Shown one piece after another: positions 1 to 56,447 of a stretch of DNA of 56,447 nt. How positions within the stretch are numbered: position 1 is the first letter of the stretch; each line of letters begins with the position of its first letter. The position numbers were made by a program, and so were the translations under genes. A model generated the notes under the pieces. That model searched no databases. It saw nothing but the letters and a program-made list of their open reading frames with translations, and was not told the DNA's origin. The stretch is from a virus (Duplodnaviria > Caudoviricetes), in IMG/VR virus record IMGVR_UViG_3300012232_000014, positions 1 through 56,447 of that record; one strand, written 5' to 3'.

Positions 1-274
1 CTCCGACAGGGACATTGAACATCAGTCCCATGCGACCGATCTGGGCACCGATCACTTCGGCTTCGTTCCCGAGTGCGATGAGTTCGGCTCCGATCACGGC
101 TCCGGCCGCTACGAAAGCAGTGGCTACCAATCCCTGTCCACTGACAAGAGACTGCACCCAAGCCGTATGCTCACCGCCGAAGGTCTCGAGATTTTTGTGG
201 ACCTTCTCTAAGGTCTCGGTGTACTCGTCCTTGAGTGAGATTACGCCCTGAATGGCACCAATGTCAATAGCCAC
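1..274 (-). CDS. Tape measure protein, N-terminal part (continues at the other end of the window)
   Basis: GTG at 274 opens MAIDIGAIQGVISLKDEYTETLEKVHKNLETF...MGLMFNVPVG, a typical TMP N-terminus directly downstream of the chaperone genes. Open to the window edge; not in the supplied ORF track. Confidence 0.85.
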   Translation of the reverse strand, partial: MAIDIGAIQGVISLKDEYTETLEKVHKNLETFGGEHTAWVQSLVSGQGLVATAFVAAGAVIGAELIALGNEAEVIGAQIGRMGLMFNVPVG

Positions 275-275
275 C

Positions 276-656
276 TTAGTGAACTCCCTTGGCCTGTAGC
301 ACCGCGTTGCTCGTTAAGATCCAACCGTCAATCAGCATCTCTTGGTACTCGACCGACTGACCTTGAGGTTGCTGATCTGGGTTAGGTGTATCCCCGAATG
401 TCAGAAGAAAGTCTCGGAGTGGACGACCGTTTGGATAGCGTGAATCCCGTGCCAGTCGCCACAGGTACTGTACGACATGGGCAGCGTTCCAGTCTGCACG
501 CATTTCCGGAAACGGATCGAGCTCATCAAAGACTTTCCACTCCTTGAATTTCCACGCGGGGATTTGTCGTAACATCCGATCGGGATCGATGTGACCTAAC
601 TGACGTGCGAGTCGGTAGGCGAATCTCCGGTCACCGCCTCGCTTGAGTCCTTTTTT
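276..656 (-). CDS. Tail assembly chaperone, -1 frame extension (gpT-like part of G-T)
   Basis: The frame of ORF 276..575 is open back to the slippery site: KGLKRGGDRRFAYRLARQLGHIDPDRMLRQIPAWKFKEW. Confidence 0.85.
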   Translation of the reverse strand, partial: KKGLKRGGDRRFAYRLARQLGHIDPDRMLRQIPAWKFKEWKVFDELDPFPEMRADWNAAHVVQYLWRLARDSRYPNGRPLRDFLLTFGDTPNPDQQPQGQSVEYQEMLIDGWILTSNAVLQAKGVH

Positions 657-1045
657 AAGGTCACCTCGTCGGCATCACGAAGCCGATTCAACTGCAACGC
701 GACCTTCTGAAGTCGATTCATGACACGCGCACTTTTCTTCTTCAGACGTCGAACATGACCAACGATCTGGTCGTGCTGTTCTTCCGGCGTCCCCTCGAAT
801 GGCCAGAGTCGAATGCCGGTTTCTGGATCGCGTGCGCAGTAGATCAGAATGAGAAACATCCCATCCTTCTTGTGCTCAGGCAGGTCAATCAACGCGTACA
901 TCGCGTTGGACTCCTCTGCATTGAGTTGATGAAGCCGGATCAAACCCGGCTTCCCTTCCTTGGACCACTCGGGAACGCCGACATCCTTGGTCTCGAGATC
1001 CGCAGCGTCGTCGATATCGGCTGCGGATAAGTTGTTCGAGTTCAT
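596..1045 (-). CDS. Tail assembly chaperone (gpG-like)
   Basis: Lies between the tail tube and TMP genes; MNSNNLSAADI...VGVPEW; A-AAA-AAG slippery site near the 3' end. Confidence 0.85.
   Translation of the reverse strand: MNSNNLSAADIDDAADLETKDVGVPEWSKEGKPGLIRLHQLNAEESNAMYALIDLPEHKKDGMFLILIYCARDPETGIRLWPFEGTPEEQHDQIVGHVRRLKKKSARVMNRLQKVALQLNRLRDADEVTLKKDSSEAVTGDSPTDSHVS
650..656 (-). other. Programmed -1 ribosomal frameshift site A AAA AAG
   Basis: Minus strand reads TTA AAA AAG GAC; a -1 slip enters the frame of ORF 276..575. Confidence 0.9.
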
Positions 1046-1047
1046 GT

Positions 1048-1461
1048 TTACGCCTCCGCCACGATTCCAGCCCACGTGATGGCCAACGACGCACCCTGTT
1101 TTCCGTCCACCGGTGCGACGTCAAACTTGAACATCTGCACGTACGCAAACCCCGTTCGAGTCTTGAGAGACGGGAATAGGATCTGCCAGTTGTTTTTGAC
1201 GTTGTTGGCGATGTCGGACAGCAACGCGATATGCGTGGCATCGCCTGCGACGTAGTTGATCTTGAACGTCGGATCGGCTTGACGAAGGATTCCGAGCACG
1301 TGCGATTCGGTACCGTCGTTATGCGTGGACGTCTCGATCTTGTTTCTGCTGATGGATCCGGGATCGATTTCCGTGATCTCGCCAATCGTTGTATAGACGG
1401 TAGGCGTCGCGAACAACGCTCGCTTGATCAGGATTCCCGTTGTGGTAACGGCATTCGACAT
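1048..1461 (-). CDS. Major tail tube protein
   Basis: IGEITEIDPGSISRNKIETSTH...GIL...FKINY pattern; 137 aa; immediately upstream of the chaperones. Confidence 0.85.
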   Translation of the reverse strand: MSNAVTTTGILIKRALFATPTVYTTIGEITEIDPGSISRNKIETSTHNDGTESHVLGILRQADPTFKINYVAGDATHIALLSDIANNVKNNWQILFPSLKTRTGFAYVQMFKFDVAPVDGKQGASLAITWAGIVAEA

Positions 1462-1564
1462 GAACTCTTCTCCTTAGAAAACAACCAGGTGCTTCGAGAC
1501 CACCAACCGTTTAAACGAACCATAAGCTCGTTTGTGTCGGTGGGCCATGAACTGAAGTCCACGA

Positions 1565-2065
1565 CTACACGCTGACGCCGAGGATGGCCAGATCAAACAC
1601 TTGCGTACCGGCCGACGGAGTGAACTGCAGAATGTCTGCCGTGGTTGCGGTGATCGGCCAGCCTGCCGCACTCGGGTTGAAAACGTAGAAAAATCCACCC
1701 GGTGGGATCGCCCAGGTGTGCGTGATCGCACCAAAACCGAGTAACGGTGATGCCGCGTCGTTGCCCATGATCACGTTACCGGAATTGGCATCGGCTGCCT
1801 TGACGTACAGCGCACGAACTCGTGCCAGAACAAACGCGGCACCGAAGGCATCAAGCAGTGATCCGGACAGATCGTAGTCGAATGCAGCCGAAATGGACTT
1901 GGCCGCATCCGTGTAGATGCGATCAGCTTGACCGGCTCCCGTACCACTTGTCACGCTGATCGGTGAACCGATATCGACAGAAGCCGAACCGGATGCAAGA
2001 CCCAACGAATTCGCGAGCAGAGCCTTGAAACTTGCCAAGAGTGTGGAATTGACCGTAGCGGCCAT
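1565..2065 (-). CDS. Virion structural protein (Ala/Gly/Ser-rich, predicted beta)
   Basis: GGAG RBS; between the tail terminator and tail tube genes. Confidence 0.6.
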   Translation of the reverse strand: MAATVNSTLLASFKALLANSLGLASGSASVDIGSPISVTSGTGAGQADRIYTDAAKSISAAFDYDLSGSLLDAFGAAFVLARVRALYVKAADANSGNVIMGNDAASPLLGFGAITHTWAIPPGGFFYVFNPSAAGWPITATTADILQFTPSAGTQVFDLAILGVSV

Positions 2066-2077
2066 GATGTGTACTCC

Positions 2078-2494
2078 TTAACTGGTTGCGGACGATAAAC
2101 GCTTGATGCAGTCAATGTTGAAGAAAATACGCGGTCGTCCGTTTTCGTCTTCACCGAGCTCACCCGGTTCATGCCGGATCGTAATTTGACGCCAGAACGT
2201 TCCGTTGATGAACTGATTCCGAATTGGAAACAATGCATCGTAGGCTTTCTGAGCCATCAATCGAGCATCAGCCAGATCCTCGGCTCTGGTAACGATTTGT
2301 GCGGACGGACGCACGTAGGCCGGGACACCAACAGAGTTATGCGTACCCTCTGGAGATGAACCGCCGTTCTCTCTGATGGTCAGGAACGGACCGGGACCGA
2401 TCGGCAGTGCAACCTTCGCTCCGACGAAGATATTAATAGTTGCTTGGCCAACCCCGGCATTCACGAGAATGGTTACGAGATCATCAGTGAACAT
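2078..2494 (-). CDS. Tail terminator / minor-capsid-family tail completion protein
   Basis: RPSAQIVTRA...LGEDENGRPRIFFN motif and position. Confidence 0.75.
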   Translation of the reverse strand: MFTDDLVTILVNAGVGQATINIFVGAKVALPIGPGPFLTIRENGGSSPEGTHNSVGVPAYVRPSAQIVTRAEDLADARLMAQKAYDALFPIRNQFINGTFWRQITIRHEPGELGEDENGRPRIFFNIDCIKRLSSATS

Positions 2495-2497
2495 GAG

Positions 2498-2884
2498 TCA
2501 CTTCTTGTATCCAGAGAAATCGAGCCGGTGGGCCACTCTGGCTGCCATGTGGGGAGCCGACTCCATGATCGGTCCTTCGATGAACTTTGCCTCACCGACG
2601 GCATGAATGAGTTCCGTATCCTCATGCTGCTGCAAGGCATAGTCAATCGACTTCTGACCAGTGGTAATAATCGCAGTGATTTCCTTCCCGTCCATTTTCG
2701 GTCCCTCAGCATGAATCTCGTCACGCATGGTACCTGAAAGTACGGGAGATCGTCGTTGGCACTCCTTTACTTCGACTTGAGTTTCTTCCATCAGCGATCG
2801 TCCAATTTCTTTCGGAGAGTAGTCATGCAGCTTCCGAAGATTGGAGAGCACTTCCGTAATGCCCTTCAGAGTGTCCTCAGCCAA
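2498..2884 (-). CDS. HK97 gp10-like neck / tail completion protein
   Basis: SPVLSGTMRDEI...YALQQHE...AKFIEGPI motif; likely TTG start at 2884. Confidence 0.75.
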   Translation of the reverse strand: MAEDTLKGITEVLSNLRKLHDYSPKEIGRSLMEETQVEVKECQRRSPVLSGTMRDEIHAEGPKMDGKEITAIITTGQKSIDYALQQHEDTELIHAVGEAKFIEGPIMESAPHMAARVAHRLDFSGYKK

Positions 2885-3236
2885 GGTACACCTGAGTGAG
2901 CATCGGTTTTTGCGTACCAGGATCCATGAACCCCTCGATCTCGAGAATCGGTCCACTGTATCCATTCGGTAGAGTTAAACGATCCGTGTAGTTCACGACC
3001 ACGGCCGGGTCAAGAAACAGAATGGACGCTCGCGCAATAACGCTTTCGCCATTCGAAGTCTTGATGGCACGTTGACGCATTTCCACGATAGCCTTCTGGC
3101 TAACGATCGTTGGGTATATCTGCTTGCCTCGTAGATCCTGACCGGCAGAGACTTCCTGCGTGACAGTCGTTTGTAAACTGTCGGTCAAGGTCCTGGCCAA
3201 CGCAATACCCGAACGAAGTGTATCGAGGAAACTCAC
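2877..3236 (-). CDS. Head closure (stopper) protein
   Basis: 119 aa, DRLTLPNG...ILEIE pattern; position in the neck cluster. Confidence 0.65.
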   Translation of the reverse strand: MSFLDTLRSGIALARTLTDSLQTTVTQEVSAGQDLRGKQIYPTIVSQKAIVEMRQRAIKTSNGESVIARASILFLDPAVVVNYTDRLTLPNGYSGPILEIEGFMDPGTQKPMLTQVYLG

Positions 3237-3242
3237 GAATCG

Positions 3243-3680
3243 TTACTCGTCAATTTCAATGGTGACGTCCAACGTTGGACCACCAGTGATGTTATGTAGC
3301 GTCAACGTGGTGCTGGGAGGAATCCAAATGCCACCATGCTGAAGTGCGTTGATTAGATCCCGGAACTCACCAACGGTTCCCGCGACGCCTGTTCTGGCGT
3401 AGAACGTGGTGGGCGCAGTCGGACTGGTACCCCATGCAAGAGCAATGGTTGTCAGACTGCGATCACCGGACGTTCCATCAACCGCAAGAAAGGCTGTAGG
3501 GGTCGTTGGAGTGATTCCGGCCGCTGCCGGTTTTCCAATACCAAACACCCCGGTGACAGCCGTAGCAACGGTGAAACTGAAGTTCCTGACACGGCATCCC
3601 TTGATGCCGGCAAGGATCTCCAATACGGCCTGAGCCGACGTGACGTTGGAAGACCGGACTCCCTGTCGAAATCGTGCCAT
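3243..3680 (-). CDS. Hypothetical virion protein
   Basis: Tightly packed ORF in the neck cluster; Thr/Ala/Gly-rich. Confidence 0.55.
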   Translation of the reverse strand: MARFRQGVRSSNVTSAQAVLEILAGIKGCRVRNFSFTVATAVTGVFGIGKPAAAGITPTTPTAFLAVDGTSGDRSLTTIALAWGTSPTAPTTFYARTGVAGTVGEFRDLINALQHGGIWIPPSTTLTLHNITGGPTLDVTIEIDE

Positions 3681-3684
3681 GAGG

Positions 3685-4212
3685 TTATGCCCTTATCAAC
3701 GATCGTACGCCTGACTCCCGGCTTCGTGGATAACCCCATCCGCATGGAATAAGGTTGTACACAATGTCCGGAACAGCCTTGGCGTAGACCGAGTCTTTGA
3801 ACGTCAGTTCAACGGATCCGGCCTTGATGGACGTGATCCCCTGTGTCTCAATATCGGAATCTCCGGTCCGATCTGATGCCAACAGCTGGCGCGCGTACTC
3901 CGCTGTAGCTTGTTGAAGTTCGACTGGGATGACGTCCAAAGCAACGTACTCCCAGCCATTGAGTTTGAGTATTCCTCCACGCGGCCAGAGGAGTGCTTGA
4001 ATGGCATCAGTCGGATAGCCTGTCCATTCCCACAGCCTATCCATGAGAAGAGTGGCCCACAGAATAGCGGCGTTCTTCTGTGGATCGGTCGCTGTCGCCC
4101 ACGTGGTGCCTGCCGCTGGACGATTTTCATGGTACTGGTTGGCGAACACAAGCGTACAGTACGCGTTTGCGTTCGATGCTCCAGCCGTGGTGACCAATGC
4201 TGCCGGTGCCAT
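3685..4212 (-). CDS. Head-tail adaptor (family often annotated DnaT-like ssDNA-binding)
   Basis: ANAYCT...QALLWPR...IPVELQQATAEYA...SIKAGSVELTF signature. Confidence 0.8.
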   Translation of the reverse strand: MAPAALVTTAGASNANAYCTLVFANQYHENRPAAGTTWATATDPQKNAAILWATLLMDRLWEWTGYPTDAIQALLWPRGGILKLNGWEYVALDVIPVELQQATAEYARQLLASDRTGDSDIETQGITSIKAGSVELTFKDSVYAKAVPDIVYNLIPCGWGYPRSRESGVRSLIRA

Positions 4213-4217
4213 CGACG

Positions 4218-4709
4218 TTAAGCCGGATCAGCCACGTAATGGAGGATGACATCGATTGCCGTTGATGTCGCCAACGAACCACCAGTCTTGCCGACGGTGA
4301 TGGCTGTGTTGGCGTCCAACTGCGTAAACGATGCACCATCCGCCAATGCCACGATGGACGCCGTTCCTGCCGTAGCGAACGGAGTCCCGAGTCGAAGCAC
4401 CGTGCTCTGGGTCAAGCCTGCAACGGCTGCGATACCGAGTGCAACCGACGCAGCGGATCTCGTACCGAGCAATCGCACATCTGTGGCACCGGATGCAGCA
4501 CCACCGATCGCGATCATGATCAGGTCAACGAGTCTCCACCGCACTCCCGGCAATGCTGGCGTCGCAGTGATGCCGAGACCGGTGTTCACGTCTGCGGTCA
4601 GAACACGCTGTCTGAACGCTTTGATGATACCGAACTCGACAAGGATGTTGTTGATGTATCGTCCCTGAAGGCCACCTTTGCCTTCTGGTAACATGCGTGT
4701 GTCGGCCAT
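4218..4709 (-). CDS. Probable capsid decoration/cement protein
   Basis: Immediately after the MCP gene, strong RBS (GAAAGGGAGA), small beta-rich protein. Confidence 0.55.
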   Translation of the reverse strand: MADTRMLPEGKGGLQGRYINNILVEFGIIKAFRQRVLTADVNTGLGITATPALPGVRWRLVDLIMIAIGGAASGATDVRLLGTRSAASVALGIAAVAGLTQSTVLRLGTPFATAGTASIVALADGASFTQLDANTAITVGKTGGSLATSTAIDVILHYVADPA

Positions 4710-4771
4710 GAACGTTATCTCCCTTTCTGAAATGAAGGCAGCAGATTGAATTCAACCTGCCACGTTCACCG

Positions 4772-5944
4772 CTATCCGGCGATACGAATCCACGCGTTGG
4801 GCCGAGGAACCGCAGCACCGTAGAGTGCGTCGTACGAGAACTGCACCTGACGATGCTGACGCGTGACTTCCAACCGGAGCGACAGACCGGAGACTTCGTC
4901 GATGGCAACGGCCTGAGTGGTCGCACCAGGCACAATGATTGTATCCTGCAACGGAGCCATAGCGAACGCAATGGCATCGCGGTGAATGAGGGAGTTCAGT
5001 ACATGACCGCCCTTTTTCGCGATGTCCTCGTTGTCCACGACTGCCACGACGAGACCCGGCTCGAACGTGATAGAGGTGATGGTCGAACCACCCACAGTGC
5101 TGACGACCGTGTACGTTTGCGCATGGCCGGTTGTACCGGTCAGACCGACGAACTGAATGATGTCTCCGGCCACGAGCGTGCCGAGAGCACCACCGTCCAC
5201 CGTCACGGTCTTGATACCAATTGCGTAACCGGCACCGTTATTGATCTCATACGGTGTTCCAGGATACGCGTAGGTACCGGTGGTATGACTCGGCACACGC
5301 TGGGACATCATCCACAGCGCACCGAGTTTGCGTCCGATCTGGCCGTTGATGATGCCGTCGGTATCACCACGGAACGACGCATCCTGAAATGCACGCAGAC
5401 CGAGTGCATTCGCTTCAGCGTCGCTGTTGATGACGACATACCGAGGATCCATGTCCATCAACTGGTTGTTGCCCACCTTGCGAGCATCGAGGTAGGCCGA
5501 CAGATCCGTGCTGAACGGAGTCGTACCGGCCACTCCGGCAAACCCGTACGAAGCCGGGTACAACGACCAGAGATAATCCTCGATGCCGTTCGCCAGTGCC
5601 TTGACGGCTTCTGCAGCCTGCATCGGCAGGATGCCCTTGTCCACCTGCGACAGACCCTTGTCGTCCATCGCGAATGGTGCTTCCTTCCACTGGCTGAGAG
5701 AGACCGGGATGCTGGTCGGCGTGACGGCGGTGACGGCCGGAGGCACGACATCCGGTGCGACCGTGCGTGTCGTGACGAGTGCGGGCACGGCAACGTTCAC
5801 GGTTGCAAACCGCTTGGCTGCCGTGATGAACTGTTCATAGTCGCGATTGGCAATCTTGCAGAGAGCAACCTGTTCACGGAGTGTCGCCAAGCCCATGGCC
5901 ACGACCGTGCCCAGAATGTTGGTTGTGACGAGTGCACCTGCCAT
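4772..5944 (-). CDS. Major capsid protein (P22 coat-like, HK97 fold) with an insertion domain
   Basis: ANRDYE...TVNVAVP, GQIGRKLG, HRDAIAFAMAPL, SYDALYG..RP motifs; AAGGAG RBS. Confidence 0.9.
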   Translation of the reverse strand: MAGALVTTNILGTVVAMGLATLREQVALCKIANRDYEQFITAAKRFATVNVAVPALVTTRTVAPDVVPPAVTAVTPTSIPVSLSQWKEAPFAMDDKGLSQVDKGILPMQAAEAVKALANGIEDYLWSLYPASYGFAGVAGTTPFSTDLSAYLDARKVGNNQLMDMDPRYVVINSDAEANALGLRAFQDASFRGDTDGIINGQIGRKLGALWMMSQRVPSHTTGTYAYPGTPYEINNGAGYAIGIKTVTVDGGALGTLVAGDIIQFVGLTGTTGHAQTYTVVSTVGGSTITSITFEPGLVVAVVDNEDIAKKGGHVLNSLIHRDAIAFAMAPLQDTIIVPGATTQAVAIDEVSGLSLRLEVTRQHRQVQFSYDALYGAAVPRPNAWIRIAG

Positions 5945-5989
5945 TGTGAAATCTCCTTGACTGAAACGATTACGTTCGAATCAAAGCGA

Positions 5990-6057
5990 CTCCACCGGAG
6001 CCGGGTGCACTCTCACCGAGAGCACACCGGGATCTCTTCCCACCGGGTTGAGATCCC
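5990..6057 (-). promoter_or_regulatory. Three tandem stem-loops, each capped by C(GGU)G, between scaffold and MCP genes
   Basis: Minus strand: GGGATCTC-AACCCGGTGGGAA-GAGATCCC, GGTGTGCTCTC-GGT-GAGAGTGCACC and CTCC-GGT-GGAG. Confidence 0.65.
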
Positions 6058-6078
6058 CCGAATACAACGAGCGACGAA

Positions 6079-6891
6079 CTACGCGTTGACCGGTTGGTTT
6101 GAGTACACGACTTTCATGGTACCCTTCCGAATCGCATCAGCAAACTCCCCGAGTTGCTGCGGCGTCGGATCCTTGAGCAAGGTCTGACCCGGTTTCAGCA
6201 CTGGACCACCGGGTCCGCCGACGTTGGCGGCACCGCCACCTGCCGACGCTTTGAATGCAAAATCAGATTCCTTGGTCTGCGCAGACAACCACTCATCGAC
6301 GGTCAGTGGTTCTCCCGGACGTTCGGAACTGAACTGAGTGGACTTCGCCTTGACCACTCCGTCAACGATTTCGAAAGAAGATGAGGCTTTGCCAATGATG
6401 AAATCCATGGCCGATGGAACACCACCGATCTTGACAAACTTCTCACCGACATGTTGACGCAATGTGGCATCATCCGCACGCTTTCGATCGGCCACTGAAG
6501 AGGCTTGCATCAATGCCACTTGGTCAGCCAATGGCTTGGTTGCTGCCTTGACACCCTCAGCCACCAATGCCGCGATATCATCCGGTTTGGTCACACCCTT
6601 GCTTCCCAACTCCTTGACCTTGGCAATCGCCGTCTTGGCTTCCTCGGGATCGATGCCTTCGAACTTCGTCTTGAGTGGAGCCAGATCGTCCACTTCTTTC
6701 TTCAGCTTGATGTTGTTGTCTCGAAACTCCACCACCTTGCCCAACTGCACGGCATGATCCGCCGCAGTGACGAATCCCTGTGGAGTCCCATCCAACGTGA
6801 GATGAAACTTTCCGTCTTTCTGCTCATAGTACTGACGCAACGGCTCAGCGACTTTGTCCAGCGACTCAATGACGGCTGCGAGTGGTGCCAT
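6079..6891 (-). CDS. Capsid scaffolding protein
   Basis: ESLDKVAEPLRQYYEQKDGKFHL N-terminus, coiled coil, FKASAGGGA C-terminal motif; precedes the MCP gene. Confidence 0.85.
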   Translation of the reverse strand: MAPLAAVIESLDKVAEPLRQYYEQKDGKFHLTLDGTPQGFVTAADHAVQLGKVVEFRDNNIKLKKEVDDLAPLKTKFEGIDPEEAKTAIAKVKELGSKGVTKPDDIAALVAEGVKAATKPLADQVALMQASSVADRKRADDATLRQHVGEKFVKIGGVPSAMDFIIGKASSSFEIVDGVVKAKSTQFSSERPGEPLTVDEWLSAQTKESDFAFKASAGGGAANVGGPGGPVLKPGQTLLKDPTPQQLGEFADAIRKGTMKVVYSNQPVNA

Positions 6892-6908
6892 GACATTCTC
6901 TCCTTCGG

Positions 6909-8405
6909 TTAAGCTACTTCCAGCAGGAAGAGCAGTTCGTCGAGTACTTCATCCGGACCAATGGAAACTGAAACGATGCCGGTAATGCACGTTGCCACAA
7001 CACCGACAACAGATACTCTGGCCGATGACGAGACTCCGGATGCACTGATCTCGAGATTGGACTGTATTCCGGTATTGACGACCGTTGCTTCAGCAACAAC
7101 ACGAATAATCCCAATCTCGAGATCGGCGTCAACATCCGACAACGGCACCGATACCGAGATAGAAACGTCAGCGTATCCTCGCGCTGGAACGAGCTCCGCG
7201 ACGACTTCAATCCCTGATATCGGTGCCGATGCCGAAGCTGACGCCGATGCCGAACTGATCGCCAGTCGAAGATCTTCTGGCGTGATGACTTTGGCACGGA
7301 GATCGAATCGATATCTGAACCATCCGCGTGATGGCTGATCGACTTCGATCCGACGAATCGTTGCTGCGCCACCGAACCGAATGCCTCCAGATCCAGCGTA
7401 GCTGAACGCACCGGATGCTGTGGTTGACGTGGTGGCGATACCAGAGAAAACAATTCCACCCGTGACCACGGTGTACGCGGTCGCATGTTTCTCAGTAGCG
7501 TGCCCACTGAATATGATTCCACCGGTTCCGGCCCATGCATGTCCTTGTGCAGAGGTCGAAGCACCGCCGAAAGTAATGCCTCCGGACGTGACAGCATAAG
7601 CCTTGGTAAGCTTGACGGTTCCGGTTCCACCGAAGGTAATGCCGGCAGCAGCAACTGCGTAGGCGAAAGTACGCTTGAGTGTAGCCGCACCGGTGAACCA
7701 GAAACCTCGCAAGGCATGAGCCGTGACGGCAATGCCCGATACTGCCTCGGCAACCGGAAGCTGCCCAACAATGAGAACGACGTTGGTGCTGAATCCGGAA
7801 TGATCGTCGTTAGTGAATTCCAGTTTAATAGCGAAACGATCGTCTTCAACAGCGGCAACGGAAAATGCCGGCAATGGCGGAATGATAACGGGAATCCATG
7901 AACCTTCTGGTTGGAAACTAACCGTTAGTCCCGTAGGCGAACATTCAAGTTCTTCTTTCAGACTATTAGCTACGTCATAGATCTGAATCCAAACTCGAAG
8001 CGATACAGTGGTTCGATTCTCATCATGTCGTGCCCAGATCAGTAATCGCTGCGGAGTCGGAAATGTGTTGTTGGGTGGGAAACTAAGATCGGCTCCGAGA
8101 CCGGGAAATCCTGCGGCCGTGACCCAACCAATAGACTGCGTGATCCCCGGACCGGATGCACTGAGTCCAACGGAGAACTGTTCCGTGCTTCGAACCGAAC
8201 CGTCGTTGAGCACGAACGTATCGAATGTTGCGAAATTAAAATCTGCATCAACGTGCGTCGCAATAAGACGTCCGGGGAAATACGCATAGGTGAATCGCGG
8301 TGCAGTGGTCGCCACACCACCGAATGTGATCCCACCGGAGCCGGTGTACGCGAAAACCGTACCGCCAGCAGCGACTTCGTCGAGCGACCGAAGATCGAGC
8401 AGCAT
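6909..8405 (-). CDS. Fibre-like virion protein with repeated Y-x-x-x-GGI-x-F-(G/S)-G units
   Basis: Repeats such as YTGSGGITFGG, YAVTSGGITFGG, WAGTGGIIFSG, YAGSGGIRFGG. Confidence 0.6.
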   Translation of the reverse strand: MLLDLRSLDEVAAGGTVFAYTGSGGITFGGVATTAPRFTYAYFPGRLIATHVDADFNFATFDTFVLNDGSVRSTEQFSVGLSASGPGITQSIGWVTAAGFPGLGADLSFPPNNTFPTPQRLLIWARHDENRTTVSLRVWIQIYDVANSLKEELECSPTGLTVSFQPEGSWIPVIIPPLPAFSVAAVEDDRFAIKLEFTNDDHSGFSTNVVLIVGQLPVAEAVSGIAVTAHALRGFWFTGAATLKRTFAYAVAAAGITFGGTGTVKLTKAYAVTSGGITFGGASTSAQGHAWAGTGGIIFSGHATEKHATAYTVVTGGIVFSGIATTSTTASGAFSYAGSGGIRFGGAATIRRIEVDQPSRGWFRYRFDLRAKVITPEDLRLAISSASASASASAPISGIEVVAELVPARGYADVSISVSVPLSDVDADLEIGIIRVVAEATVVNTGIQSNLEISASGVSSSARVSVVGVVATCITGIVSVSIGPDEVLDELLFLLEVA

Positions 8406-8627
8406 CTATCGAGGAGTCCTTGTATGTGGATTGTAGTTCGACGGTAGATGTGTCCGGCGCGACAACGGTAGATCTTTGACGTTTGTCACCGGAGTCAATG
8501 CGCTCATATCGGCATTCAGTACTCGAACCGTTTCACCTGTCTCGTTCACTTCGTGAAACTGACCCTTGTACCAGATACCGACTACGTGTTTGACCTTGAC
8601 CCACTGCCCTTCACGCGGTATGAACAT
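8406..8627 (-). CDS. Hypothetical protein
   Basis: Abuts neighbours on both sides; 73 aa. Confidence 0.6.
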   Translation of the reverse strand: MFIPREGQWVKVKHVVGIWYKGQFHEVNETGETVRVLNADMSALTPVTNVKDLPLSRRTHLPSNYNPHTRTPR

Positions 8628-8628
8628 G

Positions 8629-9027
8629 CTACTCTCCGGTGAATTGTAATGTGATCTTGATCTGATCCCCGTTGTTCTGAATGTTATATGGACCGTTCGT
8701 AAACCGTTCCACCCACATCAGGATTGTACTGGTGGTTTGGTTCACGAGATATCCATACACATTGCCCAGCGCACCGGTGAAAGTAAAGGTCTGTTCTGGA
8801 TACGCCGCACTGGTTGGTGATCCCGGTGTAATAGACCATGAGCCGGGAGCCAGCAAGATATCGGCATACCCAAAGCCGGTCGCTTCGGTGTAGGTGGCAA
8901 ACGTGTCGGTCTCCGATGGTGTGATGTTATTAGTGAACAATTTCAATCGACCGTTTTGTGGCGCAGTCTTATTAAGGATGTTCTGTAACATTACATCTTC
9001 GCCGACGTTCGGAACCAGTAAGGCCAT
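8629..9027 (-). CDS. Small fibre/appendage-type virion protein
   Basis: LKLFTNNITPSETDT...TEATGFGY...YPEQTFTF...YGYLV pattern; AGGAG RBS. Confidence 0.65.
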   Translation of the reverse strand: MALLVPNVGEDVMLQNILNKTAPQNGRLKLFTNNITPSETDTFATYTEATGFGYADILLAPGSWSITPGSPTSAAYPEQTFTFTGALGNVYGYLVNQTTSTILMWVERFTNGPYNIQNNGDQIKITLQFTGE

Positions 9028-9036
9028 CGAGAGCTC

Positions 9037-9501
9037 CTACCCGAAGCAGTTGATTTCGAGGAACGAATTCTTCCGCACGCTGATTTGATTCACCGCGTCG
9101 AGCACGTTCTGTGAGAACTGAAACTGCAGTACACCGTCGGTCGGGCCCATCTCGAGATGCCCGGAAATCCGAAGTATGTGCTGACCAATCACCGGGAGAG
9201 CGCCAGCCATCGTACCGTTCAACTGCGCACGCACGAACGCAGACGTCACGCAATCAATCACTTCATACGCAAACTGGCTAGCCAACGCATCGACTGGAGG
9301 ATTCAACTTGAACTTGTATCCCGACGTAGTACCAAACAGCTGAAAGAGGACGAACGCGTTGATAGTATACCGCCGAAAAGATTCAACGGTAACAAACAAT
9401 TCACTATCATCCTTCAGCCCAGTCTGTGTTACTTGCTCGCTGCCTAAAATTTTCTGGGCGACGACCAGTGCGATGTCACCTCGGTTGATACTCTGTGCCA
9501 T
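9037..9501 (-). CDS. Fibre-tip-like beta-sandwich protein
   Basis: DDSELFVTVES...GVLQFQFSQNV...VRKNSFLEI resembles minor tail protein C-terminal domains. Confidence 0.5.
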   Translation of the reverse strand: MAQSINRGDIALVVAQKILGSEQVTQTGLKDDSELFVTVESFRRYTINAFVLFQLFGTTSGYKFKLNPPVDALASQFAYEVIDCVTSAFVRAQLNGTMAGALPVIGQHILRISGHLEMGPTDGVLQFQFSQNVLDAVNQISVRKNSFLEINCFG

Positions 9502-9518
9502 CTCAGGGATTCCCCCGG

Positions 9519-10205
9519 TTAAAATAGAACGACTTCCGCCCAACTCATCACGAGATTGACCGTCACAGTTCCGGTAGCAAGTGCAGTCGGTCCCCACAGA
9601 ACTTTCAGACCTTCAGCGATCGTCAGTACTGGAGGATGACCGTAGAGTGAGTCCGACACATACAGTTCTTGCATCGGAACTCCGGTACCCAAACCGATGA
9701 GTGCCGGAGACAAAGACGTTTGACCAAACGCCTGCGCATCCGCCGTTGACGTACCTCCAGTGATCCCGGCTGCAGCCGATGCCACGACCAATTGCGCCGC
9801 ACCAGATGTACCCATACTGGTACGCATCTTTTGGTTATTGGCCGTCGGCACGATCGACGTAATATTGGTGGTCTCACTGACGATGTACGCGCGATGAATG
9901 GTGGCGACGATCGGGTCCTGTCTCTGGGCAGTAACGGCTGTCACCACCGTTACGCCGACGAGCAACCGAGTGAGTACGAACAAGGACGTCTGATCCGTCC
10001 ATCTCGCACTCATCATGACGGAGTTTGCTGCTGGTGCGATCGCGGACGTTGATGCCGCCACTCGATAGTGACCAAGCGTTCGTCCGAATCCCGCATATTC
10101 CAATGGACGCAACGCAACACGTGCTGCAAGGAACGTCGGATCGACAGCTTGTGCAGCAGGTGCAATCGCACCGGGGTTGGCGGTACCAACGATCTGTGTC
10201 TGCAT
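9519..10205 (-). CDS. Hypothetical virion protein
   Basis: AAGGAG RBS; 228 aa; Ala/Thr-rich. Confidence 0.6.
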   Translation of the reverse strand: MQTQIVGTANPGAIAPAAQAVDPTFLAARVALRPLEYAGFGRTLGHYRVAASTSAIAPAANSVMMSARWTDQTSLFVLTRLLVGVTVVTAVTAQRQDPIVATIHRAYIVSETTNITSIVPTANNQKMRTSMGTSGAAQLVVASAAAGITGGTSTADAQAFGQTSLSPALIGLGTGVPMQELYVSDSLYGHPPVLTIAEGLKVLWGPTALATGTVTVNLVMSWAEVVLF

Positions 10206-10216
10206 CTCAATCTCCT

Positions 10217-10609
10217 TTACGTGATTTCGTCATCGCGCATGTTCTGTGCCATCTCGAGAAGATCATTCTCTTCTGGCTGCAATGGAATTGGTGCCTGGAA
10301 GACATGACCGAGCATACCACGTTGTCTAGGCTGTAATTGTGTCGGCTGGATCATGTTTGACATCGGGTGTAACCACTCTACGAGCATCTGCATACCGATC
10401 CGCGTCGCCCGCATCTCGTCAAGCATCTGTTGCGCGACGTCCTGAGACTCGACCACGCGCATGGGGTTCCCGTTTTCGTCTGCAATCGAAATGATCTGCA
10501 GTTGAACGGTCGCGATGGAACCATCCGTTTGCAGGACTTCCATCTGCAAGTTTGAAATCTTCTTGCCTGTAGAATCCGGCGCGACTTGAACGAGTGATGC
10601 ACGCGGCAT
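10217..10609 (-). CDS. Hypothetical protein
   Basis: MPRASLVQVAPDSTGKKI; start overlaps the upstream stop (TAATG). Confidence 0.6.
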   Translation of the reverse strand: MPRASLVQVAPDSTGKKISNLQMEVLQTDGSIATVQLQIISIADENGNPMRVVESQDVAQQMLDEMRATRIGMQMLVEWLHPMSNMIQPTQLQPRQRGMLGHVFQAPIPLQPEENDLLEMAQNMRDDEIT

Positions 10610-10818
10610 TAGGAGCCTCGCTTGTTCCCGTTCACCAGATGCATGTCCACGACACTGGCTGGTTGAACTTTTTGTTCCATCGACTTCGCTCGTTCGAGCA
10701 CGACATCTTTCGCGATCGAAAGCAAGCCGTAGGAGATCAGCTTGTTGTCGATGCACCCAGAGACCGACACACGTCCAGCATCGTCCATCACGATTTCCAG
10801 CCTCGCGACTTCAGCCAT
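10609..10818 (-). CDS. Hypothetical protein
   Basis: MAEVARLEIVMDDAGRVSVSG; packed between neighbours. Confidence 0.55.
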   Translation of the reverse strand: MAEVARLEIVMDDAGRVSVSGCIDNKLISYGLLSIAKDVVLERAKSMEQKVQPASVVDMHLVNGNKRGS

Positions 10819-10823
10819 GTCTT

Positions 10824-11240
10824 TCACCGTATCCTTATCAACGCTGTAAGTGACGTGGGCTCTGGCAGCGTTACCAGAAAGTTCCCATTGGTGCTCGTGT
10901 AGTCTTGACCGAGATCGAGCACCGCAACGGCTCGGTTTTGTTTGGATGCATTGTAGATCAACGCTCCGCGTGCGGTGATCGTGGCCATCGGCCAGAGCGG
11001 ATCCGCCCAATCTAGGTAGGCTACTCGGTTCGATAGCTGGGCCTGATATCCCGACAAGGCCTGACCGCCTGCATCGTAGCCTTGTGAGCCGATCACTTCC
11101 CCATCAGTGGTATACACCGTGGTCGCTGGAGAAAGTTCGGCCTTGGACGAGTACAGCGCCATACGATACACGTCGGACGGGGCGTGGATCCCGAGCAGGA
11201 TCTCGAGACGGAACGAATCGGCCACACCTTGAATGATCAT
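10824..11240 (-). CDS. Small fibre/baseplate-type virion protein
   Basis: SFRLEILLGIH...YRMALY...TTVYTTDGEV...GY.AGG...TITARGALIYN...AVAVLDLG, a pattern I recognise from phage structural regions. Confidence 0.7.
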   Translation of the reverse strand: MIIQGVADSFRLEILLGIHAPSDVYRMALYSSKAELSPATTVYTTDGEVIGSQGYDAGGQALSGYQAQLSNRVAYLDWADPLWPMATITARGALIYNASKQNRAVAVLDLGQDYTSTNGNFLVTLPEPTSLTALIRIR

Positions 11241-11380
11241 GCGTTCTCCGGATGATGCTTGTAGTACTCAATGGTTCGCAGTCGTTTCAACGCCTTGGCG
11301 CGTGAGGATGGCTTGGACAGACGTTTCTTTCCGTCCTGACTCATCACCACGTACTTTCGAGGACCAACACGTTTCAACAT
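11237..11380 (-). CDS. Small basic protein (47 aa)
   Basis: Read manually: MLKRVGPRKYVVMSQDGKKRLSKPSSRAKALKRLRTIEYYKHHPENA; exactly fills the gap after the portal gene. Confidence 0.7.
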   Translation of the reverse strand: MLKRVGPRKYVVMSQDGKKRLSKPSSRAKALKRLRTIEYYKHHPENA

Positions 11381-11381
11381 G

Positions 11382-12860
11382 TTACTCTTCCGTCACTTGA
11401 TACTTGACGGCACCATCCGGACCCGTGATGGTTTTCTTTTTCGGCGGAACCACCGGTGGCTGAGGCTCCGGATTGTTTTTCTTTTCTTCCGCGATTTCGG
11501 CTTCAATCGATTTCAACTCGTCTTCCGGTGAGATCCCTTCGCGTGTCCATCCACCGGTCTTGAGAATGTTGTACCACGTTGCATAGCTGATCTTGTGTTC
11601 TTGCAAGGATTGCAATGCCGCCTGAATGTCTTGCGAGGATGCCTTGATGTTCAGGTACTCCTTGTTGAGTTCGACACTGGCTTCGGTATCGGCCGGTTTG
11701 TCTTCCGTGCCGGTCCACCAGGCCACCGTCTGGAGTACCATTGATAAGCCGAGTTCGATCGATCCCGCGATGGTGCGAAGATTCGCCACATCTCCGGCAT
11801 GCCGCATACGAACGGCGGATGCGGTCTCCTGTACGGTTGCAGAATCCTCTAGCAGTCGGGCACCTAGCGTGGCCATCTGCTTTTTCTTCTCACTCATCGC
11901 GGTGGAAATGGACGCCAGACCCTGCCCGGTGAACTCCAACATGCCGGCATGCCCGCCCTGATCGAGCTCCCAGACTTTGCTAGGACCAATCGGTAACGGT
12001 TCCGTACTGGAGTTCTTTGCTCCGGCCACCCATGGTGTGGGCAAGGCCACAAGATGAAGGCCGTATTCGTAATCTACACTATTGCGCCAATGTCCGAGAT
12101 TGACATCGGCTAGATCAATCAATGGCGGCGTCTCGAGATCTGGCGTGACATTGCTCGGACAAATGAACACGAACGGAATGAAGTTGAGTGCAATACCACG
12201 ACGCACGAGCGTGGTCCTCCCCAATGAGATCCACTCGCGATCTCCACCGGTCTTCTCTTGTTCCTGATATAACTCGACGGTTGCAATGCCGGCTTCGAGT
12301 CGGAGCACGCGATACTGCGTTACGGTGAGACAAACGAATGGATCCTTGGGATCCGGCGTTTCCTTTCGCTCACGCAGCACCAAGTGGTACAGCATGTCGT
12401 CGCCACCGATACGGGTGGTACGCCAATTGATAATGTCTTCGGCACAGTAGCCCACGCAGTACGGCCGACCATCGGTGACCGGTTCTGGAGGCATGTCCGT
12501 CAAGATGCCGTACCGTCCGACCAACATGATCTCTTTGCCGACGGCCTGTGAAAACATCTCGAAGGGAATGTTGGTCAGTGTAATGTCGTCGAGATAGGTC
12601 TTGATGGCTTCCGGGAATTCGACTTCAGCCGGTTCTTGATAGATCGCCCCGGTCATGCCTTCGGTCGTGCGTTTGACCGCGTTGTAGAAATTTCCCCGTT
12701 CACGGTAGGCTTGATTCTCTGCCACGTCCTTCGCTGGAAGAGATGGACAGTAGCGAACTCCAGCCTTGAGGATAGCGTCCCGACCGCCGAAGCAGTCGCG
12801 TAGTCGTGACCACTTCACGCGCATCTCGTCGTAGTCGGTACGTGTACTGTCTACCGGCAT
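11382..12860 (-). CDS. Portal protein (DUF4055-like)
   Basis: AYRERGNFYN, VGRYGILTD, AEDIINWR, PPLIDLADVNLGHWRNSVDY and MATLGARLL motifs. Confidence 0.9.
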   Translation of the reverse strand: MPVDSTRTDYDEMRVKWSRLRDCFGGRDAILKAGVRYCPSLPAKDVAENQAYRERGNFYNAVKRTTEGMTGAIYQEPAEVEFPEAIKTYLDDITLTNIPFEMFSQAVGKEIMLVGRYGILTDMPPEPVTDGRPYCVGYCAEDIINWRTTRIGGDDMLYHLVLRERKETPDPKDPFVCLTVTQYRVLRLEAGIATVELYQEQEKTGGDREWISLGRTTLVRRGIALNFIPFVFICPSNVTPDLETPPLIDLADVNLGHWRNSVDYEYGLHLVALPTPWVAGAKNSSTEPLPIGPSKVWELDQGGHAGMLEFTGQGLASISTAMSEKKKQMATLGARLLEDSATVQETASAVRMRHAGDVANLRTIAGSIELGLSMVLQTVAWWTGTEDKPADTEASVELNKEYLNIKASSQDIQAALQSLQEHKISYATWYNILKTGGWTREGISPEDELKSIEAEIAEEKKNNPEPQPPVVPPKKKTITGPDGAVKYQVTEE

Positions 12861-12862
12861 GA

Positions 12863-13162
12863 CTATGAATCCTTGGGACAGAAGTCCCGCAGGCCGACGG
12901 TGGGAAGCACCGGTTGATACAGTTGATTGGGATTCTGAAAGCCGGGATTGAAGGTCAGCTGCTCGATGAAGAGATCGGCACCGGCAATGAGCGCATCACG
13001 TTCTTCCGAGGTGAGCGTCCATCTCGAGATGCACCGTCCCTCTGGTCCATCCAGTTGCACCAACGGCAACGGCCGATACTGCGGTTGATCTTTCGCCAAC
13101 ACCCGGACTTGATGGGGTGGCAGGAAAGCACGATCCTCGTCCTCGATCATCACCGGTTCCAT
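12863..13162 (-). CDS. Hypothetical phage protein
   Basis: AKDQPQYRPLP...ISRWTLTSEER...QLTFN..QPV; between terminase and portal genes. Confidence 0.7.
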   Translation of the reverse strand: MEPVMIEDEDRAFLPPHQVRVLAKDQPQYRPLPLVQLDGPEGRCISRWTLTSEERDALIAGADLFIEQLTFNPGFQNPNQLYQPVLPTVGLRDFCPKDS

Positions 13163-13164
13163 GA

Positions 13165-14631
13165 TTACCCCCAACACGCTTCGCGAACACGAACTTCCGA
13201 ATTGCCACCGGTGTACACGAGATTCGACAGCATCATGCTATCGGCATCATCCGGTGATGGTTTTCCTCTGGCGCGAATGTCATCCTTAGATTCCATTTGA
13301 ATCTGGCCGCGTGAGTTCCGTTTGTATCGCAGGTCCACGAGTTGCGCGGCCAGATCGTCGTCATCCGCGTCAATGTCTACGAGACCGGCTTGGAAGAGTT
13401 CGCGGAGTCCCCAGTAGCCTTCGGCACGGATGTTCGCGAAGTGCTCTTTGTCCTTCGCAGGCTTGGAGACATTGACACCTTCTACCACCTTGGCGATCGG
13501 TTGTGAGACTTTCAGTTCGGCCGCACGGTTGACCACCCCACGACCAATGCCGATCTCATCTATCTTCGCCTTGGTAATGAGTTGCTCGGGTGGGGCAGCG
13601 GCCAGAATGGCCAGCAGTTCTCCGCAGGTCTCCATGGTGTCTGGCGTCTGTGTGCGTTTCACAATCCGGAAACGTGGACCGTGTCGTACGCAGAAGGTGC
13701 TGTTGTTGGTCCCTCCGCCGACGTCCACTCCAAGCTCGATGGGAAGTGCGGGAGGCAAGTCCCGCAGCTGCGCATTCTTGATCCACTTGATCGGGATGAG
13801 TCCATCGGTGGTGGTGTCGGGGAAGCGCCCGAGCACTTTACTGATCCAGAATGGATTCGCTTCGCCCCACTTGCGGCGTTTCTCCTCCACCCACAGGGGA
13901 CCGACCAGCAACGGTCGGATGCGATCCGGGACCGGCTCCTTGGTAAAGTTCGGGGTATCGAACGCGGAAATGGGAATGACATGCCAACCGGAGCCGGGTT
14001 TGCAAATGTTCGCGAATTCTGTTTCGGGATCGTCCGGGTTCCCGATGGCGAGGAACCGGGAATCGTCATTGGCGATGAGCGAGTCGGCTGCTTCCCACAG
14101 TGCGGTACTGTTGATGCCTCCGGCTTCGTCAAAAATCACCAGCACATATCTGGCATGAATCCCTTGGAACGCAGCCGGATCCATATCATCCGGCTTCATG
14201 CCGAACGCGACGAGCTCCTCTTTCCCTGCCGTGGTGGGGAGGAACCACTCGGTTTGATTCGTGCGGCCAATGAGATTGGACTTGCCGTGCGCGCGATTGA
14301 TCTCACGCCAGAGAATGTTTCGGACTTGTCTCGCCGTCGGAGCGGAGGTGACCACGAAGGCTTCACCGATCGGATGGGTACAGATCCAATGGGCCGCGAT
14401 GCGTGCCGCGAGAAAGGACTTGCCGGATCCGTGACAGGACGGGACGGCGGTCTTGCGGTTCAATTGTACTGACTCCACGATGAGCCGTTGCTTGGACCAC
14501 AAGAACTCTTTCAACACGTCAGTCATCCAACGGACTGGATCCGACAAATGTTGCCGACGATGGAGCTCCGCCTGAATCGCGGCCAATTCCGCAACCGGAT
14601 TCCTCGAACGAAGTGCAGAGGTTCGGCTCAT
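13165..14631 (-). CDS. terL: Terminase large subunit
   Basis: Walker A SCHGSGKS, Walker B LVIFDEAGG, IGNP coupling motif, nuclease motifs LGVDVG and SPDDADS. Confidence 0.95.
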   Translation of the reverse strand: MSRTSALRSRNPVAELAAIQAELHRRQHLSDPVRWMTDVLKEFLWSKQRLIVESVQLNRKTAVPSCHGSGKSFLAARIAAHWICTHPIGEAFVVTSAPTARQVRNILWREINRAHGKSNLIGRTNQTEWFLPTTAGKEELVAFGMKPDDMDPAAFQGIHARYVLVIFDEAGGINSTALWEAADSLIANDDSRFLAIGNPDDPETEFANICKPGSGWHVIPISAFDTPNFTKEPVPDRIRPLLVGPLWVEEKRRKWGEANPFWISKVLGRFPDTTTDGLIPIKWIKNAQLRDLPPALPIELGVDVGGGTNNSTFCVRHGPRFRIVKRTQTPDTMETCGELLAILAAAPPEQLITKAKIDEIGIGRGVVNRAAELKVSQPIAKVVEGVNVSKPAKDKEHFANIRAEGYWGLRELFQAGLVDIDADDDDLAAQLVDLRYKRNSRGQIQMESKDDIRARGKPSPDDADSMMLSNLVYTGGNSEVRVREACWG

Positions 14632-14891
14632 TCGCCTTTCTGGATTACCAGGACGCGGTCGTACCGATAGATGCGGACCGGCTTGAACACGCCATCCTGA
14701 TCTGGATCACCGGAGTGATCGGGCTGGACGATGAGGTAATTGGCGTGCGGAGCCTGCTGATCACGACCCAGGACGATTTGTTGCACCTGCGCCCGCACGA
14801 GAAATTCATGTGACAGGTGATGGCTCGGATACACGATGATATCGTTCTGATCGATGCGTTGATTCAGGAAGTCGCGAAGGGCGACGGGCAT
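14628..14891 (-). CDS. Hypothetical protein (possible SH3-like)
   Basis: AAGGA RBS; ATGA overlap with terL. Confidence 0.6.
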   Translation of the reverse strand: MPVALRDFLNQRIDQNDIIVYPSHHLSHEFLVRAQVQQIVLGRDQQAPHANYLIVQPDHSGDPDQDGVFKPVRIYRYDRVLVIQKGE

Positions 14892-14906
14892 GAGTCGGGT
14901 CCTTTA

Positions 14907-15164
14907 TCAAACGGGCACGGTTTCAGATACCGGCCGAATTTTGTGTGATGGTTTATAGATGCGAATCGGATCGTCGTCGGCAATCGGCGGATCAGGGAGT
15001 GGGCGGTCTTTCTGGGGGTATAACGCCGTGATGCAGGTGAGACACAAGGTACATTTCGCATCCTGACAATTTCGGATGAGATCGATGGCGTGCATGTACC
15101 GTAGCATCTCTTGGTAGAGTTCTTCATAGCTCGGGAGCCGGTCAGTGCTGGCCAACCGTGACAT
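14907..15164 (-). CDS. Hypothetical protein with a CxxxxCxxCxxC cluster
   Basis: NCQDAKCTLCLTC; start uncertain (15164 or 15197). Confidence 0.5.
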   Translation of the reverse strand: MSRLASTDRLPSYEELYQEMLRYMHAIDLIRNCQDAKCTLCLTCITALYPQKDRPLPDPPIADDDPIRIYKPSHKIRPVSETVPV

Positions 15165-15336
15165 TGGGGCGACGTACTGTGAGGGTTCGTCCTTCACATT
15201 GTGCGGGAACGTCCGTGAGCACGATGAGCGGCCGTGGTTGTGTGAAGGTCAGGTTCCGTCGCAAGGCGTGCAGACCTTCGCGCAACAACCAACGATTCGG
15301 TTGACGGGAGGGTAACAGATAGTAGTCGTCGCTCAT
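15142..15336 (-). CDS. Hypothetical protein
   Basis: GGAG RBS before MSDDYYLLP. Confidence 0.45.
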   Translation of the reverse strand: MSDDYYLLPSRQPNRWLLREGLHALRRNLTFTQPRPLIVLTDVPAQCEGRTLTVRRPNVTVGQH

Positions 15337-15421
15337 CGACTCATCTCCCACGCGATTGTCGTTTCCACGAAGGCGCGGAGCACGTCCGGATGTGCGACGA
15401 ACCATGTCCAGAGATTCGAGG

Positions 15422-15649
15422 TCATTTGAACCAATCCAAACCGAAGAGTGACCGCCGTGTCAGGCGTCGTGGGGAACCGGCAATCACGCCGGCGAGAATG
15501 CCCATCGGCAAGACACCAAGGGACTGCGCTTGCGTAGCCTTCGCGATCAGGAGCTCCATCTTGCGGAGTGCCTCATCGAGTTGCGTGGTGTCGCAGTGGA
15601 TTTCTATTTCCACTTCGCCGGCACGAATGCGACCGTTGACATCAGCCAT
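15422..15649 (-). CDS. Hypothetical protein
   Basis: MADVNGRIRAG...; packed in the late operon. Confidence 0.5.
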   Translation of the reverse strand: MADVNGRIRAGEVEIEIHCDTTQLDEALRKMELLIAKATQAQSLGVLPMGILAGVIAGSPRRLTRRSLFGLDWFK

Positions 15650-15715
15650 AAAGTGGCACCTGTTGAAAATTGAATTGCAGTGCGTGATGGTACGGCATGC
15701 AATCACGAATGCATT

Positions 15716-15985
15716 TCAGGGCCGTCTACTCCTCCGTACTTTTTTCTTCGGTGCGCTGTCAGTTTCTTTTTCTTCGTCGGCGATCATCTCATCGAGTTCG
15801 TCAACAATTTCTTCCGGCTTCGGCTTGCCGAACTCCGCTGCCTCGACAGGATCCTCGCACCATCCAGGTTCGAGTGCATCAAAGTCTTCTTGCGTCTGCA
15901 CTACGATTGGATACTCGCTGTGCTGCGAACGAACGAACGCGTCGGTGTCCTTGTGATAGAGCGTAACGGGGAACGTCTTTGCCAT
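15716..15985 (-). CDS. Hypothetical protein, acidic with a basic tail
   Basis: AAAGGA RBS; FPVTLYH...IVVQTQEDFDALEPGW. Confidence 0.65.
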   Translation of the reverse strand: MAKTFPVTLYHKDTDAFVRSQHSEYPIVVQTQEDFDALEPGWCEDPVEAAEFGKPKPEEIVDELDEMIADEEKETDSAPKKKVRRSRRP

Positions 15986-16110
15986 TACCGTTTCCTTTCT
16001 CTCGAGAGTAGTTGGCCACCACGGCAACGCGCCAACATGACGCGATCGCGTGCATTAAAAGAAGGTAGGAGATATCCGTCCTGTGTTACCCCGATACCGC
16101 GAATGCTCAT
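15985..16110 (-). CDS. Possible 41-aa protein
   Basis: AGGAG RBS; MSIRGIGVTQDG...RERKR; TAATG coupling to the next gene. Confidence 0.4.
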   Translation of the reverse strand: MSIRGIGVTQDGYLLPSFNARDRVMLARCRGGQLLSRERKR

Positions 16111-16154
16111 GTGATATGCTCCTACCTCTCTACCGGGAGTCCCTGTACCGGGGG

Positions 16155-16604
16155 TTATCCGGTCTTCGTGTTTCCGCCGTGCGCGAGGAGGGAGGCTATT
16201 TCCAGAGCCCTACCCCGCAACTCTTGCGGCGTCAACTGTGCGAGTTCTTGCTGCATGCTGAGCACACCAGAGTGCTCGACCATTTCTTTCGGCTTCCCCT
16301 TGGCGTAATACCAGAGCATACATTCCACCGCTGGACGTAACCGTCGTGCCCGGAGATCCGCCATGAGTTTTTTTCGATATGCGGGATCCTCAATCATCTG
16401 CGCGCATTCGAGTTTCGTGACGGTCGAGACGTGATGGAGTTTTTTCTCCGTGCGCGTGTTGCTGGATCGCTGCACGCCATACGCACATGGGCCGGAATGT
16501 TGCGTCGGCTTCATGCAGGCCTGCAGTGTTTTATTTTTCTTGCCGCAACGCGGCGTGATGCCTGGTGCACGTGTGTTGCGTACGATTGTGATTCGCGTTT
16601 TCAT
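16155..16604 (-). CDS. Probable terminase small subunit
   Basis: First gene of the late arm; LWYYAKGKPKEMVEHSG...LTPQELR resembles TerS C-termini. Confidence 0.6.
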   Translation of the reverse strand: MKTRITIVRNTRAPGITPRCGKKNKTLQACMKPTQHSGPCAYGVQRSSNTRTEKKLHHVSTVTKLECAQMIEDPAYRKKLMADLRARRLRPAVECMLWYYAKGKPKEMVEHSGVLSMQQELAQLTPQELRGRALEIASLLAHGGNTKTG

Positions 16605-17198
16605 CGAATTTACGCACCATTCATGAGTGATTCTGGCAGTGCGAAAACTCTATATAGTTATGCGTGAAATTTACCGCATAAATATATAGAGTTTTGACAG
16701 TGTCGAACATCGCACTTTATGCGTGAGTCGGGTCGTTCCCCACCTAGTATAACCCCGGAAGAAACCCCCGAACCGCCTGACATCTAACGCTAGTTATTTT
16801 CATGCCCGCTGAGTCCAACCCCATTTTTCCCCAATTCAAGTCGAGATCGTGATGGGGGGGATATCCCCCGTGTTTTGGCCCTTTGTTCGTTCTTTCTCAG
16901 CACTCGCTCAGCACCTCAGCACCCGTTACACCCATTAATTGCTGACGCAATCATCTAAGTAGTATCTCATTCCTAAGGATTTTTCTGTATTCTTTTTTAT
17001 TGAAAGACAAGCGAATCAGCGAACCCCCCCCCACACCGCTTCTTTGACTTGAATTCTGCCAATCCATCAATTCATCCCCGTATTTCCTAACCTTTTTCAT
17101 GTTTCCGCACGCCCACGCCCACCCCGGTTCCCGGCCGAAACAAACCTGTAGCGGTTTAACCCTTAAACCTATACAATCTCCGGCCTGGAGGAACGTGT
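16605..17198. promoter_or_regulatory. Divergent control region between the late (-) and early (+) arms
   Basis: AT-richer and non-coding; minus-strand TATACT at 16746-16751; plus-strand TACAAT at 17172-17177; several repeats. Confidence 0.7.
16644..16695. repeat. 21-bp inverted repeat with one mismatch
   Basis: AAAACTCTATATAGTTATGCG-N10-CGCATAAATATATAGAGTTTT. Confidence 0.9.
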
Positions 17199-17402
17199 AT
17201 GAACATATTGGGTGAAGACTTTCCGAAGCAACAAGCACGCCTACGCACGCTACTCGGCTATGGAAAGGAGATTGGCCCGGCCGGAGCGTTCTACTGTGCG
17301 GTGATTGAAGACCTGCTGGCACGCGCCGATCGGGCCGTCATGACACAGGATCTCCCAGCGATGATCCGTCTGTATCATGAAATGCAAGAGATCAAAGAAT
17401 GA
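17199..17402 (+). CDS. Hypothetical phage protein
   Basis: GGAGG RBS; LGEDFPKQQARLR...IGPAGAF. Confidence 0.75.
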   Translation: MNILGEDFPKQQARLRTLLGYGKEIGPAGAFYCAVIEDLLARADRAVMTQDLPAMIRLYHEMQEIKE

Positions 17403-17602
17403 TTGTGATCTGTTCGTACACGGCGTTCCCGTTGCCGTTACCGTTCGGCCCATGGCCAGCGAACGATCCCTCGACCGGTACCTCCTGCCTCATCGTGCTC
17501 TATCGTCCCGCCACACGCGACGAGTACGAAGCCAGCCAACACGCACAAGGTCTGCCCATTGATACGGAGGCTCGATACTTCTATGAAGTTAGTATGGATT
17601 AG
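17399..17602 (+). CDS. Hypothetical protein
   Basis: ATGA coupling to the previous gene. Confidence 0.6.
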   Translation: MIVICSYTAFPLPLPFGPWPANDPSTGTSCLIVLYRPATRDEYEASQHAQGLPIDTEARYFYEVSMD

Positions 17603-17691
17603 CAAACTCACGCACGGCACCGTCCTACTGGCACTCCTCGCCTGCATGACCTGGGCCGTCCTCACCGCAAAGAAAGAAAAGGACATGCATC

Positions 17692-18150
17692 ATGGCTGAT
17701 CCTACCTACACTGTTGGTATCAACAGTCCAGAGACGGACGCGTTCGAAGCGTGGTGGCGCGAGTTCGGCTGCAAACTCGTCGGCCATCCGCGCATGATCA
17801 CCCGGACCATTGCCGAAGCTTCGTGGTACGCGGCATCTGGCCGGACCCTCAATCATGCCCGCGAGCTCACCATTCTGCAACACGCGATTCGTACCCATCG
17901 CGATGCCCGAGGCGATGACCGATGCTGGATGGATGATGAAGATCTCTATCGCCTGCTGCCGGAAGGGTACACACCACCCACACGCGATGCAGCGGTGGAA
18001 CTGGACGCCTGCAAACGCTTCATTGCCTGCCGGCACAACCCGGCCACGCACTATCACTCCCCACAACGCGAGATCGAACGACTCACCGGGGAACGCGATC
18101 GTGCGATCGCCAAACTGATATCCATTGGTTCCGTATTGGCCCAGCCCTAA
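17692..18150 (+). CDS. Hypothetical protein
   Basis: AAAGGA RBS; AIRTHRDARGDDRCWMDDEDLYRLLPEG motif. Confidence 0.7.
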   Translation: MADPTYTVGINSPETDAFEAWWREFGCKLVGHPRMITRTIAEASWYAASGRTLNHARELTILQHAIRTHRDARGDDRCWMDDEDLYRLLPEGYTPPTRDAAVELDACKRFIACRHNPATHYHSPQREIERLTGERDRAIAKLISIGSVLAQP

Positions 18151-18160
18151 AGGAGTTACC

Positions 18161-18529
18161 ATGCATGCCAAAGAACTCGATGAGATGGTCCGCACCGCGT
18201 CCACGCTCCAACTCGTCCTCAACGGGACGTTCTCCATTCCCGTCCTCTGTATCCACTGCACGACGACTCCCTCAAACGATCTCTTCATCGAACTCCGATC
18301 CTCCGATACGCCGGAGCTCGGTACGCTGCCGCTGTCTGATATCGCCAGAGGGGCTCTGGAAAAAGTCCGACGAGCGAAACAACTGGCCGAGGATCTCGTA
18401 TCCGCCTCCGCCAACAATCGCGCGGTGGCGGTCGCCATGTACACACAGGAAATCCTTCGGCTCGAACGTCGTACCCAAGAGATCGGTCATGTGAAACCGG
18501 AAACTCACTTCACCCTCAAGGCAGAGTAG
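18161..18529 (+). CDS. Hypothetical protein
   Basis: AAGGAG RBS. Confidence 0.65.
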   Translation: MHAKELDEMVRTASTLQLVLNGTFSIPVLCIHCTTTPSNDLFIELRSSDTPELGTLPLSDIARGALEKVRRAKQLAEDLVSASANNRAVAVAMYTQEILRLERRTQEIGHVKPETHFTLKAE

Positions 18530-18531
18530 TC

Positions 18532-18677
18532 ATGCCTATCTGGGATTTTATTTGCGAAAACTGTAAGGAGATCAAGTGGGATCAGTTCGGCCCCCCAGCA
18601 CTGCCCCATGCATAAGTTCTTGCTTGTCCTGTGGATGTTCTGCGCATCCTCTGGCGTCGAAAGGAGATATGGTAATC
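18532..18677 (+). pseudogene. FmdB-like zinc ribbon interrupted by a frameshift at a C6 run
   Basis: MPIWDFICENC in one frame; the second pair (CLSCG) is in the -1 frame after C CCC CCA at 18591-18597. Confidence 0.5.
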
Positions 18678-18965
18678 ATGCCGCTGTACGACTATAAATG
18701 TCCGAAATGTGGTGCAGAAGAGGAAGTCCTGGTACGACGCGCAACCGATCTTGTGCTCTGTCATGGAATCTGCAACCGGCCCAGCGCCAAGCGACTTCCT
18801 CCGGGTGAGATCGGGCCAATCACCCAGCAGTGCATGGAACGGCAATTTCCGAATCGGTCCTCCTTCGTCATGCACGGCTACTCCGAAGCCAACGGGTACG
18901 CGGGCAAACGCACCGTGACCCGATACATCAACGGGATCAAAACCATAACCGATGTGGTGGACTAA
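18678..18965 (+). CDS. FmdB-family zinc ribbon protein
   Basis: MPLYDYKCPKCGAEEEV...CHGIC; AAGGAG RBS. Confidence 0.8.
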   Translation: MPLYDYKCPKCGAEEEVLVRRATDLVLCHGICNRPSAKRLPPGEIGPITQQCMERQFPNRSSFVMHGYSEANGYAGKRTVTRYINGIKTITDVVD

Positions 18966-18969
18966 CCTT

Positions 18970-19248
18970 ATGACTGTTAATGAACACGCCGCACTCACCC
19001 ACCCCTGCCCGGCCTGTGGAAATGAAGTCGGCTGCTATCGTATGGCCTATTGCGAGTCCGCATGTGTCGCCGTGGTACCCGTCGAGGGATCTCCGGGTTT
19101 TATCAATGGCACGACACATACCTCGGAACCCTTCCCACATCTGCACGCCAAGTGCAAGGGCTGTGGCTTCGAGTTTCTGACCGACACCTGCGATCGTCCG
19201 ACACGATGCATGGTGTTTCGGCAAGGACGCATGGTCCATGCCACATAA
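18970..19248 (+). CDS. Cys-rich (zinc-binding) hypothetical protein
   Basis: CPACG...HLHAKCKGCG. Confidence 0.65.
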   Translation: MTVNEHAALTHPCPACGNEVGCYRMAYCESACVAVVPVEGSPGFINGTTHTSEPFPHLHAKCKGCGFEFLTDTCDRPTRCMVFRQGRMVHAT

Positions 19249-19684
19249 AGGATTCAGACAAACCGCCAAGCACCGTGCCCGGATTCGTCACTCGAATCTG
19301 GCTCGTGCCGCACGGATCCGCGAAGCACTCGCGGCGTTCAAGCCGAGTCCTACCAAAAAGAAATGGAAAGAGGGACCCACCCCTATTTTCACGGCCATAC
19401 CTCCATCCGCATCGGCCATCACCTCTCCGGGGATGCAGCGGTGGGCCCTGTACAGTCATCACGCCGAAGGCAAATACTACTATAAGCGTGAGCACGCGGA
19501 CACACTCGATCAACTCCAGATCCTGGTCCGCAAACTCGATCTGGAGCTTCCTCTCTGGACCTACTGCAAGAGTGGGCACGTCGAAACCGACTTGGTGATG
19601 CCCATTCGCATTCCGGAACTCCATGTCCGAACCTACGGTCTGCGTTGGCAGCCGTTCACGTTCAGAAAGAAGAAACACGCATGA
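19238..19684 (+). CDS. Hypothetical basic protein
   Basis: AAGGA RBS; overlap coupling on both sides. Confidence 0.6.
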   Translation: MPHKGFRQTAKHRARIRHSNLARAARIREALAAFKPSPTKKKWKEGPTPIFTAIPPSASAITSPGMQRWALYSHHAEGKYYYKREHADTLDQLQILVRKLDLELPLWTYCKSGHVETDLVMPIRIPELHVRTYGLRWQPFTFRKKKHA

Positions 19685-19800
19685 GTATTTTGTTAGCGAT
19701 CGCCGGCATCGTCATAGTGGCGTGGGCCGCGTATCAACTCGGGAAGATGGACGGGTACGTGAAAGGCCGACGCGACTCCAACAAGGATCATACGTCATGA
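19681..19800 (+). CDS. Small single-TM membrane protein (39 aa)
   Basis: Read manually: MSILLAIAGIVIVAWAAYQLGKMDGYVKGRRDSNKDHTS; ATGA overlaps on both sides. Confidence 0.65.
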   Translation: MSILLAIAGIVIVAWAAYQLGKMDGYVKGRRDSNKDHTS

Positions 19801-20159
19801 CCCCCATGCAACGGTTCGTGCTCGGACTGATGCATCGGTTCGAGGAAGAATTCCCGCGTGAGTTCCCGGTCTTCGACCTTCATACCATTCCCGAAGCACG
19901 GTTGATGATGCTGATGGTCCCGGTCTATGGGCCGAAGGCTTTGGAGCCGGGTGTGATTGATGGCGTGGTCAGTCAGTTAGCCTCTGCAGTGGCCGAACAT
20001 CAATTACTGACTTTCTTGCCGTGGGTAGACAATCCTACGGACCTGCCGCCATCGGTGTTCTGGAAAAGTCTTCTCCATACCCGCTACCACTGGGGGTTCA
20101 GCGTGGTGGATGAACAACTGGGCGATTACAAAGTCTATCTGCTGGGAGTGAAACCATGA
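19797..20159 (+). CDS. Hypothetical protein
   Basis: AAGGA RBS; ATGA coupling. Confidence 0.6.
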   Translation: MTPMQRFVLGLMHRFEEEFPREFPVFDLHTIPEARLMMLMVPVYGPKALEPGVIDGVVSQLASAVAEHQLLTFLPWVDNPTDLPPSVFWKSLLHTRYHWGFSVVDEQLGDYKVYLLGVKP

Positions 20160-20566
20160 AGATCGGACAAGATGAATTCGAATCCGGCTGCGAACTCGTA
20201 GATGTGACCAGTCTGCATCGGCCGAACATTCGATGGTCTCTGACAGATGCCACTGGCCACGAACACCGGTGGTACGATGGAGATCGTCCGGCTACGTCTT
20301 ACGATCCTCAACGGACCTACACGGTGCCCACGCTGATCTGGGTGAAGGACGGTGAAGAGTACTGGGAAGACTCCGACGAACCGCACGACATCGGACATCT
20401 CGAATGCCGGCTCTGTGGAGAGCACATCCAACCGGGGTACACGGCCGATGAGACCGTGCAGTACATTCCCGGTCTGCGGTGGTACCGAATCAACGGACGG
20501 CACGTATCCAAGGAAGAATTTGAGCAGAAACTGGCAGAGATCAAATCACACGTGGTGAAGCCGTGA
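20156..20566 (+). CDS. Hypothetical protein
   Basis: GGAG RBS; CRLCG. Confidence 0.65.
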   Translation: MKIGQDEFESGCELVDVTSLHRPNIRWSLTDATGHEHRWYDGDRPATSYDPQRTYTVPTLIWVKDGEEYWEDSDEPHDIGHLECRLCGEHIQPGYTADETVQYIPGLRWYRINGRHVSKEEFEQKLAEIKSHVVKP

Positions 20567-20769
20567 TCATACCGATCGAGATGAAAAAGGGAAAGGATGG
20601 CGTCTGGCGTATATCACATACGCAGAATTCGTATATCTCGTTTGAGGAAGCAGCCGACTATCTTCGGGATCGAATCGGGGTACCAGTGTACATTTTCGAT
20701 GAGGTGATGGAGACTAAGGATGCGAAACCAACTCGTGATCGGCATCGTGGGCTCCCGCCGAAGAGATGA
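20563..20769 (+). CDS. Hypothetical protein
   Basis: GTGA coupling to the previous gene. Confidence 0.5.
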   Translation: MIIPIEMKKGKDGVWRISHTQNSYISFEEAADYLRDRIGVPVYIFDEVMETKDAKPTRDRHRGLPPKR

Positions 20770-21169
20770 TCTCGAGACTCACGAACTCGGGATCGCCGCG
20801 TTCGTGCGACTGTGCCGAGCACTCCGCCAGAAGAAAAAGACCGTCACGGCGGTCGTCTCAGGCGGAGCACAGCAAGGCTTAGATCGCCTGGCTCCGTTGC
20901 TTGCCAAACGATTCGGTCTTACGCTCATCGTCCATTTCCCCGACTACAAAACTTTCGGCCGCATCGCTCCGTTCATGCGCAACACGAAGGTAGCGCACGA
21001 CGCCGACTATCTGATTGCAGCGGTGCATCGCGATCGTACCGGTGGCACTGAGGACACGGTAAAAAAGTTTCTGCGTAACCATCCTGAGAGCCGGGTGGTG
21101 TTGGTGCGACAGCGTGCGCAGACGAAATGCCGTGGATTGATAATGCAAGTTACGGGGAATTTTCAGTGA
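20720..21169 (+). CDS. SLOG-superfamily (DprA/YspA-like) nucleotide-binding protein
   Basis: IGIVGSR, VVSGGAQQGLD, APFMRNTKVAHDADYLIA and GGTEDT motifs. Confidence 0.8.
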   Translation: MRNQLVIGIVGSRRRDDLETHELGIAAFVRLCRALRQKKKTVTAVVSGGAQQGLDRLAPLLAKRFGLTLIVHFPDYKTFGRIAPFMRNTKVAHDADYLIAAVHRDRTGGTEDTVKKFLRNHPESRVVLVRQRAQTKCRGLIMQVTGNFQ

Positions 21170-21343
21170 AAATCGCACCTCGAAAAAGGGGGGGTAATCG
21201 GATTTTTCCGTTCAAGCCGGGTTCCCGGAAGGCCGTCTGGCCGGGTTTTCGGCAGTGTCGAAGTGGTGAATTTCCTAGGGAATTCGGGACTACCATTTTC
21301 AGGCCTAAATAGTGCGAAAATAAAAGTGAAAGTCCCATGTTTT

Positions 21344-21395
21344 TGGTGATTATTATTTCACCACGCAACCTTTCTTTAGGGCATAATTTCTGATA
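21344..21395 (+). promoter_or_regulatory. Putative early promoter with an overlapping operator-like inverted repeat
   Basis: CATAAT at 21382-21387; TGGTGA-N8-TCACCA at 21344-21363; AT-rich upstream; no good -35 hexamer. Confidence 0.5.
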
Positions 21396-21895
21396 GTCGG
21401 GCAGTGGGGATACGGGGTGCGCGGCCAAGAGTGCTAGCCACCCAGCGCCAATGCGGTAAATCCCGGTACCCCTGCTGACCGCGACGACGCCGGAACCCAC
21501 GCTGTCACGTTCGTAAGCGCAGGACCGGTTCTTTGAAAACAAAATAGCGAGAGGCTTTCAGAAAGCTGTCGGGTGCGTTCACCCGGCCGAACAGCGGAAT
21601 AGCGTTGCCTGCCCGAAATGCACGGTGAGTGCGAAGTGGCACACGGCATAAATCGCGAAACGCTCTCGACTGTCCGAGGACAGCAGCAGACCTGAAGCGT
21701 TCCAACAAACCGGATCCTACCGGTGTGGGACGCCAGAGTGGCCGACGCACTTCACTTCGTTTCTGTTCAGCAGGCCTACAGTGGCCGCACCTTACCAAGT
21801 GCTGACGAACGATTTTGAGGACAGCTTGCCGGACTGAGACCGGTGGGCTGTAAAATCCCAATCGCAATTTCGCGGTTGCCGGTTCCAAGGCCGGA
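21396..21895 (+). ncRNA. Candidate ~500-nt multi-hairpin structured RNA / leader
   Basis: No credible gene; many stems with G-U pairs on the + strand, e.g. ACAGCTTGCCGG/CCGGTGGGCTGT and CGGGTG/CACCCG. Confidence 0.55.
21528..21540 (+). promoter_or_regulatory. rrn-type boxA antitermination element
   Basis: GTTCTTTGAAAAC matches the boxA form found in many bacterial rRNA leaders and spacers; preceded by a hairpin. Confidence 0.6.
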
Positions 21896-21905
21896 CGGAG
21901 GATGA

Positions 21906-22013
21906 ATGAAGAAAACATTCTGTAAGGGCTGTACCGCCGAACTGACCGCAGCGGATGCGCACGCCGGAGCCTGCACGCAGTGCGGGACCAAAACGAAAAG
22001 GTCGAATCGTTAA
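21906..22013 (+). CDS. 35-aa zinc ribbon
   Basis: Read manually: MKKTFCKGCTAELTAADAHAGACTQCGTKTKRSNR; GGAGG RBS. Confidence 0.65.
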   Translation: MKKTFCKGCTAELTAADAHAGACTQCGTKTKRSNR

Positions 22014-22198
22014 CTCGTTGATGATGGAGATGATGACAATGGTGACCACTTTCTCAATGCGCAATCGCTTCCACGGCTTCCTTGTACTCGCGACCTTGTT
22101 CATCCTCTCCTTGGGTGGACATTCGCACGTTGAGGTGCCGACGTTCTGCACCGGCTCACATTCCGTTAATCGCCGTAACCGTTAAGAAGGAGATGGCC

Positions 22199-22516
22199 AT
22201 GACGAACAAGACACTGACGCGTCTGCTGCACAAACGCTCGCTCACCGCCAACGAACGCGTGCAGGTGATGCGTGCGGCCCATCGGCTGCTGAACCAGTCC
22301 ATCAACTGTTTTTCTGCCGTGCAAGACGCGTGCGATACCGCTGCGGAGACGATCATGAACTTGCATGATGATCGCCGATCTGTCAGAAGGAGATCTGACT
22401 TGAGCTCCAAGGAAGAGGAGCACATGGACCGGCTCGAAGAGACGCGCGACGAACTCGAAACACTCGTAGAGACGTTGGACAATCTGGATATACCTGATAC
22501 CAGTGAGGTGCGATAA
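22199..22516 (+). CDS. Hypothetical helical protein
   Basis: AAGGAG RBS. Confidence 0.65.
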   Translation: MTNKTLTRLLHKRSLTANERVQVMRAAHRLLNQSINCFSAVQDACDTAAETIMNLHDDRRSVRRRSDLSSKEEEHMDRLEETRDELETLVETLDNLDIPDTSEVR

Positions 22517-22779
22517 TGAAGATTGGAATCAACGGACACGTCGGCCGCGTCATCGCGTCATACACCGGTCGGATGGTGGCACTCATCGAAGTAGTGCCCG
22601 ACCCGACTATCCAAGGCGTATTCGGCGTCCGTGTCGTCACTCTGCCGAAGGTGATCAAGACCGGTACGGAACCGCCACAGGAAAATTTCTTCCTGATCAA
22701 AGAGGTTCCGTTGCACAAGATCACCGAGGATGATCTCGAGGAAGTCGAATTCATCGAGTGGCCACCGATTACCAGCTAG
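22516..22779 (+). CDS. Hypothetical protein
   Basis: GAGGTG RBS; TAATG coupling. Confidence 0.65.
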   Translation: MKIGINGHVGRVIASYTGRMVALIEVVPDPTIQGVFGVRVVTLPKVIKTGTEPPQENFFLIKEVPLHKITEDDLEEVEFIEWPPITS

Positions 22780-22788
22780 GAGGATGCA

Positions 22789-22992
22789 ATGCGTATCTCA
22801 ATTCGGAATCTCAAGCCGGGTCATCTCATCCTGGTGCGCAACATCGACGGCGACCACGAGCTCCGGACGGTGGCCGGTGTGCATAATGAACGCGATGGGA
22901 CCATCACCGTCGATACGGAATTCGACGGTCAGCACCAGAAGTTGAATTGGTCTGCATGGGACGATGTGGAACTCGTGTGCAAAGGAGAATGA
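22789..22992 (+). CDS. Small SH3-like hypothetical protein
   Basis: AGGAGG RBS; IRNLKPGHLILV. Confidence 0.65.
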   Translation: MRISIRNLKPGHLILVRNIDGDHELRTVAGVHNERDGTITVDTEFDGQHQKLNWSAWDDVELVCKGE

Positions 22993-22994
22993 CC

Positions 22995-23306
22995 ATGACC
23001 ATGAACAAGACACTGCTCGATCTCTTCAAGCGCATCCAGGCGTTGACCGAAAATCCTCACTGGACGGCAGACCGTCGATGGACCATCGCTGATCTCGCTG
23101 GCCGAGGCACGTCCGTGATTGTGACCGCCGAACTGGAACAGCAACTGAAGCCGATGATGACACTGGAGCTCCAGAGCATCGTCAAGCGGTTCCTGAAGTA
23201 TTCGTTCGACGGTATCGAATACACGTGGGCCAATCTGACCGAAGAAGAGAAGACGTTCGCCACGGATGAGGAGTATCGGAAGCTGGTTGCCTGGGTTCGG
23301 TCCTAG
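22995..23306 (+). CDS. Hypothetical protein
   Basis: AAGGAG RBS. Confidence 0.65.
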   Translation: MTMNKTLLDLFKRIQALTENPHWTADRRWTIADLAGRGTSVIVTAELEQQLKPMMTLELQSIVKRFLKYSFDGIEYTWANLTEEEKTFATDEEYRKLVAWVRS

Positions 23307-23363
23307 ACGGACCGTCGTTCCTTCACCCAAACCGTTAACCTTTCTTATCAAGGAGCACCGACC

Positions 23364-23777
23364 ATGACGAAAGCACGTTGCGCGAACCACAAGAACAACG
23401 AGACGTTTCCAGCAGGTTGCCAGACCTGCCGTCGCATTCAACTCGAAGCAACCATCGTCAAGAAGGTCGTCAAGATCTTCCTTGGTTTGGGATGTGCTCT
23501 CCGGGTGAATGACGGTGAGTCGCTTCGGCCAGAGCTCCCGACGCTGTCAGCTACCGAGATCCTCGCCGAGTTGATGGAGACCGACGAGGATTATCTCGAG
23601 ATCTTCAACACGGCGACGACCGCTGATGACGGCACCGCTATCGACGGTAAGCGGCACGGCTGGGTACGGTTCGTCTACGGCAACGACGGCTGGGATGTCA
23701 TCAACGACTATACCACGAACCTCGAAGACGATCTGAAGCCGGTAAACGATTACGCAGACCGAATGTCGGGGAACTAA
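23364..23777 (+). CDS. Hypothetical phage protein
   Basis: AAGGAG RBS; GWVRFVYGNDGWDVINDYT motif. Confidence 0.75.
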   Translation: MTKARCANHKNNETFPAGCQTCRRIQLEATIVKKVVKIFLGLGCALRVNDGESLRPELPTLSATEILAELMETDEDYLEIFNTATTADDGTAIDGKRHGWVRFVYGNDGWDVINDYTTNLEDDLKPVNDYADRMSGN

Positions 23778-23778
23778 A

Positions 23779-23952
23779 ATGAAAAAGCAAACACTCGAAC
23801 AGGCTATTGCCGAAGCTAACCGACTCGGCTTCCCCTACGCGGTCCAGGAATGGAAAGATTCGCAGGGTGGGCCATCGGACTTTGTGGTGGCTCACGGATC
23901 TGGTGACGGCATCGGCAAGACGGTATACGCCACAATCAAGATCACGCGTTAA
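23779..23952 (+). CDS. 57-aa hypothetical protein
   Basis: Read manually: MKKQTLEQAIAEANRLG...TIKITR; fills the gap between neighbours. Confidence 0.55.
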   Translation: MKKQTLEQAIAEANRLGFPYAVQEWKDSQGGPSDFVVAHGSGDGIGKTVYATIKITR

Positions 23953-23980
23953 CCTTTAGATGATGATGATGGAGATGGCC

Positions 23981-24244
23981 ATGAGCAGAACCCTTCGCAC
24001 GATCACTGTCGCGCGGTTGCAAGAAATTCTTGAAGGCGAGAAGCCAGACGCGTTGGTGATCTTCTCGACCGACTACGGCGACTATTCGCACACACCCCAG
24101 GCACTGCCGCTGAGGGGCGATACGGAAGAAGTGAAAGTCCAGAAGAGTGCCTACAGCAACTCGGGCTACTCCGTCGTCACCGAAGAGGACGAGGACTTCG
24201 AAGAAGACGATAGCCAGACCACCACGTACTTGCTGCTTAAGTAG
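23981..24244 (+). CDS. Acidic hypothetical protein
   Basis: GGAG RBS; DYGDYSHTPQA. Confidence 0.7.
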   Translation: MSRTLRTITVARLQEILEGEKPDALVIFSTDYGDYSHTPQALPLRGDTEEVKVQKSAYSNSGYSVVTEEDEDFEEDDSQTTTYLLLK

Positions 24245-24254
24245 GAGGGATGTC

Positions 24255-24362
24255 GTGATCAACAAAAACGATATGGCATGGCTCGTCGTGACCGCGTGGA
24301 TCTTCGGTGTGGCGATTGGCATGCTGATGGGCGTGCTGGTCAAGATTTCCGGCTGTGAATAA
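24255..24362 (+). CDS. Small membrane protein
   Basis: AGGAGG RBS; one hydrophobic segment. Confidence 0.55.
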   Translation: MINKNDMAWLVVTAWIFGVAIGMLMGVLVKISGCE

Positions 24363-24373
24363 AGGAGAGGGTC

Positions 24374-24772
24374 ATGAAGGAAAAGGACATGGTTGTCGGC
24401 ACCGTCTATCTCGTGCGCATCGGTGGAAGTCCACGACTCTCGAGAGTGCGCATCGACCGCATCACGCCTGGCTCCGAACGGTTCGGTGCGCGAGCCAGAG
24501 CACGATGGGAAGGCACTAACCTGGCCACTGGGCGCATAATCACCGGTGGTGCCGCACGACTGCGCATGCTGGCTGACGTACCGTCCAAGTTGGGATGGTC
24601 GCAGGACAAGGCCCGAGGTTATGCCAGACTCCGCGCACGTGCGGCCGGATTGGACATGACCACAGCGGACGCGGTGGCCCACAGCGTCATGGTTGTGTGG
24701 GATGATCAGTTTACGATTCGGGAATGGAACAACTTCGTTGATGAGGAAATCACTCGTCATGCCCATCCCTAA
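24374..24772 (+). CDS. Hypothetical protein
   Basis: AAGGAG RBS; WEGTNLATGRII..AARLR. Confidence 0.7.
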   Translation: MKEKDMVVGTVYLVRIGGSPRLSRVRIDRITPGSERFGARARARWEGTNLATGRIITGGAARLRMLADVPSKLGWSQDKARGYARLRARAAGLDMTTADAVAHSVMVVWDDQFTIREWNNFVDEEITRHAHP

Positions 24773-24788
24773 CGCAACGGAGAGTGCC

Positions 24789-25085
24789 ATGAAGAAAATG
24801 ATTCCCGGAAAGTATCGCTACGCGGACGCACACGACATATATAAACTGCTCGGGTTGAAGACGAGCAAGCTGCCGGCCGAAGGGATGCCAGAACAGATGA
24901 TCCACGGTGTGCGCGTGTATGTTAGGCCGTTGACTTGTCCAGTGGAACAGTCCGGATGGAATGGACGCCACATGCGACGTAATTGGCAGGGTCTGAGAGT
25001 GATGGCCGTCTGCGAATGTGGACAGCATCTGGCTGTCGGTCGTTTGCACCAACATCGTTGCGAGAAAAAAGGAAGGAAACGGTAA
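24789..25085 (+). CDS. Hypothetical protein with a C-terminal Cys/His motif
   Basis: GGAG RBS; CECGQHLAVGRLHQHRC. Confidence 0.65.
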   Translation: MKKMIPGKYRYADAHDIYKLLGLKTSKLPAEGMPEQMIHGVRVYVRPLTCPVEQSGWNGRHMRRNWQGLRVMAVCECGQHLAVGRLHQHRCEKKGRKR

Positions 25086-25331
25086 ATGACCAGACACTAC
25101 ACGACCAAACAACAAGACCGTGAATTCCTGATGCGCCGCATGGAGGATCTGAGTCGCGAATGGAAGGTCGGAGACACGACCTTGCCGTACAAGACCTGCA
25201 ATCCGCCGACGACCGTCGTACGATTCGAAGGCGACACCGTGCATCTAGCAGACGGTACGGCCATGCATCGAAGTCACTTGCAGAAGCCGGAGAATCGGAT
25301 TGACCGGATTCTCGGTCGTAAGAGAGGTTGA
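25086..25331 (+). CDS. Hypothetical protein
   Basis: Abuts the previous gene; RBS present. Confidence 0.6.
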   Translation: MTRHYTTKQQDREFLMRRMEDLSREWKVGDTTLPYKTCNPPTTVVRFEGDTVHLADGTAMHRSHLQKPENRIDRILGRKRG

Positions 25332-25333
25332 TC

Positions 25334-25573
25334 ATGGCGATGCTTCCGTTGAAGGATTTGTTACTGCATCAGCACGAGGCAGACCGCACTCCGTTGAAAG
25401 TGCCGCGCACTCGGTATGGAATTCAACACGTGGCCACCAAACTCTGGGTGGGTCCGTACAACCACTGGGTCGAACATCAGGACGCACTGCGGTTCGATTT
25501 CGCATTCATGGCTCTGGCCCACGCCAACGAGATGGGCTTCGCTCTCGAGACTTTTTCTGTGGAGCCGTTATGA
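25334..25573 (+). CDS. Hypothetical protein
   Basis: GAGGT RBS. Confidence 0.6.
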   Translation: MAMLPLKDLLLHQHEADRTPLKVPRTRYGIQHVATKLWVGPYNHWVEHQDALRFDFAFMALAHANEMGFALETFSVEPL

Positions 25574-25983
25574 CATCACGTGAACGTATCCGTCGGCGAT
25601 TCATGCGTGCGTGGTTGCGGAAGCACGGTGAGATGTCTCGTGGCCGAGTCTCGAGACTCAACCTCGATGGCATGGGCGATGATCATTACGTATGGGAACG
25701 TCGGTTGCCCAGCCGGGGATGGTCGTCGTGGAGCAAGGCATCGGCCGCTATCCGATTTGCTGATCTGATGGCCGCGAGGCACGTTCAGTCCGCAGCACGG
25801 TTCGAGCAACGACGGCTGTCGAACATGAAGCGTAACGCACGCAGGGGTTCCGGGGTGTTCATGCATCATGGAGGCTATCAGTACTCACACACGGCCGCCA
25901 GTGCAGCGAAGGTGCGTCGGTCGTTAGACGCACGCATCGCTCGATACGACCGCATGTGGGCGGTCAGAAGGAGATCGGCATGA
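25570..25983 (+). CDS. Arg-rich hypothetical protein
   Basis: GGAG RBS; ATGA couplings. Confidence 0.55.
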   Translation: MTSRERIRRRFMRAWLRKHGEMSRGRVSRLNLDGMGDDHYVWERRLPSRGWSSWSKASAAIRFADLMAARHVQSAARFEQRRLSNMKRNARRGSGVFMHHGGYQYSHTAASAAKVRRSLDARIARYDRMWAVRRRSA

Positions 25984-26189
25984 AGAAACTTCAATACTTT
26001 TACAGACTCTATGTATGGAAGTTTCGTCACATCGGCCGTGGTCATCTGGCACGAGCCAGAGGCAAGTGCATCGGAACGTTTCCAAGGTACCGTCTGCTGG
26101 TGCGCGAGGCTCAGCGCCGTGCGGTGCTTGCCGGGTATCCGAAATCGCGGTGGATGGATCTGTTCGACTGGAACCTAGGAGGACGGTGA
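25980..26189 (+). CDS. Basic hypothetical protein
   Basis: AAGGAG RBS. Confidence 0.55.
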   Translation: MKKLQYFYRLYVWKFRHIGRGHLARARGKCIGTFPRYRLLVREAQRRAVLAGYPKSRWMDLFDWNLGGR

Positions 26190-26419
26190 TGGCGAAGGTC
26201 ATTCGTAAAATCGTGATCCGCATGCGTCGGCCTGTGGACATCACGCTGGCGATTGTGCCGGCATCTGAGGAAGGAAAAAAACCGCATCGTATCGCCTTGG
26301 ACCGGCACAACGTGGTCTTCTGTACCTGCAAGAGTTGGCGCTACAACGGCCACTCGTGCAAGCATCTCTCCGACTTCCGTCGTCAACTCGCGTCCGCTGA
26401 TGAAAGGATCGCATCATGA
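26189..26419 (+). CDS. SWIM-type zinc finger protein
   Basis: CTCKSWRYNGHSCKHL (CxC...CxH); AGGAGG RBS. Confidence 0.75.
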   Translation: MAKVIRKIVIRMRRPVDITLAIVPASEEGKKPHRIALDRHNVVFCTCKSWRYNGHSCKHLSDFRRQLASADERIAS

Positions 26420-26667
26420 TCTATGGGATCAACTTCAATGGCAGCCTGATCCCGGATGGTGTCCGGAAAAAGTTCGCTGCGTATACGGATGCGAAAGGAC
26501 GTTCCGTCGGTGCAGACCGAAGCTGTGCATGGCGACTCATCGGTGTCGCGACGTCGGCTCAGGAGAAGGACGCGATGCTCATCCAAGCGACCAACGGGCA
26601 TCGCAAGTTGCGTGTCGTGGAACGCAAGACCGCAGGCGCATCGTTCTTCGGCGTGTATGCAGGTTAA
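26416..26667 (+). CDS. Hypothetical protein
   Basis: AAGGA RBS; ATGA coupling. Confidence 0.6.
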   Translation: MIYGINFNGSLIPDGVRKKFAAYTDAKGRSVGADRSCAWRLIGVATSAQEKDAMLIQATNGHRKLRVVERKTAGASFFGVYAG

Positions 26668-26695
26668 CCGTAAACCCGTTTCAAGGAGCATGACC

Positions 26696-26947
26696 ATGAC
26701 CAAGAACAACACTCGTGGACAGGTGCGTTTCGCGTTCGTGAAGACGGCCAAGAAGGAACTGCCTGCCGGTATCATGTCGGTGGTGTACAAGGCCGTGCAG
26801 CAGAAGAAAGTCGGCAGCGTAGTCGAGATCGCGAAGGTTGCCGTGCGCGTGGGACTCACCAAGGTCACCTCGCAGGATCCCGTGACGCAAACGCATGTGA
26901 TGTTGAACCGTCTGCGCAAGATGGGCATCACGAAGAAGGCCGCATAA
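26696..26947 (+). CDS. Winged-helix (HARE-HTH-like) protein, paralogue 1
   Basis: GIMSVVYKAV...GSVVEIA...SQDPVTQTHVMLNRL. Confidence 0.7.
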   Translation: MTKNNTRGQVRFAFVKTAKKELPAGIMSVVYKAVQQKKVGSVVEIAKVAVRVGLTKVTSQDPVTQTHVMLNRLRKMGITKKAA

Positions 26948-26980
26948 GGGCTGCGGGAGGCTCCCCCAGCTTCCTTTCTT
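26948..26980 (+). terminator. Probable intrinsic terminator
   Basis: GGGCTGCGGG-AGGCT-CCCCAGCTT hairpin followed by CCTTTCTT. Confidence 0.45.
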
Positions 26981-26992
26981 AAAGGAGGAGAT

Positions 26993-27304
26993 ATGAATTT
27001 CTGTGGCATCGTACTTGGTGTGCTGACCTGTCTGCTGGACCCGGCTGTCAAGCCAACCCCAGCTGAGGCAGCAGCGATCCTCGCGTCGCATCAGTATCAG
27101 CACATGGAACGACGACCGCTGGGTCCCACCGTGACCATTGTACAGAGCAAGCCGGGAGAGGGTCCATTCGGTCCATTCCCACCCACTCCGGCCATGCGGC
27201 CGCTGAACTGCTGTAACATCTACGTTAACGAAACGTTGTGGCCCTACTGGCCATATACCAGGCCGACGGTGCGTCCAGTGAACCGTCCGTCCAAACGTTG
27301 GTAA
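26993..27304 (+). CDS. Pro-rich protein with a hydrophobic N-terminus (possibly secreted)
   Basis: AAGGAGGAG RBS; MNFCGIVLGVLTCLL. Confidence 0.6.
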   Translation: MNFCGIVLGVLTCLLDPAVKPTPAEAAAILASHQYQHMERRPLGPTVTIVQSKPGEGPFGPFPPTPAMRPLNCCNIYVNETLWPYWPYTRPTVRPVNRPSKRW

Positions 27305-27411
27305 GTGTGTTTTGAAATTCTGATCGACCCTAGGGGTGTGCGTTCAGGGGCATACCCCTATTCGTTCTGGGACCTGTGTGCGTTCCAAACTTCCAACCCA
27401 AGGAGAGCATC

Positions 27412-27780
27412 ATGAAGACCGATACACGCTCACGCATTTCGAAACACCACGTGTTCTATGTCCACAAACAATTCATGCGCAACCCGAAAAGCGTTCGACT
27501 GCCGTTGCCGGTCTCGGTGTTCTGCTACCGGATCACCGACACGTCGTTCGGTTTCATGTCGTCTCGAGACCGGATCACCGCACGAACGGAGCTCCAGGTG
27601 TTCGCTCAGAGCAAGGGCAAGAACCTTGGCTTCACAATCTACCGGGATGTGAACGGACCGATCGCCGCACAGATCTGTTTGTGGCATCAGGATGGTCAGC
27701 CGGGTGCATTGGCGATTCGGCATGGTGGAGTGCTGAAGGACTGCCGGAGTCGGAGCGTGGTGACCGGAAAGATGGTCTGA
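27412..27780 (+). CDS. Hypothetical protein
   Basis: AAGGAG RBS. Confidence 0.6.
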   Translation: MKTDTRSRISKHHVFYVHKQFMRNPKSVRLPLPVSVFCYRITDTSFGFMSSRDRITARTELQVFAQSKGKNLGFTIYRDVNGPIAAQICLWHQDGQPGALAIRHGGVLKDCRSRSVVTGKMV

Positions 27781-27782
27781 CC

Positions 27783-28355
27783 ATGTCAAGGATCAAACAC
27801 CGGAACCGACATCACGGGCATCTCTCTGAGAACGGTCGTGTGGCAGCGCTGTTGCTACCGCCGACTCCGCTCTACTGTCCGCCGTACACCAAGCGATACT
27901 ACGAGTCGTTTCGTGGGCAGTTATTTCAGGCGTGCAGCAACAAGCATCACCGGAACTGCCCACGGACGTCGGACCGTGCACACGAGCATCTGTACTGTCT
28001 CTGTCCGTGCCATCGAAAAGATCTGACACGATACCAGAAACGAAAGATGTTCGACCAACTCAAGAAAGCGATGTTGGCTAAGACCACACGCAAGACCAAG
28101 CACACGCCACGCACTAAAGGCGTGCGCACGGTTGGGAAGAAATTCCGATACGTCAAGGCGTCTGATGACCACGTCCCTGCTGGCATCATGCGCATCGTCC
28201 ATGGAACGATCGTGCGTATGAAAGAAGGTTCACTGGCAGACGTGGCGGCCGCATGCGATCTCGAGATCCGGAAAATCTCAAAGCAAGACCCAGTGACACA
28301 AACCAGCATCATGTTGCATCGGTTGCTGAAGGCCGGTGTGGTGGAGGTTATATGA
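27783..28355 (+). CDS. Cys/His domain plus winged-helix (HARE-HTH-like), paralogue 2
   Basis: ACSNKHHRNC...CLCPCH followed by GIMRIVHGTI...KQDPVTQTSIMLHRL. Confidence 0.7.
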   Translation: MSRIKHRNRHHGHLSENGRVAALLLPPTPLYCPPYTKRYYESFRGQLFQACSNKHHRNCPRTSDRAHEHLYCLCPCHRKDLTRYQKRKMFDQLKKAMLAKTTRKTKHTPRTKGVRTVGKKFRYVKASDDHVPAGIMRIVHGTIVRMKEGSLADVAAACDLEIRKISKQDPVTQTSIMLHRLLKAGVVEVI

Positions 28356-28837
28356 AAAAATCGATCATACGTAAACCGGCGACAGACCGGGCAGTTCGAA
28401 AAGCCATTCAGACTGCCCTTGGTGCCGTGTACGAGAAACTCAAGCCGATGTTTGACGATCACGGTGCGACTCCCGATATGGAGATAAGTTTGGCCACCAA
28501 GATCGTACTTGAAGCTGTGACGGCCGCTGATGTGGTTCTTCAAAAAGCACAAAGCAAACAATTCTATATCTCTGAACCTAGAGGATGGGATATTGTTGCG
28601 AGTGCTTTATGGTACATGACCTTCGAAGGAGGAAATCCCGCTGAAGCGGAGGAACGTATCGGTGCTCCTTGCCGAGGTAGCATTCCATTTACGGCATTTG
28701 CTTCGGCATCAATTCTATCAGCGGACGTAGATCGGCTATCGTGCACACTGAGTGTATGCAAGAATGAATCGCCGTGGATTGACAACGCAGCGGCCGTTCT
28801 TAAAATCATGACGAAACCGGAGGACTACGAATCATGA
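28352..28837 (+). CDS. Hypothetical protein
   Basis: GGAGGT RBS. Confidence 0.6.
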   Translation: MKKSIIRKPATDRAVRKAIQTALGAVYEKLKPMFDDHGATPDMEISLATKIVLEAVTAADVVLQKAQSKQFYISEPRGWDIVASALWYMTFEGGNPAEAEERIGAPCRGSIPFTAFASASILSADVDRLSCTLSVCKNESPWIDNAAAVLKIMTKPEDYES

Positions 28838-29040
28838 GACGGTTCAAGATTGTGGAACAGTCAAACACCACGATTTATCGTGGCGTGATCACGGCCGAAG
28901 ATCTCCGGAAGCAATTCAAGATTCCGGACAAGGCTGAGATCACGGTCATGGTGCCCACCGGCGGCGACTGGTCTGGCACCGAACTTGAAATCGGAAAGGA
29001 TGTACCCGGTATTCGGGTGCAGTGGGAGAACGTGAAATGA
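28834..29040 (+). CDS. Hypothetical protein
   Basis: GGAGG RBS; VPTGGDWSG. Confidence 0.65.
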   Translation: MRRFKIVEQSNTTIYRGVITAEDLRKQFKIPDKAEITVMVPTGGDWSGTELEIGKDVPGIRVQWENVK

Positions 29041-30299
29041 AAACGAATCCGGTAACCTTCTTCTCTCGCACACAGACCGGGAAGGTTCAAACGTGGTCCT
29101 GCTGGATCGAGTCTGACGGTATCACGGTCACCAGTCGCTGGGGACAGAAGAATGGCAGGATGCAGGTGACCCAAGACAAGCAGACCTCACGCGGTCGCAA
29201 GGGTACGCGAGCCTTCAAAACTCCTCAACAGGTCGCCAGAGAGGAACACGCACGGCAGGTGGAACGAAAACTCCGAGCCGGATATGTAGAAGCCGAAGAA
29301 CGAGCGTCAGCGGTACGATTGGAGGAACTAAAAACGGATCTGGATTTCGATCGGCTCCCACGGACTTTCGCTCCAGCCAAGCCGGTTCGAGAGATCGCCT
29401 TCGATATCGCTGCCGAGTACGACAAAGACGGCAAGTTGATGAAGCAGCGCAAACGTGATGGCATGCGGCACTACCTCGTGGCTGGCAAGGATGGTCGGCT
29501 ACGCGTGTTCAGTCGTGGGATGGATGATATGACCGCTCATTTCACCCGGCTCATTCAGGAACTCACTCTGCCTGCCGGCACGATCTTGGACGCGGAGTTC
29601 GTGGTGAGCAACGACCGGAACGATGATGATTTCAAGGCCGTGTCAGAGATCTGTCGGTCGAAGCCAGAGTTGGCTAAACGGAAGATGATCCACCGGGAGC
29701 ACAACGGCAACACCATCCAGTTTCTCGTATTCGATATGTTGTTCTACGATCGGCTACCGACATGGCAACTTCCATATCGAGAACGATATGAAAGCATGGT
29801 GACGGCTCTGGAGAAGGCGCACAAGCCCAGTCAGCGGACTCGGTTCAATCACGTCTGTCCGATGCCGTGTCTTCTGTATCCGTTGAAGAAATGCGTAGAA
29901 CGGATTCGGGAGTTCGGCTGGGAAGGCTTAGTCCTCTGGCGTGCAGACCAGGCGACCGTGGTGCACATGAACCGGTCTCCCAAGCGATGCAACTGTTACA
30001 AGTTCAAACCGATGCGTGAGGACGACTTCATCGCGGTGGGGTACGAACTTGGAACCGGACGCAACAGCAAGGTGGTCGGTGCGTTGAAGCTGGAGATCAT
30101 TTCGGAGGACACGCGATTTCGATTCTCGGTCGGCAACGTCGGGACCGGCTTCGATGACGCCACACGCGTCGCTGCGTTGACGTGGAAGTATCCGTGCGTG
30201 GTGCAGGTCAAGTATGAAAAAATGTCGGACACCGGATTGCGGTTTCCGGCTTTTCTTCGCAAGCGTGACGACAAGAAACCGAAGGAATGCCGGATGTAA
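29037..30299 (+). CDS. lig: ATP-dependent DNA ligase with an N-terminal WGR-like domain
   Basis: Motif I KRDGMR, LDAEF, FLVFDML, WEGLVL, YKFKP and LRFPAFLRKRDDK; N-terminal SRWGQ...KLRAGY. Confidence 0.92.
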   Translation: MKTNPVTFFSRTQTGKVQTWSCWIESDGITVTSRWGQKNGRMQVTQDKQTSRGRKGTRAFKTPQQVAREEHARQVERKLRAGYVEAEERASAVRLEELKTDLDFDRLPRTFAPAKPVREIAFDIAAEYDKDGKLMKQRKRDGMRHYLVAGKDGRLRVFSRGMDDMTAHFTRLIQELTLPAGTILDAEFVVSNDRNDDDFKAVSEICRSKPELAKRKMIHREHNGNTIQFLVFDMLFYDRLPTWQLPYRERYESMVTALEKAHKPSQRTRFNHVCPMPCLLYPLKKCVERIREFGWEGLVLWRADQATVVHMNRSPKRCNCYKFKPMREDDFIAVGYELGTGRNSKVVGALKLEIISEDTRFRFSVGNVGTGFDDATRVAALTWKYPCVVQVKYEKMSDTGLRFPAFLRKRDDKKPKECRM

Positions 30300-30334
30300 A
30301 GCTTCCGATAATGAAACGAAAGGAGGTGAGTGCG

Positions 30335-30436
30335 ATGATCTGGGTATACCGTGCAGGCTTGCTGTTCCTGTACTACGAACTGCAAGCAGGTGGTTCCGAT
30401 TGGACGGTGGACATGCGGGACGTCTACGGCTGGTAG
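30335..30436 (+). CDS. 33-aa aromatic-rich micropeptide
   Basis: Perfect SD GAAAGGAGGTGAG; MIWVYRAGLLFLYYELQAGGSDWTVDMRDVYGW. Confidence 0.6.
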   Translation: MIWVYRAGLLFLYYELQAGGSDWTVDMRDVYGW

Positions 30437-30482
30437 ACGACTCGGCATCCAGCAGCGCTGAAAAAGAAAGGAGGTGAGGATC

Positions 30483-30560
30483 ATGGATGAATCGATTTTC
30501 TGGGAAACGATCTGGGCGGTGATCGTCGCATGCGCAGACACCATCGTGTGGGGTGGGTAG
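30483..30560 (+). CDS. 25-aa hydrophobic micropeptide
   Basis: Identical SD GAAAGGAGGTGAG; MDESIFWETIWAVIVACADTIVWGG. Confidence 0.6.
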   Translation: MDESIFWETIWAVIVACADTIVWGG

Positions 30561-30578
30561 TCTGACAGCGTAGTCTGC

Positions 30579-30614
30579 ACCCGGAGTTTGTCGCTGGACG
30601 GCTCCGGGTCTTTT
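30579..30614 (+). terminator. Intrinsic terminator
   Basis: ACCCGGAG...CTCCGGGT stem followed by CTTTT. Confidence 0.65.
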
Positions 30615-30628
30615 ACAAGGAGATGGTG

Positions 30629-30967
30629 ATGACGGACATTCGAGAGTTCGTTCGTAAGCTGCGGAGAGCAGCAGATGCGATCGACGATCTGTACGAAGTA
30701 CCGACACGTACGAAACCGTCGAACGAAACCCCGGAGATAGCGAAACAGATCCTCCGGCAAGGAAAATCCAAGAACGGGAAACGCGGACACCGGATGATAC
30801 AGGCACTTCAGATCATCAAGTGGAACGGACCGGTGCACGCCGCGTCAATAGCCAAACAGATGAAACTCAAGACCTCGGCCAACGTCTACGCGATTCTGGA
30901 ACGGCTGGTTGAACAGAAGAAGATTCACAAGGCACGTGACGGCCGCTATACGGTGGTGGCGTCATGA
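30629..30967 (+). CDS. Winged-helix DNA-binding protein
   Basis: GPVHAASIAKQMKLKTSANVYAILERLVEQKKIHK...GRY. Confidence 0.75.
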   Translation: MTDIREFVRKLRRAADAIDDLYEVPTRTKPSNETPEIAKQILRQGKSKNGKRGHRMIQALQIIKWNGPVHAASIAKQMKLKTSANVYAILERLVEQKKIHKARDGRYTVVAS

Positions 30968-30991
30968 TGAAGATCCGCTCGACAGAAACCG

Positions 30992-31147
30992 GTGAGAGGA
31001 GGACGCAGTCGATTGCCGGCATGCGTGCTGGGAGAGATCGAACGGAAGGTCCAGCAGGATGCCGATCGGTATCACGTTTCGAAGTCGTTCGTTGTCAGCG
31101 TCGTACTCGCCAACCACTACGGGATTCGGAAACAGGAACAGTTTTAG
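30992..31147 (+). CDS. Possible ribbon-helix-helix-like protein (start uncertain)
   Basis: Read manually: VRGGRSRLPACVLGEIERKVQQDADRYHVSKSFVVSVVLANHYG. Confidence 0.4.
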   Translation: MRGGRSRLPACVLGEIERKVQQDADRYHVSKSFVVSVVLANHYGIRKQEQF

Positions 31148-31158
31148 AAAGGAGCCTC

Positions 31159-31332
31159 ATGGCTGACGACGAGAAGACGCCTTGGGAACGTCTTGACAAA
31201 ACCACTGCTCGGCTCAAGGTACCGGGTGGTTGGGTCCTACGATCTGTTGCATGGTATACGGACTCTGTCTCCTTGCATCATGTCTTCGTTGCCGACCCAG
31301 AACACGAATGGAAACTCGAAGGAGGTCAGTGA
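31159..31332 (+). CDS. Hypothetical protein
   Basis: AAAGGAG RBS; TARLKVPGGWVLR...FVADPEHEW. Confidence 0.7.
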   Translation: MADDEKTPWERLDKTTARLKVPGGWVLRSVAWYTDSVSLHHVFVADPEHEWKLEGGQ

Positions 31333-31565
31333 TGGCTGGAATGAAAACTCTCGGCAAGAACGTGCAGTACTCGATTACCGGCAACAAGCTCACCATCGAA
31401 ATTGATCTGTCCAAGGAGCACGGTGCGTCAGCATCCGGTAAGACGATCACGGTGGCCACCACGTCTGGGAACAAGAACATCGGCGGTCCCGGTCCACAGC
31501 CGACGTTCATCGGCTTGAACGCGTATCGGTATCCGGACGAGAAGAAAGCGAAGGCGAAGAAATGA
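31332..31565 (+). CDS. Small protein of unknown function
   Basis: AAGGAGG RBS; NKLTIEIDLSKEHGASASGKTITVATTSGN...IGLNAY. Confidence 0.75.
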   Translation: MAGMKTLGKNVQYSITGNKLTIEIDLSKEHGASASGKTITVATTSGNKNIGGPGPQPTFIGLNAYRYPDEKKAKAKK

Positions 31566-31674
31566 GAGTCGCGTTTTGGATTCTGATCGGCAACGTGGGC
31601 CGACGCTTGACGGACTGGTCCACCCGTCATCTCGAGACGCGTCATCTCGTGGATCAGGTCAAGGAGAAATTGGA

Positions 31675-31905
31675 ATGCCGACGGAATCCACGTATCGTAT
31701 CGGCGATCGCGTTGTCCGCAGTTGGCGTGGTGAAGCAGATCGGTTCGGCACCATCGTCGAAATCTATCGCGGTGTCCCGGCTGCCACTCGACCTGGAGAA
31801 GAACTAGCAGCGGTGCGGTGGGACGATACCGGCCTTACCGAACGGGGATATCTAACTCAGAGTGGAGGACTGAGAAGGACTCAAAAAGAAAACGGACAGG
31901 CTTAA
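31675..31905 (+). CDS. SH3/KOW-like hypothetical protein
   Basis: AAGGAG RBS; YRIGDRV...GTIVEI...AVRWDD. Confidence 0.6.
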   Translation: MPTESTYRIGDRVVRSWRGEADRFGTIVEIYRGVPAATRPGEELAAVRWDDTGLTERGYLTQSGGLRRTQKENGQA

Positions 31906-32025
31906 CTTGCTGGCTCGACGGGGGTTAAAATTTTCCCCCGTTGAGTCCGGCTCCGGGCGATAATCTCGCCTTCCCCGGAAGCTTCGACGGCGACGATGAT
32001 GGTGGCGAGGAAGGGATTTTGTTTC

Positions 32026-32751
32026 ATGAAAATTCGTCTGCGACGACGTGCGGATGTGCCACCGGTCCGCTCATTCAGAATTCGCAGAAGGAGGAAATTG
32101 GCACTAGACCGCACACTCTACATGCGGCCCATTCGACCAGTGCGCATCGGTCATGTCAACACGGCTTGGTCAAACGATGGATGGTACCGACACGGTCTTC
32201 CAATCAACAAGTCTTTAGTGCTGACACTGAAGTGCGGGCACGTCGAAATGGTACCGCAACGTCCGTTCAAACTTCGCAAGCTGGTTCACTGCCCGATGTG
32301 CGTGCGGCTGTGGACGGAACGGACGCTGGAAGCTGAAGAATCGAACGCACGCCAAGCAAAGGTTTCGAAACGGAAAGCTGAACTCGTCGAACAACTAGAG
32401 GAGAGAACAGACATGGCTAAGATCAAGAAGGCGAAGAAGAGCAATGACGATGACCGGCGTGGACGCAAGGTGTTCGAATTCGTGAAGGTGGCCAAGGGCG
32501 TCGAAGAAGGCACCATCATGGGCATCGTGCATGACGCGATCAAGAAGGTCAAGTCTGGCACGGTCGCCGAGATCACCGAAGCAGCGGTCAAAGGCGGACT
32601 CAAGGACGTCACCGGGCAGGATCCGATGGTCCAGACCGGCGTGATGCTCAACCGTCTGAAGCACAAGGGTGCGGTCCGCAAGGTCAAGGCTGACGGCAGC
32701 ACCAGCGAGAAGAAGGTCACGCTGAAACTGAAGAAGAAAAAGGCAGCCTAG
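32026..32751 (+). CDS. Zinc-binding domain plus Lys-rich winged-helix (HARE-HTH-like), paralogue 3; probable internal start at 32413
   Basis: LKCGH...CPMC; GAGGAG before ATG 32413; TIMGIVHDAI...GQDPMVQTGVMLNRL; Lys-rich tails. Confidence 0.7.
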   Translation: MKIRLRRRADVPPVRSFRIRRRRKLALDRTLYMRPIRPVRIGHVNTAWSNDGWYRHGLPINKSLVLTLKCGHVEMVPQRPFKLRKLVHCPMCVRLWTERTLEAEESNARQAKVSKRKAELVEQLEERTDMAKIKKAKKSNDDDRRGRKVFEFVKVAKGVEEGTIMGIVHDAIKKVKSGTVAEITEAAVKGGLKDVTGQDPMVQTGVMLNRLKHKGAVRKVKADGSTSEKKVTLKLKKKKAA

Positions 32752-32772
32752 GTATCGGCGACGGGATCGTCC

Positions 32773-32970
32773 ATGTCCAGAAGGAAGAAACGTCCGCATG
32801 TGAGCCGAGTGCGGCCGCTGTCTGTTCCGCTGGCCTTCTACATGGACGATCCCATTCAACCGGTAACACCCGAACAGTGGAACTATCTCGAGACGCGTGC
32901 TCGCATTCTTCAATTCAAAAAACGACGAACCGTCTGCCGCTGGCCTGAGGATAAATCGAATGGCAACTGA
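32773..32970 (+). CDS. Hypothetical basic protein
   Basis: Fills the gap between neighbours. Confidence 0.45.
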   Translation: MSRRKKRPHVSRVRPLSVPLAFYMDDPIQPVTPEQWNYLETRARILQFKKRRTVCRWPEDKSNGN

Positions 32971-33232
32971 ACGTTTGGTCGGAACGGTCGCTGGCATCAA
33001 CCGAGACAAAGGATTCTTTTTCATCTGTGGACCGGATGGTCGAGACTACTTTGCTTCTGTGCGTGACCTGCCCAATCACCGATCCCTCAACACACTGATT
33101 CCCCAACAAACGCGCATTGCATTCACTCCAGAAGAGCGATCGAAAGGTCCGGCTGCAACTCGGTTGCGTATTCTGGATGACGATGATCAACCCGAAGATG
33201 ATCCCACGGCCGTTCGACTTGGCTTGAAGTAG
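32960..33232 (+). CDS. Cold-shock (OB) domain protein
   Basis: GTVAGINRDKGFFFI...DYFAS...KGPAATRL (RNP1/RNP2-like). Confidence 0.85.
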   Translation: MATERLVGTVAGINRDKGFFFICGPDGRDYFASVRDLPNHRSLNTLIPQQTRIAFTPEERSKGPAATRLRILDDDDQPEDDPTAVRLGLK

Positions 33233-33236
33233 ATTC

Positions 33237-34571
33237 GTGCGGAAAATCTTTGTCCCGCACCAACGTGAAGCCTTGGACTACGCCTTGAGCCGGAAGGCTG
33301 TCGGTCTATTCTTGGCTATGCGTCTGGGAAAGACTCCAGTGGCCATCCGGTGGGCACGGAAGAAGGGTCTGCGAAAGGTGCTGGTGGTGGCGCCACTCTC
33401 CGTGCTCCCTGGCATGCAATGGGAAGACGAGATCAAACAAGAATGTGGACGGTCCGCACACATTTGGCCGAACGAACGGAAGCAGGATTGGCTTGATGCC
33501 GCGGAGTCTCGAGACGGGTGGTACGGCATCAACTACGAAGCCGTGCGCAGTCGGCCGGAGATCCTGGATCTGAAGTGGGACGGTATTATCCTCGATGAGT
33601 CTACCCGTATCCGAAACCCCAAGGCTCAGATCACCAAAATCCTTCTCAACAACACCGAGCACATTCGCCATCGCGCCATTCTCTCCGGATTGCCGAATCC
33701 AGAATCACCGCTTGATTTGTTCTGCCAATTGAAATTCCTCCACGGCTCCTTCCTCGGCTACGAAAACTTCTGGGCCTTCCGTCAAGCCAAGTTCAACGAG
33801 ATCGCCTACCAATGGTACCCAAGGAAGGGTGTCATAAATCAGATCAAGGTGGCCGTGCATAAACTCTGCTTCGTTCGCTCGCAGCGACAAGTGGGCATGG
33901 GGAACGAGAAAGTCTTCGATCGACGGTACGTGTATCTCACCCCGGCACAACGACGGTTACAAGACGAGATCCGCAAGAACTTCACGGCTGGCACACTCAG
34001 TACCAAGTGGGCTCCGGTGCAACAGACGTGGTTGGCCAGACTCGCTGGAGGCTTCACGCCTGAGGGTGAGGTCATGGCCGAACGGAAATTGACGCTACTG
34101 AAACAGATCCTGACGGAAGAGAAGCCAAAGGAACAGGTGGTGGTTTGGTTTCGATTCACTGCGGAGATCCGTGCCGCCTACGACTTGCTGAAGAAGGCTG
34201 GCGTCCGATGCAAGGTCATTCGCGGTAAGACCGATAAACGAAAACGGCCCATCATTCAAAGAAAGTTCCATGCCGGCATCTACCGAGTGCTGCTGATACA
34301 GGTCCAGGTCGGACAACACGGTCTCAACCTCAGTTGCGCGAACACCGCTATCTACTACAGCAACGCGTGGGACCACGAGATTCGATCCCAGAGTCAGCAG
34401 CGCATCGAGCACATGATGAAGAAAGTTCCCCTCCAGTACATCGACCTGGTCACCAGAGACTCCGTAGATGAACCGGTGCTCGATGCACTGCAAGAAAAGA
34501 AACGCGAGTCCAATCGGTTCCTCCGGGTCGTGATGTCGCGGTTCGTTGAAGGGCTCCGGCCTGCGGCATGA
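33237..34571 (+). CDS. SNF2-like superfamily 2 helicase
   Basis: PHQREA, AMRLGKT, ILDESTRIRN, LSGLP, GQHGLNL and QSQQRIEH motifs. Confidence 0.9.
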   Translation: MRKIFVPHQREALDYALSRKAVGLFLAMRLGKTPVAIRWARKKGLRKVLVVAPLSVLPGMQWEDEIKQECGRSAHIWPNERKQDWLDAAESRDGWYGINYEAVRSRPEILDLKWDGIILDESTRIRNPKAQITKILLNNTEHIRHRAILSGLPNPESPLDLFCQLKFLHGSFLGYENFWAFRQAKFNEIAYQWYPRKGVINQIKVAVHKLCFVRSQRQVGMGNEKVFDRRYVYLTPAQRRLQDEIRKNFTAGTLSTKWAPVQQTWLARLAGGFTPEGEVMAERKLTLLKQILTEEKPKEQVVVWFRFTAEIRAAYDLLKKAGVRCKVIRGKTDKRKRPIIQRKFHAGIYRVLLIQVQVGQHGLNLSCANTAIYYSNAWDHEIRSQSQQRIEHMMKKVPLQYIDLVTRDSVDEPVLDALQEKKRESNRFLRVVMSRFVEGLRPAA

Positions 34572-34771
34572 TCATTCGAAAGCCTCGCGAGATCTCGAGA
34601 CCGACGATGCCCTTGCCCATCCATCCCTGTCCGTGCAAAGCCAAGCACGACTTCAACTGCCGGAACAAGTCAGCATTCCGTGATATGGTTTGTCTGGAGT
34701 GCTTCATCAAGTGCAACGGAGAAAGTCACCAACCCCGCTACATTACGATACGGAGAAGGAGAAGGCGATGA
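34568..34771 (+). CDS. Small Cys-rich protein
   Basis: ATGA couplings; several Cys. Confidence 0.5.
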   Translation: MIIRKPREISRPTMPLPIHPCPCKAKHDFNCRNKSAFRDMVCLECFIKCNGESHQPRYITIRRRRRR

Positions 34772-35226
34772 AGAGCGTACTACAGGATTGGGTAATGGAA
34801 CTGCCATTACGAGAACAGGGCACGTTGCTGACCGCTGTGCGAGGCTGTGACGATGAACCCAAGCAATGGACATCCACCGGCTTCGCAGACTCACCGGGTC
34901 GTCGCATCACCGCGTTCATCCGATGGTGCTTCATGAATCCGCACGACCCACGAGAGGTTGATATCCCCGGAGCATTCTTCCAGAGCACTCCTCCACTGCC
35001 TTTCAGACCGTCCGAATTCGGACACCTGCCACAGCATTGGTATTCCCACGTCATGCACTCGCTGGAAGTGATCGCCTACCGGCACGATGTAGAGCCGGTG
35101 CGTGAAGTGTGCTTTGACTTATATCTGGCCATGGTTCGTAACTTGCATCTCAACATCGAACGGATGGACGAGATGATCACGCGGCTCAACGAGGATCGCA
35201 TTGCAAAACGGAACGTGGTATCGTAA
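34768..35226 (+). CDS. Hypothetical phage protein
   Basis: SVLQDWVMELPLREQGTLLTAVRGCD...LPQHWYSHVMHSLEVIAYRH. Confidence 0.75.
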   Translation: MKSVLQDWVMELPLREQGTLLTAVRGCDDEPKQWTSTGFADSPGRRITAFIRWCFMNPHDPREVDIPGAFFQSTPPLPFRPSEFGHLPQHWYSHVMHSLEVIAYRHDVEPVREVCFDLYLAMVRNLHLNIERMDEMITRLNEDRIAKRNVVS

Positions 35227-35711
35227 TGAGTTCTCTGCTCTCAATCGATCCCGGTCTCACCGGTACCGGATGGGCACTCTGGGTACCTCCATTCAAACGG
35301 CCGTGCTTGCTGGGTGTGATCAAGACCGGCAAGGGTGAGTGGTGGGATCGGGCCCAGTCCATCGCGGATCAGATCGTGGAGCACTGTGACACGCACACGC
35401 GAGTGGTTGCAGAGTTCACCGAGTACCATGCAGCGGTCACCAGCAGTATGGGATGGAAGACCGGGGATCTCCAACGTCTAACCTTTCTCTGTGGCGCGAT
35501 TGCTGGTCGGGTCTATCCACGAAAGTTTTTACCGGTGACGGCGTCAGGCTGGAAAGGACAACTGCCGAAAGACGTGGCCGCAAAACGCATAGAAGCGATC
35601 ATCGGTCGCAAGGCGTGTCAGCGACTCGGTCTGCCGGAAATCAAACGGCGGTCAGACACGCATGCATGGGACGCTGTCGGCATCGGACTCTGGGCACTGG
35701 ATCGGTTTTGA
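35226..35711 (+). CDS. ruvC: RuvC-like Holliday junction resolvase
   Basis: SIDPGLTGTGWA, VVAE, WKGQLPK and HAWDAVGIG motifs. Confidence 0.85.
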   Translation: MSSLLSIDPGLTGTGWALWVPPFKRPCLLGVIKTGKGEWWDRAQSIADQIVEHCDTHTRVVAEFTEYHAAVTSSMGWKTGDLQRLTFLCGAIAGRVYPRKFLPVTASGWKGQLPKDVAAKRIEAIIGRKACQRLGLPEIKRRSDTHAWDAVGIGLWALDRF

Positions 35712-35712
35712 A

Positions 35713-36066
35713 ATGAAAAAACAAACGGCATCCAAGAATCGTTCAGGAGCGTCATGGGCATCCAGACAACAACTCGGAACGGATGACCTATCAAAGAAAC
35801 CAGCTACCTCATCTTCAAATCGTTTAGTATCTAAAACATTTGAAATACCGTCAGCCAGAGTTGAACCCGCTCCAGTTGAACAACCGCGTTTCAAAGAAAT
35901 GTGGGAACAACAGGAGCGTGAGAGAAACGACCGAGAGAGTCAACTTATGATTGATATGAAACTATTTAGAATGGCCCCTTGGAAACTTCCATTTGAACGT
36001 CGTCGGCAGTTAGCGTTGATATTAAAAAACGAAGCTCGTCGGCAGTTTAGAAAATTGTTTAGGTAG
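35713..36066 (+). CDS. Hypothetical protein (visibly AT-richer than its neighbours)
   Basis: ORF fills the gap; A/T-rich codon usage. Confidence 0.55.
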   Translation: MKKQTASKNRSGASWASRQQLGTDDLSKKPATSSSNRLVSKTFEIPSARVEPAPVEQPRFKEMWEQQERERNDRESQLMIDMKLFRMAPWKLPFERRRQLALILKNEARRQFRKLFR

Positions 36067-36070
36067 TTTT

Positions 36071-36164
36071 GATTTCGAGTCCCGTCACGACTTGGGCACT
36101 CCGCCCCGGAGTGGGACGGCAATTCTGCCGGCCTGGGAACCGAGTCGTGGCGGGACTCGAGATC
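36071..36164 (+). ncRNA. 94-nt structured RNA: 25-bp basal stem plus two inner hairpins
   Basis: 36071-36095 pairs with 36140-36164, with only three G-U pairs and no mismatch; inner CACTCCG/CGGAGTG and CGGCA/TGCCG. Confidence 0.75.
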
Positions 36165-36181
36165 ATTGAAAGGAATTCGTA

Positions 36182-37204
36182 ATGGCGCGCATCATTCAGA
36201 TGACACCTGTGAACGTCAAGACCTACAACCCCGAACGTGACGGTGTGAGCTACTCGACGTTGGCCAAGTTCAAAAACTGTCGCGAGCTCGCACGACTGCA
36301 TCTCAAGGGCTGGCGTCCCAAGCGACTGAGCATGGGCCGCGTCTTCGGCACCATCATGCATTCGTTGCTCCAGAAGGTACTAGAAGATCTCCGGTCCGGC
36401 AAACTGACCAAACCGCCGTCGGCGGAATACGTGAAGAAACATATCGCGAAGGTGGAGCAGCAGTGGCGTGCGGATAATCCGAAAGTCGATCACGAGACCT
36501 TAGGGTGGTTGGAAGTCACCTGTACGATTGCCGAAGCGGTGATGCCGAGCTACTTCAAATTCTGGAGCAAGGACGTCAAACTGAACTGGAACAAACCGGA
36601 AGCCGAATTCAAGTATCCGTTCGTCGTCAAGCATCCGTTTACGAAAAAGAAGATGCGGACGTTCCTACGCGGCAAGATCGACGCCAGCTTCTTCGACACC
36701 AGCAAGACGCGACCGTGGTTATTCGAAAGTAAGTCGAAGTCCCGCATCGGTGAGAGTGGGGAGTCGAACCTCACCGATATTCTGCCGCACGAGATGCAAG
36801 TGGGCATCTATCTGCTCATCCTCCAGATCATCCACGGTGGAAAGGTACCGGCAGGACTGCTGTACAATATCATCCGACGACCCACGGTCAAACCAAAGAA
36901 GAACGAAGACCTCGGCACCTTCGCTCAGCGCATCATTCGAGACGTCCAGAAACGGCCAGAGTACTACTTCATCCGGATGCGCATGACCGTGGACAGTCAG
37001 GATATGTTCCGCCGTCAGCAGGAACTCGAAGACGTGGTGTCCGATTTCCTTCTATGGTGGAAAGGCGAAGCCGGTCATTACAAGAACAGCGAGTACTGCG
37101 AAAACAAATACGGTACTTGCGACATGCTGCCGATCTGTGGGCGTGGAGATTACAGCAAACATTATCGTAAACAGGAAATTCTTTCTGAGATGGAGGAAGT
37201 ATGA
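36182..37204 (+). CDS. PD-(D/E)xK Cas4/RecB-like exonuclease
   Basis: SYSTLAKFKNC, FGTIMH, LRGKID...FESKS, QVGIY and C-terminal C...C..C motifs. Confidence 0.85.
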   Translation: MARIIQMTPVNVKTYNPERDGVSYSTLAKFKNCRELARLHLKGWRPKRLSMGRVFGTIMHSLLQKVLEDLRSGKLTKPPSAEYVKKHIAKVEQQWRADNPKVDHETLGWLEVTCTIAEAVMPSYFKFWSKDVKLNWNKPEAEFKYPFVVKHPFTKKKMRTFLRGKIDASFFDTSKTRPWLFESKSKSRIGESGESNLTDILPHEMQVGIYLLILQIIHGGKVPAGLLYNIIRRPTVKPKKNEDLGTFAQRIIRDVQKRPEYYFIRMRMTVDSQDMFRRQQELEDVVSDFLLWWKGEAGHYKNSEYCENKYGTCDMLPICGRGDYSKHYRKQEILSEMEEV

Positions 37205-38034
37205 ACCTGATTCACGCACACGTTGTCGTGATCGGCGGAGGTTACGTCGGTCAACTCATTCAGCATGCCATTCCGTCCGCACGATTGCTCGACTGGCGGA
37301 AGACGGCTCCGGCCGATCATCTCGAGACGCGCATCGGTCCGCAATACTTGTGGGAGCCAATCCCCGGACTGAAGTCGTACTCGTTTCCGGTGATCACGTT
37401 GGTAGACGGCAAGCCTCCCACCCCGGAATCTATTCTGGCTTACAAAAAGAAAATCGGGAAGCAAGACGATGAAGGTGATTGGGGACTTCAGTTCCAGCAT
37501 GAGACCGTTGGATGGCATAGCCATCTCCCGGTTCCTCGTGTTGAATATGATCGCAGGGTCCGATCCATTGATCTGGCTGCCCACACGCTTACGATGAAGG
37601 ATGAGGACGACGCGATCATTCATTACGACCTGCTGCTCAATACCATCCCTCTCGATTACTTCCTCCGACTCTGTGTGATTACGCCGCCAGTTCATTATCC
37701 ATGGCGGAATAATCCGATCTACATGACATCAGTGAATCCAGTCGATGCCACCGAAGGATACACTCTCAACTACATTTCCTCTCCAGAATTTGTTACCTAT
37801 CGTATCACGTTCACTCCCGGGAAAACCTTTTACGAAACACTGCTAGAACCGGCTGACCGAGACTTCGTGAAACTTGTGCCTGGCAAAATTCACCCGCATC
37901 CAGAGAGTGAAAAGATTCTGAAGGCCTTACGCATGTACGGCGTCCAGTGCTTCGGCCGCTATGCTACATGGCGTCCGGACGAGCTCGCCCACCAGACGTG
38001 GGAACACATCGTGGCATGGAGGGACTCGCTGTGA
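37201..38034 (+). CDS. FAD-dependent oxidoreductase (UDP-galactopyranose mutase / HemY-like fold)
   Basis: VVVIGGGYVG dinucleotide motif, GPQYLW, YDLLLNTIPL and C-terminal FGRYATW. Confidence 0.75.
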   Translation: MNLIHAHVVVIGGGYVGQLIQHAIPSARLLDWRKTAPADHLETRIGPQYLWEPIPGLKSYSFPVITLVDGKPPTPESILAYKKKIGKQDDEGDWGLQFQHETVGWHSHLPVPRVEYDRRVRSIDLAAHTLTMKDEDDAIIHYDLLLNTIPLDYFLRLCVITPPVHYPWRNNPIYMTSVNPVDATEGYTLNYISSPEFVTYRITFTPGKTFYETLLEPADRDFVKLVPGKIHPHPESEKILKALRMYGVQCFGRYATWRPDELAHQTWEHIVAWRDSL

Positions 38035-39071
38035 GTACGTACCCACCTGAACGACCGAATCTATTTGCGATGTACGAGGACCAGCGATTGTTCAATCAGC
38101 AAATCTGGACAAAGCCGTTGATCGCAAGAGACCTGACGGGACCGGAAGAGACCGCCTTCAGCGGACGGTTAAAAGATCTCTCGCTGGGAATCGTCGAAGA
38201 AGCGTTAGAGTTCCTCCGCACCTTCGAATGGAAAGTTCATCGCCGACGAAAGGGCAAACTTCAGAACGTCGCCCACTCGCACGAAGAACTCGTGGACATG
38301 TTCAAGTACTGGCTCTCACTGTGCGAGCTCTCCGAGTTTCCGATCGGGCAGTTGGAGGAGTTGTACTACGCAAAGAGTCGAGTGGTGCAGTATCGATACC
38401 AAGAGGAGTGGTTCAAGCAACTCGATGGACCGTGCGTGGCAGTCGATATCGATAACGTGCTAGCAGACTATACAGCCGGTCTAGCGGCATGGACGAAAGA
38501 GTGGGGGCAGCAGGTCTTGAAGCTGACCACGGTCGAGTCAACTCGACTCATATTGCGATTGGATGAACTACGAAGCCAGCGAGTGTTCTTCAACGCTGAG
38601 TCCACAGGACTCACGTTCGTGCAATGGAATGAACTTAAGCACGCATTTCGTTCCTCAGGTGGAAAACGAACGTTGCCACTCTGCCCGGATGCACGACCAT
38701 TTCTCGAATGGTGCTTCAGAAGCAACCTGACAATCTTACTGGTGACCAGTCGGCCGATCGATCAGTATCCGAACATCTTCACCGACACGATGACGTGGTT
38801 GTACACCAACAATCTGCCGTTCGATCATCTTTGGTGGGCGTCTGACAAGGCCGTACGGCTAGAAGAGATGCCGCGTCTGGCTCAGATCGTGTTTGCAGTA
38901 GATGACGATCTCCGATTCATTCATCAGTATCGTGCGAAAGGAGTGAAAGCCTACTGGCTGAATCCGCAAGCCTCGACCGATCAAATCGCCAACGAGGATT
39001 GCGTCCGTTCGTTGATGGACATCGTTCACAAAGAAGGAGAAGGTGATGGCCTACGAAGACGCGAAGCATAG
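38031..39071 (+). CDS. Fusion of dimeric dUTPase/MazG-like pyrophosphatase and HAD 5'-deoxyribonucleotidase
   Basis: IVEEALE...WKVH...EELVDMFKY...YYAKS; then VAVDIDNVLAD, VTSRP and AVDDD. Confidence 0.85.
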   Translation: MSTYPPERPNLFAMYEDQRLFNQQIWTKPLIARDLTGPEETAFSGRLKDLSLGIVEEALEFLRTFEWKVHRRRKGKLQNVAHSHEELVDMFKYWLSLCELSEFPIGQLEELYYAKSRVVQYRYQEEWFKQLDGPCVAVDIDNVLADYTAGLAAWTKEWGQQVLKLTTVESTRLILRLDELRSQRVFFNAESTGLTFVQWNELKHAFRSSGGKRTLPLCPDARPFLEWCFRSNLTILLVTSRPIDQYPNIFTDTMTWLYTNNLPFDHLWWASDKAVRLEEMPRLAQIVFAVDDDLRFIHQYRAKGVKAYWLNPQASTDQIANEDCVRSLMDIVHKEGEGDGLRRREA

Positions 39072-40404
39072 ACCGCATGCCGTGCACACCGGGGAGGATC
39101 CCCGCAATCCGATCACCTACGGACCCGAGAGTCTGAAGGTGACTCTCGATCGCTGGGGACCGGTGGACAATCTATTCACCTCCATGTACGACGCCTTGCA
39201 AGCAAACTGGGGTGACGCTCCGAGCCGGACGGTGAACCGAACAACGTATGGAGAATCTCCGAGGGGATGGAATCCGCCAGATGATCGCGTACCGTCGTCC
39301 GGTGGACGACAATTGTCAGATGATTATACCCGCACCGGGTGGCACGTTCTGTCAAATGACGAACGCGACTATATCGAATCCTGCTTCGCAGGCCGAACGT
39401 TGCAGCAGGTGCTCGAAGGCGTGACGTTCGATTTCTGTATCGATGGCGTCGCCCGAGCGTTCACCCACCAGAACGTGCGCACACGGCTCGGAGCCGGATT
39501 CATGCAACACGGTGGCCGGGACAACGACTGGCGCCACCGGGCGTGGACGATGCCGGAGACGATACGGCGAATGTGCGCCTACCATCACGCTGCTGATTTT
39601 GGGCCAGCGTCAGCCGTGCCGTGGATTGCAGGATCTGAAGACCTGAGGCACTGTATCACGGACTGGAATCCGATTGGTGAGTATCTGTCAACTCTGGAAG
39701 ATGTGAAACCGTCCGAAGGAGATTTTGACGAACCGGGGATGTCGATCCACGCCGCGATTTCAGAGCATCTCGAAAATACCCGACGGCTGTACGCGGCTCT
39801 GGTCGATGCCGGCATTCCTTGGCAGGACGCGCGACGCGTGTTGCCGATTGGGATGCAGACCTATATCCATGACCAGTACAATTATCTGGCCTTGGCTGGT
39901 GTGCTGGCCAATCGATTGGAGCACATCATGGATTGGGAATTCAACTGTGTCGCCCAGTTGATGCTGCGAGAGATCAAGATGAAGTGCCCGCCCCTCCTCT
40001 CAAAGTATCTCGGCAGCCACAGTGACCGTGCGAAGCAAGCGAAGTTTGCCGGTCTCGAGAGTTGGCCACCAGACGGAAAGTATCCGAGTCCCTATGACGA
40101 TTGCGAGCTCTGTGGTCATGCACGGTCTATGCATGTTGATCTTAAAACCGCAGCAAAGATCAGCGAGCGTTATCATCTCGAGACTCCACTCTATCCAGGA
40201 GAGATGGTCTGCTCAGAATGTGAACGAGAAGGAAACAAGGCTCGCACATCTCCGTTGCATAAACTCATTCCCAAAGATCGTCTTCCTCGGCAGCACCGAC
40301 CGGAGCAGATGCCGTTCTTCGTGTTGCATCCTGACAGCATGGCGGGCGGACCGATCGTTTGGATCGCAACCAACGGCACCTATCCGCACGATCAGGTGCG
40401 CTAA
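39046..40404 (+). CDS. Divergent flavin-dependent thymidylate synthase (ThyX-like)
   Basis: FDFCIDGVARAFTHQNVRTR...QHGGRD, LVDAGIPWQDARRVLP and RL...WE; 452 aa with extensions. Confidence 0.85.
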   Translation: MAYEDAKHRPHAVHTGEDPRNPITYGPESLKVTLDRWGPVDNLFTSMYDALQANWGDAPSRTVNRTTYGESPRGWNPPDDRVPSSGGRQLSDDYTRTGWHVLSNDERDYIESCFAGRTLQQVLEGVTFDFCIDGVARAFTHQNVRTRLGAGFMQHGGRDNDWRHRAWTMPETIRRMCAYHHAADFGPASAVPWIAGSEDLRHCITDWNPIGEYLSTLEDVKPSEGDFDEPGMSIHAAISEHLENTRRLYAALVDAGIPWQDARRVLPIGMQTYIHDQYNYLALAGVLANRLEHIMDWEFNCVAQLMLREIKMKCPPLLSKYLGSHSDRAKQAKFAGLESWPPDGKYPSPYDDCELCGHARSMHVDLKTAAKISERYHLETPLYPGEMVCSECEREGNKARTSPLHKLIPKDRLPRQHRPEQMPFFVLHPDSMAGGPIVWIATNGTYPHDQVR

Positions 40405-40536
40405 TGCCATGGGACGAAGACGATGATCGGTTCATCGACTATCTGGCCGAACATGAATCCGGGTTCATGGGCGGTATCCCGATTCGAATTGTCAGCTTCG
40501 AAGACGCCCTTCGAGAACTTGTAAATGAGGTGAATG

Positions 40537-41412
40537 ATGGCCGTGGTGAAACGGGAACCGCACAAGAAGAGCAAAAAGAACAAACACGACGAGGACGACG
40601 ACGAACCGCGCGAAAAATTTCAGCTGGCCACCGAGCTCACGGAGCCAAGCGACCATCTCGAGGACTACATCATCCTGCTCACCGGCGAAAAAAAGATCGG
40701 TAAGACCACGTTGGCCGGAGAGTTCGACTCCGACAAGTCCTACTTCCTCGCGACCGAAGTAGGCTACCGAGGCTTGCGAATTCGTAAGTCAGATATCCCG
40801 GATTGGCGCACCGCGAAGCAAGCAGCGAAGGCGTTACAGAAGGCCGGGAAGAAGTACGGACCGATCATCGTGGACACCGTGGACAAACTCTACACACTCT
40901 GCGAAGCGTACATCTGCGAGAAGCTGGCGATCTCGCATCTGTCGGATGAAGAGTGGGGCAAGGGCTATGCGGAATGCCGAAAGGAGTTTGATCGCTACAT
41001 CACCCTGCTCTCGCAAATCGGCGTGGGGCTCATTCTCATTTCACACACCGAGGAACGGGAAGTCAAACGTCGCGGTGGCGGCACCTACGATCGTATCGTA
41101 CCGACGATGTCCAAGCAGGCTCGGCAAGTCATCGAGCCACTCGTGGACATCTGGACCTACTACATGTACGACGGCGATCGTCGGCAGCTGGTGATCCAAG
41201 GAGACGACCACATCGCCGCTGGTCATCGACTCGTGGACCGGTTCCGCAGTCCGGCAGGGAAACCGATCCGCGCTATTGACATGGGCCGTTCTGCCAAGCG
41301 TGCCTACAGGAATCTCATCTCGGCCTTCAACAATGAATACGAACCGCCGGATGAAGAACAGGCAGAGGAGGAGCCGAAGAAATCGAAGTCATTTAAAATC
41401 CGTCGGGCATGA
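40537..41412 (+). CDS. Sak4-like AAA ATPase (ssDNA-annealing recombinase)
   Basis: LTGEKKIGKTT, IIVDTVD, WGKGY and LILISH motifs. Confidence 0.85.
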   Translation: MAVVKREPHKKSKKNKHDEDDDEPREKFQLATELTEPSDHLEDYIILLTGEKKIGKTTLAGEFDSDKSYFLATEVGYRGLRIRKSDIPDWRTAKQAAKALQKAGKKYGPIIVDTVDKLYTLCEAYICEKLAISHLSDEEWGKGYAECRKEFDRYITLLSQIGVGLILISHTEEREVKRRGGGTYDRIVPTMSKQARQVIEPLVDIWTYYMYDGDRRQLVIQGDDHIAAGHRLVDRFRSPAGKPIRAIDMGRSAKRAYRNLISAFNNEYEPPDEEQAEEEPKKSKSFKIRRA

Positions 41413-41465
41413 GCTACGGCATTCTGTCGAAGCTACGTGACGAGGACAACCCAGGAGAGGCACCA

Positions 41466-42410
41466 GTGGCGAAAGCAAAAGCAGATCTCGACAAGCGTCT
41501 GGCACGTGCATTCAAGAAGTGGGACTCCGTCAAGGAGGACGTTAAGAGTGGAGGCTTCGAGGAGTTCGATGACGGCCGCTATCGTGCGCGACTGATCAAG
41601 AGCGAGATCGGCGTCTCCGGCAACGACCGCCTGCAAGTACTGATGCACTGGAAGTTCTTGACTGGCGAGTACAAAGGCAAGGTCAAGATCGCTTATCAAG
41701 GCATCGAGACCGAGGAGAACCTGACCTACTTCGGCCGTGACCTTCAGCGGTTCGGTTACGAGACCGATGACATCGAAGGTCCGGATGACATCAAGGGCAT
41801 TCTGAAAGAACTCAACAAGGAAAAACCCAAGGCCAAGATCTCGTTGAAGACCAAGGGCGATTTCCAGAACGTCAACATCCTCGCGGTGGACGGGCAGGAC
41901 GATGACGAAGCTGCCGACGACGAGGACGGCGACGAAGAAGAAGAGAAGCCGAAGAAGAAGAAATCCAAGAAGTCGGATGATGACGAATCCGAGGAAGAGG
42001 AATCCGAGGAAGAGGAATCTGAAGACGAAGAAGAGGAAGAAGAGAAGCCGAAGAAAAAGTCGAAGAAGAAAGCGGCCGACGAGAAAGAGGAAGAAGAGGA
42101 AGAGGAAGAAGAAGAGGAGGACGATAAGCCGAAGAAGAAAAATAAGAAGTCCTCCGATGACGACGAAGAAGAGGAAGAGGAATCTGAAGAAGAGGACGAA
42201 GACGGCGAAGATGTCGAAGTCGCCGTCGGGTCCAAGATCACGTACAAGTTCAAGGGAAAGAAGTACGAAGGCGTGGTGTTGGACATCTTCGCGAAGAGCA
42301 ACGAAGTGCGTGTCGAGACGGATGAGAAGAAACGCAAGATCTCCTTCGACAACGTGCTGGACGTCGAGGTTCCCGAGAAGCCGAAGAAGAAACTGAAGAA
42401 AAAGAAGTAA
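41466..42410 (+). CDS. DUF669-like SSB with a long charge-block linker and a C-terminal SH3/Tudor-like domain
   Basis: FEEFDDGRYRARLIKSE...GEYKG...FQNVNI; E/D and K blocks; VGSKITYKFKGKKYEGVV. GTG start after GGAG; alternative ATG at 41409. Confidence 0.8.
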   Translation: MAKAKADLDKRLARAFKKWDSVKEDVKSGGFEEFDDGRYRARLIKSEIGVSGNDRLQVLMHWKFLTGEYKGKVKIAYQGIETEENLTYFGRDLQRFGYETDDIEGPDDIKGILKELNKEKPKAKISLKTKGDFQNVNILAVDGQDDDEAADDEDGDEEEEKPKKKKSKKSDDDESEEEESEEEESEDEEEEEEKPKKKSKKKAADEKEEEEEEEEEEEDDKPKKKNKKSSDDDEEEEEESEEEDEDGEDVEVAVGSKITYKFKGKKYEGVVLDIFAKSNEVRVETDEKKRKISFDNVLDVEVPEKPKKKLKKKK

Positions 42411-42460
42411 CCAGCTTGGCGGCAGGCTCTGGATAATGAACGCCAGCGGCCACCGCTAGG

Positions 42461-42515
42461 AACCAGCCGACACCATCCGGCTTACCAATGCCCGTAACGT
42501 GTCGGCTGGTTTTTT
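42461..42515 (+). terminator. Intrinsic terminator
   Basis: 13-bp stem AACCAGCCGACAC/GTGTCGGCTGGTT followed by a T-tract. Confidence 0.8.
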
Positions 42516-42531
42516 ATTTCTGGAGATGATC

Positions 42532-43092
42532 ATGCGAGCGTATGAACAGATTGCGATCAAGACCTTTGACGTCGCCCAGCGCGTTCAGGATAATGCGTGG
42601 ACGCGTGCGTTCGACGAGCACGGTCAAGCAGATCTGATGAAATGGAAACGTGATGACGTCAGCGCGGTGCATATTTATTTGCACCCCGATTATATGCCGG
42701 TGCCGATTGGTTCCAGCTTCCGTGTCCGGCTCGCGTTCAACTACGACCTGATCCCCGGCAAGGAACTAGAGTTAATTCAGCTGCTGGAAGGTCAGACGGT
42801 TCAACTCATGCTCGGAGAGCCAGGTGAGGGTCTGTCCCATCTGGGATATCACATTCCTGATAGCATGTGGCTGCTGACCGAACTCGATTGGTGGAATGTA
42901 CAGGGATTCGCCTGCACGCAGATTTCGGTGACCACCGAACATACCGGTACGAATCGCCGGTATCTGTACGCCTTCGTCGATACCCGGCAACAGATCGGAG
43001 CCTACACCAAGATCATTTCACGCATGACCGGATCTCGAGATCTGAGCTCGTTGGTCGAGGAGTACAGTCATGTTAACACTACCCGACGGTAA
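42532..43092 (+). CDS. VOC (glyoxalase / methylmalonyl-CoA epimerase-like) protein
   Basis: YEQIAI, ELELIQLLEG, GLSHLGYHI and YAFVDTRQQIG motifs. Confidence 0.7.
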   Translation: MRAYEQIAIKTFDVAQRVQDNAWTRAFDEHGQADLMKWKRDDVSAVHIYLHPDYMPVPIGSSFRVRLAFNYDLIPGKELELIQLLEGQTVQLMLGEPGEGLSHLGYHIPDSMWLLTELDWWNVQGFACTQISVTTEHTGTNRRYLYAFVDTRQQIGAYTKIISRMTGSRDLSSLVEEYSHVNTTRR

Positions 43093-43492
43093 TTCGTTCG
43101 TAGATCTCCGGCTTCGACTTCTGCGTCTGGCCGGATATCCGGATCCCGGTGAGCGGTACGTCGAACACGGCAAACGAAACGCACGCATCCATTGGGAATT
43201 CAAACTCATTCTGAGCGTGCTGGAAGAAGTCGCGGCACGAAAGGTGGATGGCTACGGTCCCTTTCGCTATGATGAGATCGAAAACAACTGGCGATGGGAG
43301 ATCCAATCGTTGTACCAGGATATCGAACGAAAATTTGGTCGGTTGAAAACCATGGTACGGCCAGACCCGATTGAGCAAGAGGACGCGGATAGCTTGCTCG
43401 AGATCCTCTCAGACCTGGCCGTATACAGTGCACGTGCTATTCAGATCATCGTACGGTTGGAAGATAGAATGAAGGAGAAGGTGAAGGTATGA
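43070..43492 (+). CDS. Nmad1/DUF1599-like all-alpha nucleotide-modification-associated protein
   Basis: ARKVDGYG...DIERKFGRLK...LSDLAVYS pattern. Confidence 0.6.
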   Translation: MLTLPDGNSFVDLRLRLLRLAGYPDPGERYVEHGKRNARIHWEFKLILSVLEEVAARKVDGYGPFRYDEIENNWRWEIQSLYQDIERKFGRLKTMVRPDPIEQEDADSLLEILSDLAVYSARAIQIIVRLEDRMKEKVKV

Positions 43493-44226
43493 ATATATTC
43501 ATTACCGGTGCAGATAGTGGACTCGGACGGAAGCTAACGCAAGTTTTTCGGTTGGGTGGCGGTCACACTGTGATCGGGACCACGCACGAGAATAAATTAT
43601 CTCATGACCCTGAGCTCATGTACTTTGAAGCGGACTGTGGGCAGGAGGGAATTGATCGCGTACGAGACTCTGTCGTGCGGCAGTTTGGGGAACCACCGGA
43701 GGAAGGGATCGACGTGCTGATCAACAACGCCGGCACCAACGCCATCTGTCCCTTCGAAGCGTTGACGCACGAATTCATTCGCCACATCATGTACGTAAAC
43801 TTCCTATCGCCAGTTATGCTGACGCAAGCGTTACTGCCATGGTTCAAGAAACCCGGCATCGTGGTGAACATCATCTCGGATGCCGCGTGGCGACCGATGC
43901 GGCACTCACTCGCGTACAATTGCAGCAAGGCTGCATTCGATATGGCGACACGGCAGATGGCGCGAGAGCTCACCAAGCCTCAGAACATCTCCATCATCGG
44001 CGTGCGGCCGGGGAAGATGGCACATACCGGTATGTCTGACTATATCAATAAACGCGTCCAGGAAGTGCGTGGGTGGTCCCCGCAAGAGGCAATGGATTAC
44101 TTCCGAGCCAACAGCGTCTCCGGTCTGGAACTCCAACCGATCGATGTGGCGATGTTCGTGCACCATATCGTGACCAGCGGTATGGCGCGGCAGTTGTCCG
44201 GTTCGTGCATCGACCTGGTTGGTTGA
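43489..44226 (+). CDS. Classical short-chain dehydrogenase/reductase
   Basis: ITGADSGLG, INNAG, catalytic YNCSK and PG motif. Confidence 0.92.
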   Translation: MNIFITGADSGLGRKLTQVFRLGGGHTVIGTTHENKLSHDPELMYFEADCGQEGIDRVRDSVVRQFGEPPEEGIDVLINNAGTNAICPFEALTHEFIRHIMYVNFLSPVMLTQALLPWFKKPGIVVNIISDAAWRPMRHSLAYNCSKAAFDMATRQMARELTKPQNISIIGVRPGKMAHTGMSDYINKRVQEVRGWSPQEAMDYFRANSVSGLELQPIDVAMFVHHIVTSGMARQLSGSCIDLVG

Positions 44227-44360
44227 TGAAAGCTTTTCTCGATCCCACAAACTATCCTCCGTTGTGTAACTGTGGTCGTGATGGAAAAGGAATTCTCGAT
44301 TATGTTTATTCGTACTTCTGGAGATGTCGAGTATGTAATCGGTGGTGGAGGCTTTGGTAA
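44226..44360 (+). CDS. 44-aa zinc ribbon
   Basis: CNCG...CRVC; TGATG coupling. Confidence 0.5.
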   Translation: MKAFLDPTNYPPLCNCGRDGKGILDYVYSYFWRCRVCNRWWRLW

Positions 44361-46472
44361 GTGCTAAAGCTTCTCGACAACACGTTGATCTTCGATACGG
44401 AGACCACGGGACTCTGGCCGTGGCCTACTGAGTATCGAAAGAAAATGTGCATCAAGCCGGATCGTCCGTTCCTCTTCGTGTTCACGAATCTGGAAGGTGA
44501 CACGGTCACGGTGCGTGCACCGAAAATCAATCCCTACACACGGCGTGTAAGCTATAAGGGTATTGAAGCCGAACTCCGGTGGTTCAAGAAATTCGTAGCC
44601 AACCCCGACAACCGAATTGTCTGCCACCATGCTCGGTTCGATCGAGCCATGACGATGCAGTCCGATATCCAAGCACAGTGGAATTGCCACATCCACGATA
44701 CGCGAGTGATGGCTCGTATCGCCAACCCGACCAACGAACCGACCTTTGCACTGAAGCCGTTGGCGAAAAAGTATCTCGAGATTGACGACGCGGATCTGGC
44801 CGCATTGAAAAAGGGCGTCGCGATCGCACGACGTCAAGCCAAAGCCAAGGGCTGGACCATCGCCACAAAAGAGTCGCACGGTCAACATCCGGCCGAAGCT
44901 GACTACTGGTTACCAGACGTCGAAACACTCGTGGACACCTATGGCGGCACGGACGGTCTGCGGACCGCAGGTCTATATCGGTTCTACCGGAAGTTGTTCG
45001 ATCACAATAAAAAGTTCGGTGGACGGCTGTGGGAAATGTATCGATGGGAACGTCGTACGATGCGAACGGCCATGGAGATGGAACGCGTCGGCATGACGTA
45101 CCATTCGAAGGCCGGACTCGCGTTACGAAAAATGTACACGGCGTACATGCAGGAGCATCGCACGGCTCTAGATCGTCGCGGCTACAAGGATTTGAATCTT
45201 CAGTCACCCAAGCAGTTAGTGAATTTGTTCGTGAACCAACTCGGCTATCATACCGAGCATGAAACGAAGGGTGGGAAATTCGAGCGACCGCAACCGAAGA
45301 TTGATGCCGAGCAATTGATGGTCTGGGCACGCGGATCCGCTGCGGGTGCAGACGTAGACGGTGACGCCAAGGACGGCTGCAGGATCAGTCGGAACGTACT
45401 AGAGTGGAAGGCCGGAAAGAAAGTCATCGAGTACATCGACTCGTACGAATTCTTCAAATGCAAACGGGCAGATGGTTCCACCGTGCATCACCCGGCATGG
45501 GACAGTGCGGGAGCTCGGACCGGACGCTTCAGTTGTCACGATCCCAACGAGATGCAGATCGCGTCCGCAGAGACCAGCCGTCGGCACAGCCACATCCGAG
45601 CACGTCAACGGGAGTGCTTCGGTCCACGTCCAGGGTACTACTGGTACATGCCGGATTATTCCCAGATCGAAGTCTGGGTGTTTGCATTCGAAGCCAACGA
45701 AGAGTCGATGAAGCAAGCATTGCTCTCTGGGAGTGATTTTCATCTCTCGACCGCGCGAGCCGCATGGCATGACCGTGATGATTTCTGTACGTGCGGCCGT
45801 TGGAAGGAAGTCGAGCAGGAGATGCGTCGGAACAAGAAGTTCATCTTGGTCTGGGATGTGGAGAAGACCAAGCACAAAAAGGGATGTCTGATCAAGTGGT
45901 GGCGTCAGCGCGCCAAGATGATTCTGTTCTCGAGACTGTACGGTGGAGGCATCGATAAGATCGCCTTCCTGATTCGCTGCACGCGAAAGGAAGCTAAGCG
46001 GTTCATCGCCGAATTCAACGAGAACCTGCCGGGTGTAAAAACCTACATGCGCGAGACCGTTGATCGTGTGCGAGAGACCGGCATGCTGATCAATCTGTTC
46101 GGTCGAGAGTACCCGATCGATAAGAACTTCGCGTACAAGGCCGTCAACTATCAGATTCAAGGAAGCAGTGCGGAGATCATGAAGCGTGCGACCGTGCGCG
46201 TCAACGATCATCTGCTTGAAAACTATCCCGGTGAGTGGGCCTACGACGAAGACCTGAATGAAGAGTACCACGGCTCACATGTGGCCGGGACTGTGCATGA
46301 CGAACTCATCAGCGAGATTCATCCAGACGATCACAGCAAGCAACTGATGCGTGAGATCGTGCACCTGATGCAAAAAGATTCACACGTCGTCCCGAATCTC
46401 CACGTGCCTCTCCCGGTGGGGATGAAGTGGACGAAGACGAATTGGTCTGAAGCCAAAGAGATTTCATTGTAA
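44361..46472 (+). CDS. polA: DNA polymerase family A with 3'-5' exonuclease
   Basis: ExoI FDTETTG, ExoII HHARFD, ARTGRFS, motif A DYSQIE, motif B RQRAKMILFSRLYG, NYQIQG and motif C VHDEL. Confidence 0.95.
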   Translation: MLKLLDNTLIFDTETTGLWPWPTEYRKKMCIKPDRPFLFVFTNLEGDTVTVRAPKINPYTRRVSYKGIEAELRWFKKFVANPDNRIVCHHARFDRAMTMQSDIQAQWNCHIHDTRVMARIANPTNEPTFALKPLAKKYLEIDDADLAALKKGVAIARRQAKAKGWTIATKESHGQHPAEADYWLPDVETLVDTYGGTDGLRTAGLYRFYRKLFDHNKKFGGRLWEMYRWERRTMRTAMEMERVGMTYHSKAGLALRKMYTAYMQEHRTALDRRGYKDLNLQSPKQLVNLFVNQLGYHTEHETKGGKFERPQPKIDAEQLMVWARGSAAGADVDGDAKDGCRISRNVLEWKAGKKVIEYIDSYEFFKCKRADGSTVHHPAWDSAGARTGRFSCHDPNEMQIASAETSRRHSHIRARQRECFGPRPGYYWYMPDYSQIEVWVFAFEANEESMKQALLSGSDFHLSTARAAWHDRDDFCTCGRWKEVEQEMRRNKKFILVWDVEKTKHKKGCLIKWWRQRAKMILFSRLYGGGIDKIAFLIRCTRKEAKRFIAEFNENLPGVKTYMRETVDRVRETGMLINLFGREYPIDKNFAYKAVNYQIQGSSAEIMKRATVRVNDHLLENYPGEWAYDEDLNEEYHGSHVAGTVHDELISEIHPDDHSKQLMREIVHLMQKDSHVVPNLHVPLPVGMKWTKTNWSEAKEISL

Positions 46473-46481
46473 AGGATACCG

Positions 46482-48653
46482 GTGCCCACATCTACGTCCA
46501 CAAAACTTCGTCCGTTCGAAACTCACGGTGTTGAGTTCACCGGTGAACGTGGTGACGAACGATACGGGACCTGCCCATTTACCGGCAAGGCAGAAAAATT
46601 CTACGTCAACGTCAAGACCGGGTTGTGGGATAGTAAGACCGCTGGACTCTCCGGCAACATCCCACAGTTCCTTCAACAGATTTCCAAACTGTATGTCAGC
46701 CAGATGACAGAGCCGATCCTTCGACGTCTGGCCGATGACCGTAGCTTGCCAACGCTAGCGTTCAAGAATTGGCAGGTGGGTTGGGATGGACGGAACTATA
46801 CGATTCCGATTCGTGATCTGGATGGCAACGTCGTTGACATTCGTATCTATCACCTGGGTCGGAACATGATTTCGACCGGTGGGTGCCATGTCGGACTGTT
46901 GGGAGCCGAGCGTATCGGCCGCAAGTCCGAACCGATCTATCTCTTCGAAGGCGAGTGGGACACGGTGGCCGCGTCGCTCATCATGCAGAAGATCGGGATC
47001 CCCGGAGTGTGCGTAGGCGTGCCTGGTGCCGGCATCTTTAAGCCGGAATGGATCCCGTGGTTCGCTGGACGCATCGTGCACACGCACTACGACAAAGACA
47101 GTGCAGGCGAAGCCGGGGAGCAGCTGATTGATAAACGGCTCGCTGGGGTGGCCAAGAGCGTGACCTACGTACACTGGCCGGAAGATCTCCCGGAAGGGTT
47201 TGATGTCCGTGATTGGATCGTGTATGGGCTGACTAAACGCACACCCAAGAAATCGTGGGCACGACTGACGCGACTGTACGAACCAAAACCACGTGTTCGA
47301 GAATTGCCGCCAGCGAAGCCTCAGACGTACACTCTGAAGAGGAAGAAAGGAAAGCTACGACTCGCATGGAAGAAACCGCCGACACTCGATGATGTGCATG
47401 ATGTGTTTCGGAAGTGGCTGTTCCTCGACAGCACTAACGGTATCGACGTACTGCTGGCGACGATGATTTCGCAGCGACTCGAAGGTCCGCCAGTGTGGCT
47501 GTTCCTCGTGGGCCCACCAGGATCCGCGAAGACCGAACTGATCTCATCGTTACACGATCTGGATGACGTCTATTCCACAAGCACCGTCACGCCGCACTCG
47601 TTGATCTCTGGTGCAAACTTCGCTGGCATGAAACAGGATCCGTCGCTCATTCCGAAACTGAACGGCCGAGTGTTGGTGGTCAAAGATTTCACCGCCGTGA
47701 TGGGTGCGAAGGATCAGGAGAAGGACGAGATCTTTAGCATCTTGCGTGACGCCTACGACGGCTCTTGTGGCAAGGTATTTGGCAACGGCGTTGAACGCGC
47801 CTACGATTCACGGTTCACGGTGATCGCGGCCGTGACGCCGATGATCTACGATGTCGGCACACGGCATGCACAACTTGGCGAACGGTTTCTGAAGTTCAGC
47901 ATGGCCGACAATCTGAACCACCCGGACGAATACGCGATCATCTCGAGAGCGATCGACAACACCGATCGCGAGACCAAGATGAAGAAAGAGATCCGGGACG
48001 TGGTGCGAGAGTTCGTGGAACGCACCTTGAAAGACGTGGTGCTCCCAACGATCTCTCCGGAACTGAAAGACCGATTGATCTGGCTGGGGAAGTTCGGTGC
48101 ACGTATGCGCGGCACGGTGTCTCGAGATTCGTACCGCAACGATGTCATCACGTCCAGGCCGTCAGCAGAAGTCGGTAGTCGGTTAGGGATCCAACTCGCG
48201 AAGTTGGCGCGGTCGTTGGCCATGCTGCACAAACGCGAGGAAGTAAACGAAGACGATTTCATAATCGTGAAGAAGGTGATGCTCGATACCGTGATGCAGC
48301 GCACGGAAGACGTGCTGCGCATCTTGCATCTCGCATGGGATCGCGGACCGGTCTCGACCGTGGAGCTCGCGACCGAGACGCGATATCCGCAAGCCACCGT
48401 GTTGCGGCTGTTGCAGGATTTGCACGTGCTCGATATCGTCGTGCGCACCGGCAGCAGCTACAAGCACAAGTGGCGTGTCTCCGACTACGTGCACGAATGT
48501 ATTACGAATTGCGGCATGTACACCACCGATGAAGAACGGTCTCGCACCACCGGTCTGCAAATCAAATTGCGACGCATGAAAGGTCAGACAAAATTCAAAC
48601 TGGCACGTGTGCTGCGCATGGCGTCCGGAGCGAGCTCTCCGGGGACCTCATAA
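46482..48653 (+). CDS. Primase-helicase (TOPRIM plus AAA+ ATPase plus C-terminal wHTH)
   Basis: CPF N-terminal ribbon, LFEGEWD, YDKDSAG, GFDVRD, LVGPPGSAKT and LVVKDF motifs. Confidence 0.88.
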   Translation: MPTSTSTKLRPFETHGVEFTGERGDERYGTCPFTGKAEKFYVNVKTGLWDSKTAGLSGNIPQFLQQISKLYVSQMTEPILRRLADDRSLPTLAFKNWQVGWDGRNYTIPIRDLDGNVVDIRIYHLGRNMISTGGCHVGLLGAERIGRKSEPIYLFEGEWDTVAASLIMQKIGIPGVCVGVPGAGIFKPEWIPWFAGRIVHTHYDKDSAGEAGEQLIDKRLAGVAKSVTYVHWPEDLPEGFDVRDWIVYGLTKRTPKKSWARLTRLYEPKPRVRELPPAKPQTYTLKRKKGKLRLAWKKPPTLDDVHDVFRKWLFLDSTNGIDVLLATMISQRLEGPPVWLFLVGPPGSAKTELISSLHDLDDVYSTSTVTPHSLISGANFAGMKQDPSLIPKLNGRVLVVKDFTAVMGAKDQEKDEIFSILRDAYDGSCGKVFGNGVERAYDSRFTVIAAVTPMIYDVGTRHAQLGERFLKFSMADNLNHPDEYAIISRAIDNTDRETKMKKEIRDVVREFVERTLKDVVLPTISPELKDRLIWLGKFGARMRGTVSRDSYRNDVITSRPSAEVGSRLGIQLAKLARSLAMLHKREEVNEDDFIIVKKVMLDTVMQRTEDVLRILHLAWDRGPVSTVELATETRYPQATVLRLLQDLHVLDIVVRTGSSYKHKWRVSDYVHECITNCGMYTTDEERSRTTGLQIKLRRMKGQTKFKLARVLRMASGASSPGTS

Positions 48654-48974
48654 CCCGGCCGGACGCCTTCCTTATGGGAAGGCCCACCCCATGGGGAACC
48701 GGCGTAAGTCCCTTCGTTGCTAGGGGTTACGGACGGTTTCCCATGGGTCAGAACCCACCCGTAAGTGACTCAATCCACAGGGGTTACAAGCAAATTGGTT
48801 AGGAACCACGACCTTCCTCCCCATCCCGGCCTATAGGGAGAGGGGCGGTCGTGGCAAGCTGGCCAGTTCTTCAAGGCCTTGGGGCGGTTCCGGCTTCCCT
48901 GAGGTACGCCCTAGGCCTAGGCATGGCCTTAGGTGGGCGATCTCCGGTCTCCCGGAGGTCTGGCTCAGGCCGGG
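48654..48974. other. Palindrome-dense non-coding region where the two arms converge; candidate replication origin
   Basis: Two copies of CGTAAGT-N12-AGGGGTTAC (48703-48730 and 48760-48787); many CCNNGG palindromes. Confidence 0.5.
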
Positions 48975-49256
48975 TTACCGGCCAAGGTCTACCCCTCCGA
49001 TGCGTTGATGATTCGTCCGGCCGAAATAGAATCCAATCACGAGGAAGAATGCGTTCGAGAGGAGCAGAAACGCGGCATCACCTTTCTGATCGTTGAGTGC
49101 GAGCCGTGCGGCGACGTACAGAGTCGCAATGGTAACAGCAATGGCCACGAACGATTGAGTGAGTTCCCAGATACGATTGATCTGTCTCTGGCTCGCAGTA
49201 TGTCGGTCCTCTTCGGTAGTGGTCGTGGGTGGAAGTTCAGGTGTCTGTTCAGCCAT
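48975..49256 (-). CDS. Probable holin (two TM segments)
   Basis: QRQINRIWE, two hydrophobic segments, VIGFYFGR; last gene of the late arm. Confidence 0.65.
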   Translation of the reverse strand: MAEQTPELPPTTTTEEDRHTASQRQINRIWELTQSFVAIAVTIATLYVAARLALNDQKGDAAFLLLSNAFFLVIGFYFGRTNHQRIGGVDLGR

Positions 49257-49263
49257 GATCCTT

Positions 49264-49443
49264 TTATCGCATCCGAGGGACAGGCAGATCCGCGATACCG
49301 AGGATGCCCATCAAGTAGATAATCACGAACACCGCGACGATGACGAGAATGCCGGTCTTGAAAATCGGCGGCATCGGAATGTAGTTCGTGATCAAATAGA
49401 CCACGAAGCCGATCAGTGCCAACGTGAGGATAAGCATCAACAT
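49264..49443 (-). CDS. 59-aa two-TM membrane protein (Thivi_2564-like)
   Basis: Read manually: MLMLILTLALIGFVVYLITNYIPMPPIFKTGILVIVAVFVIIYLMGILGIADLPVPRMR. Confidence 0.75.
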   Translation of the reverse strand: MLMLILTLALIGFVVYLITNYIPMPPIFKTGILVIVAVFVIIYLMGILGIADLPVPRMR

Positions 49444-49444
49444 G

Positions 49445-49660
49445 TCAATCTTCCTTCGGTGGTTTGAGTTTCTTCACCAGATCGAAGAACGGATCCCCCA
49501 TCGCGAGCATCCGTTCTCGTTCCTTGAGATGGGCTTCAGCTAAGGCCTTCGCGGTAGCATCGTCGGCGCGATCCAATACCATGGTCTGGTACAGCACCAC
49601 GTCATCAATCAACTTGGCGATCGCCGCAGCGGCATTCAACGCGGCAGTGAGCGGATCCAT
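49445..49660 (-). CDS. Hypothetical helical protein
   Basis: TAATG coupling to the previous gene. Confidence 0.6.
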   Translation of the reverse strand: MDPLTAALNAAAAIAKLIDDVVLYQTMVLDRADDATAKALAEAHLKERERMLAMGDPFFDLVKKLKPPKED

Positions 49661-50310
49661 TATGGTTGCTCACCGGGATGCTTGGCTTGCCACTCTCCCG
49701 AATGCCGGATCTGATCGACGTACAGTGCGCGAGCATCTGCGGGCGACGTACCCTTGGTCCGTGCCGACAGATACACGTCGAACAACCACGCACCGATCCC
49801 TTCCCAATCGGGCCCACCATTGATCCAGAGTCCATCCGGCCGTTGCAAGCCTTCCGGTGCTTTGTAATAATGATGGAGCCAATCGCCTTCCTGCATCATC
49901 TCCGCGCGACCGGGAAGATTGCACGGACCGGGAGTCGGCGGCATGGGTGTGGGAATTTCACCGCCGAGATGATCTACCGGCGAGACCACGATGAACACCT
50001 GCCCCGTAATATCTCCGGCCGTATCTCCGGCGTGCAGTTGTGGTTCACGTGTGGAACCGTTTTGCCAGTCCCACGCGTACAACTTGTCGTTCACGACATC
50101 CTGGTACGCGATCGCATCTTTGGACGGTGGACGACCGGGATCCGCACGTTTGGTTCCATAGGCTGCACCGAGATCCAGACGTGCTTGTTGCGCCATCATC
50201 AGGGTGAGTGTCCGGCGGTCGTCCTCGCTGCCCTGTGCAAGATCGGTGTGCATGTGATACAACGCGTTGACAATGTCTACGAGTCGTTGTGAGGCTACCG
50301 GTGCTCCCAT
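49660..50310 (-). CDS. Two-domain protein in the endolysin position (candidate non-canonical lysin)
   Basis: AAGGAG RBS; two domains separated by a PTPMPPTPGP linker; upstream of the membrane proteins. Confidence 0.5.
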   Translation of the reverse strand: MGAPVASQRLVDIVNALYHMHTDLAQGSEDDRRTLTLMMAQQARLDLGAAYGTKRADPGRPPSKDAIAYQDVVNDKLYAWDWQNGSTREPQLHAGDTAGDITGQVFIVVSPVDHLGGEIPTPMPPTPGPCNLPGRAEMMQEGDWLHHYYKAPEGLQRPDGLWINGGPDWEGIGAWLFDVYLSARTKGTSPADARALYVDQIRHSGEWQAKHPGEQP

Positions 50311-50320
50311 GATATCTCCT

Positions 50321-53300
50321 TTATGTGATTGACCGACACCGTAACATGCGGAAGGAAAGTTTTTTCACGACGTTCGCTTGTGTGGATACCCCGATGGTCA
50401 CAGCCAGCAGTCCGGCTCCTGATGATCCGGCTCCTGTACCGAGAGGCAAATTGGTATCGGTTCGAGTGATGGTAGTAAAACCGGTCACACCGTCGATCGC
50501 GAACGATGCGGAATCTGGCGTGGATTTAATCCGCATGATATAGACTTTCGACGGGGCGATCGCCGCCATCTGTACAACGGTCGAAGGCGCACCCACGCCA
50601 AGGGGTTGTACCAGTCCCACCCATCCGGTGTCCACTCCACTTCGATAACGAAATGTCACAGCTGCTTGGTTCGTTGGTGTGGCACCAGCCGGTATGCCGG
50701 TGCCTAGTGCTAAGCCCACCCACAATCCAATATTGGTAAGGTCAATCGGTGTCTTGATCTGCATGATCAAATCGAAGGTGCGTTCGAGTTGACGCCATGG
50801 ACCACCCGTCACACCCATGCCAGACGAACTGTTGATGGACGCTGCGGTGTTGAATGTCGCCCACGAAAAATTCGTTGCACCGTTGTCCGTATCAATTTCT
50901 GCGGGATCAAATACTGCAGCCGTACTTAATGCGGACACTACGTTGGTACCGGTATTCTGATAGGTGACGCCGCTGCCTCCTCCGCCATGGACATACACGT
51001 TGGCATCGCGACCGGTGTCTACCGTTCCACTGGCTACAGATTCGTTGATCTGTGTGACCGCCACCACTCCGGAGAGACTGGGCCCACTGTTGGCATTGAT
51101 GATCTTCAACAGCAGATCATTGAGATCGAATTTCACAGATGTGGCGGTCACCGTGTAACGTGGCATTAACGCATCGGATTCGTCATGGATCTGATCAATG
51201 GTGACATCTTGAATTAGGAAGTCACCCTTGACCGGTGGATTGGTCAGGTCTACATGAATGGTGGCACCAGATCGCGTCTTTGGATCACGTGTTGCGTAAT
51301 TGATTCGGATCACCGGCATGGAGAACAGTTCCAACTCTGCGTACGCCCGCATGAATAGTTGGAACGGATTCACCAATGACGTATCGTCGAGTGCGTACTC
51401 GTGTACGCCATCTGTCGGTAGACCGTTCGCATCCAATTCTGCGGATGCAAAGATAGACTGGGACGCGGGATCTTCTGCTTGGAAGAACAGCCGAACATTT
51501 GCTCCGTCTGCTACGGCCGCTGTCAGAGGATCTCGAAGTTGGATACGTCCGGGTCCAGACTTTGCAGTCAACCCGGTATATGCCAACACACGAGAGTCTA
51601 CAAGAACGATGCCACCGGTTGGAGAGAAGAACGCGCAGTCTGCGATCTGAAGTTCACGACCACCAATGATTGCTGCATACACCACGACACTCCCACCGCC
51701 ACGAACGTTCACTCGGTTGCGCACCTGTGAGACATCCAGGTTCATCGTGAGAGGAGGATCATGCAACAACGTGGTATTGCTACTCGTCAGATCATCCGGC
51801 AGATTAAAGTTTTCGAGATACGGCCCATCCGGATTCGGCCAGACAGGAATCTTTGGATCCTCACCAGAGTTAGTAGGGAAGCCTTCGCCAGTACCGGGAC
51901 CAATCTCGGCTTGCGTGGTGGTGTTGTCCGCGAGGAAGTACCACATACGCGTATGTTCCGGAGACCAGTCCGGGTCCACGAAACTTTCCATCAACGCGTA
52001 GGTATCGCCGAAGCCAATCAGCAAGGCCAGGTCGTTAAAGTTTGTCGGCACCGTGCCAAGATCTTGCAGGCGTCTGGCGTCTAACACACCGATGATCCAG
52101 GCGTACTCATCGAACAGGGCATTCCGGTTAACTGAATCCTGAAGTTCCGCGACCACCTGTGAAAACGGTTTTGAATTCGTCTGGCCGAATGACGCGTAGA
52201 TTTTCCGGCCGAGAACCGGTACGCCATTGACGGCGGTACCAATCGGAATGTTGGTGAGGGATGCCGAGAGATTTTCCAAAATGACTACGTTGCTCGCTGG
52301 TGACGGTAACGACTCCGATCCATTCTGATAAACACAACTGACTTTGAACGCCCACGGTCCTCTCGTGTAGGTGGCCACTTCATGACGGCCAATCAACGGA
52401 GGGAACTGCGGACGGTAAACGGTTGCGGTACCCTGAGCCACAGATGGTGCCGGGGTGGGTGCGGCTGGCGGTGCGGCAACTGGAATAGATGGCAGCGGCA
52501 CGCTGGCTGCAATGTCTACCACCGTCGTTACGGAAGATCCACTCGATCCGAAGTTCGTATTGAGAGACACCGTGACGTTGTCAGGGATCTCACAAAACTT
52601 TGCGACTGGTGTGATCTTATCCTCACCGATAAATTGATAGTACAATCGTCGCTTGGTACACGTGTGCGCACCGATCACTGCACCGGTGGGAATGCTTGTG
52701 ATCGTAAACTGTTTCGTTCCCTGCATCCCAACGAAATTCGAGAGTGGGCTGAGTGCCGTTTCGATGCCGTTGTCGTAGACGAACGATACCCACAACGCGT
52801 AGAACCCTTCCTTGAAGGAGAAAACGGTCGTGATGCTACTGCCTTCGGCCAAGGTGACCGGGGTACCGGGACCGGTTAAGAGAATGACAATGAACGAATT
52901 CGTAAGTGGAGGATGGAAGAAATGCAACCGCATCTGGTAGTCAATGTACCAGTGACCACCGCCGATCGCTTCGGCAATTGCATTCAAGCACGCGGAGAAC
53001 TCAAGGGAGCCGTCAAACTCGGCCGTCACCTTTGCCAAGTTCGTTTGCACGTAGGTGGTGAAGTCAAACCCCGGTGCAAACTTCGCGAGTGCTTTCACGA
53101 CGTCACTGGCCGACATGTTCTTGAAACTGCCGACCGGACGGTATTTATTCAACAGCCATGTAAAGTCTTGAGCCGTCGCTGACCATGCAAGTTGACTCGT
53201 GATTTCTTCATACTCTTGATTGACCTGTAGTACCGTACCGGCAAACAGTAATCGGTTACCGTCGAATTCATCTCGGATCTCGATCTTCTCTCCGTATCTC

Positions 53301-54013
53301 GGAATCCCTCCTCGTCCGTCCACTCGGAAAGTACAGGTGTTCGGGGCATTGTTCAAAACATCACGGATGGAGATCCCCGGTTGACGACGGATATCTTCAC
53401 CACGCGTCAGTAGTGTATACTGGAATCCGTTCCGCAGTGTGGACGTTTCCACACCATCACTGATGACCACATCCACAAACCCGAGTGCATGGTTGGGTGT
53501 GATCGCTGAGATATGACCCGTATCGAATAACGTAATGTCGGTTGCGGCCGATCCACCGAACGTCACGGTATAGGTTGAAGTGGTTTGGAAGTTAATGCCG
53601 GCAATCAGCACCACCGTCCCTCCGGCAATCGGACCGTATGCCGGAAGCAGGCTGACGATGGTAGCTTGAACGTACGTGAATGCCGCTGTCAGTCGGCCAA
53701 CTTGTGTCTGGATCGTAATGATTACGTCCACCACGCCGACAGCATGAGCCGGAGTAGTGCACGTGATTGAATTCGCGCTGACCACCACCACACTGGTAGC
53801 CGGTGAACCGCCGAACGTGATGGCAGGTGCGGAGCCGTCATTCGCATACCGGAAGTTGAAACCGGTAATCGTGACGGCCGTACCGCCTATCGCTCGTCCA
53901 GCGTTCGGTGTGAGTGAAACAATCCGAGGAACAGTATCGTAGGCAGGTGTCCGATCAAATGGCGGACCATCTGTGCCGAACGGTTGCTGACTGTCAAACG
54001 GTCCAGACGGCAT
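50321..54013 (-). CDS. Large tail-tip protein: two IPT/TIG domains, hub region and C-terminal receptor-binding-like domain
   Basis: SLTPNAGRAIGGTAVTITGFNF and PAYGPIAGGTVVLIAG (IPT/TIG); LLFAGTV...WYIDYQMRLHFF; SQVRNRVNVRG. Confidence 0.85.
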   Translation of the reverse strand: MPSGPFDSQQPFGTDGPPFDRTPAYDTVPRIVSLTPNAGRAIGGTAVTITGFNFRYANDGSAPAITFGGSPATSVVVVSANSITCTTPAHAVGVVDVIITIQTQVGRLTAAFTYVQATIVSLLPAYGPIAGGTVVLIAGINFQTTSTYTVTFGGSAATDITLFDTGHISAITPNHALGFVDVVISDGVETSTLRNGFQYTLLTRGEDIRRQPGISIRDVLNNAPNTCTFRVDGRGGIPRYGEKIEIRDEFDGNRLLFAGTVLQVNQEYEEITSQLAWSATAQDFTWLLNKYRPVGSFKNMSASDVVKALAKFAPGFDFTTYVQTNLAKVTAEFDGSLEFSACLNAIAEAIGGGHWYIDYQMRLHFFHPPLTNSFIVILLTGPGTPVTLAEGSSITTVFSFKEGFYALWVSFVYDNGIETALSPLSNFVGMQGTKQFTITSIPTGAVIGAHTCTKRRLYYQFIGEDKITPVAKFCEIPDNVTVSLNTNFGSSGSSVTTVVDIAASVPLPSIPVAAPPAAPTPAPSVAQGTATVYRPQFPPLIGRHEVATYTRGPWAFKVSCVYQNGSESLPSPASNVVILENLSASLTNIPIGTAVNGVPVLGRKIYASFGQTNSKPFSQVVAELQDSVNRNALFDEYAWIIGVLDARRLQDLGTVPTNFNDLALLIGFGDTYALMESFVDPDWSPEHTRMWYFLADNTTTQAEIGPGTGEGFPTNSGEDPKIPVWPNPDGPYLENFNLPDDLTSSNTTLLHDPPLTMNLDVSQVRNRVNVRGGGSVVVYAAIIGGRELQIADCAFFSPTGGIVLVDSRVLAYTGLTAKSGPGRIQLRDPLTAAVADGANVRLFFQAEDPASQSIFASAELDANGLPTDGVHEYALDDTSLVNPFQLFMRAYAELELFSMPVIRINYATRDPKTRSGATIHVDLTNPPVKGDFLIQDVTIDQIHDESDALMPRYTVTATSVKFDLNDLLLKIINANSGPSLSGVVAVTQINESVASGTVDTGRDANVYVHGGGGSGVTYQNTGTNVVSALSTAAVFDPAEIDTDNGATNFSWATFNTAASINSSSGMGVTGGPWRQLERTFDLIMQIKTPIDLTNIGLWVGLALGTGIPAGATPTNQAAVTFRYRSGVDTGWVGLVQPLGVGAPSTVVQMAAIAPSKVYIMRIKSTPDSASFAIDGVTGFTTITRTDTNLPLGTGAGSSGAGLLAVTIGVSTQANVVKKLSFRMLRCRSIT

Positions 54014-54022
54014 CGACGACTC

Positions 54023-54589
54023 CTACTGCGGCAGGTTCCGGCTCATCAACGCGTACTGATGCAATGTACAAGTCCCAGTCGCTACCGTCTGGGTGAACTG
54101 TAAGTCCACTTGCTGAGAGACGGTAGAGTTGAAGTTGGCACCCACTGCGGGTGTCGTATTCCATGGCAAGATCGCGGTGAGTACACCCTTCGGTGCAGTC
54201 GCCGGAACTCCGAGAATGTCTTCGCAGGTCCATGTACCAATGCCGAACACATTGGCTGCCGTACCAATAGCACGGCAAGTCAGCAGGATGTCTAATTTCC
54301 AACCGACCGTGGTGTGTCCTGCAACGGTGTCGAGAAGAATCGCCTGACCGTCGAACACTACCGTGCCTCCCAGTCGGACATCAAACCGAGCCGTACCGGG
54401 AGTGGTGATGACGGATGAGATACGACCCGAGGCTTCAATGCGCAGTTGCTTGCCAATGGCACTGAAGAAATTTGCTGGCAACGTGTACAGTGCGGCAGGA
54501 GGCAACAGCGTCGTTGCGGCAGCGGCCGTAACAGCGGTACCATCTACTTGAGCCGTGATGAGCAGTTCTTCAAAACCCGCAGTTGCCAT
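54023..54589 (-). CDS. Minor tail / virion protein
   Basis: GGGAG RBS; directly after the TMP gene. Confidence 0.65.
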   Translation of the reverse strand: MATAGFEELLITAQVDGTAVTAAAATTLLPPAALYTLPANFFSAIGKQLRIEASGRISSVITTPGTARFDVRLGGTVVFDGQAILLDTVAGHTTVGWKLDILLTCRAIGTAANVFGIGTWTCEDILGVPATAPKGVLTAILPWNTTPAVGANFNSTVSQQVDLQFTQTVATGTCTLHQYALMSRNLPQ

Positions 54590-54602
54590 AGTCTACTCCC
54601 CT

Positions 54603-56447
54603 TTAGGCAGCACCGAATTTGCGTTGCATCTTAAGATCACGCATAAAGATCTGACTGATCTTCTTTGCCACATCTTCAGCAGATCCGTTTACGTAGAAAT
54701 GATTGGTAACCGAAGGCCCTGCATTCGATCCACCACCCAGGCCGGTTGGAAAGACCGTGGTCCCAAGAGGCACGCGCATCACTTCGGGTCCCTGTTCCCC
54801 GACCATGATATCGACCATGCCACCTTCAGCAAATCCTTTGGTTTTCTTTTTCGACTGGGCCTTGAGTTTTTCATACGCGTTCAGTAGTTGATGATACCGA
54901 ACTTCGATCTTGAGCCTTGCATAATACTCAGCTTCACTCTTGACCGGAATGTCCATCTGCCTCTGAAGGTTTTCAAGTTCCGCCAACAACGCGTCCGCCC
55001 CACCCGGTGTCCGATCAATCTCGAACTGTGTGAGTTCGGGAATCTGACTCGATCCTCCCTGTGATTGACGCTTCTGTGCTTCAGCAAGAGAGATGAATTC
55101 GCCAGAGAGAGTTTGGATCTTGATCGTCGTTTCGTTGATGGCATCCGATGCCGCTTTCTGACCGTCTACGATCGTGGTGCTCAGACCACGTGCGGCATCC
55201 TCGGCTTCCATCATTTTCAGACGCTGCTCCTCAATCGCTTCACGAGTGAAGTGTTGAGAGCCCATCGTCATCTCTTCGTAAGTGTTGCGCGCAACTTCCG
55301 CCTGTTGCTGCAAAGATTCGATGGAATGTGATGCGAGAAAATCCCAATCGACCATCACGTCATCGATCTTCTCTTTTGCAACGGCAGCCAACGCTTCGTA
55401 ATGAGCCTTCCAATTCTTATCACTGTCATCGAGCTTGCCAACTTCTGCATTGAACCACGCGTTGATGCCGGCGATCTGCGCATCGATCGTGGTCCCGGAA
55501 TGTTTCGTCCGCAAGGTAAAGTAGTCGTCCCAGAGTTTGGACGTTTCCTGGATGCTCTTCTCTTCAACCTTGAACGCAGCTTCCTCGGCCTTGATACGCG
55601 CCTCAGCAGCTTTCTTCGTTTCCTCAGCATGCTGTTTGGTCGTATCGATGAGATCCTTTACGGCCGTGGTGTTGGTGTTGGTGAGTTCCGCGATCTCCTT
55701 AATAGACACCCCGAACTTATTCAGTTCGAGGATTTGATCTTGTTGGGCTGCGGTGAGAGGAACTAACTGCTCATGCAGTTCCTTAAGTTTCTCTGCGGCC
55801 TTATCCGTCTCTTCAGCTTCATGTCCGGTAGCCTTGTTGACGAATTCAACCGCCTCAGCGTACTTGATCCCTTCTTCAGCACCAAGTGCCATGGCGTTAT
55901 TGATAACCGTTTGTTTGGCCGCAGCGGTTTCGGCTGCGAGAGCGTTCTCACCCAACCATCCGGCCACCGGTTTCAGCGAGACCAACTCAAAGGCCGTCAG
56001 CGCGACGTTGGCCATTGCCAACTTCATACGCTGCCATCCCAATGTCAACTCGTTGGTAACCGGCGCAACCTCACGACCGAGCACGGTCCAGACTTCTTCG
56101 GTCTCTGCTGCCATCTTCGACATCTCGAATCGAAATGCTTTGGCAGCTTCAACGTCCTTTTCTGTCCATGTATCGCCGAGTGCCGAACTCTCTTCAGTCA
56201 GATCATGCAGAGGTTTCAACAACAACGGAAGAATGTCTCGACCTTGACGACCGAAGATCTCGAAGGCTACCGCACTCTTGTTGACGTCACCTTCAGTAGA
56301 ACGCAATGCGTCACTGATTTTCAGGAACTGTTCGTCTGGCCGGAGCTCTCGAATCTGTCGAATGTTCAGTCCCAACTTCTGAAGACCTTTGTCAACGGCA
56401 TCACCGTTGTCTTCGATCCTCTTCTGGAACATGAACATCGAGTTGCC
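54603..56447 (-). CDS. Tape measure protein, main / C-terminal part
   Basis: GLQKLGL...PDEQFLKISDAL...AFEIFGRQGRDILPLL; long helical region; GFAEGG...VGEQGPE; open to the window edge. Confidence 0.92.
   Translation of the reverse strand, partial: GNSMFMFQKRIEDNGDAVDKGLQKLGLNIRQIRELRPDEQFLKISDALRSTEGDVNKSAVAFEIFGRQGRDILPLLLKPLHDLTEESSALGDTWTEKDVEAAKAFRFEMSKMAAETEEVWTVLGREVAPVTNELTLGWQRMKLAMANVALTAFELVSLKPVAGWLGENALAAETAAAKQTVINNAMALGAEEGIKYAEAVEFVNKATGHEAEETDKAAEKLKELHEQLVPLTAAQQDQILELNKFGVSIKEIAELTNTNTTAVKDLIDTTKQHAEETKKAAEARIKAEEAAFKVEEKSIQETSKLWDDYFTLRTKHSGTTIDAQIAGINAWFNAEVGKLDDSDKNWKAHYEALAAVAKEKIDDVMVDWDFLASHSIESLQQQAEVARNTYEEMTMGSQHFTREAIEEQRLKMMEAEDAARGLSTTIVDGQKAASDAINETTIKIQTLSGEFISLAEAQKRQSQGGSSQIPELTQFEIDRTPGGADALLAELENLQRQMDIPVKSEAEYYARLKIEVRYHQLLNAYEKLKAQSKKKTKGFAEGGMVDIMVGEQGPEVMRVPLGTTVFPTGLGGGSNAGPSVTNHFYVNGSAEDVAKKISQIFMRDLKMQRKFGAA

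Follow-up and report, generated by a model that had tools for sequence, protein, structure and literature searches.

The octameric palindrome TCTCGAGA is a positively selected, DNA-level signal in phage W and has been put into nearly every place that the proteins of this phage tolerate. W is IMGVR_UViG_3300012232_000014, and the window is its whole stretch of 56,447 nt; G and L numbers denote the other viral records compared. The copies probably either serve a DNA-binding protein as its binding sites or mimic a restriction site without being cuttable. A single palindrome that fills about half of its synonymous opportunities and reshapes protein sequence runs contrary to the usual avoidance of palindromes by phages.

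The preliminary description had listed 30 copies of TCTCGAGA and considered them far above chance. Each listed start is an exact match and W holds no additional copy, which gives a density of 1 per 1.9 kb. Dinucleotide-preserving shuffles (n=100) yielded a mean of 1.53 copies (sd 1.24, largest 5). The Markov expectation is 0.83 at order 0, 1.77 at order 3, 3.85 at order 4, 8.59 at order 5, and 30.12 at order 6. The excess holds at orders 0-5; the order-6 value is circular because the conditioning 7-mers nearly all belong to TCTCGAGA itself. Loss of the enrichment under a 5th- or 6th-order model had been proposed as a refutation, which is ill-posed because such models absorb the signal, with order 6 giving 30 by construction. 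The excess is about 17-fold (30 vs 1.5-1.8 under composition nulls), above the 15-fold level used for HIP1-type motifs, and the 24 one-mismatch variants occur 0-4 times each. Synonymous-codon shuffles (n=1000) gave a mean of 7.05 (sd 1.32, max 13). This figure includes five immovable sites outside gene calls, so about 2 in-gene copies are expected, and the excess therefore persists under a codon-preserving null, with 25 copies observed in genes. The copies are as follows:

184-191, outside gene calls; motif also at the aligned place in G001
991-998, D-L-E-T, gene 596-1045 (-)
2939-2946, I-L-E-I, gene 2877-3188 (-); N/T/D replace E in relatives
7049-7056, N-L-E-I, gene 6909-8405 (-)
7115-7122, D-L-E-I, gene 6909-8405 (-)
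9150-9157, H-L-E-M, gene 9037-9501 (-)
10252-10259, L-L-E-M, gene 10217-10609 (-)
11201-11208, R-L-E-I, gene 10824-11240 (-)
12131-12138, D-L-E-T, portal gene; common to G001 and G037
13022-13029, I-S-R, gene 12863-13162 (-)
16000-16007, outside gene calls
20770-20777, D-L-E-T, gene 20720-21169 (+)
23594-23601, Y-L-E-I, gene 23364-23777 (+)
24438-24445, L-S-R with Arg as AGA, gene 24374-24772 (+)
25543-25550, A-L-E-T, gene 25334-25573 (+)
25649-25656, outside gene calls
27562-27569, S-R-D, gene 27412-27780 (+)
28259-28266, D-L-E-I, within winged-helix paralogue 28047-28355 (+)
31630-31637, H-L-E-T, gene 31562-31807 (+)
32886-32893, outside gene calls
33507-33514, S-R-D, SNF2 helicase gene, variable position
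34593-34600, between genes
37320-37327, H-L-E-T, gene 37201-38034 (+); common to G001, G003, and G037
40053-40060, G-L-E-S with Ser as AGT, ThyX-like gene; same TCN switch in G028, G029, and G038
40176-40183, H-L-E-T, ThyX-like gene
43033-43040, S-R-D, gene 42532-43092 (+)
44774-44781, Y-L-E-I, PolA gene; Y-L-G-I in G001, G002, and G003
45928-45935, F-S-R with Arg as AGA, PolA gene; common to G001 and G003; TCC CGG in G002
47941-47948, I-S-R with AGA, primase-like gene; common to G001 and G003
48120-48127, conserved S-R-D, primase-like gene; TCT CGA GAT only in W

Within genes, 25 of the 50 codon contexts in which TCTCGAGA is synonymously possible are occupied, vs 1.56 expected, and 17 of the 21 x-L-E-[T/I/M/S] contexts carry it. 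The codon AGA, which makes up 5% of the Arg codons in W, is recruited to build the motif. A switch of Ser from TCN to AGY builds it at the same codon in W, G028/G029, and G038, and amino acid replacements also create sites. Most sites are newly created and are not old CTCGAG sites that were rescued. The earlier proposal that selection acts on DNA and not on protein is thus supported by the codon nulls, the rare codons, and the codon-family switches, which point to selection or drive. The accompanying statement that the copies lie in all three frames is correct, but their use is uneven: nnT-CTC-GAG-Ann accounts for 17 of the 25 coding copies, and TCT-CGA-GAn and nTC-TCG-AGA for 4 each.

More exactly, the motif extends by one base to [not T]TCTCGAGA[not A]. 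The base 5' of the T, counted over 60 half-flanks, is most often A (30), followed by G (20), C (7), and T (3). Past one base on either side, no conservation was found around the copies. A 10-bp palindromic extension past a marginal R/Y preference is not significant (13/30 vs ~11 expected, by hand count). A REP/MITE-like repeat was rejected, as there is no longer conserved unit and 25 of the 30 copies lie within called genes and not between them. Within W, the copies favor neither intergenic DNA nor a particular strand or region. Spacing is random (CV 0.906, within random placements), and quasi-periodicity of the HIP1 kind was not detected, at the low power that 30 sites give. It is true that no copy follows 48127, as had been remarked, but when copies are placed at random on the circularised genome, 25% of 20,000 trials leave a gap of at least 8511 bp, so the stretch is not significant (P=0.25). 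With only 2 synonymous opportunities in it (Fisher p=0.49), the copy-free tail does not bear on whether this region was recently imported.

A second iterated palindrome, TGCCGGCA, is found in 12 copies vs 2 expected. It behaves like TCTCGAGA, more weakly. The following copies were located by sequence match:

3605-3612, TGCCGGCA
7640-7647, TGCCGGCA
7866-7873, TGCCGGCA
11942-11949, TGCCGGCA
18028-18035, TGCCGGCA
26256-26263, TGCCGGCA
29573-29580, TGCCGGCA
31014-31021, TGCCGGCA
34271-34278, TGCCGGCA
39807-39814, TGCCGGCA
47027-47034, TGCCGGCA
53596-53603, TGCCGGCA

A single degenerate motif spanning both palindromes, TSYCGRSA, was rejected since mixed half-site combinations are not enriched. Enrichment of only the two perfect palindromes fits symmetric recognition.

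The core hexamer CTCGAG occurs at 34 sites in W, 30 of them flanked by T and A on both sides. The handful with other flanks that had been noticed earlier comes to four, each with one T/A flank, as identified by a site scan:

22735-22740, CTCGAG with a T flank on one side only
36156-36161, CTCGAG with an A flank on one side only
40657-40662, CTCGAG with a T flank on one side only
43397-43402, CTCGAG with an A flank on one side only

The unflanked form VCTCGAGB is absent from W, vs 8.4+-2.7 in 400 codon shuffles (minimum 1). GCCGGC is also depleted, and its surviving copies are T-flanked. Other restriction-type avoidance is strong and differs among relatives: CAGCTC is found 0 times in W vs 29.1 expected, CCGCGG once vs 20.2 expected, and GAGCTC 27 times in W and 0 times in G002.

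Across seventeen related metagenomic phages the trait varies by degree, from 15, 12, 10, and 7 copies down to 1-4. It appears in separate lineages and in phages of 50-62% G+C. Of 12 alignable sites, 5 are kept in G001, vs 10.4% of all aligned 8-mers (p=0.005), so that conservation exceeds that of control octamers, as it does for HIP1. G001, G003, G037, G038, G039, and G002 each have 0-1 CTCGAG without a T/A flank, and in G025 and G030-G035 the flanks are random. G002 uses GTCTCGAG instead of TCTCGAGA and follows a one-sided rule, with GT/AC on at least one side in 14 of its 16 CTCGAG sites. A stricter pair-pattern scan of viral contigs returned 38 stretches and one distant relative, L042. Other locally rich viral records were set aside as clusters or tandem repeats (G006, G008, G009) or as unrelated and lacking a clear flank rule (G020). 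No close cultured relative turned up when 20 kb were compared by megablast with 50,697 phage records. Three features had been missed at first reading: that VCTCGAGB is absent, that there is a second palindrome, and that relatives vary.

A search of main article texts for TCTCGAGA, highly iterated palindromes, and over-represented phage palindromes found neither this motif nor any iterated palindrome reported from a phage. The closest likeness is to HIP1 (GCGATCGC) of cyanobacteria, and the resemblance suggested in the preliminary description is borne out: TCTCGAGA is a dispersed, conserved, saturating octameric palindrome. Both are at least 15-fold over-represented, occur in coding and non-coding DNA and in all frames, are conserved above control 8-mers, and contain nested methylase-type sub-palindromes. 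Unlike HIP1, TCTCGAGA is a trait of a phage lineage that was found in none of the cellular genomes searched, has another sequence, shows no detectable periodicity, is accompanied by a second co-enriched palindrome, and lacks non-flanked cores. A cognate methyltransferase was also not found among the 56 of 88 phage proteins scanned. To our knowledge, the function of HIP1 in cyanobacteria has not been settled after three decades.

The suggestion that the motif is a host signature is so far not supported by bacterial screening of the kind proposed for it. A three-copy scan of 185,579 species genomes, which would catch about half of single genomes at phage density, gave 67 stretches and no comparable dispersed density. 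The repeatedly matched genomes (Nocardioides, Galbitalea, and an Actinomycetota MAG) have ~70% G+C, and their 239-359 copies in 3.3-5.0 Mb are largely paired, ~37 bp apart. Ten further matched genomes have 13-699 copies. The highest density among 301 genomes of one phylum is ~1 copy per 8.7 kb vs 1 per 1.9 kb in W. No tRNA was found in W as a host clue, and a protein atlas gave a weak Pseudomonadota lead for terminase-like clusters only. The best tblastn matches of PolA and the major head protein are at most 39% identical and come from phages of varied hosts, so no host is proposed for W from them.

The main rival to the binding-site reading is that the copies are restriction-immune look-alikes, which we regard as possible but on the unlikely side. 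A host PspXI-type XhoI-family enzyme, together with a GCCGGC-specific system, would have caused the phage to purge cleavable CTCGAG and to keep or accumulate T/A-flanked copies; selection would favor the extra ones because, as decoys that cannot be cleaved, they would hold the nuclease or load the methylase. Nearly all 6-bp palindromes are the site of some enzyme, so the CTCGAG core by itself says little. Phages are known to avoid short palindromes, and PaeR7I is not known to cut CTCTCGAG; a search of main article texts on that enzyme and sequence found no report of TCTCGAGA. The table in PMC12378416 gives the specificity of PspXI as VCTCGAGB, and the flanks left on CTCGAG in W are, by that entry, exactly those that PspXI excludes. 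The missing cleavable form, the contrast between the six flank-restricted relatives and those with random flanks, the T-flanked survivors of depleted GCCGGC, and the shifting avoidance of CAGCTC, CCGCGG, and GAGCTC all argue for such an enzyme, as does G002, where the one-sided rule could reflect protection from overlapping GTCTC methylation on one strand. However, site avoidance gives deficits, and by itself it predicts ~2 copies of TCTCGAGA and not 30 that were mostly made de novo. G028 has gained 12 T-flanked copies while keeping 11 unflanked ones. The decoy benefit is hypothetical, and we know of no precedent for one from non-cleavable sites.

The remaining explanations are less probable. 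Elhai's ratchet model for HIP1, as described in PMC5861425, would have a host methyltransferase and biased mismatch repair turn near-sites into the palindrome without benefit to the phage. The HIP1-like pattern, the conserved sites, and the nested methylase-type cores (CTCGAG/TCGA; GCCGGC/CCGG) suit it, and the trait varies between close relatives as a host-dependent one would; the lack of comparable density in either genome scan and the range of 50-62% G+C make it improbable. We give similarly little weight to sequence-specific covalent modification of TCTCGAGA by phage enzymes (cluster 37201-44226, with its own PolA type), in which more sites would mean more protective marks. Genes 42532-44226 (two proteins of no assigned function and an SDR) and the W-type PolA are found only in W, G001, G003, G038, G039, G002, and G029, all with T-flank bias, and a ThyX-like protein and a MazG-like/P-loop kinase fusion adjoin these genes. 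But G028 and G027 are enriched without them, and one mark per 1.9 kb protects little. No methyltransferase or nuclease was detected in the 56 W proteins scanned (50 by Pfam, 6 more by PHROGs), nor any glycosyltransferase or base-modifying family, and the strong restriction-site avoidance suggests that W DNA is not generally shielded. If the motif acted like Chi and halted a RecBCD/AddAB-type nuclease of the host on linear phage DNA, it would offer a dose-dependent benefit per site and account for sites that are dispersed, within genes, and frame-independent. Known Chi sequences are asymmetric and strand-oriented, whereas here two different perfect palindromes are enriched without mixed half-sites, and the genome scans found no host enrichment; this explanation is very improbable. 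Finally, a by-product of codon usage, amino acid motifs, or a repeat element is refuted by the codon-preserving nulls. Though x-Leu-Glu-x is encoded by 17 of the 25 coding copies, and the codons CTC and GAG are both frequent, the copies also occupy the other frames and non-genic DNA, rare codons are recruited, and conservation ends one base out.

The reading we tentatively favor is that the copies of TCTCGAGA are positively selected binding sites for a winged-helix-type phage protein. High-affinity sites for a symmetric (dimeric) sequence-specific protein would thereby be arrayed across the whole genome, and each added site would give a dose-dependent benefit, for instance by letting the phage chromosome be marked, coated, organised, or shielded. 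The best candidates are three group-specific paralogues, inferred to bind the motif and to act as dimers:

26696-26947 (+), winged-helix paralogue 1, 83 aa, candidate motif-binding protein (family search, predicted structure)
28047-28355 (+), winged-helix paralogue 2, domain at the C-terminus, true start uncertain (family search)
32098-32751 (+), winged-helix paralogue 3, 217 aa, with a Cys/His cluster, charged linker, winged helix, and Lys-rich tail (family search)

A phage protein as binder had been suggested before, with these three named; their family does track the trait, as a correlation only. It has 3 copies in W, G001, and G037, 2 in G038, and 1 each in G002, G027, and G028; the G002 count applies to a contig without most of the region that holds two paralogues in W. 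G031 has a weak match, and the family was not found in G025, G026, G030, or G032-G035. Eight genomes reach at least 93% completeness: three of them have clear copies of the family, with 30, 15, and 12 motifs, and the remaining five, including G031 with its weak match, have 1-4. Copy number correlates with T-flank bias (rho 0.67, p=0.006, uncorrected for kinship), though independent contrasts are few: that of the W clade with its sister is clear, and that of G028/G027 is moderate. In G028 both cores are T-flank biased, although a single copy was detected there. G039 (7/8) and G029 have the trait with no copy found on contigs that are 31% and 74% complete. The total absence of VCTCGAGB and the one-sided rule of G002 fit restriction more naturally than a binding array.

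Noc-NBS, SlmA-SBS, and ParB-parS are dispersed palindromic sites on bacterial chromosomes. As in W, a short palindrome recurs tens of times inside genes, in any frame or strand; in those systems a dimeric HTH-type protein recognises it, and the paralogues would be the counterpart in W. Those sites are 12-16 bp long, on cellular chromosomes, with known regional exclusion and function, whereas the candidate sites of W measure 8-10 bp and lie on a phage genome of 56 kb. We know of no phage protein shown to use such an array. It is conceivable, if rather unlikely, that both leading readings apply and that the lineage labels its own chromosome with saturating 8-10-bp palindromes that are invisible to XhoI/PspXI-type and GCCGGC-type host nucleases and bound by winged-helix proteins. 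Such palindromes would act as a sequence-encoded 'self' label or as nuclease decoys, in a system that evolves fast enough to override codon choice and amino acid sequence and that switches its flank rules between sister phages. If the restriction link holds, counter-defence would proceed by gaining look-alike sites and not by losing sites, and flank rules could report the host restriction systems of uncultured phages. A 56-kb phage with three candidate binders and relatives with many, few, or altered copies is a far smaller test system than the HIP1 cyanobacteria.

The winged-helix family is restricted to the phage group of W and has only 18 members at E<=0.001 among 5.8 billion protein clusters, on similar-sized contigs. 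A closer alignment searched against viral contigs recovered only already known relatives. HARE-HTH (PF05066), a DNA-binding module in restriction endonucleases, is weakly similar: 4 of 13 family members match at E<=1, the best at 17 bits, below the Pfam gathering score of 25.9. The phage family also differs in standing alone. The paralogue model (pLDDT 86.6) has a predicted winged-helix topology. VIA alignment matched it to Fur/Nur, MarR, Orc/Cdc6, and the DpnI DNA-binding domain (Z 5.5-6.7) and to many winged-helix domains (Z 5.1-7.3). With VIA Z under 8 and a best Foldseek E of 0.35, these matches of the predicted structure are at the level of a common fold.

The preliminary description of W, the phage of the window, had listed the positions of 30 copies, as a minimum, of the CTCGAG-centered palindrome TCTCGAGA. 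Each of these is an exact match, and W holds no further copies. Dinucleotide shuffling yields a mean of 1.53 copies and at most 5, and Markov models of order 0-5 predict 0.83 to 8.59. That description also named disappearance of the enrichment under codon-preserving or higher-order Markov nulls as grounds for rejecting it. The enrichment persists under codon shuffling and at order 5. At order 6 the expectation is 30.12, but CTCGAGA and TCTCGAG each occur 32 times in W with 30 of each inside TCTCGAGA. Because these heptamers lie nearly all within the palindrome, the order-6 value is circular, and the Markov test is therefore inapplicable as worded. The meaningful null is codon-preserving: 1000 within-gene synonymous shuffles gave a mean total of 7.05 copies, including 5 immovable sites outside predicted genes, and a largest total of 13. 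Within predicted genes, 25 copies are observed vs ~2 in the shuffles. One-mismatch variants occur 0-4 times each. The signal extends one base further on each side, as the 5' neighbor is A in 30, G in 20, C in 7, and T in 3 of the 60 half-flanks. The copies are spaced as if placed at random (CV 0.906). The 8.5-kb stretch past position 48127 is indeed motif-free, but such a gap arises in 25% of random placements. Thirteen of the 60 half-sites read GATCTCGAGA, and GATC occurs 513 times in W (401.6±11.9 in codon shuffles; ~216 from base composition).

TCTCGAGA occupies 25 of the 50 codon contexts in which it is synonymously possible, vs 1.56 expected from codon usage. Those used are x-L-E-y (17/31), S-R-[D/E] (4/6), and [F/L/I/V]-S-R (4/13), the last even though AGA makes up 5% of Arg codons. 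Among the x-L-E contexts, 17 of 21 followed by T, I, M, or S are used, and none of the 7 followed by K or N, where use would set an A 3' of the palindrome. Orthologous codons at the motif sites were compared over 18 genomes. A conserved S-R-D is spelled TCT CGA GAT in W only, and Arg has changed from CGN to AGA at 45928 and 47941. At the 40053 site, Ser has switched from TCN to AGY in W, G038, and G028/G029; W and G038 share a clade in the primase-like and exonuclease trees, and G028/G029 fall outside it. Several sites required amino-acid replacements, such as G to E at 44774. The earlier view that selection acts on DNA rather than protein is thus upheld by the persistence of the excess under codon-preserving shuffles and by the recruitment of rare AGA codons, Ser switches, and replacements. 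Codon bias does not explain the excess, which comes from positive selection at the DNA level or from strongly biased conversion.

For comparison, 17 metagenomic relatives of W were assembled from IMG/VR.

Copies of TCTCGAGA among all CTCGAG sites in W and its relatives
W: 30 of 34
G001: 15 of 19
G037: 10 of 11
G039: 7 of 8
G003: 5 of 7
G028: 12 of 45
G027: 7 of 37
G029: 4 of 9
G038: 3 of 6
G025, G026, G030-G035: 1-4 of 10-30, with near-random flanks

Total CTCGAG is about as expected in all compared genomes except W (34 vs 17-22) and G028. In G002, TCTCGAGA occurs twice, 14 of 16 CTCGAG sites are flanked by GT/AC on one or both sides, and there are 15 copies of GTCTCGAG (2.2 expected). W and G001 are 72.5% identical over alignable DNA, and G001 retains 5 of the 12 W sites that can be aligned, compared with 10.4% for all aligned 8-mers (p=0.005). 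G002 retains 0 of 7. Phylogenies of three proteins (primase-like, ThyX-like, and exonuclease) place W, G001, G003, G037, G038, and G002 in one clade, whose sister clade (G025, G026, G030, G035) is without the T/A-flanked CTCGAG excess. G028/G027 and G039 are placed elsewhere. Given these scattered positions, the trait has been gained or lost several times.

In W, every one of the 34 CTCGAG sites is flanked by T on the 5' side, A on the 3' side, or both. VCTCGAGB, which lacks both, is absent, vs 8.4±2.7 in 400 codon shuffles (minimum 1). A table in PMC12378416 lists VCTCGAGB as the site recognized by PspXI. A second palindrome with a GCCGGC core, TGCCGGCA, occurs 12 times in W (1.05 in dinucleotide shuffles, 2.0 in codon shuffles) and in 11 of 54 synonymous contexts. 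When all hexamers of W, G001, and G028 are compared, no palindromic 5'-flank bias exceeds those for T before CTCGAG and T before GCCGGC. Mixed half-site combinations of the two palindromes are not enriched. Other hexamers also vary. CAGCTC/GAGCTG is missing altogether from W, where codon shuffles give 29.1±4.6, and both G001 and G002 have a single copy. W has one CCGCGG (20.2 expected) and 27 GAGCTC, a site found 32 times in G001 and never in G002, where CAGCTG climbs to 42. These counts look like restriction-avoidance fingerprints that vary among sister phages.

The window is a complete virus record of a tailed phage of 56,447 bp with the following features:
4772-5944, minus strand, major head protein
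11382-12860, minus strand, portal
13165-14586, minus strand, large terminase
17199-48653, plus strand, early and replication arm
37201-44226 and 44361-46472, nucleotide-metabolism gene cluster
50321-54013, minus strand, TIG-domain fiber of 1230 aa
54603-56438, minus strand, tape measure

The plus arm encodes a ligase, SNF2 helicase, RuvC-like resolvase, RecB-like exonuclease, ThyX-like protein, Sak4-like annealing protein, SDR, PolA, and primase-like protein. The minus-strand structural arm continues past one end of the window into the other (1-274 and 54603-56447), which makes the record a circularly permuted version of the genome; direct terminal repeats are present in G001 (57,879 bp). No tRNA genes were found in W, and nothing closely related to it among the 50,697 phage records on deposit. 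In the early arm, 1.2 kb (21169-22400) has only weak overlapping ORFs on both strands, none above the coding score used, and may therefore be non-coding or regulatory.

Three early proteins of W share a ~70-aa domain. Its HMM detects the domain three times each in W, G001, and G037, twice in G038, once each in G002, G027, and G028, and weakly in G031; there is no match in G025, G026, G030, G032-G035, or the partial G003, G029, and G039. Genomes with more copies tend to show stronger T-flank bias at CTCGAG (rho 0.67, p=0.006) and GCCGGC (rho 0.58, p=0.023), and bias at one core goes with bias at the other (rho 0.52, p=0.046); all three correlations are uncorrected for kinship. The predicted structure is a winged helix (pLDDT 86.6) that aligns in VIA-align with Fur/Nur, MarR, Orc/Cdc6, and DpnI winged-helix domains (Z 5.1-7.3); the best Foldseek E-value is 0.35. 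A search of 5.8 billion clusters yields 18 family members at E<=0.001, and 4 of 13 members match Pfam HARE-HTH, all below cut-off. The 217-aa paralogue (32098-32751), encoded directly upstream of the helicase gene, also has a Cys-x-His...Cys-Pro-x-Cys cluster, followed by a charged linker, the winged helix, and a C-terminal tail rich in Lys, a layout reminiscent of linker histones. A second correlate of the trait is the presence of genes 42532-44226 with a W-type PolA, found only in W, G001, G003, G038, G039, G002, and G029. The nucleotide cluster encodes a 452-aa ThyX-like protein with a Cys/His-rich C-terminal extension, a MazG-like and P-loop kinase fusion, two proteins that match no family, and a FabG-like SDR. 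The two family-less proteins, the SDR, and the PolA type are restricted to one set of relatives. The cluster may be a sign of a non-standard nucleotide pathway.

We tentatively read TCTCGAGA as a protein-binding array, which is plausible but short of probable. Such an array would cover the excess, strict symmetry, extra flank preference, dose-like saturation, conservation, and link with a phage-specific candidate DNA-binding family. It accounts less well for the total absence of VCTCGAGB. That the sites are restriction look-alikes shaped by avoidance of a PspXI-type enzyme is rather unlikely. Avoidance accounts for the missing CTCGAG forms and for the one-sided flank rule in G002, but cannot give a 17-fold TCTCGAGA excess, made de novo. 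The sites may be both uncuttable by a nuclease and bindable by a phage protein. A modification target is improbable. Among the 50 of 88 predicted genes scanned with Pfam and the 6 scanned with PHROGs only, none matched a DNA methyltransferase or restriction nuclease family; the remaining 32 are mostly short. A Chi-like signal is more doubtful still, and a codon or repeat artefact can practically be dismissed. Part of the probability is assigned to none of the readings.

A host ratchet is just as improbable as a modification target. The preliminary description had also raised a host signature as a possibility, and one genome from each of 185,579 species was scanned for 3 TCTCGAGA copies within ~350 bp, which detects about half of single genomes at W's density; the host is possibly outside this collection. 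The scan returned 67 stretches. The repeatedly matched Nocardioides, Galbitalea, and Actinomycetota MAG genomes carry 239-359 copies per 3.3-5.0 Mb at ~70% G+C, mostly as pairs ~37 bp apart in local clusters (L134-L199; e.g. G017:C1:67212-67738). These pairs look like a repeat element rather than a dispersed signal, and the clusters like a short repeat-element family around the same palindrome. Lentibacillus juripiscarius, also matched repeatedly, has 58 copies in 3.2 Mb, and ten further matched genomes have 13-699. Among 301 genomes from the phylum of one matched genome, the densest has ~1 copy per 8.7 kb vs 1 per 1.9 kb in W; three of the 301 are unpublished and contribute nothing specific here. 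Since neither search found a dispersed density like that of W, at a scan power of about half, a host signature has become less likely.

The literature search found no account of TCTCGAGA or of any iterated palindrome in a phage. PMC4687349 describes a mild, unexplained over-representation of the restriction site CCGG in Helicobacter (ratio about 1.4-1.5), the one such case in the literature consulted. W resembles HIP in its iterated palindrome. It differs in having a phage-borne, lineage-variable palindrome pair whose flank rule complements the specificity of a known nuclease, PspXI. Two unrelated viral records have site patterns of their own. G007 (L127, 13,219 bp, protein-unrelated) has GATC every 58 bp (229 copies) and 19 CTCGAG sites including 8 TCTCGAGA, with GAGCTC, GCCGGC, and CCGCGG all at 0. 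G020 (L215-L217), a complete phage record of 54,420 bp, has 52 CTCGAG sites with random flanks, one GAGCTC, and 36 copies of CCCCCCAC.

Follow-up and report, generated by a model that had tools for sequence, protein, structure and literature searches.

The put antitermination RNA of phage HK022 is about 70 nt long, has two stem-loops and functions while the nascent chain tethers it to polymerase. Twister self-cleavage is site-specific and leaves a 5'-hydroxyl and a 2',3'-cyclic phosphate. Bacterial ribozymes of the twister and hammerhead classes occur near phage genes and have been proposed to process polycistronic mRNAs; on the role of bacterial and phage twisters, the parts of the review drawn on here offer only this proximity and this possible processing (PMC6765202).

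The locus described here comprises positions 21396 to 21895 of the window, which is the whole 56,447-nt stretch of phage DNA that was analysed. The initial annotation treated it as about 500 nt of gene-free, multi-hairpin RNA. Because the last three hairpins and the conserved single-stranded segments that separate them form a twister, the 500 nt divide into a structured domain of 421 nt, which is new, and a ribozyme of a known class. The locus fairly probably encodes an early phage RNA that is stable, measures about 456 nt and owes its 3' end to its own twister.

The + strand gene block begins near 18576, which places the stretch 2.6 kb inside the block and not, as had been proposed, at the head of the early operon. 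Within this block the stretch 21396-21895 sits behind its own promoter-like site. The surrounding features are as follows.

21178-21194, + strand: conserved element CCTCGAAAAAGGGGGGG, just 3' of the stop of the upstream gene
21317-21336, + strand: conserved block of the TAATAAA..GAAAGTC type, preceding the -10-like hexamer by about 50 nt
21382-21387, + strand: -10-like hexamer CATAAT, 8 nt 5' of the first stem, with a good -35 absent
21897-21908, + strand: Shine-Dalgarno GGAGG (21897-21901) and ATG 21906, the start of a 35-aa zinc-ribbon ORF

The first stem begins just after CATAAT, as the initial annotation had it. A hexamer of this type (GATAAT, CATAAT, CATACT or TATGAT) precedes the 5' hairpin in 9/9 sequences. 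The spacing from the hexamer to the first base of the hairpin is 6 nt, and in the window it is 8 nt. A sigma-70 promoter scan makes no call at 21382-21387, and for this reason the hexamer is treated as a putative promoter only. The window, L059, the G002/G001/L073 group and L038 carry the block at 21317-21336, and L036, G006 and L060 lack it (alignment A1 and upstream sequences); it is possibly an UP element or a regulator site. In alignment A1, 7 of 8 rows contain the CCTCGAAAAAGGGGGGG element, aligned and almost unchanged. It is missing from L060, and L055 ends short of that site. The element is possibly the end of the upstream transcription unit; a terminator scan makes no + strand call there, and the scan of 20500-22600 gives no + strand terminator-like site.

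The 35-aa ORF has weak Pfam zinc-ribbon matches that fall under the curated cut-off. Among 20 further + strand ORFs, Pfam finds only a PD-(D/E)XK nuclease, ThyX, AAA_24 and a short-chain dehydrogenase, with no RNA ligase and no RNA end-healing enzyme. An upstream SLOG-like gene was rejected as a fixed partner of the RNA because it is restricted to the window, G001, G002 and L038.

The hairpins listed in the initial annotation are all present where they were placed, and most are also in the minimum-energy fold. That annotation named folding against shuffled controls and covariation among homologues as checks. For the whole 500 nt, z is -2.22 on the + strand, where 1 of 100 shuffles folds equally well, and -1.32 on the - strand (7 of 100). 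The signal is uneven along the stretch. Positions 21807-21898 give z = -3.03 on the + strand (0 of 200 shuffles) and -0.45 on the - strand (64 of 200), and 21621-21760 give -2.89 (0 of 200). Positions 21396-21485 give -1.84 on the + strand and -2.00 on the - strand, and 21486-21620 give +0.08. Folding energy by itself is modest evidence for structure. What sets the predicted structure apart from chance is the comparison with relatives, since eight other phage contigs conserve the whole stretch and its helices covary. The earlier reading of a + strand, multi-hairpin RNA is right.

The stretch had been said not to resemble tRNA, tmRNA, RNase P or SRP RNA. This is borne out across the whole window, where Rfam gives no match at gathering score and a tRNA and tmRNA scan gives no gene. 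Against 4227 Rfam models, 21396-21806 has no match at E <=10 and its homologues have none at E <=5, so neither has a riboswitch, leader, GOLLD, ROOL, HEARO, OLE or raiA match at these limits.

Searched alone with nhmmer, the window sequence finds L036 (E 3.3e-24), L055 (2.5e-19), L059 (5e-12), the G002 type (6.9e-11), L038 (1.3e-10), G001 (6e-9) and L060 (0.11). Six lineages in all carry the 5' domain, and two groups are close relatives. The first relatives to be collected (L002-L017, via two neighbouring proteins, 34-45% identical) have no similarity to the gap, and blastn of 21100-22000 gives no match among GenBank phages. A linker/helix-A pattern scan of viral contigs returns 14 stretches, eight of which (L061-L068) have no match to the profile of the region and are treated as chance. 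A metagenome scan returns five stretches, two of them new (L069, which is G002-like, and L073) and three that, by their length, are contigs already in the set. Scans of genome contigs with the twister-variant pattern and with the linker/helix-A pattern return 0 stretches each, and so yield no prophage copy and no host clue.

The domain and the twister occur together. In 9/9 sequences that carry the 5' domain, a twister lies directly 3' of it. The window (98% complete) and G006 (complete) contain exactly one twister, at this site. G003 (complete) and G005 lack both the domain and the twister. Within the clade, the predicted twister is found only beside the 5' domain RNA. Four sequences carry a second twister, 95 to 430 nt downstream and ahead of a further gene. 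For some members of the clade, twisters would thus also be ordinary intergenic processing sites.

The 5' domain has the following parts.

21396-21816, + strand: 5' domain, 421 nt, homologous in 8 other phage contigs
21396-21485, + strand: D1a, a 90-nt irregular terminal hairpin that begins at the putative RNA 5' end
21486-21531, + strand: D1b, an optional hairpin with a conserved GUCACGUUCGUA-type loop (pairing read by eye from folds)
21533-21546, + strand: A-rich single-stranded linker UUGAAAACAAAAUA (alignments A1 and A7)
21547-21568, + strand: 5' strands of the long-range helices A (GCGAGAGGC) and B (UUUCAG, then GCUG), from a duplex search
21570-21585, + strand: hairpin CGGGUG/CACCCG (minimum-energy fold and alignment)
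21670-21683, + strand: hairpin CUGUC/GACAG (minimum-energy fold and relatives)
21684-21697, + strand: 3' strands of helix B (CAGC, AGAC, CUGAAG), from a duplex search and alignment
21787-21802, + strand: hairpin D4, GCAC/GUGC, with an NCAAN-type loop (comparison by eye)

The D1a architecture recurs in the separate minimum-energy folds of all nine sequences. Model R1, made from four relatives, matches D1a of the window with 50.1 bits (E 2e-9), and its top match lies at the syntenic place in L060 (22.5 bits), L059 (13.2 bits) and L167 (11.5 bits). In alignment A6, which had been fitted to the model, the 31 pairs of D1a are 95.3% paired and 19 of the 31 are changed on both sides. None of 500 shuffles reaches the observed number of two-sided changes, and slid registers are 32-46% paired. 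D1b is present in the window, L036, G006 and L060 and absent from the G002/G001/L073/L038 group. The linker UUGAAAACAAAAUA is among the best conserved blocks of the domain (alignments A1 and A7).

For helices A and B, the duplex search places the best partner at the homologous 3' site in 8/9 sequences, with covarying pairs. The helix A strand of the window pairs best with CGCUCUCG at 21661-21668; the homologous site, 21741-21748, offers only a degenerate 3+3 bp as judged by eye. The window, L036 and G006 have UUUCAG/CUGAAG as helix B, the G002 group has UUCCAG/CUGGAG, and L038 and L059 have UUCCGG/CCGGAG. The hairpin at 21570-21585 is CGCGCC/GGCGCG in L036 and G006, with pair 96-110 changed on both sides. 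Homologues of the hairpin at 21670-21683, read by eye, are GUCC/GGAC in G002 and GCGAC/GUCGC in L038. D4 stems differ by lineage (GCAC/GUGC, GCGC/GCGC, GGCC/GGCC and GCAUGAU/GUCAUGC, compared by eye and with no formal count). RNAalifold on three sequences gives 81 pairs, 12 of them changed on both sides. MAFFT with RNAalifold on the whole first domain gives almost no structure because the alignment is poor, and models from the close group are therefore used.

The hairpin series of the initial annotation is real, and its last three members are P1, P3 and P4 of a known class, the twister, which had been missed. The ribozyme is laid out as follows.

21811-21894, + strand: twister ribozyme of type-P5 layout (sub-threshold Rfam RF02684 match, model R3, covariation)
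21811-21814 with 21854-21857, + strand: P2
21817-21821, + strand: L1, GAGGA, with G21817 as the putative general base
21822-21850, + strand: P1 hairpin, 11 bp
between U21851 and A21852, + strand: predicted cut, 54 nt before ATG 21906
21858-21859, + strand: L2, CC
21860-21877, + strand: P3 hairpin
21879-21882 with 21891-21894, + strand: P4
21883-21890, + strand: P4-strand loop, 8 of the 10 L4 nt
21819-21821 (GGA) with 21884-21886 (UCC), + strand: pseudoknot T1
21858-21859 (CC) with 21889-21890 (GG), + strand: pseudoknot T2

All three Rfam twister models match at this one site, each below its gathering cut-off: P5 (RF02684) with 18.3 bits (cut-off 37.6; E 0.0056 for the genome), P1 with 15.4 (67.2) and P3 with 16.9 (39.9). 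The homologous twisters of two relatives reach 35.2 and 33.4 bits against the cut-off of 37.6. Far larger control genomes contain sub-threshold twister matches in 8 to 13 of 14 cases. Two compensated changes would count as mismatches in Rfam because its models cannot score pseudoknot compensation. Model R3, built from the twister copies of 11 relatives with the window left out, matches the window twister with 60.3 bits (E 3.6e-14), its sole significant match in the window. The next matches have E 0.05 and 0.59. The match at E 0.05 (52544-52634, - strand) is attributed to chance, since it has no L4 motif and falls within a 1230-aa ORF.

A pattern scan of viral contigs returns 112 stretches with 128 distinct matches, and in 114/128 P1 has at least 4 bp, its sequence being unrelated between copies. 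Since the patterns required GUAA, its presence throughout the 114 copies cannot count as independent support. In these 114 phage copies both pseudoknots covary. The variable pair of T1 is A-U in 74, G-C in 39, G-U in 1 and A-C in 0. In T2, the loop end AAGC comes with L2 = GC in 78/83 copies and AAGG comes with L2 = CC in 31/31. The stems P1, P2, P3 and P4 vary in sequence and keep their pairing; by eye, P2 is cgca/tgcg, ggt/acc, gct/agc, gat/atc or tag/cta, and the outer P4 pairs vary too.

In the window, G-U-A-A follows P1 at 21850-21853, so that the expected N-A cut site, its conserved adenine, which serves twisters as general acid, and the A behind it are all present. The 10-nt L4 is G-UUCCAAGG-C at 21882-21891, closed by G21882/C21891, and has the U and AA; it aligns to the Rfam consensus loop and differs only at the two compensated pseudoknot positions. 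The T1 and T2 registers and the U-A cut site agree with two twister reviews in the parts drawn on here (PMC5408937, PMC6154101). Strand-specific folding of the region (z = -3.03 on the + strand, -0.45 on the - strand) also favours a twister. As judged from its sequence and covariation, 21811-21894 is a member of the twister class.

The window copy has some odd features. In twisters the conserved guanine that serves as general base abuts P2; here two extra U (21815-21816) lie between the 4-bp P2 and G21817, and an extra A lies on the opposite strand. In the minimum-energy fold GAUUUU is paired with AAAAUC, a helix that would hide the adenines of the cleavage site. Among the 114 copies, 107 have 3 to 5 contiguous P2 pairs directly beside GAGG, and the window is among the six with two or fewer. 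Ribozyme activity of the window copy could be reduced.

In the proposed mechanism, one transcription unit would yield two RNAs. We infer transcription, its start point and the cut from the DNA. Transcription would start a few bases 3' of the hexamer at 21382-21387. Positions 21396-21816 (421 nt) would fold into a conserved multi-helix RNA whose helices covary, with a predicted fold made up of the 90-nt terminal hairpin, the optional second hairpin, the A-rich single-stranded linker, two long-range helices around a variable insert and the conserved-loop hairpin. The next 84 nt would fold as the twister, with strand ends at the P5 position. Cleavage between U21851 and A21852 would release an RNA of about 456 nt that has the terminal hairpin at its 5' end and the P1 hairpin with a 2',3'-cyclic phosphate at its 3' end; established twister chemistry suggests that both ends would resist exonucleases. 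The second product would be an mRNA with a 5'-hydroxyl and a 54-nt leader that contains the P3 and P4 hairpins and GGAGG ahead of ATG 21906. The ribozyme is assigned the role of separator because there is no terminator between the promoter-like site and the genes. It probably cuts the folded RNA away from the mRNA of the downstream genes, and the RNA set free is most likely a stable, trans-acting early RNA of the phage.

The initial annotation had offered three identities. "New large phage ncRNA" fits the 5' domain. The data speak neither for nor against a decoy against host defence. More tentatively, the 5' domain may represent a new class of large, structured, twister-matured phage RNAs that, protected at both ends, would accumulate early in infection and act in trans on a target of host or phage, for example as a decoy or sponge for host defence or for a host RNA-binding protein. 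"Antitermination RNA" is less likely because the ribozyme would be expected to cut the tether to polymerase, which put-type RNAs need and which a fast ribozyme would not leave intact.

The last point also bears on the possibility that the 5' domain works in cis as a leader (riboswitch, attenuator or processive antitermination element) and that the twister only trims the mRNA afterwards. The domain does have the promoter-like site on one side and the first gene on the other, and no terminator intervenes. Furthermore, GGCUUUCAGAAAGC can form either a local hairpin or long-range helix B, the changes in relatives fit both, and such alternative pairings are what a switch would look like. However, the first gene 3' of the twister differs in each lineage, and in relatives from DNA runs other downstream genes take over at 21855, although 21522-21855 itself remains 97.6% identical (326/334). 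Gene-specific control is thus not conserved. Rfam, searched to E 10, also gives no match to a riboswitch or leader, and a cis-acting leader is unlikely.

A trans-acting, twister-ended RNA also accounts better for the comparative data than a locus in which only the twister and the promoter region function and the other 5' hairpins, without a role, are kept by recent common descent. The latter is improbable. The lineages are few (6), the domain ranges from 274 to 421 nt among relatives, two z-scores are weak (+0.08 for 21486-21620, -1.84 for D1a), and in the relatives from DNA runs 21390-21521 (D1a and most of D1b) is replaced by 88 other letters. Against this reading stand the 19/31 two-sided changes in D1a, which 0/500 shuffles reach, and its 95.3% pairing against 32-46% in the slid controls. 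Helices A and B stay paired through five different strand pairs. The flanking proteins are only 33-59% identical in amino acids, yet the RNA is still found by nucleotide search.

That the hairpins act as DNA, in a replication origin, a packaging site or operators, is very improbable. D1a folds about equally on both strands (z = -1.84 and -2.00) and the stretch lies between gene blocks of the phage early region, but a strand-specific ribozyme is fused to the domain in 9/9 cases, the twister region folds on the + strand only, P1 has three G-U pairs, and no repeat array or iterons were found.

Protein coding, by the minus-strand ORFs 21150-21542 and 21505-21918 (130 and 137 aa) that span the gap or by a small + strand ORF (58 and 31 aa only within the stretch), has a negligible chance of being correct, given that the minus-strand ORFs show no protein-level conservation against the ORF of a relative (BLASTP E = 1.0), a PHROG search matches 0/5 ORFs, the full-length homologous relative has ORFs of at most 91 aa within its RNA, and alignment gaps in the 5' domain are often not multiples of three. 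The stretch is therefore gene-free and non-coding, as first described.

Compared with the HK022 put RNA, the locus is alike in that a structured RNA starts right after an early phage promoter, here a putative one. It differs in its length (421 nt) and in a ribozyme that would cut the tether.

The twister itself shares with RF02684 (clan CL00120) the P1, P2 and P4 stems, the optional P3, GAGGA with the conserved G and A, and strand ends at the P5 position. As far as the published descriptions drawn on here go, it also shares the U-A cut site followed by A, the L4 closing G-C pair with AA, and both pseudoknots. It differs in that one T1 pair is A-U and not G-C and T2 is CC:GG and not GC:GC, both compensated, and in its long P1 (11 bp) and the presence of the P3 hairpin. 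The window copy also has a 2-nt insertion beside the predicted catalytic G and scores 18.3 bits against 37.6. Phage contigs frequently carry twisters of this doubly compensated type (T1 A-U, T2 CC:GG), and the three scored with Rfam (window and two relatives) all fall under the gathering cut-off (3/3).

GOLLD and ROOL, in the portion of their description used here (PMC5737381), are likewise multi-helix RNAs of several hundred nucleotides, found in phages and prophages. In contrast to them, this RNA has no match to the 4227 Rfam models (E <=10 for the window, <=5 for relatives), has no tRNA genes nearby or anywhere in the window, and has a 3' end that is predicted to be made by a ribozyme. It is a candidate for a new family of large RNAs in phages, with members of 274-421 nt in six lineages, that no Rfam model detects.

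With the twister and hammerhead ribozymes of phage operons, as covered by the parts of the literature drawn on here, the locus shares an intergenic ribozyme just upstream of a gene start and, in four relatives, a second copy before the next gene. Here, however, the twister is always fused 3' of a conserved, structured RNA of 274-421 nt and is the sole twister in two (near-)complete genomes, which suggests that making the end of a non-coding RNA is one natural job of twisters. The clade thereby offers a concrete test case for the natural role of twisters. If the proposed reading is true, the RNA would set a precedent, since no other large phage RNA is known to reach its mature form through a ribozyme of its own.

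In the tailed phage analysed here (a 56,447-base virus record from IMG/VR with a completeness rating of 98%), the structured RNA lies in a gap between two genes.

Genes and gap in the window
4772-14631, minus strand: major head protein, portal and large terminase
Near 18576, plus strand: start of a plus-strand gene block
20720-21169: SLOG/YspA-like gene upstream of the gap (sub-cut-off Pfam match and PHROG 289)
21170-21905: gap of 736 nt holding the structured RNA
21906-22013: zinc-ribbon ORF of 35 aa downstream of the gap
29022-48653, plus strand: DNA polymerase, primase, helicase and ligase
After 49600, minus strand: tail genes

Among its replication genes the phage encodes a thymidylate synthase domain of the ThyX type and also a short-chain dehydrogenase/reductase (39043-40404, 43489-44226). 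Directly 3' of the upstream gene's stop is the element CCTCAAAAAGGGGGGG (21178-21194), which is nearly invariant in the window and at homologous places in five related contigs (L036, L059, L057, L049 and L038). Next to it comes a short hairpin that varies in sequence among lineages; no terminator was called at this element and hairpin. At 22037-22049, the only differences between relatives and the window are 3- or 6-base deletions, which fits a protein-coding frame through 22019-22091, for example a 76-aa ORF at 21955-22185.

The extent obtained for the RNA (21396-21896) is essentially equal to that in the initial annotation, which described a gene-free, multi-hairpin RNA. All of the hairpins that it listed are found in the sequence, most of them also in the minimum-energy fold, and the CATAAT hexamer is at 21382-21387. 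The stretch is, on sequence evidence, non-coding. Plus-strand ORFs are only 58 and 31 aa long. No PHROG match was obtained for the two minus-strand ORFs (130 and 137 aa), nor do they resemble, as proteins, the ORF that a relative has at this place (E = 1.0). In a relative that is homologous over the full length, the ORFs within the RNA are all 91 aa or shorter. Over the whole stretch, the plus strand has z = -2.22 (1 of 100 shuffles as good) and the minus strand z = -1.32. By segment, z is -1.84 for the first hairpin, +0.08 for 21486-21620 and -2.89 for 21621-21760. The segment 21807-21898 is strand-specific, with z = -3.03 on the plus strand (0 of 200 shuffles) but -0.45 on the minus strand (64 of 200). 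Predicted folding energy by itself is weak evidence for a structured RNA.

The last three hairpins, which the initial annotation read as part of a possible new RNA, are shown by sequence and covariation to belong to the twister class of self-cleaving ribozymes. A permissive Rfam scan of 21000-22100 matches Twister-P5 (RF02684) at 21814-21894 with 18.3 bits (E 0.46), below the gathering threshold of 37.6. Three permuted twister models, each searched alone in the genome, match this one site (P5, 18.3 bits, E 0.0056; P1, 15.4 bits, E 0.068; P3, 16.9 bits, E 0.041), although the matches are not independent because the models have the P4 loop in common. Sub-threshold matches also occur in 8-13 of 14 control genomes, which are much larger, and the Rfam matches alone are only a lead. 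With a model built from 11 relatives' copies, the window left out, 21807-21898 scores 60.3 bits (E 3.6e-14), and the matches ranked after it have E 0.05 and 0.59.

The contigs G001 and G002, taken from terminase relatives (57-77% identical), have patches of the gap in common with the window, including the P4 loop. G002 holds two copies of the motif, in which the single strands GAGGAC, GUAAAUCC and GGUUCCAAGGCC are identical and the P1, P3 and P4 sequences differ yet pair. An exact-pattern scan of viral contigs gives 30 matches in 25 stretches, and a P1 hairpin is seen by eye in 24 matches from 19 stretches. In the remaining 6 stretches no P1 hairpin was seen by eye, and these were judged likely chance. 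When two pseudoknot positions are left free, 128 distinct matches in 112 stretches are found. P1 has at least 4 bp in 114 of these; the 14 matches without P1 were excluded from the pseudoknot counts. Among the 114 copies, the variable pair of T1 (L1 with L4) is A-U in 74, G-C in 39, G-U in 1 and A-C in 0. For T2 (L2 with L4), the loop end AAGC occurs with L2 GC in 78 of 83 copies and AAGG with CC in 31 of 31.

In published accounts of twister structure, T2 joins the conserved GC of L2 with two bulged L4 nucleotides, T1 consists of three L4-L1 Watson-Crick pairs, and P4 is extended by a G-C pair; the cut is at U-A, with the conserved G at the base of P2 as general base (PMC5408937, PMC6154101). 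The pairing registers of the phage copies match those structures as described there. Taken together with the covariation, this indicates that both departures of the window from the Rfam consensus are compensated. The low score of the window copy is probably due to the inability of Rfam models to score pseudoknots; homologous copies of two relatives score 35.2 and 33.4 bits.

Predicted ribozyme features in the window (plus strand)
21811-14 with 21854-57: P2
21817-21: L1 (GAGGA)
21822-21850: P1 hairpin, 11 bp including three G-U
U21851 / A21852: predicted cut
21858-59: L2 (CC)
21860-77: P3 hairpin
21879-82 with 21891-94: P4
21882-91: L4, 10 nt (closing G-C pair 21882/21891, 8-nt loop 21883-90)
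21897-21901: Shine-Dalgarno GGAGG
21906: ATG

With the strand entering at the 3' half of P2 and exiting after P4, this is a type-P5 permutation. In the window copy, UU (21815-16) separates P2 from the presumed catalytic G, and the opposite strand has an extra A. P2 has 3-5 contiguous pairs abutting GAGG in 107 of the 114 copies, and the window is within the 6 that have two or fewer. In the predicted minimum-energy fold, GAUUUU and AAAAUC form a helix in which the adenines of the cleavage site would be buried. According to a high-throughput study, many imperfections are tolerated by natural twisters, though tolerance is lowest for the pseudoknots and the catalytic residues (PMC11662667). Set against this tolerance, the UU insertion and the competing fold leave full activity of the window copy putative.

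The type-P5 layout seems common in phage contigs. Multiple intergenic copies occur in L098 (4 in 6.2 kb), L158 (4), L147 (3) and L087 with L136 (one 46-kb contig, 5), and all four combinations of T1 (G-C/A-U) and T2 (GC:GC/CC:GG) are found in other viral contigs. Short copies without P3 (L039 7344-7390; similar in L040, L043-L046, L048, L050-L053 and L056) have a C-run after GUAAA, such as CCCCC, and a matching G-run about 10 nt past P4, just ahead of the ribosome-binding site. If paired, these runs would compete with T2, a possible link between ribozyme folding and translation.

The 421 nt upstream of the twister (21396-21816) are shown by conservation and covariation to be a conserved, predicted structured RNA. 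With 21170-21815 as query, nhmmer finds L036 over nearly the full length (E 3.3e-24), L055 (2.5e-19), L059 (5e-12), the G002 type (6.9e-11), L038 (1.3e-10), G001 (6e-9) and L060 (0.11); a metagenome scan adds L073 and the G002-like L069. The set compared comprises 9 sequences, which fall into 6 lineages (the window; L036 with G006; L059; G002, G001 and L073; L038; L060). Their RNAs measure 351-501 nt with the twister, and 274-421 nt for the 5' domain alone. In all 9 sequences a -10-like hexamer precedes the first base of the first hairpin, by 8 nt in the window and by 6 nt elsewhere. A good -35 is missing and no promoter was called at this site by the consensus scan, so the transcription start is putative. 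No Rfam family matches the 5' domain of the window or of five loci from relatives.

The first hairpin (21396-21485) is long and irregular, with the same predicted form in separate folds of all 9 sequences. A model from four close sequences (31 pairs, 8 changed on both sides) matches the window hairpin with 50.1 bits (E 2e-9). With filters off, its top match is syntenic in L060 (18.3 bits), L167 (9.4) and L168 (9.3). A second model, including the window, gives L060 22.5 bits (E 0.002), L059 13.2 (E 0.029) and L167 11.5 (E 0.88). In the covariation alignment (7 rows, 6 distinct), which is model-fitted and so biased toward structure, 95.3% of cells are paired versus 74.5% in shuffles, and 19 of 31 pairs change on both sides. 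None of five measures was reached in any of 500 shuffles of this model-fitted alignment, and slid registers are 32-46% paired.

In 8 of the 9 sequences, the best duplex partner of the strand after the conserved A-rich linker is the homologous 3' site. The strands of this helix A differ by lineage (GCGACCGGC/GCUGGUCGC, GCGAGCGGC/GCUGCUCGC, CGAGCACC/GGUGCUCG, CCAAGCAGGC/GCCGCUUGG, CCAAGCAAGC/GCUGCUUGG), as do those of the adjoining helix (UUUCAG/CUGAAG, UUCCAG/CUGGAG or UUCCGG/CCGGAG). Only the window departs from this pattern, with 21661-68 as the best partner; by eye, the homologous site there offers only 3+3 bp. RNAalifold predicts 81 pairs for the window, L036 and G006, with both-side changes in 12, and the NCAAN-loop hairpin at 21787-21802 keeps its pairing, by eye, through four different stems. 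Two pairings are available to the segment GGCUUUCAGAAAGC (21555-21568), one in a local hairpin and one in the long-range helix B (21556-61 with 21692-97). Each is compatible with the relatives' sequence changes, so the RNA may have two conformations.

The twister is directly 3' of the 5' domain in all 9 sequences that have the domain, which shows a constant linkage of the two elements. In the window, no terminator-like site is found on the plus strand in 20500-22600. The copy at the 5' domain is the sole twister of the window and of the complete genome G006. G007 and G008 have one twister too, and none occurs in G003 (complete) or G005, where blastn does not find the domain. Only four of the sequences carry the SLOG-like upstream gene.

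In G002, G001, L073 and L038, a second twister lies 95-430 nt downstream, ahead of another gene. The twister pairs of four relatives (L032 2008-2077 and 2296-2366; L038 776-844 and 1276-1346; L049 556-618 and 714-778; L073 487-553 and 647-714) enclose one or two small ORFs. Downstream of the second twister is a conserved basic protein, about 90-110 aa in length, which L036 and G006 carry without such a twister.

Contigs from DNA sequencing runs of other samples (X2, X4) are mosaics. They are about 90% identical over 21170-21389, have 88 other letters in place of 21390-21521 (the first hairpin and most of the optional second one), and show 8 differences in 334 letters over 21522-21855. Divergence begins just 3' of the predicted cut, with 274 other letters before homology resumes at 22019. 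The conserved RNA elements may be recombination joints between gene cassettes.

Transcription from the promoter-like site, with its putative start, would most likely yield a single RNA that includes the structured domain and the ribozyme and continues into the genes. Cleavage between U21851 and A21852 would release a 5' product of about 456 nt, with the long terminal hairpin at its start and, at its end, the P1 hairpin followed by a terminal 2',3'-cyclic phosphate. Both ends are expected to resist exonucleases, and the product would presumably be stable. The 3' product would be an mRNA with a 5'-hydroxyl; its 5' end would hold P3 and P4, followed after 3 nt by the ribosome-binding site. It is unlikely that the 5' domain is instead a cis-acting leader: the downstream genes change among lineages, the first ORF 3' of the twister being unrelated from one to another, and ribozyme cleavage would sever the tether. 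We infer that the released RNA acts in trans.

Twisters near phage genes are already in print, as reported in PMC6765202. In the literature on twister or self-cleaving ribozymes and bacteriophages or prophages, covered mostly at the level of abstracts, no publication was found on a large conserved phage RNA whose 3' end is formed by a twister. Within that scope, what is new is the fixed partnership of a known ribozyme class with a candidate new RNA family.

Follow-up and report, generated by a model that had tools for sequence, protein, structure and literature searches.

A ThyX-fold enzyme, a truncated flavoprotein and a fused dUTPase/nucleotidase form a candidate nucleotide-modification module in phage replication loci

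The genome of the uncultured phage analysed here (98% complete, corresponding to the whole 56,447-nt stretch of DNA, hereafter the window) carries a ThyX homologue and several further enzyme genes inside its replication region, which raises the question of whether these genes supply ordinary thymidylate or take part in something less usual. An earlier note on this DNA had proposed a base-replacement pathway, an interpretation that, taken as a whole, is partly supported by the present comparison. The region is best explained as a pre-replicative pyrimidine-nucleotide module, and its gene set, judged from sequence comparisons, may make a non-standard DNA base.

Organization of the locus

All genes described below, those of the region 37201-46472 and of its flanks, lie on the + strand, and the position of the enzyme genes among replication genes was confirmed. 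Neighbouring genes overlap by 4-29 nt at every junction apart from those preceding the Sak4, VOC and PolA genes, where gaps of about 90-135 nt occur; their earlier description as mostly translationally coupled is therefore fair. The same arrangement recurred in 48 related viral loci and is thus not attributable to chance. A PD-(D/E)XK (Cas4-like) exonuclease gene (36182..37204, +; Pfam PDDEXK_1, E 1.4e-12; PHROG exonuclease) always lies upstream of the module in the related loci compared. The enzyme genes are interrupted by a gene for a Sak4-like ssDNA-annealing ATPase (40534..41412; Pfam AAA_24, E 3e-35; phrog_124, E 3.1e-34) and, kept after it in the relatives, one for an acidic low-complexity protein (41409..42410), whose label "SSB" refers to position only, Pfam and PHROG searches having returned no significant match. 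Downstream are a family A DNA polymerase that also has a 3'-5' exonuclease region (PolA; 44361..46472; Pfam DNA_pol_A, E 3.7e-52) and, as a context gene kept after PolA, a primase/helicase (46482..48653; phrog_47 DNA primase, E 2.3e-7).

A flavoprotein and a dUTPase/nucleotidase fusion precede the ThyX homologue

The first enzyme gene (37201..38034) encodes FADl, a 277-aa truncated UDP-galactopyranose-mutase (UGM)-like flavoprotein of the amine-oxidase Rossmann fold, as assigned from profile and structure neighbours, with a GxGxxG motif at the N terminus, GR(F/Y)xxW at the C terminus and YR as a further invariant motif. Searches against Pfam gave nothing for FADl even at E<=10. A profile built from 14 FADl homologues matched eukaryotic UGMs in the PDB (4dsg, E 1.9e-8), and the Atlas structural neighbours were amine-oxidase/PPO-like (PF01593 clusters, TM 0.80-0.84). 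The alignment of the profile with the PDB entries showed a retained UGM arginine, which we take to bind the diphosphate in UGM. In addition, the "oxidoreductase" gp69 of a Gordonia phage, found in 126 phage records, was identified as a FADl homologue (hhalign probability 96.6%, E 6.9e-10).

The second gene (ORF 37947..39071, likely start ATG 38016 or 38070) encodes a fusion of an N-terminal dimeric-dUTPase-like all-alpha NTP pyrophosphatase and a C-terminal NT5C-like HAD 5'-deoxynucleotidase, in which the DxDxV motif of the HAD domain and a DDD motif are invariant. The N-terminal profile was closest to dimeric dUTPases in the PDB (1w2y, E 1.6e-4; 2cje, 3.6e-4; 4dk2, 3e-3), with a weaker match to DCTPP1 (0.012), and the domain matched an NTP-pyrophosphohydrolase in PHROG (E 2e-4; PHROG 173/415/420). 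The HAD domain resembles gp70 of a Gordonia phage (26.5% identity, E 2e-16), whose best Pfam match, NT5C, scored 24.3 bits, just below the cut-off of 24.8.

The ThyX-like enzyme departs from the canonical active site

The third gene (39043..40404, likely start ATG 39046) encodes a 452-aa flavoenzyme that is ThyX-like and extended at both the N and the C terminus. Its Pfam Thy1 score of 68.1 bits is above the cut-off of 24.8, its TIGR02170 equivalog score of 56.5 is below the cut-off of 87.9, and its C-terminal half aligns to ThyX structures in the PDB (E about 1e-6). The earlier description of an altered ThyX proved correct, as the protein is a homologue without the canonical motifs: RHR has become RTR, S-x-R-Y has become GGR-D, and the "EH" histidine is gone. 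The family comprises 303 clusters at E<=0.001. When 11 ThyX-like lineages (10 linked to FADl, plus L054) were compared with five canonical controls, "EH" was retained in 0/11 versus 4/5, RHR in 1/11 versus 5/5, and S-x-R-[YF] in 3/11 versus 5/5. The enzyme thus lacks the histidines that are hallmarks of ThyX as well as its S-x-R-Y loop. All 11 lineages kept the first R of RxR and the arginines of the S-x-R loop, of DAR and of a late position, and 10 kept the second R of RxR, which is K in L103; we take these retained arginines to be the residues that hold dUMP in canonical ThyX. Some ThyX-like proteins (P0014, PF00550; L014) also carry an acyl-carrier-protein-like domain.

The window has no ThyA-type enzyme (PF00303, 0/1), and its only P-loop kinase is Sak4, with no dNMP kinase among the proteins scanned, in agreement with the earlier statement that markers of known pathways are missing.

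A conserved core with interchangeable neighbours

Among uncultured relatives, 33 of the 34 loci covering the stretch from PDDEXK to the ThyX-like gene contained FADl, the fusion and the ThyX-like gene together, with full-length FADl matches. Beyond these relatives, a divergent ThyX homologue lay within 5 kb of FADl in all six more distant viral loci (L101-L106), and a Thy1 protein, likewise divergent, occurred in all three cultured actinophage records with a FADl homologue, whereas the FADl profile found nothing in five phage or virus records with canonical ThyX (0/5; positive controls 5/5). In actinophages, a SAM methyltransferase gene and the same SDR gene adjoin the FADl, HAD and helical genes, and a table in PMC11385102 lists phams for an oxidoreductase, a phosphatase, a FabG-like reductase and a ThyX-like protein as common to clusters D, DV and EF; the genes thus co-occur in other genomes, as anticipated. 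Comparison of the loci shows the putative functional core to be a flavoprotein pair, the ThyX-fold enzyme and the truncated UGM-like FADl, together with the fused dUTPase/NT5C-type nucleotidase. One divergent locus, L054, has neither FADl nor the fusion and carries a YfbR-like 5'-deoxynucleotidase (77.4 bits), a nucleoside 2-deoxyribosyltransferase-family protein (62.8 bits) and a P-loop kinase; the dNMP nucleotidase function would therefore be retained there by a non-homologous enzyme.

Between the SSB position and PolA, the window encodes three further proteins. The first (42499..43092, likely start ATG 42532) is a VOC-fold protein with methylmalonyl-CoA-epimerase-type members nearest: the AlphaFold model (pLDDT 88.5) gave 39 Foldseek matches at E<=1e-3, VOC-superfamily in all 33 listed, with a putative methylmalonyl-CoA epimerase as the best (3gm5, E 3.4e-8), and the Atlas lead was Glyoxalase_4 (0.91). 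The second (43070..43492) is a four-helix protein of 140 aa with invariant K/R and D/E residues (model pLDDT 66). Of the enzyme identities proposed earlier, those of FADl, the dUTPase/HAD fusion, the ThyX homologue, VOC and SDR were verified, but the DUF1599/Nmad1 identity of this protein was not, since it had no Pfam match and no specific fold match. It is possibly distant kin of the sister-phage c15 proteins (hhalign probability 25%, E 8e-4) and of actinophage gp72/gp63/gp54. The third (43489..44226) is a classical, FabG-like short-chain dehydrogenase/reductase (SDR; adh_short, 104.8 bits; phrog_3142, E 2e-30) that shares 29.7% identity (E 3e-25) and a VRGWSxxEAMDY block with Gordonia gp75 and is, on sequence criteria, the orthologue of the actinophage "FabG-like reductase".

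Of the 29 loci that reach from SSB to PolA, 11 held this trio. The PolA proteins of the seven VOC-type loci covered were 49-81% identical to that of the window, and those of 17 other loci 31-35%. The comparison thus shows the VOC, four-helix and SDR genes as an accessory, swappable cassette travelling with one PolA lineage, although adjacency alone can explain the co-variation of VOC and PolA. In sister phages, the same comparison shows the cassette replaced by a TAGT-like glycosyltransferase (GT), with or without a radical SAM/SPASM gene, and a different PolA. A TAGT-like GT-A protein adjoins the ThyX-like gene in 14 sister loci, an assignment that sits below the Pfam threshold (TAGT matched in 3/15 members, best E 7.5e-5; Glyco_tranf_2_3 in one; none other), and a radical SAM/SPASM gene is nearby in L005, L008 and L015. 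Across whole records, the two cassettes excluded each other: the VOC cassette was found in 0/5 GT-type genomes and the GT in 0/5 VOC-type genomes (positive controls 5/5 and 5/5), while the ThyX-like active-site block was invariant across both types. Five relatives with tailoring-type neighbours yielded no ThyA (0/5) and no Tet_JBP (0/5, the control being silent).

Proposed function and alternatives

We tentatively favour a two-flavoprotein system that would produce a C5-modified deoxyuridylate, subsequently tailored by the cassettes. The dUTPase domain would supply dUMP, which the ThyX-like enzyme, aided by FADl (either a reductase or the second flavin component), would convert to a C5-substituted deoxyuridylate rather than dTMP, 5-hydroxymethyl- or 5-hydroxy-dUMP being the simplest candidates; the nucleotidase would remove the competing canonical dNMP, and the product would enter DNA via host kinases and the phage PolA. 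The lineage-specific cassette, here VOC and SDR, would tailor the product by epimerase/ketoreductase-type chemistry on a handle. Linkage of the core within the clade and beyond, the specificity of FADl, the deviating ThyX-like motifs, the GT and radical SAM genes as tailoring-type neighbours, the lack of a ThyA/Tet_JBP alternative in five genomes, the mutual exclusion of the GT and VOC cassettes, the non-homologous nucleotidase of L054 and the precedent of RB69 and DLP3 given below argue for this reading. The missing dNMP kinase and the sub-threshold GT argue against it, as do more than 100 cultured actinophages that carry the gene set, for which literature searches returned no report of odd DNA. 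A further point against it is that all dUMP-site arginines are retained, which is compatible with plain dTMP synthesis.

Ordinary thymidylate supply is the main rival, if itself doubtful: the ThyX-like enzyme and FADl would form a two-component flavin-dependent thymidylate synthase that still makes dTMP and in which FADl takes over the NADPH/folate-side functions that disappeared along with the histidines. The Thy1 score above threshold and the nucleotide-site arginines, conserved in all 11 divergent lineages bar the one R-to-K change, fit such an enzyme, but the missed equivalog threshold and a signature motif broken in nearly all FADl-linked lineages do not. A dUTPase domain nearest true dimeric dUTPases would feed dUMP and hold dUTP low; however, a nucleotidase fused to it would drain the synthase's substrate. 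As the window and five relatives have no other thymidylate synthase, the ThyX-like enzyme would be the sole phage source of dTMP; canonical ThyX is frequent in phages (1123 records), and the lack of a dNMP kinase in the window also fits this explanation. The nucleotidase, SDR and VOC, and the GT of the sister phages, would then have unrelated jobs (pool balancing, host dNMP disposal, surface glycans). Such a view offers no reason for the conservation of FADl, SDR, VOC, methyltransferase, GT and radical SAM genes as neighbours.

Restriction-site counts also bear on this choice. In the window, GTCGAC was observed 0 times versus 13.5 expected, CCCGGG once versus 11.6 and CCGCGG once versus 10.5; G006 avoids the same three sites, and in the GT-type genome G001 avoidance extends to 16 six-base palindromes. 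Such avoidance would not be expected of broadly protected DNA; it counts against a blanket-protective hypermodification and makes replacement of C unlikely, whereas it accords with thymidylate supply in a phage whose DNA is still exposed to restriction.

It is unlikely that the genes serve the synthesis or recycling of a small molecule or cofactor instead of a DNA base, for example a reduced pterin/folate or flavin for the ThyX-like enzyme, via pyrophosphatase, phosphatase, epimerase-type VOC and pteridine-reductase-type SDR, or a nucleoside derivative directed against the host. Pteridine reductase is among the SDR matches (E 1e-16), but these are generic, covering 204 SDR families; the VOC protein is nearest to CoA-ester epimerases, some ThyX-like proteins bear the acyl-carrier-protein-like domain, and FADl keeps the UGM arginine with its presumed diphosphate-binding role, yet the HAD and pyrophosphatase domains are nearest to deoxynucleotidases and dUTPases rather than pterin enzymes, the ORFs scanned included neither a GTP cyclohydrolase nor any other pterin gene, and most relatives with the same core have no cassette.

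The mechanism of the earlier note is very improbable. In it, an aldehyde- or sugar-derived side chain, made by the FAD enzyme together with VOC and SDR, would be placed on C5 by the ThyX homologue before replication, giving an alkyl or polyol base resembling the dihydroxypentyluracil of SP-15. Every enzyme type is truly present, carbonyl handling suits VOC and SDR chemistry, and the actinophage clusters of PMC11385102 again combine ThyX-like genes with members of the SDR and FADl families, but the cassette is missing from 18/29 loci and 5/5 GT-type genomes with the ThyX-like block unchanged, so that any group installed by the ThyX-like enzyme would be independent of VOC/SDR, and the SP-15-like enzyme set, as given in PMC13697223, has no match here.

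Comparison with known systems

The literature searched held no characterised pathway matching the gene set, in line with what had been supposed. For the C5-modified deoxyuridylate that we favour, a precedent lies in RB69 and DLP3, where, according to PMC13326640, ThyA homologues proved to be flavin-dependent 5-hydroxy-dCMP synthases, with their product being glycosylated; the enzyme here is ThyX-like instead. SP-15-like phages are described in PMC13697223 as using a ThyA homologue together with a dCTP deaminase and an enzyme that hydrolyses dUTP, several of them also having aGPT-Pplase, and thus differ in their ThyA homologue and aGPT-Pplase from the window with its ThyX-like enzyme.

Genome context and gene order

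The 56,447-base IMG/VR virus record had an estimated completeness of 98%. Megablast of the region against 50,697 phage records gave no match, tblastn of the truncated UDP-galactopyranose-mutase (UGM)-like flavoprotein (FADl) gave none in cultured phages at E ≤ 1e-3, the ThyX-like protein returned only four weak records from cultured phages, and the polymerase PolA shared no more than about 25% identity with the 15 best of the 210 cultured-phage records matched, all 210 being below 60%; thus, the phage has no close cultured relative. Three DNA sequencing runs, available as contigs, and no RNA run were listed for the region; a freshwater-sediment metagenome was the only run containing most of it.

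The stretch at 36182-48653 starts with a PD-(D/E)XK exonuclease gene, followed on the + strand by the genes for FADl (37201-38034, 277 aa), a fusion of a dimeric-dUTPase-like domain with an NT5C-like HAD domain (37947-39071) and the ThyX-like protein (39043-40404), and then by Sak4. Downstream on the same strand are the genes for an acidic protein in the position of SSB (41409-42410), a 197-aa VOC-fold protein (42499-43092), a 140-aa four-helix protein (43070-43492), an SDR (43489-44226) and PolA (44361-46472), with a primase/helicase gene closing the stretch at 48653. Genes overlap by 4-29 nt at their junctions, except for three gaps of ~90-135 nt, and a promoter and terminator scan did not rise above the level of shuffled controls (8 versus 6.4 expected, and 10 versus 9.7). 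The protein at 41409-42410 has a central stretch of ~120 aa in which nearly all residues are E, D or K. No family matched this protein, and its SSB label comes from position alone.

Elsewhere in the record, the ORFs at 26456-26947, 27336-28355 and 31996-32751 look like paralogs by sequence, sharing a C-terminal domain of ~70 aa, read by eye, with the pattern F.(F/Y)VK ... GIM.(I/V)V(H/Y) ... QDP(V/M).QT..ML.RL. Also by eye, the 161-aa product of 35226-35711 begins like a RuvC-type resolvase (SIDPG...; no Pfam match at E ≤ 0.01), and the 149-aa product of 20720-21169 has a GSR...SGGAxGxD pattern resembling SLOG/DprA-type Rossmann-like proteins.

A divergent ThyX-fold enzyme

The ThyX-like protein scored 68.1 bits against the Thy1 family (gathering cut-off, 24.8; 69.5 bits in the genome scan) and matched ThyX structures in the PDB, and it missed the TIGR02170 equivalog (56.5 bits versus a cut-off of 87.9). 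It is twice as long as canonical ThyX, with conserved N- and C-terminal extensions, and the ThyX signature RHRxxSxxxxSxRY with its upstream 'EH' is broken in the window, reading EG, RTR and GGR-D with a one-residue insertion. Motifs were aligned for 11 divergent ThyX-like lineages and five canonical phage or virus controls (STSV1, an Eggerthella phage, mycobacteriophage BuzzBuzz, cyanophage S-WAM1 and Campylobacter phage CP39). The 'EH' histidine was present in 4/5 canonical and 0/11 divergent sequences, RHR in 5/5 and 1/11, and S-x-R-[YF] in 5/5 and 3/11, respectively. Four arginines occurred in all 11 divergent lineages, namely the first of RxR and those of S-x-R, DAR and a late position, and the second arginine of RxR in 10 of them, being K in L103. 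The retained arginines presumably hold dUMP, and the residues lost are taken here to be those on the FAD-adenylate/folate/NADPH side of ThyX.

The family comprised 303 clusters at E ≤ 0.001, all metagenomic; the 120 listed of these all carried PF02511, mostly on contigs of 50-78 kb. The block around the altered motif was invariant across 19 sequences, down to 55% identity. In a relative of the glycosyltransferase type (L014:10001-11533), the ThyX-like protein ends in an acyl-carrier-protein-like domain, whose DSL motif, by eye, has E where the phosphopantetheine serine usually lies, and PF00550 is precomputed besides PF02511 for another family protein (P0014).

The FADl flavoprotein and the dUTPase/HAD fusion

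Single-sequence PDB searches were uninformative for FADl and the fusion protein, and profiles were required. FADl had no Pfam match even at E ≤ 10, and its profile (A5, 14 homologs) matched the eukaryotic UGM 4dsg at E 1.9e-8. Its GxGxxG is invariant, and two further blocks have aligned counterparts in UGM, the invariant YR in FYR and the C-terminal GRFxxW in GRFGxW. The structural neighbors of its Atlas model were flavoproteins of the amine-oxidase/PPO type (TM 0.80-0.84). FADl has 277 aa compared with 484-519 aa for the matched UGM chains, with ~200 residues missing, and only residues 225-334 and the short ends of 4dsg aligned to it, which falls short of the full three-domain UGM architecture with its helical substrate-binding domain. 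A role for FADl as the UDP-galactofuranose maker for the glycosyltransferase of sister phages was dropped, because FADl is kept in phages without that enzyme.

The profile of the N-terminal domain of the fusion (A9) matched 1w2y (E 1.6e-4), 2cje (3.6e-4), 4dk2 (3e-3) and DCTPP1 (0.012), placing this domain closest to dimeric dUTPases. Among its acidic metal-binding motifs, E44, E73 and D76 were invariant in the A9 alignment and E47 nearly so. In the HAD domain, DxDxV, TSRP and DDD were invariant. The fusion itself had no Pfam match at E ≤ 10; its HAD domain matched gp70 of a Gordonia phage (E 2e-16), whose best Pfam family was the deoxynucleotidase NT5C (PF06941; 24.3 bits versus a cut-off of 24.8).

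A conserved core with interchangeable cassettes

Gene families were mapped by tblastn across 48 related viral loci, leaving out L006 and L007 (identical to L008), L053 (the L014 contig) and the two that correspond to the window, L019 and L021. FADl, matched at full length, and the fusion lay between the exonuclease and the ThyX-like gene in 33 of the 34 loci holding both of the latter; near-duplicates (L024/L027, L049/L050, L046/L047, L037/L038/L040 and L030/L031) mean that independent lineages are fewer than loci counted. The exception, L054, had neither FADl nor the fusion. Following SSB, it encodes (12962-14660) a nucleoside 2-deoxyribosyltransferase-family protein (62.8 bits), a YfbR-like HD 5'-deoxynucleotidase (77.4 bits) and a small P-loop kinase; judging from these family matches, the predicted nucleotidase function is kept in L054 by a non-homologous enzyme.

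Among the 29 loci spanning SSB to PolA, the VOC, helical and SDR genes occurred in 11, a gene for a 141-205-aa protein (c15) in 17, and neither in one (L054). The likeness between c15 and the helical protein was weak (hhalign probability 25%, E 8e-4). By its distribution, the VOC-helical-SDR trio is an accessory cassette. Of the 17 c15 loci, 14 encode a putative GT-A-type glycosyltransferase of 250-295 aa (GT), which none of the 11 VOC loci does; a radical SAM/SPASM gene comes after it in L005, L008 and L015. All Pfam matches of GT were sub-threshold: three of the 15 members matched TET-associated glycosyltransferase (PF20691) at E ≤ 0.01, with 7.5e-5 as the best E-value and 22.6 bits in the first member (cut-off, 27.5), and one member matched Glyco_tranf_2_3. 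GT had no PDB match by sequence. At the level of whole records, the GT profile hit 5/5 GT-type and 0/5 VOC-type genomes and the VOC profile 5/5 VOC-type and 0/5 GT-type genomes, so the two cassettes are exclusive of each other. ThyA was absent from the GT-type genomes (0/5), as was Tet_JBP (0/5), for which the control also matched nowhere. L010 (1945-3556) carries two tandem GT copies, 44% and 52% identical to that of L008.

PolA was 49-81% identical to that of the window in the seven VOC-type loci covered and 31-35% identical in 17 other loci, although the primase of the latter was 49-56% identical (32% in L054); all c15/GT-type loci fall in this second group. The loci compared included L008, L014, L015, L023, L025, L028 and L033. 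By these identities there are two PolA lineages, and the polymerase and its adjacent cassette are swapped together; as neighbors, they need only be inherited as a block to co-vary. Other genes seen between SSB and PolA were a SNase homolog in L036 (3952-5387, E 2.4e-7), which also encodes an NPPF-motif methyltransferase-like protein with weak matches only, and a DNA N6/N4 methyltransferase in L024 (14633-15271, E 6.1e-7).

The VOC, helical and SDR proteins

The 197-aa protein was modeled with confidence as a VOC fold of paired beta-alpha-beta-beta-beta units (pLDDT 88.5). Its top Foldseek match was 3gm5, a putative methylmalonyl-CoA epimerase (MMCE; E 3.4e-8), the 33 listed of its 39 matches at E ≤ 1e-3 all belonged to the VOC superfamily, and the probability was 1.00 against 3gm5, MMCE, HPPD and glyoxalases; by sequence alone the evidence was weak (PDB profile E 0.2; no Pfam match at E ≤ 10). 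The SDR is of the classical type, scoring 104.8 bits against adh_short, with TGADSGLG and YNCSK representing the TGxxxGxG and YxxxK motifs.

The domain calls of the earlier note were borne out, save its Nmad1 label for the 140-aa protein, which matched no family. This protein gave a poor model (pLDDT 66) with no Foldseek match at E ≤ 1e-3 and no match among PDB profiles, and a wider fold comparison returned generic helical bundles (best Z 8.7, in a range that is uninformative for helical proteins). It did not match Nmad1/DUF1599 in Pfam at E ≤ 10, nor did L008 p157, Gordonia gp72, Anakin gp54, BigMama gp63 or the c15 of L046 at E ≤ 0.1. Neither the Pfam searches nor the fold searches placed the protein in Nmad1/DUF1599; a literature search on these two families found nothing relevant.

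FADl and ThyX in distant viruses and actinophages

A scan with the FADl profile revealed six distant loci (L101-L106), all with a ThyX homolog within 5 kb, four with the fusion and two with an SDR. In addition, a homolog of the HAD domain pointed to Gordonia phage OtterstedtS21, whose replication module comprises a Cas4 exonuclease, a RecA-like protein, an acidic protein, an 'oxidoreductase', a HAD protein, small proteins, a methyltransferase and an SDR, followed by DnaE. The 'oxidoreductase' is a FADl homolog (hhalign 96.6%, E 6.9e-10) and occurred in 126 phage records (Gordonia 46, Microbacterium 36, Mycobacterium 32, Streptomyces 9, Arthrobacter 2 and Nocardia 1). In Microbacterium phage Anakin, an oxidoreductase of this type lies directly 5' of a gene for a 439-aa ThyX-like protein, and mycobacteriophage BigMama has, in order, the oxidoreductase, HAD, methyltransferase, helical protein, SDR, DnaE, one further gene and a ThyX-like gene. 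All three FADl-bearing actinophage records examined encoded a Thy1 protein. Excerpts of a genome announcement (PMC11385102) place the oxidoreductase pham in actinophage clusters AE, BN, D, DG, DV and EF, the phosphatase pham in AE, BN, D, DV and EF, the methyltransferase pham in D, DG and DV, the FabG-like reductase pham in D, DV and EF, and the ThyX-like pham in D, DG, DV and EF.

The FADl profile found 5/5 known positives, including the three actinophages, and 0/5 records with canonical ThyX. With relatives of canonical ThyX in 1123 phage records, the phages marked by FADl and deviant ThyX motifs are a minority. The expectation that these genes co-occur in other genomes was thus upheld, by the core in the related loci and by the distant loci and actinophages.

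Restriction-site avoidance

In the window, GTCGAC (0 versus 13.5 expected), CCCGGG (1 versus 11.6) and CCGCGG (1 versus 10.5) were avoided, and the VOC-type genome G006 avoided the same three sites. In G001, a genome of the GT type, 16 six-base palindromes (e.g., CCCGGG, 0 versus 33.7, and CGATCG, 0 versus 19.6) and GATC were avoided, and in a further genome, G004, no six-base palindrome was. GAGCTC was over-represented in the window (27 versus 9.7 expected). Such palindrome avoidance indicates that the DNA lacks general immunity to type II enzymes, and that T, if modified, is modified only in part or in a way that gives no broad protection. Since sites made up of only C and G are avoided, replacement of C is unlikely and was dropped as a candidate.

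Proposed function of the module

As far as sequence comparison goes, a histidine-less ThyX-fold enzyme, FADl and a predicted dUTPase/nucleotidase form a conserved module adjoined by interchangeable cassettes. Our best reading, held tentatively and with somewhat less than even confidence, is that the core makes a C5-modified deoxyuridylate, which the cassettes tailor. The dUTPase domain of the fusion would make dUMP, the ThyX-like protein and FADl would convert this to a C5-substituted dUMP that is not dTMP, the nucleotidase would clear the canonical competitor, and the cassette would tailor the substituted product. This reading is preferred because hallmark ThyX residues are systematically lost, because the second flavoprotein is obligatory, because the neighbors are of a tailoring type (GT, radical SAM and methyltransferase), and because L054 appears to keep the nucleotidase function through a non-homologous enzyme. 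Moreover, Bacillus hmU and uracil phages induce dTTPase/dUTPase and dTMP nucleotidase activities, and the fusion would supply such activities. Further support comes from the ThyA homologs of RB69/DLP3, described as flavin-dependent 5-hydroxy-dCMP synthases with a glycosylated product in the available text of PMC13326640. Counting against a modified base are the palindrome avoidance and the absence of a dNMP kinase from the window, where the gene for Sak4 is the only real one with a Walker A motif.

Nearly as likely is the synthesis of ordinary dTMP by an unusual two-protein route, which the intact nucleotide-site arginines of the ThyX-like protein favor and against which the lost hallmark residues and tailoring-type neighbors are set. 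Within the preferred reading of a C5-modified deoxyuridylate, a more specific version, advanced more guardedly, is that the histidine-less ThyX-fold enzyme and the stripped-down UGM-like flavoprotein may act as a two-component system installing a C5 hydroxyl or hydroxymethyl on deoxyuridylate, with the interchangeable cassettes diversifying the product. A cofactor or small-molecule pathway is improbable beside either a modified base or ordinary dTMP, and the scheme of the earlier note, in which redox and isomerase enzymes build a side chain that the ThyX homolog attaches to C5, is more improbable still.

To our knowledge, all characterized pre-replicative pyrimidine modifications of phages begin with ThyA-fold enzymes, and a route that starts from a ThyX fold and requires a second flavoprotein, if true, would be a new enzymatic origin of modified DNA bases. 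The two-component reading would then describe the first ThyX-derived DNA base-modification pathway. Its cassettes (GT with or without radical SAM, SAM methyltransferase, or VOC and SDR) would each go with a replicative polymerase of their own, and its carriers would comprise a clade of uncultured sediment phages and over 100 cultured actinophages. Even if the product were dTMP, the pairing of FADl with a histidine-less ThyX would point to an undescribed two-protein, flavin-dependent thymidylate synthesis, and this pairing holds in several uncultured viral lineages and in the cultured actinophages examined. The proposal is directly testable, since carriers of the gene set include phages of Mycobacterium smegmatis, Gordonia and Microbacterium that are easy to grow.

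Comparison with known systems

The ThyX-like protein shares the fold family and the dUMP-site-aligned arginines of canonical ThyX, whereas RHR, S-x-R-Y and 'EH' are replaced in the window by RTR, GGR-D and loss of the histidine; moreover, canonical phage ThyX genes lack FADl (0/5), which accompanies the ThyX-like gene in 33/34 loci (not in L054). FADl resembles UGM in its profile homology, Rossmann FAD motif and YR and GRFxxW blocks, but the matched UGMs have ~480-520 aa, and FADl co-occurs with the ThyX-like protein with or without GT. A precedent for a ThyX paralog in another C5-modification pathway, likened here by description, is PolB of polyoxin biosynthesis in Streptomyces, which, according to excerpts of PMC5954106, still methylates UMP and dUMP.

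As outlined in parts of PMC13326640, the T-even paradigm combines a dNTP pyrophosphatase, a ThyA-family hydroxymethylase and a dNMP kinase, with or without a DNA glycosyltransferase. Like T-even/SPO1-type phages, the window has an all-alpha dNTP pyrophosphatase and a thymidylate-synthase-type enzyme in the replication module, and its sister phages add a GT beside the core. However, the T-even/SPO1-type enzyme has the ThyA fold and that of the window the ThyX fold (PF00303 in 0/1 window and 0/5 relatives), and the window lacks a dNMP kinase and has, in addition, a UGM-like flavoprotein and a nucleotidase in fused form. Thymidine hypermodification, as presented in portions of PMC8989533, involves 5-hmdU, 5-HMUDK and aGPT-Pplase; its ThyA-type hydroxymethylase and P-loop kinase have no counterpart in the window (PF00303, 0/1; no Walker A motif except that of Sak4 among real genes), in line with the absence of known-pathway markers stated in the earlier note. 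The analogy of that note with Bacillus phage SP-15 is not supported: SP-15-like phages, as covered in sections of PMC13697223, use a ThyA homolog together with dCTP deaminase, a dUTP-hydrolyzing enzyme and often aGPT-Pplase.

Comparable in chemistry are RB69/DLP3, for which passages of Lee et al. (NAR 2026, PMC13326640) describe flavin-dependent 5-hydroxy-dCMP synthases and arabinosyl or other glycosyl transfer; the likeness lies in flavin chemistry of the thymidylate-synthase superfamily yielding a new C5 group, followed by glycosyltransferase tailoring. The same passages present these enzymes as ThyA homologs acting on dCMP with cognate kinases, in contrast to the ThyX fold of the window, and list UGM in a predicted cluster of Rhizobium phage RL38J1; the word ThyX is absent from the article. 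In the window, C-only restriction sites are still avoided, which argues against C replacement. A literature search of main texts found no function for the gene set and no link between UGM-like proteins and ThyX, and the literature found on the actinophage set held annotation labels only, with no functional test.

A further parallel is this actinophage set itself (clusters D, DG, DV and EF; e.g., BigMama, OtterstedtS21 and Anakin), with homologous FADl, HAD (E 2e-16) and SDR (E 3e-25), a similar small helical protein and a divergent ThyX-like protein, all beside the replicase. It differs from the window in its replicase (DnaE versus PolA), in a ThyX-like protein of another subfamily (RQR, S-x-R-F), in a dUTPase-like domain that is not fused to HAD, and in a SAM methyltransferase that takes the place of the VOC protein.
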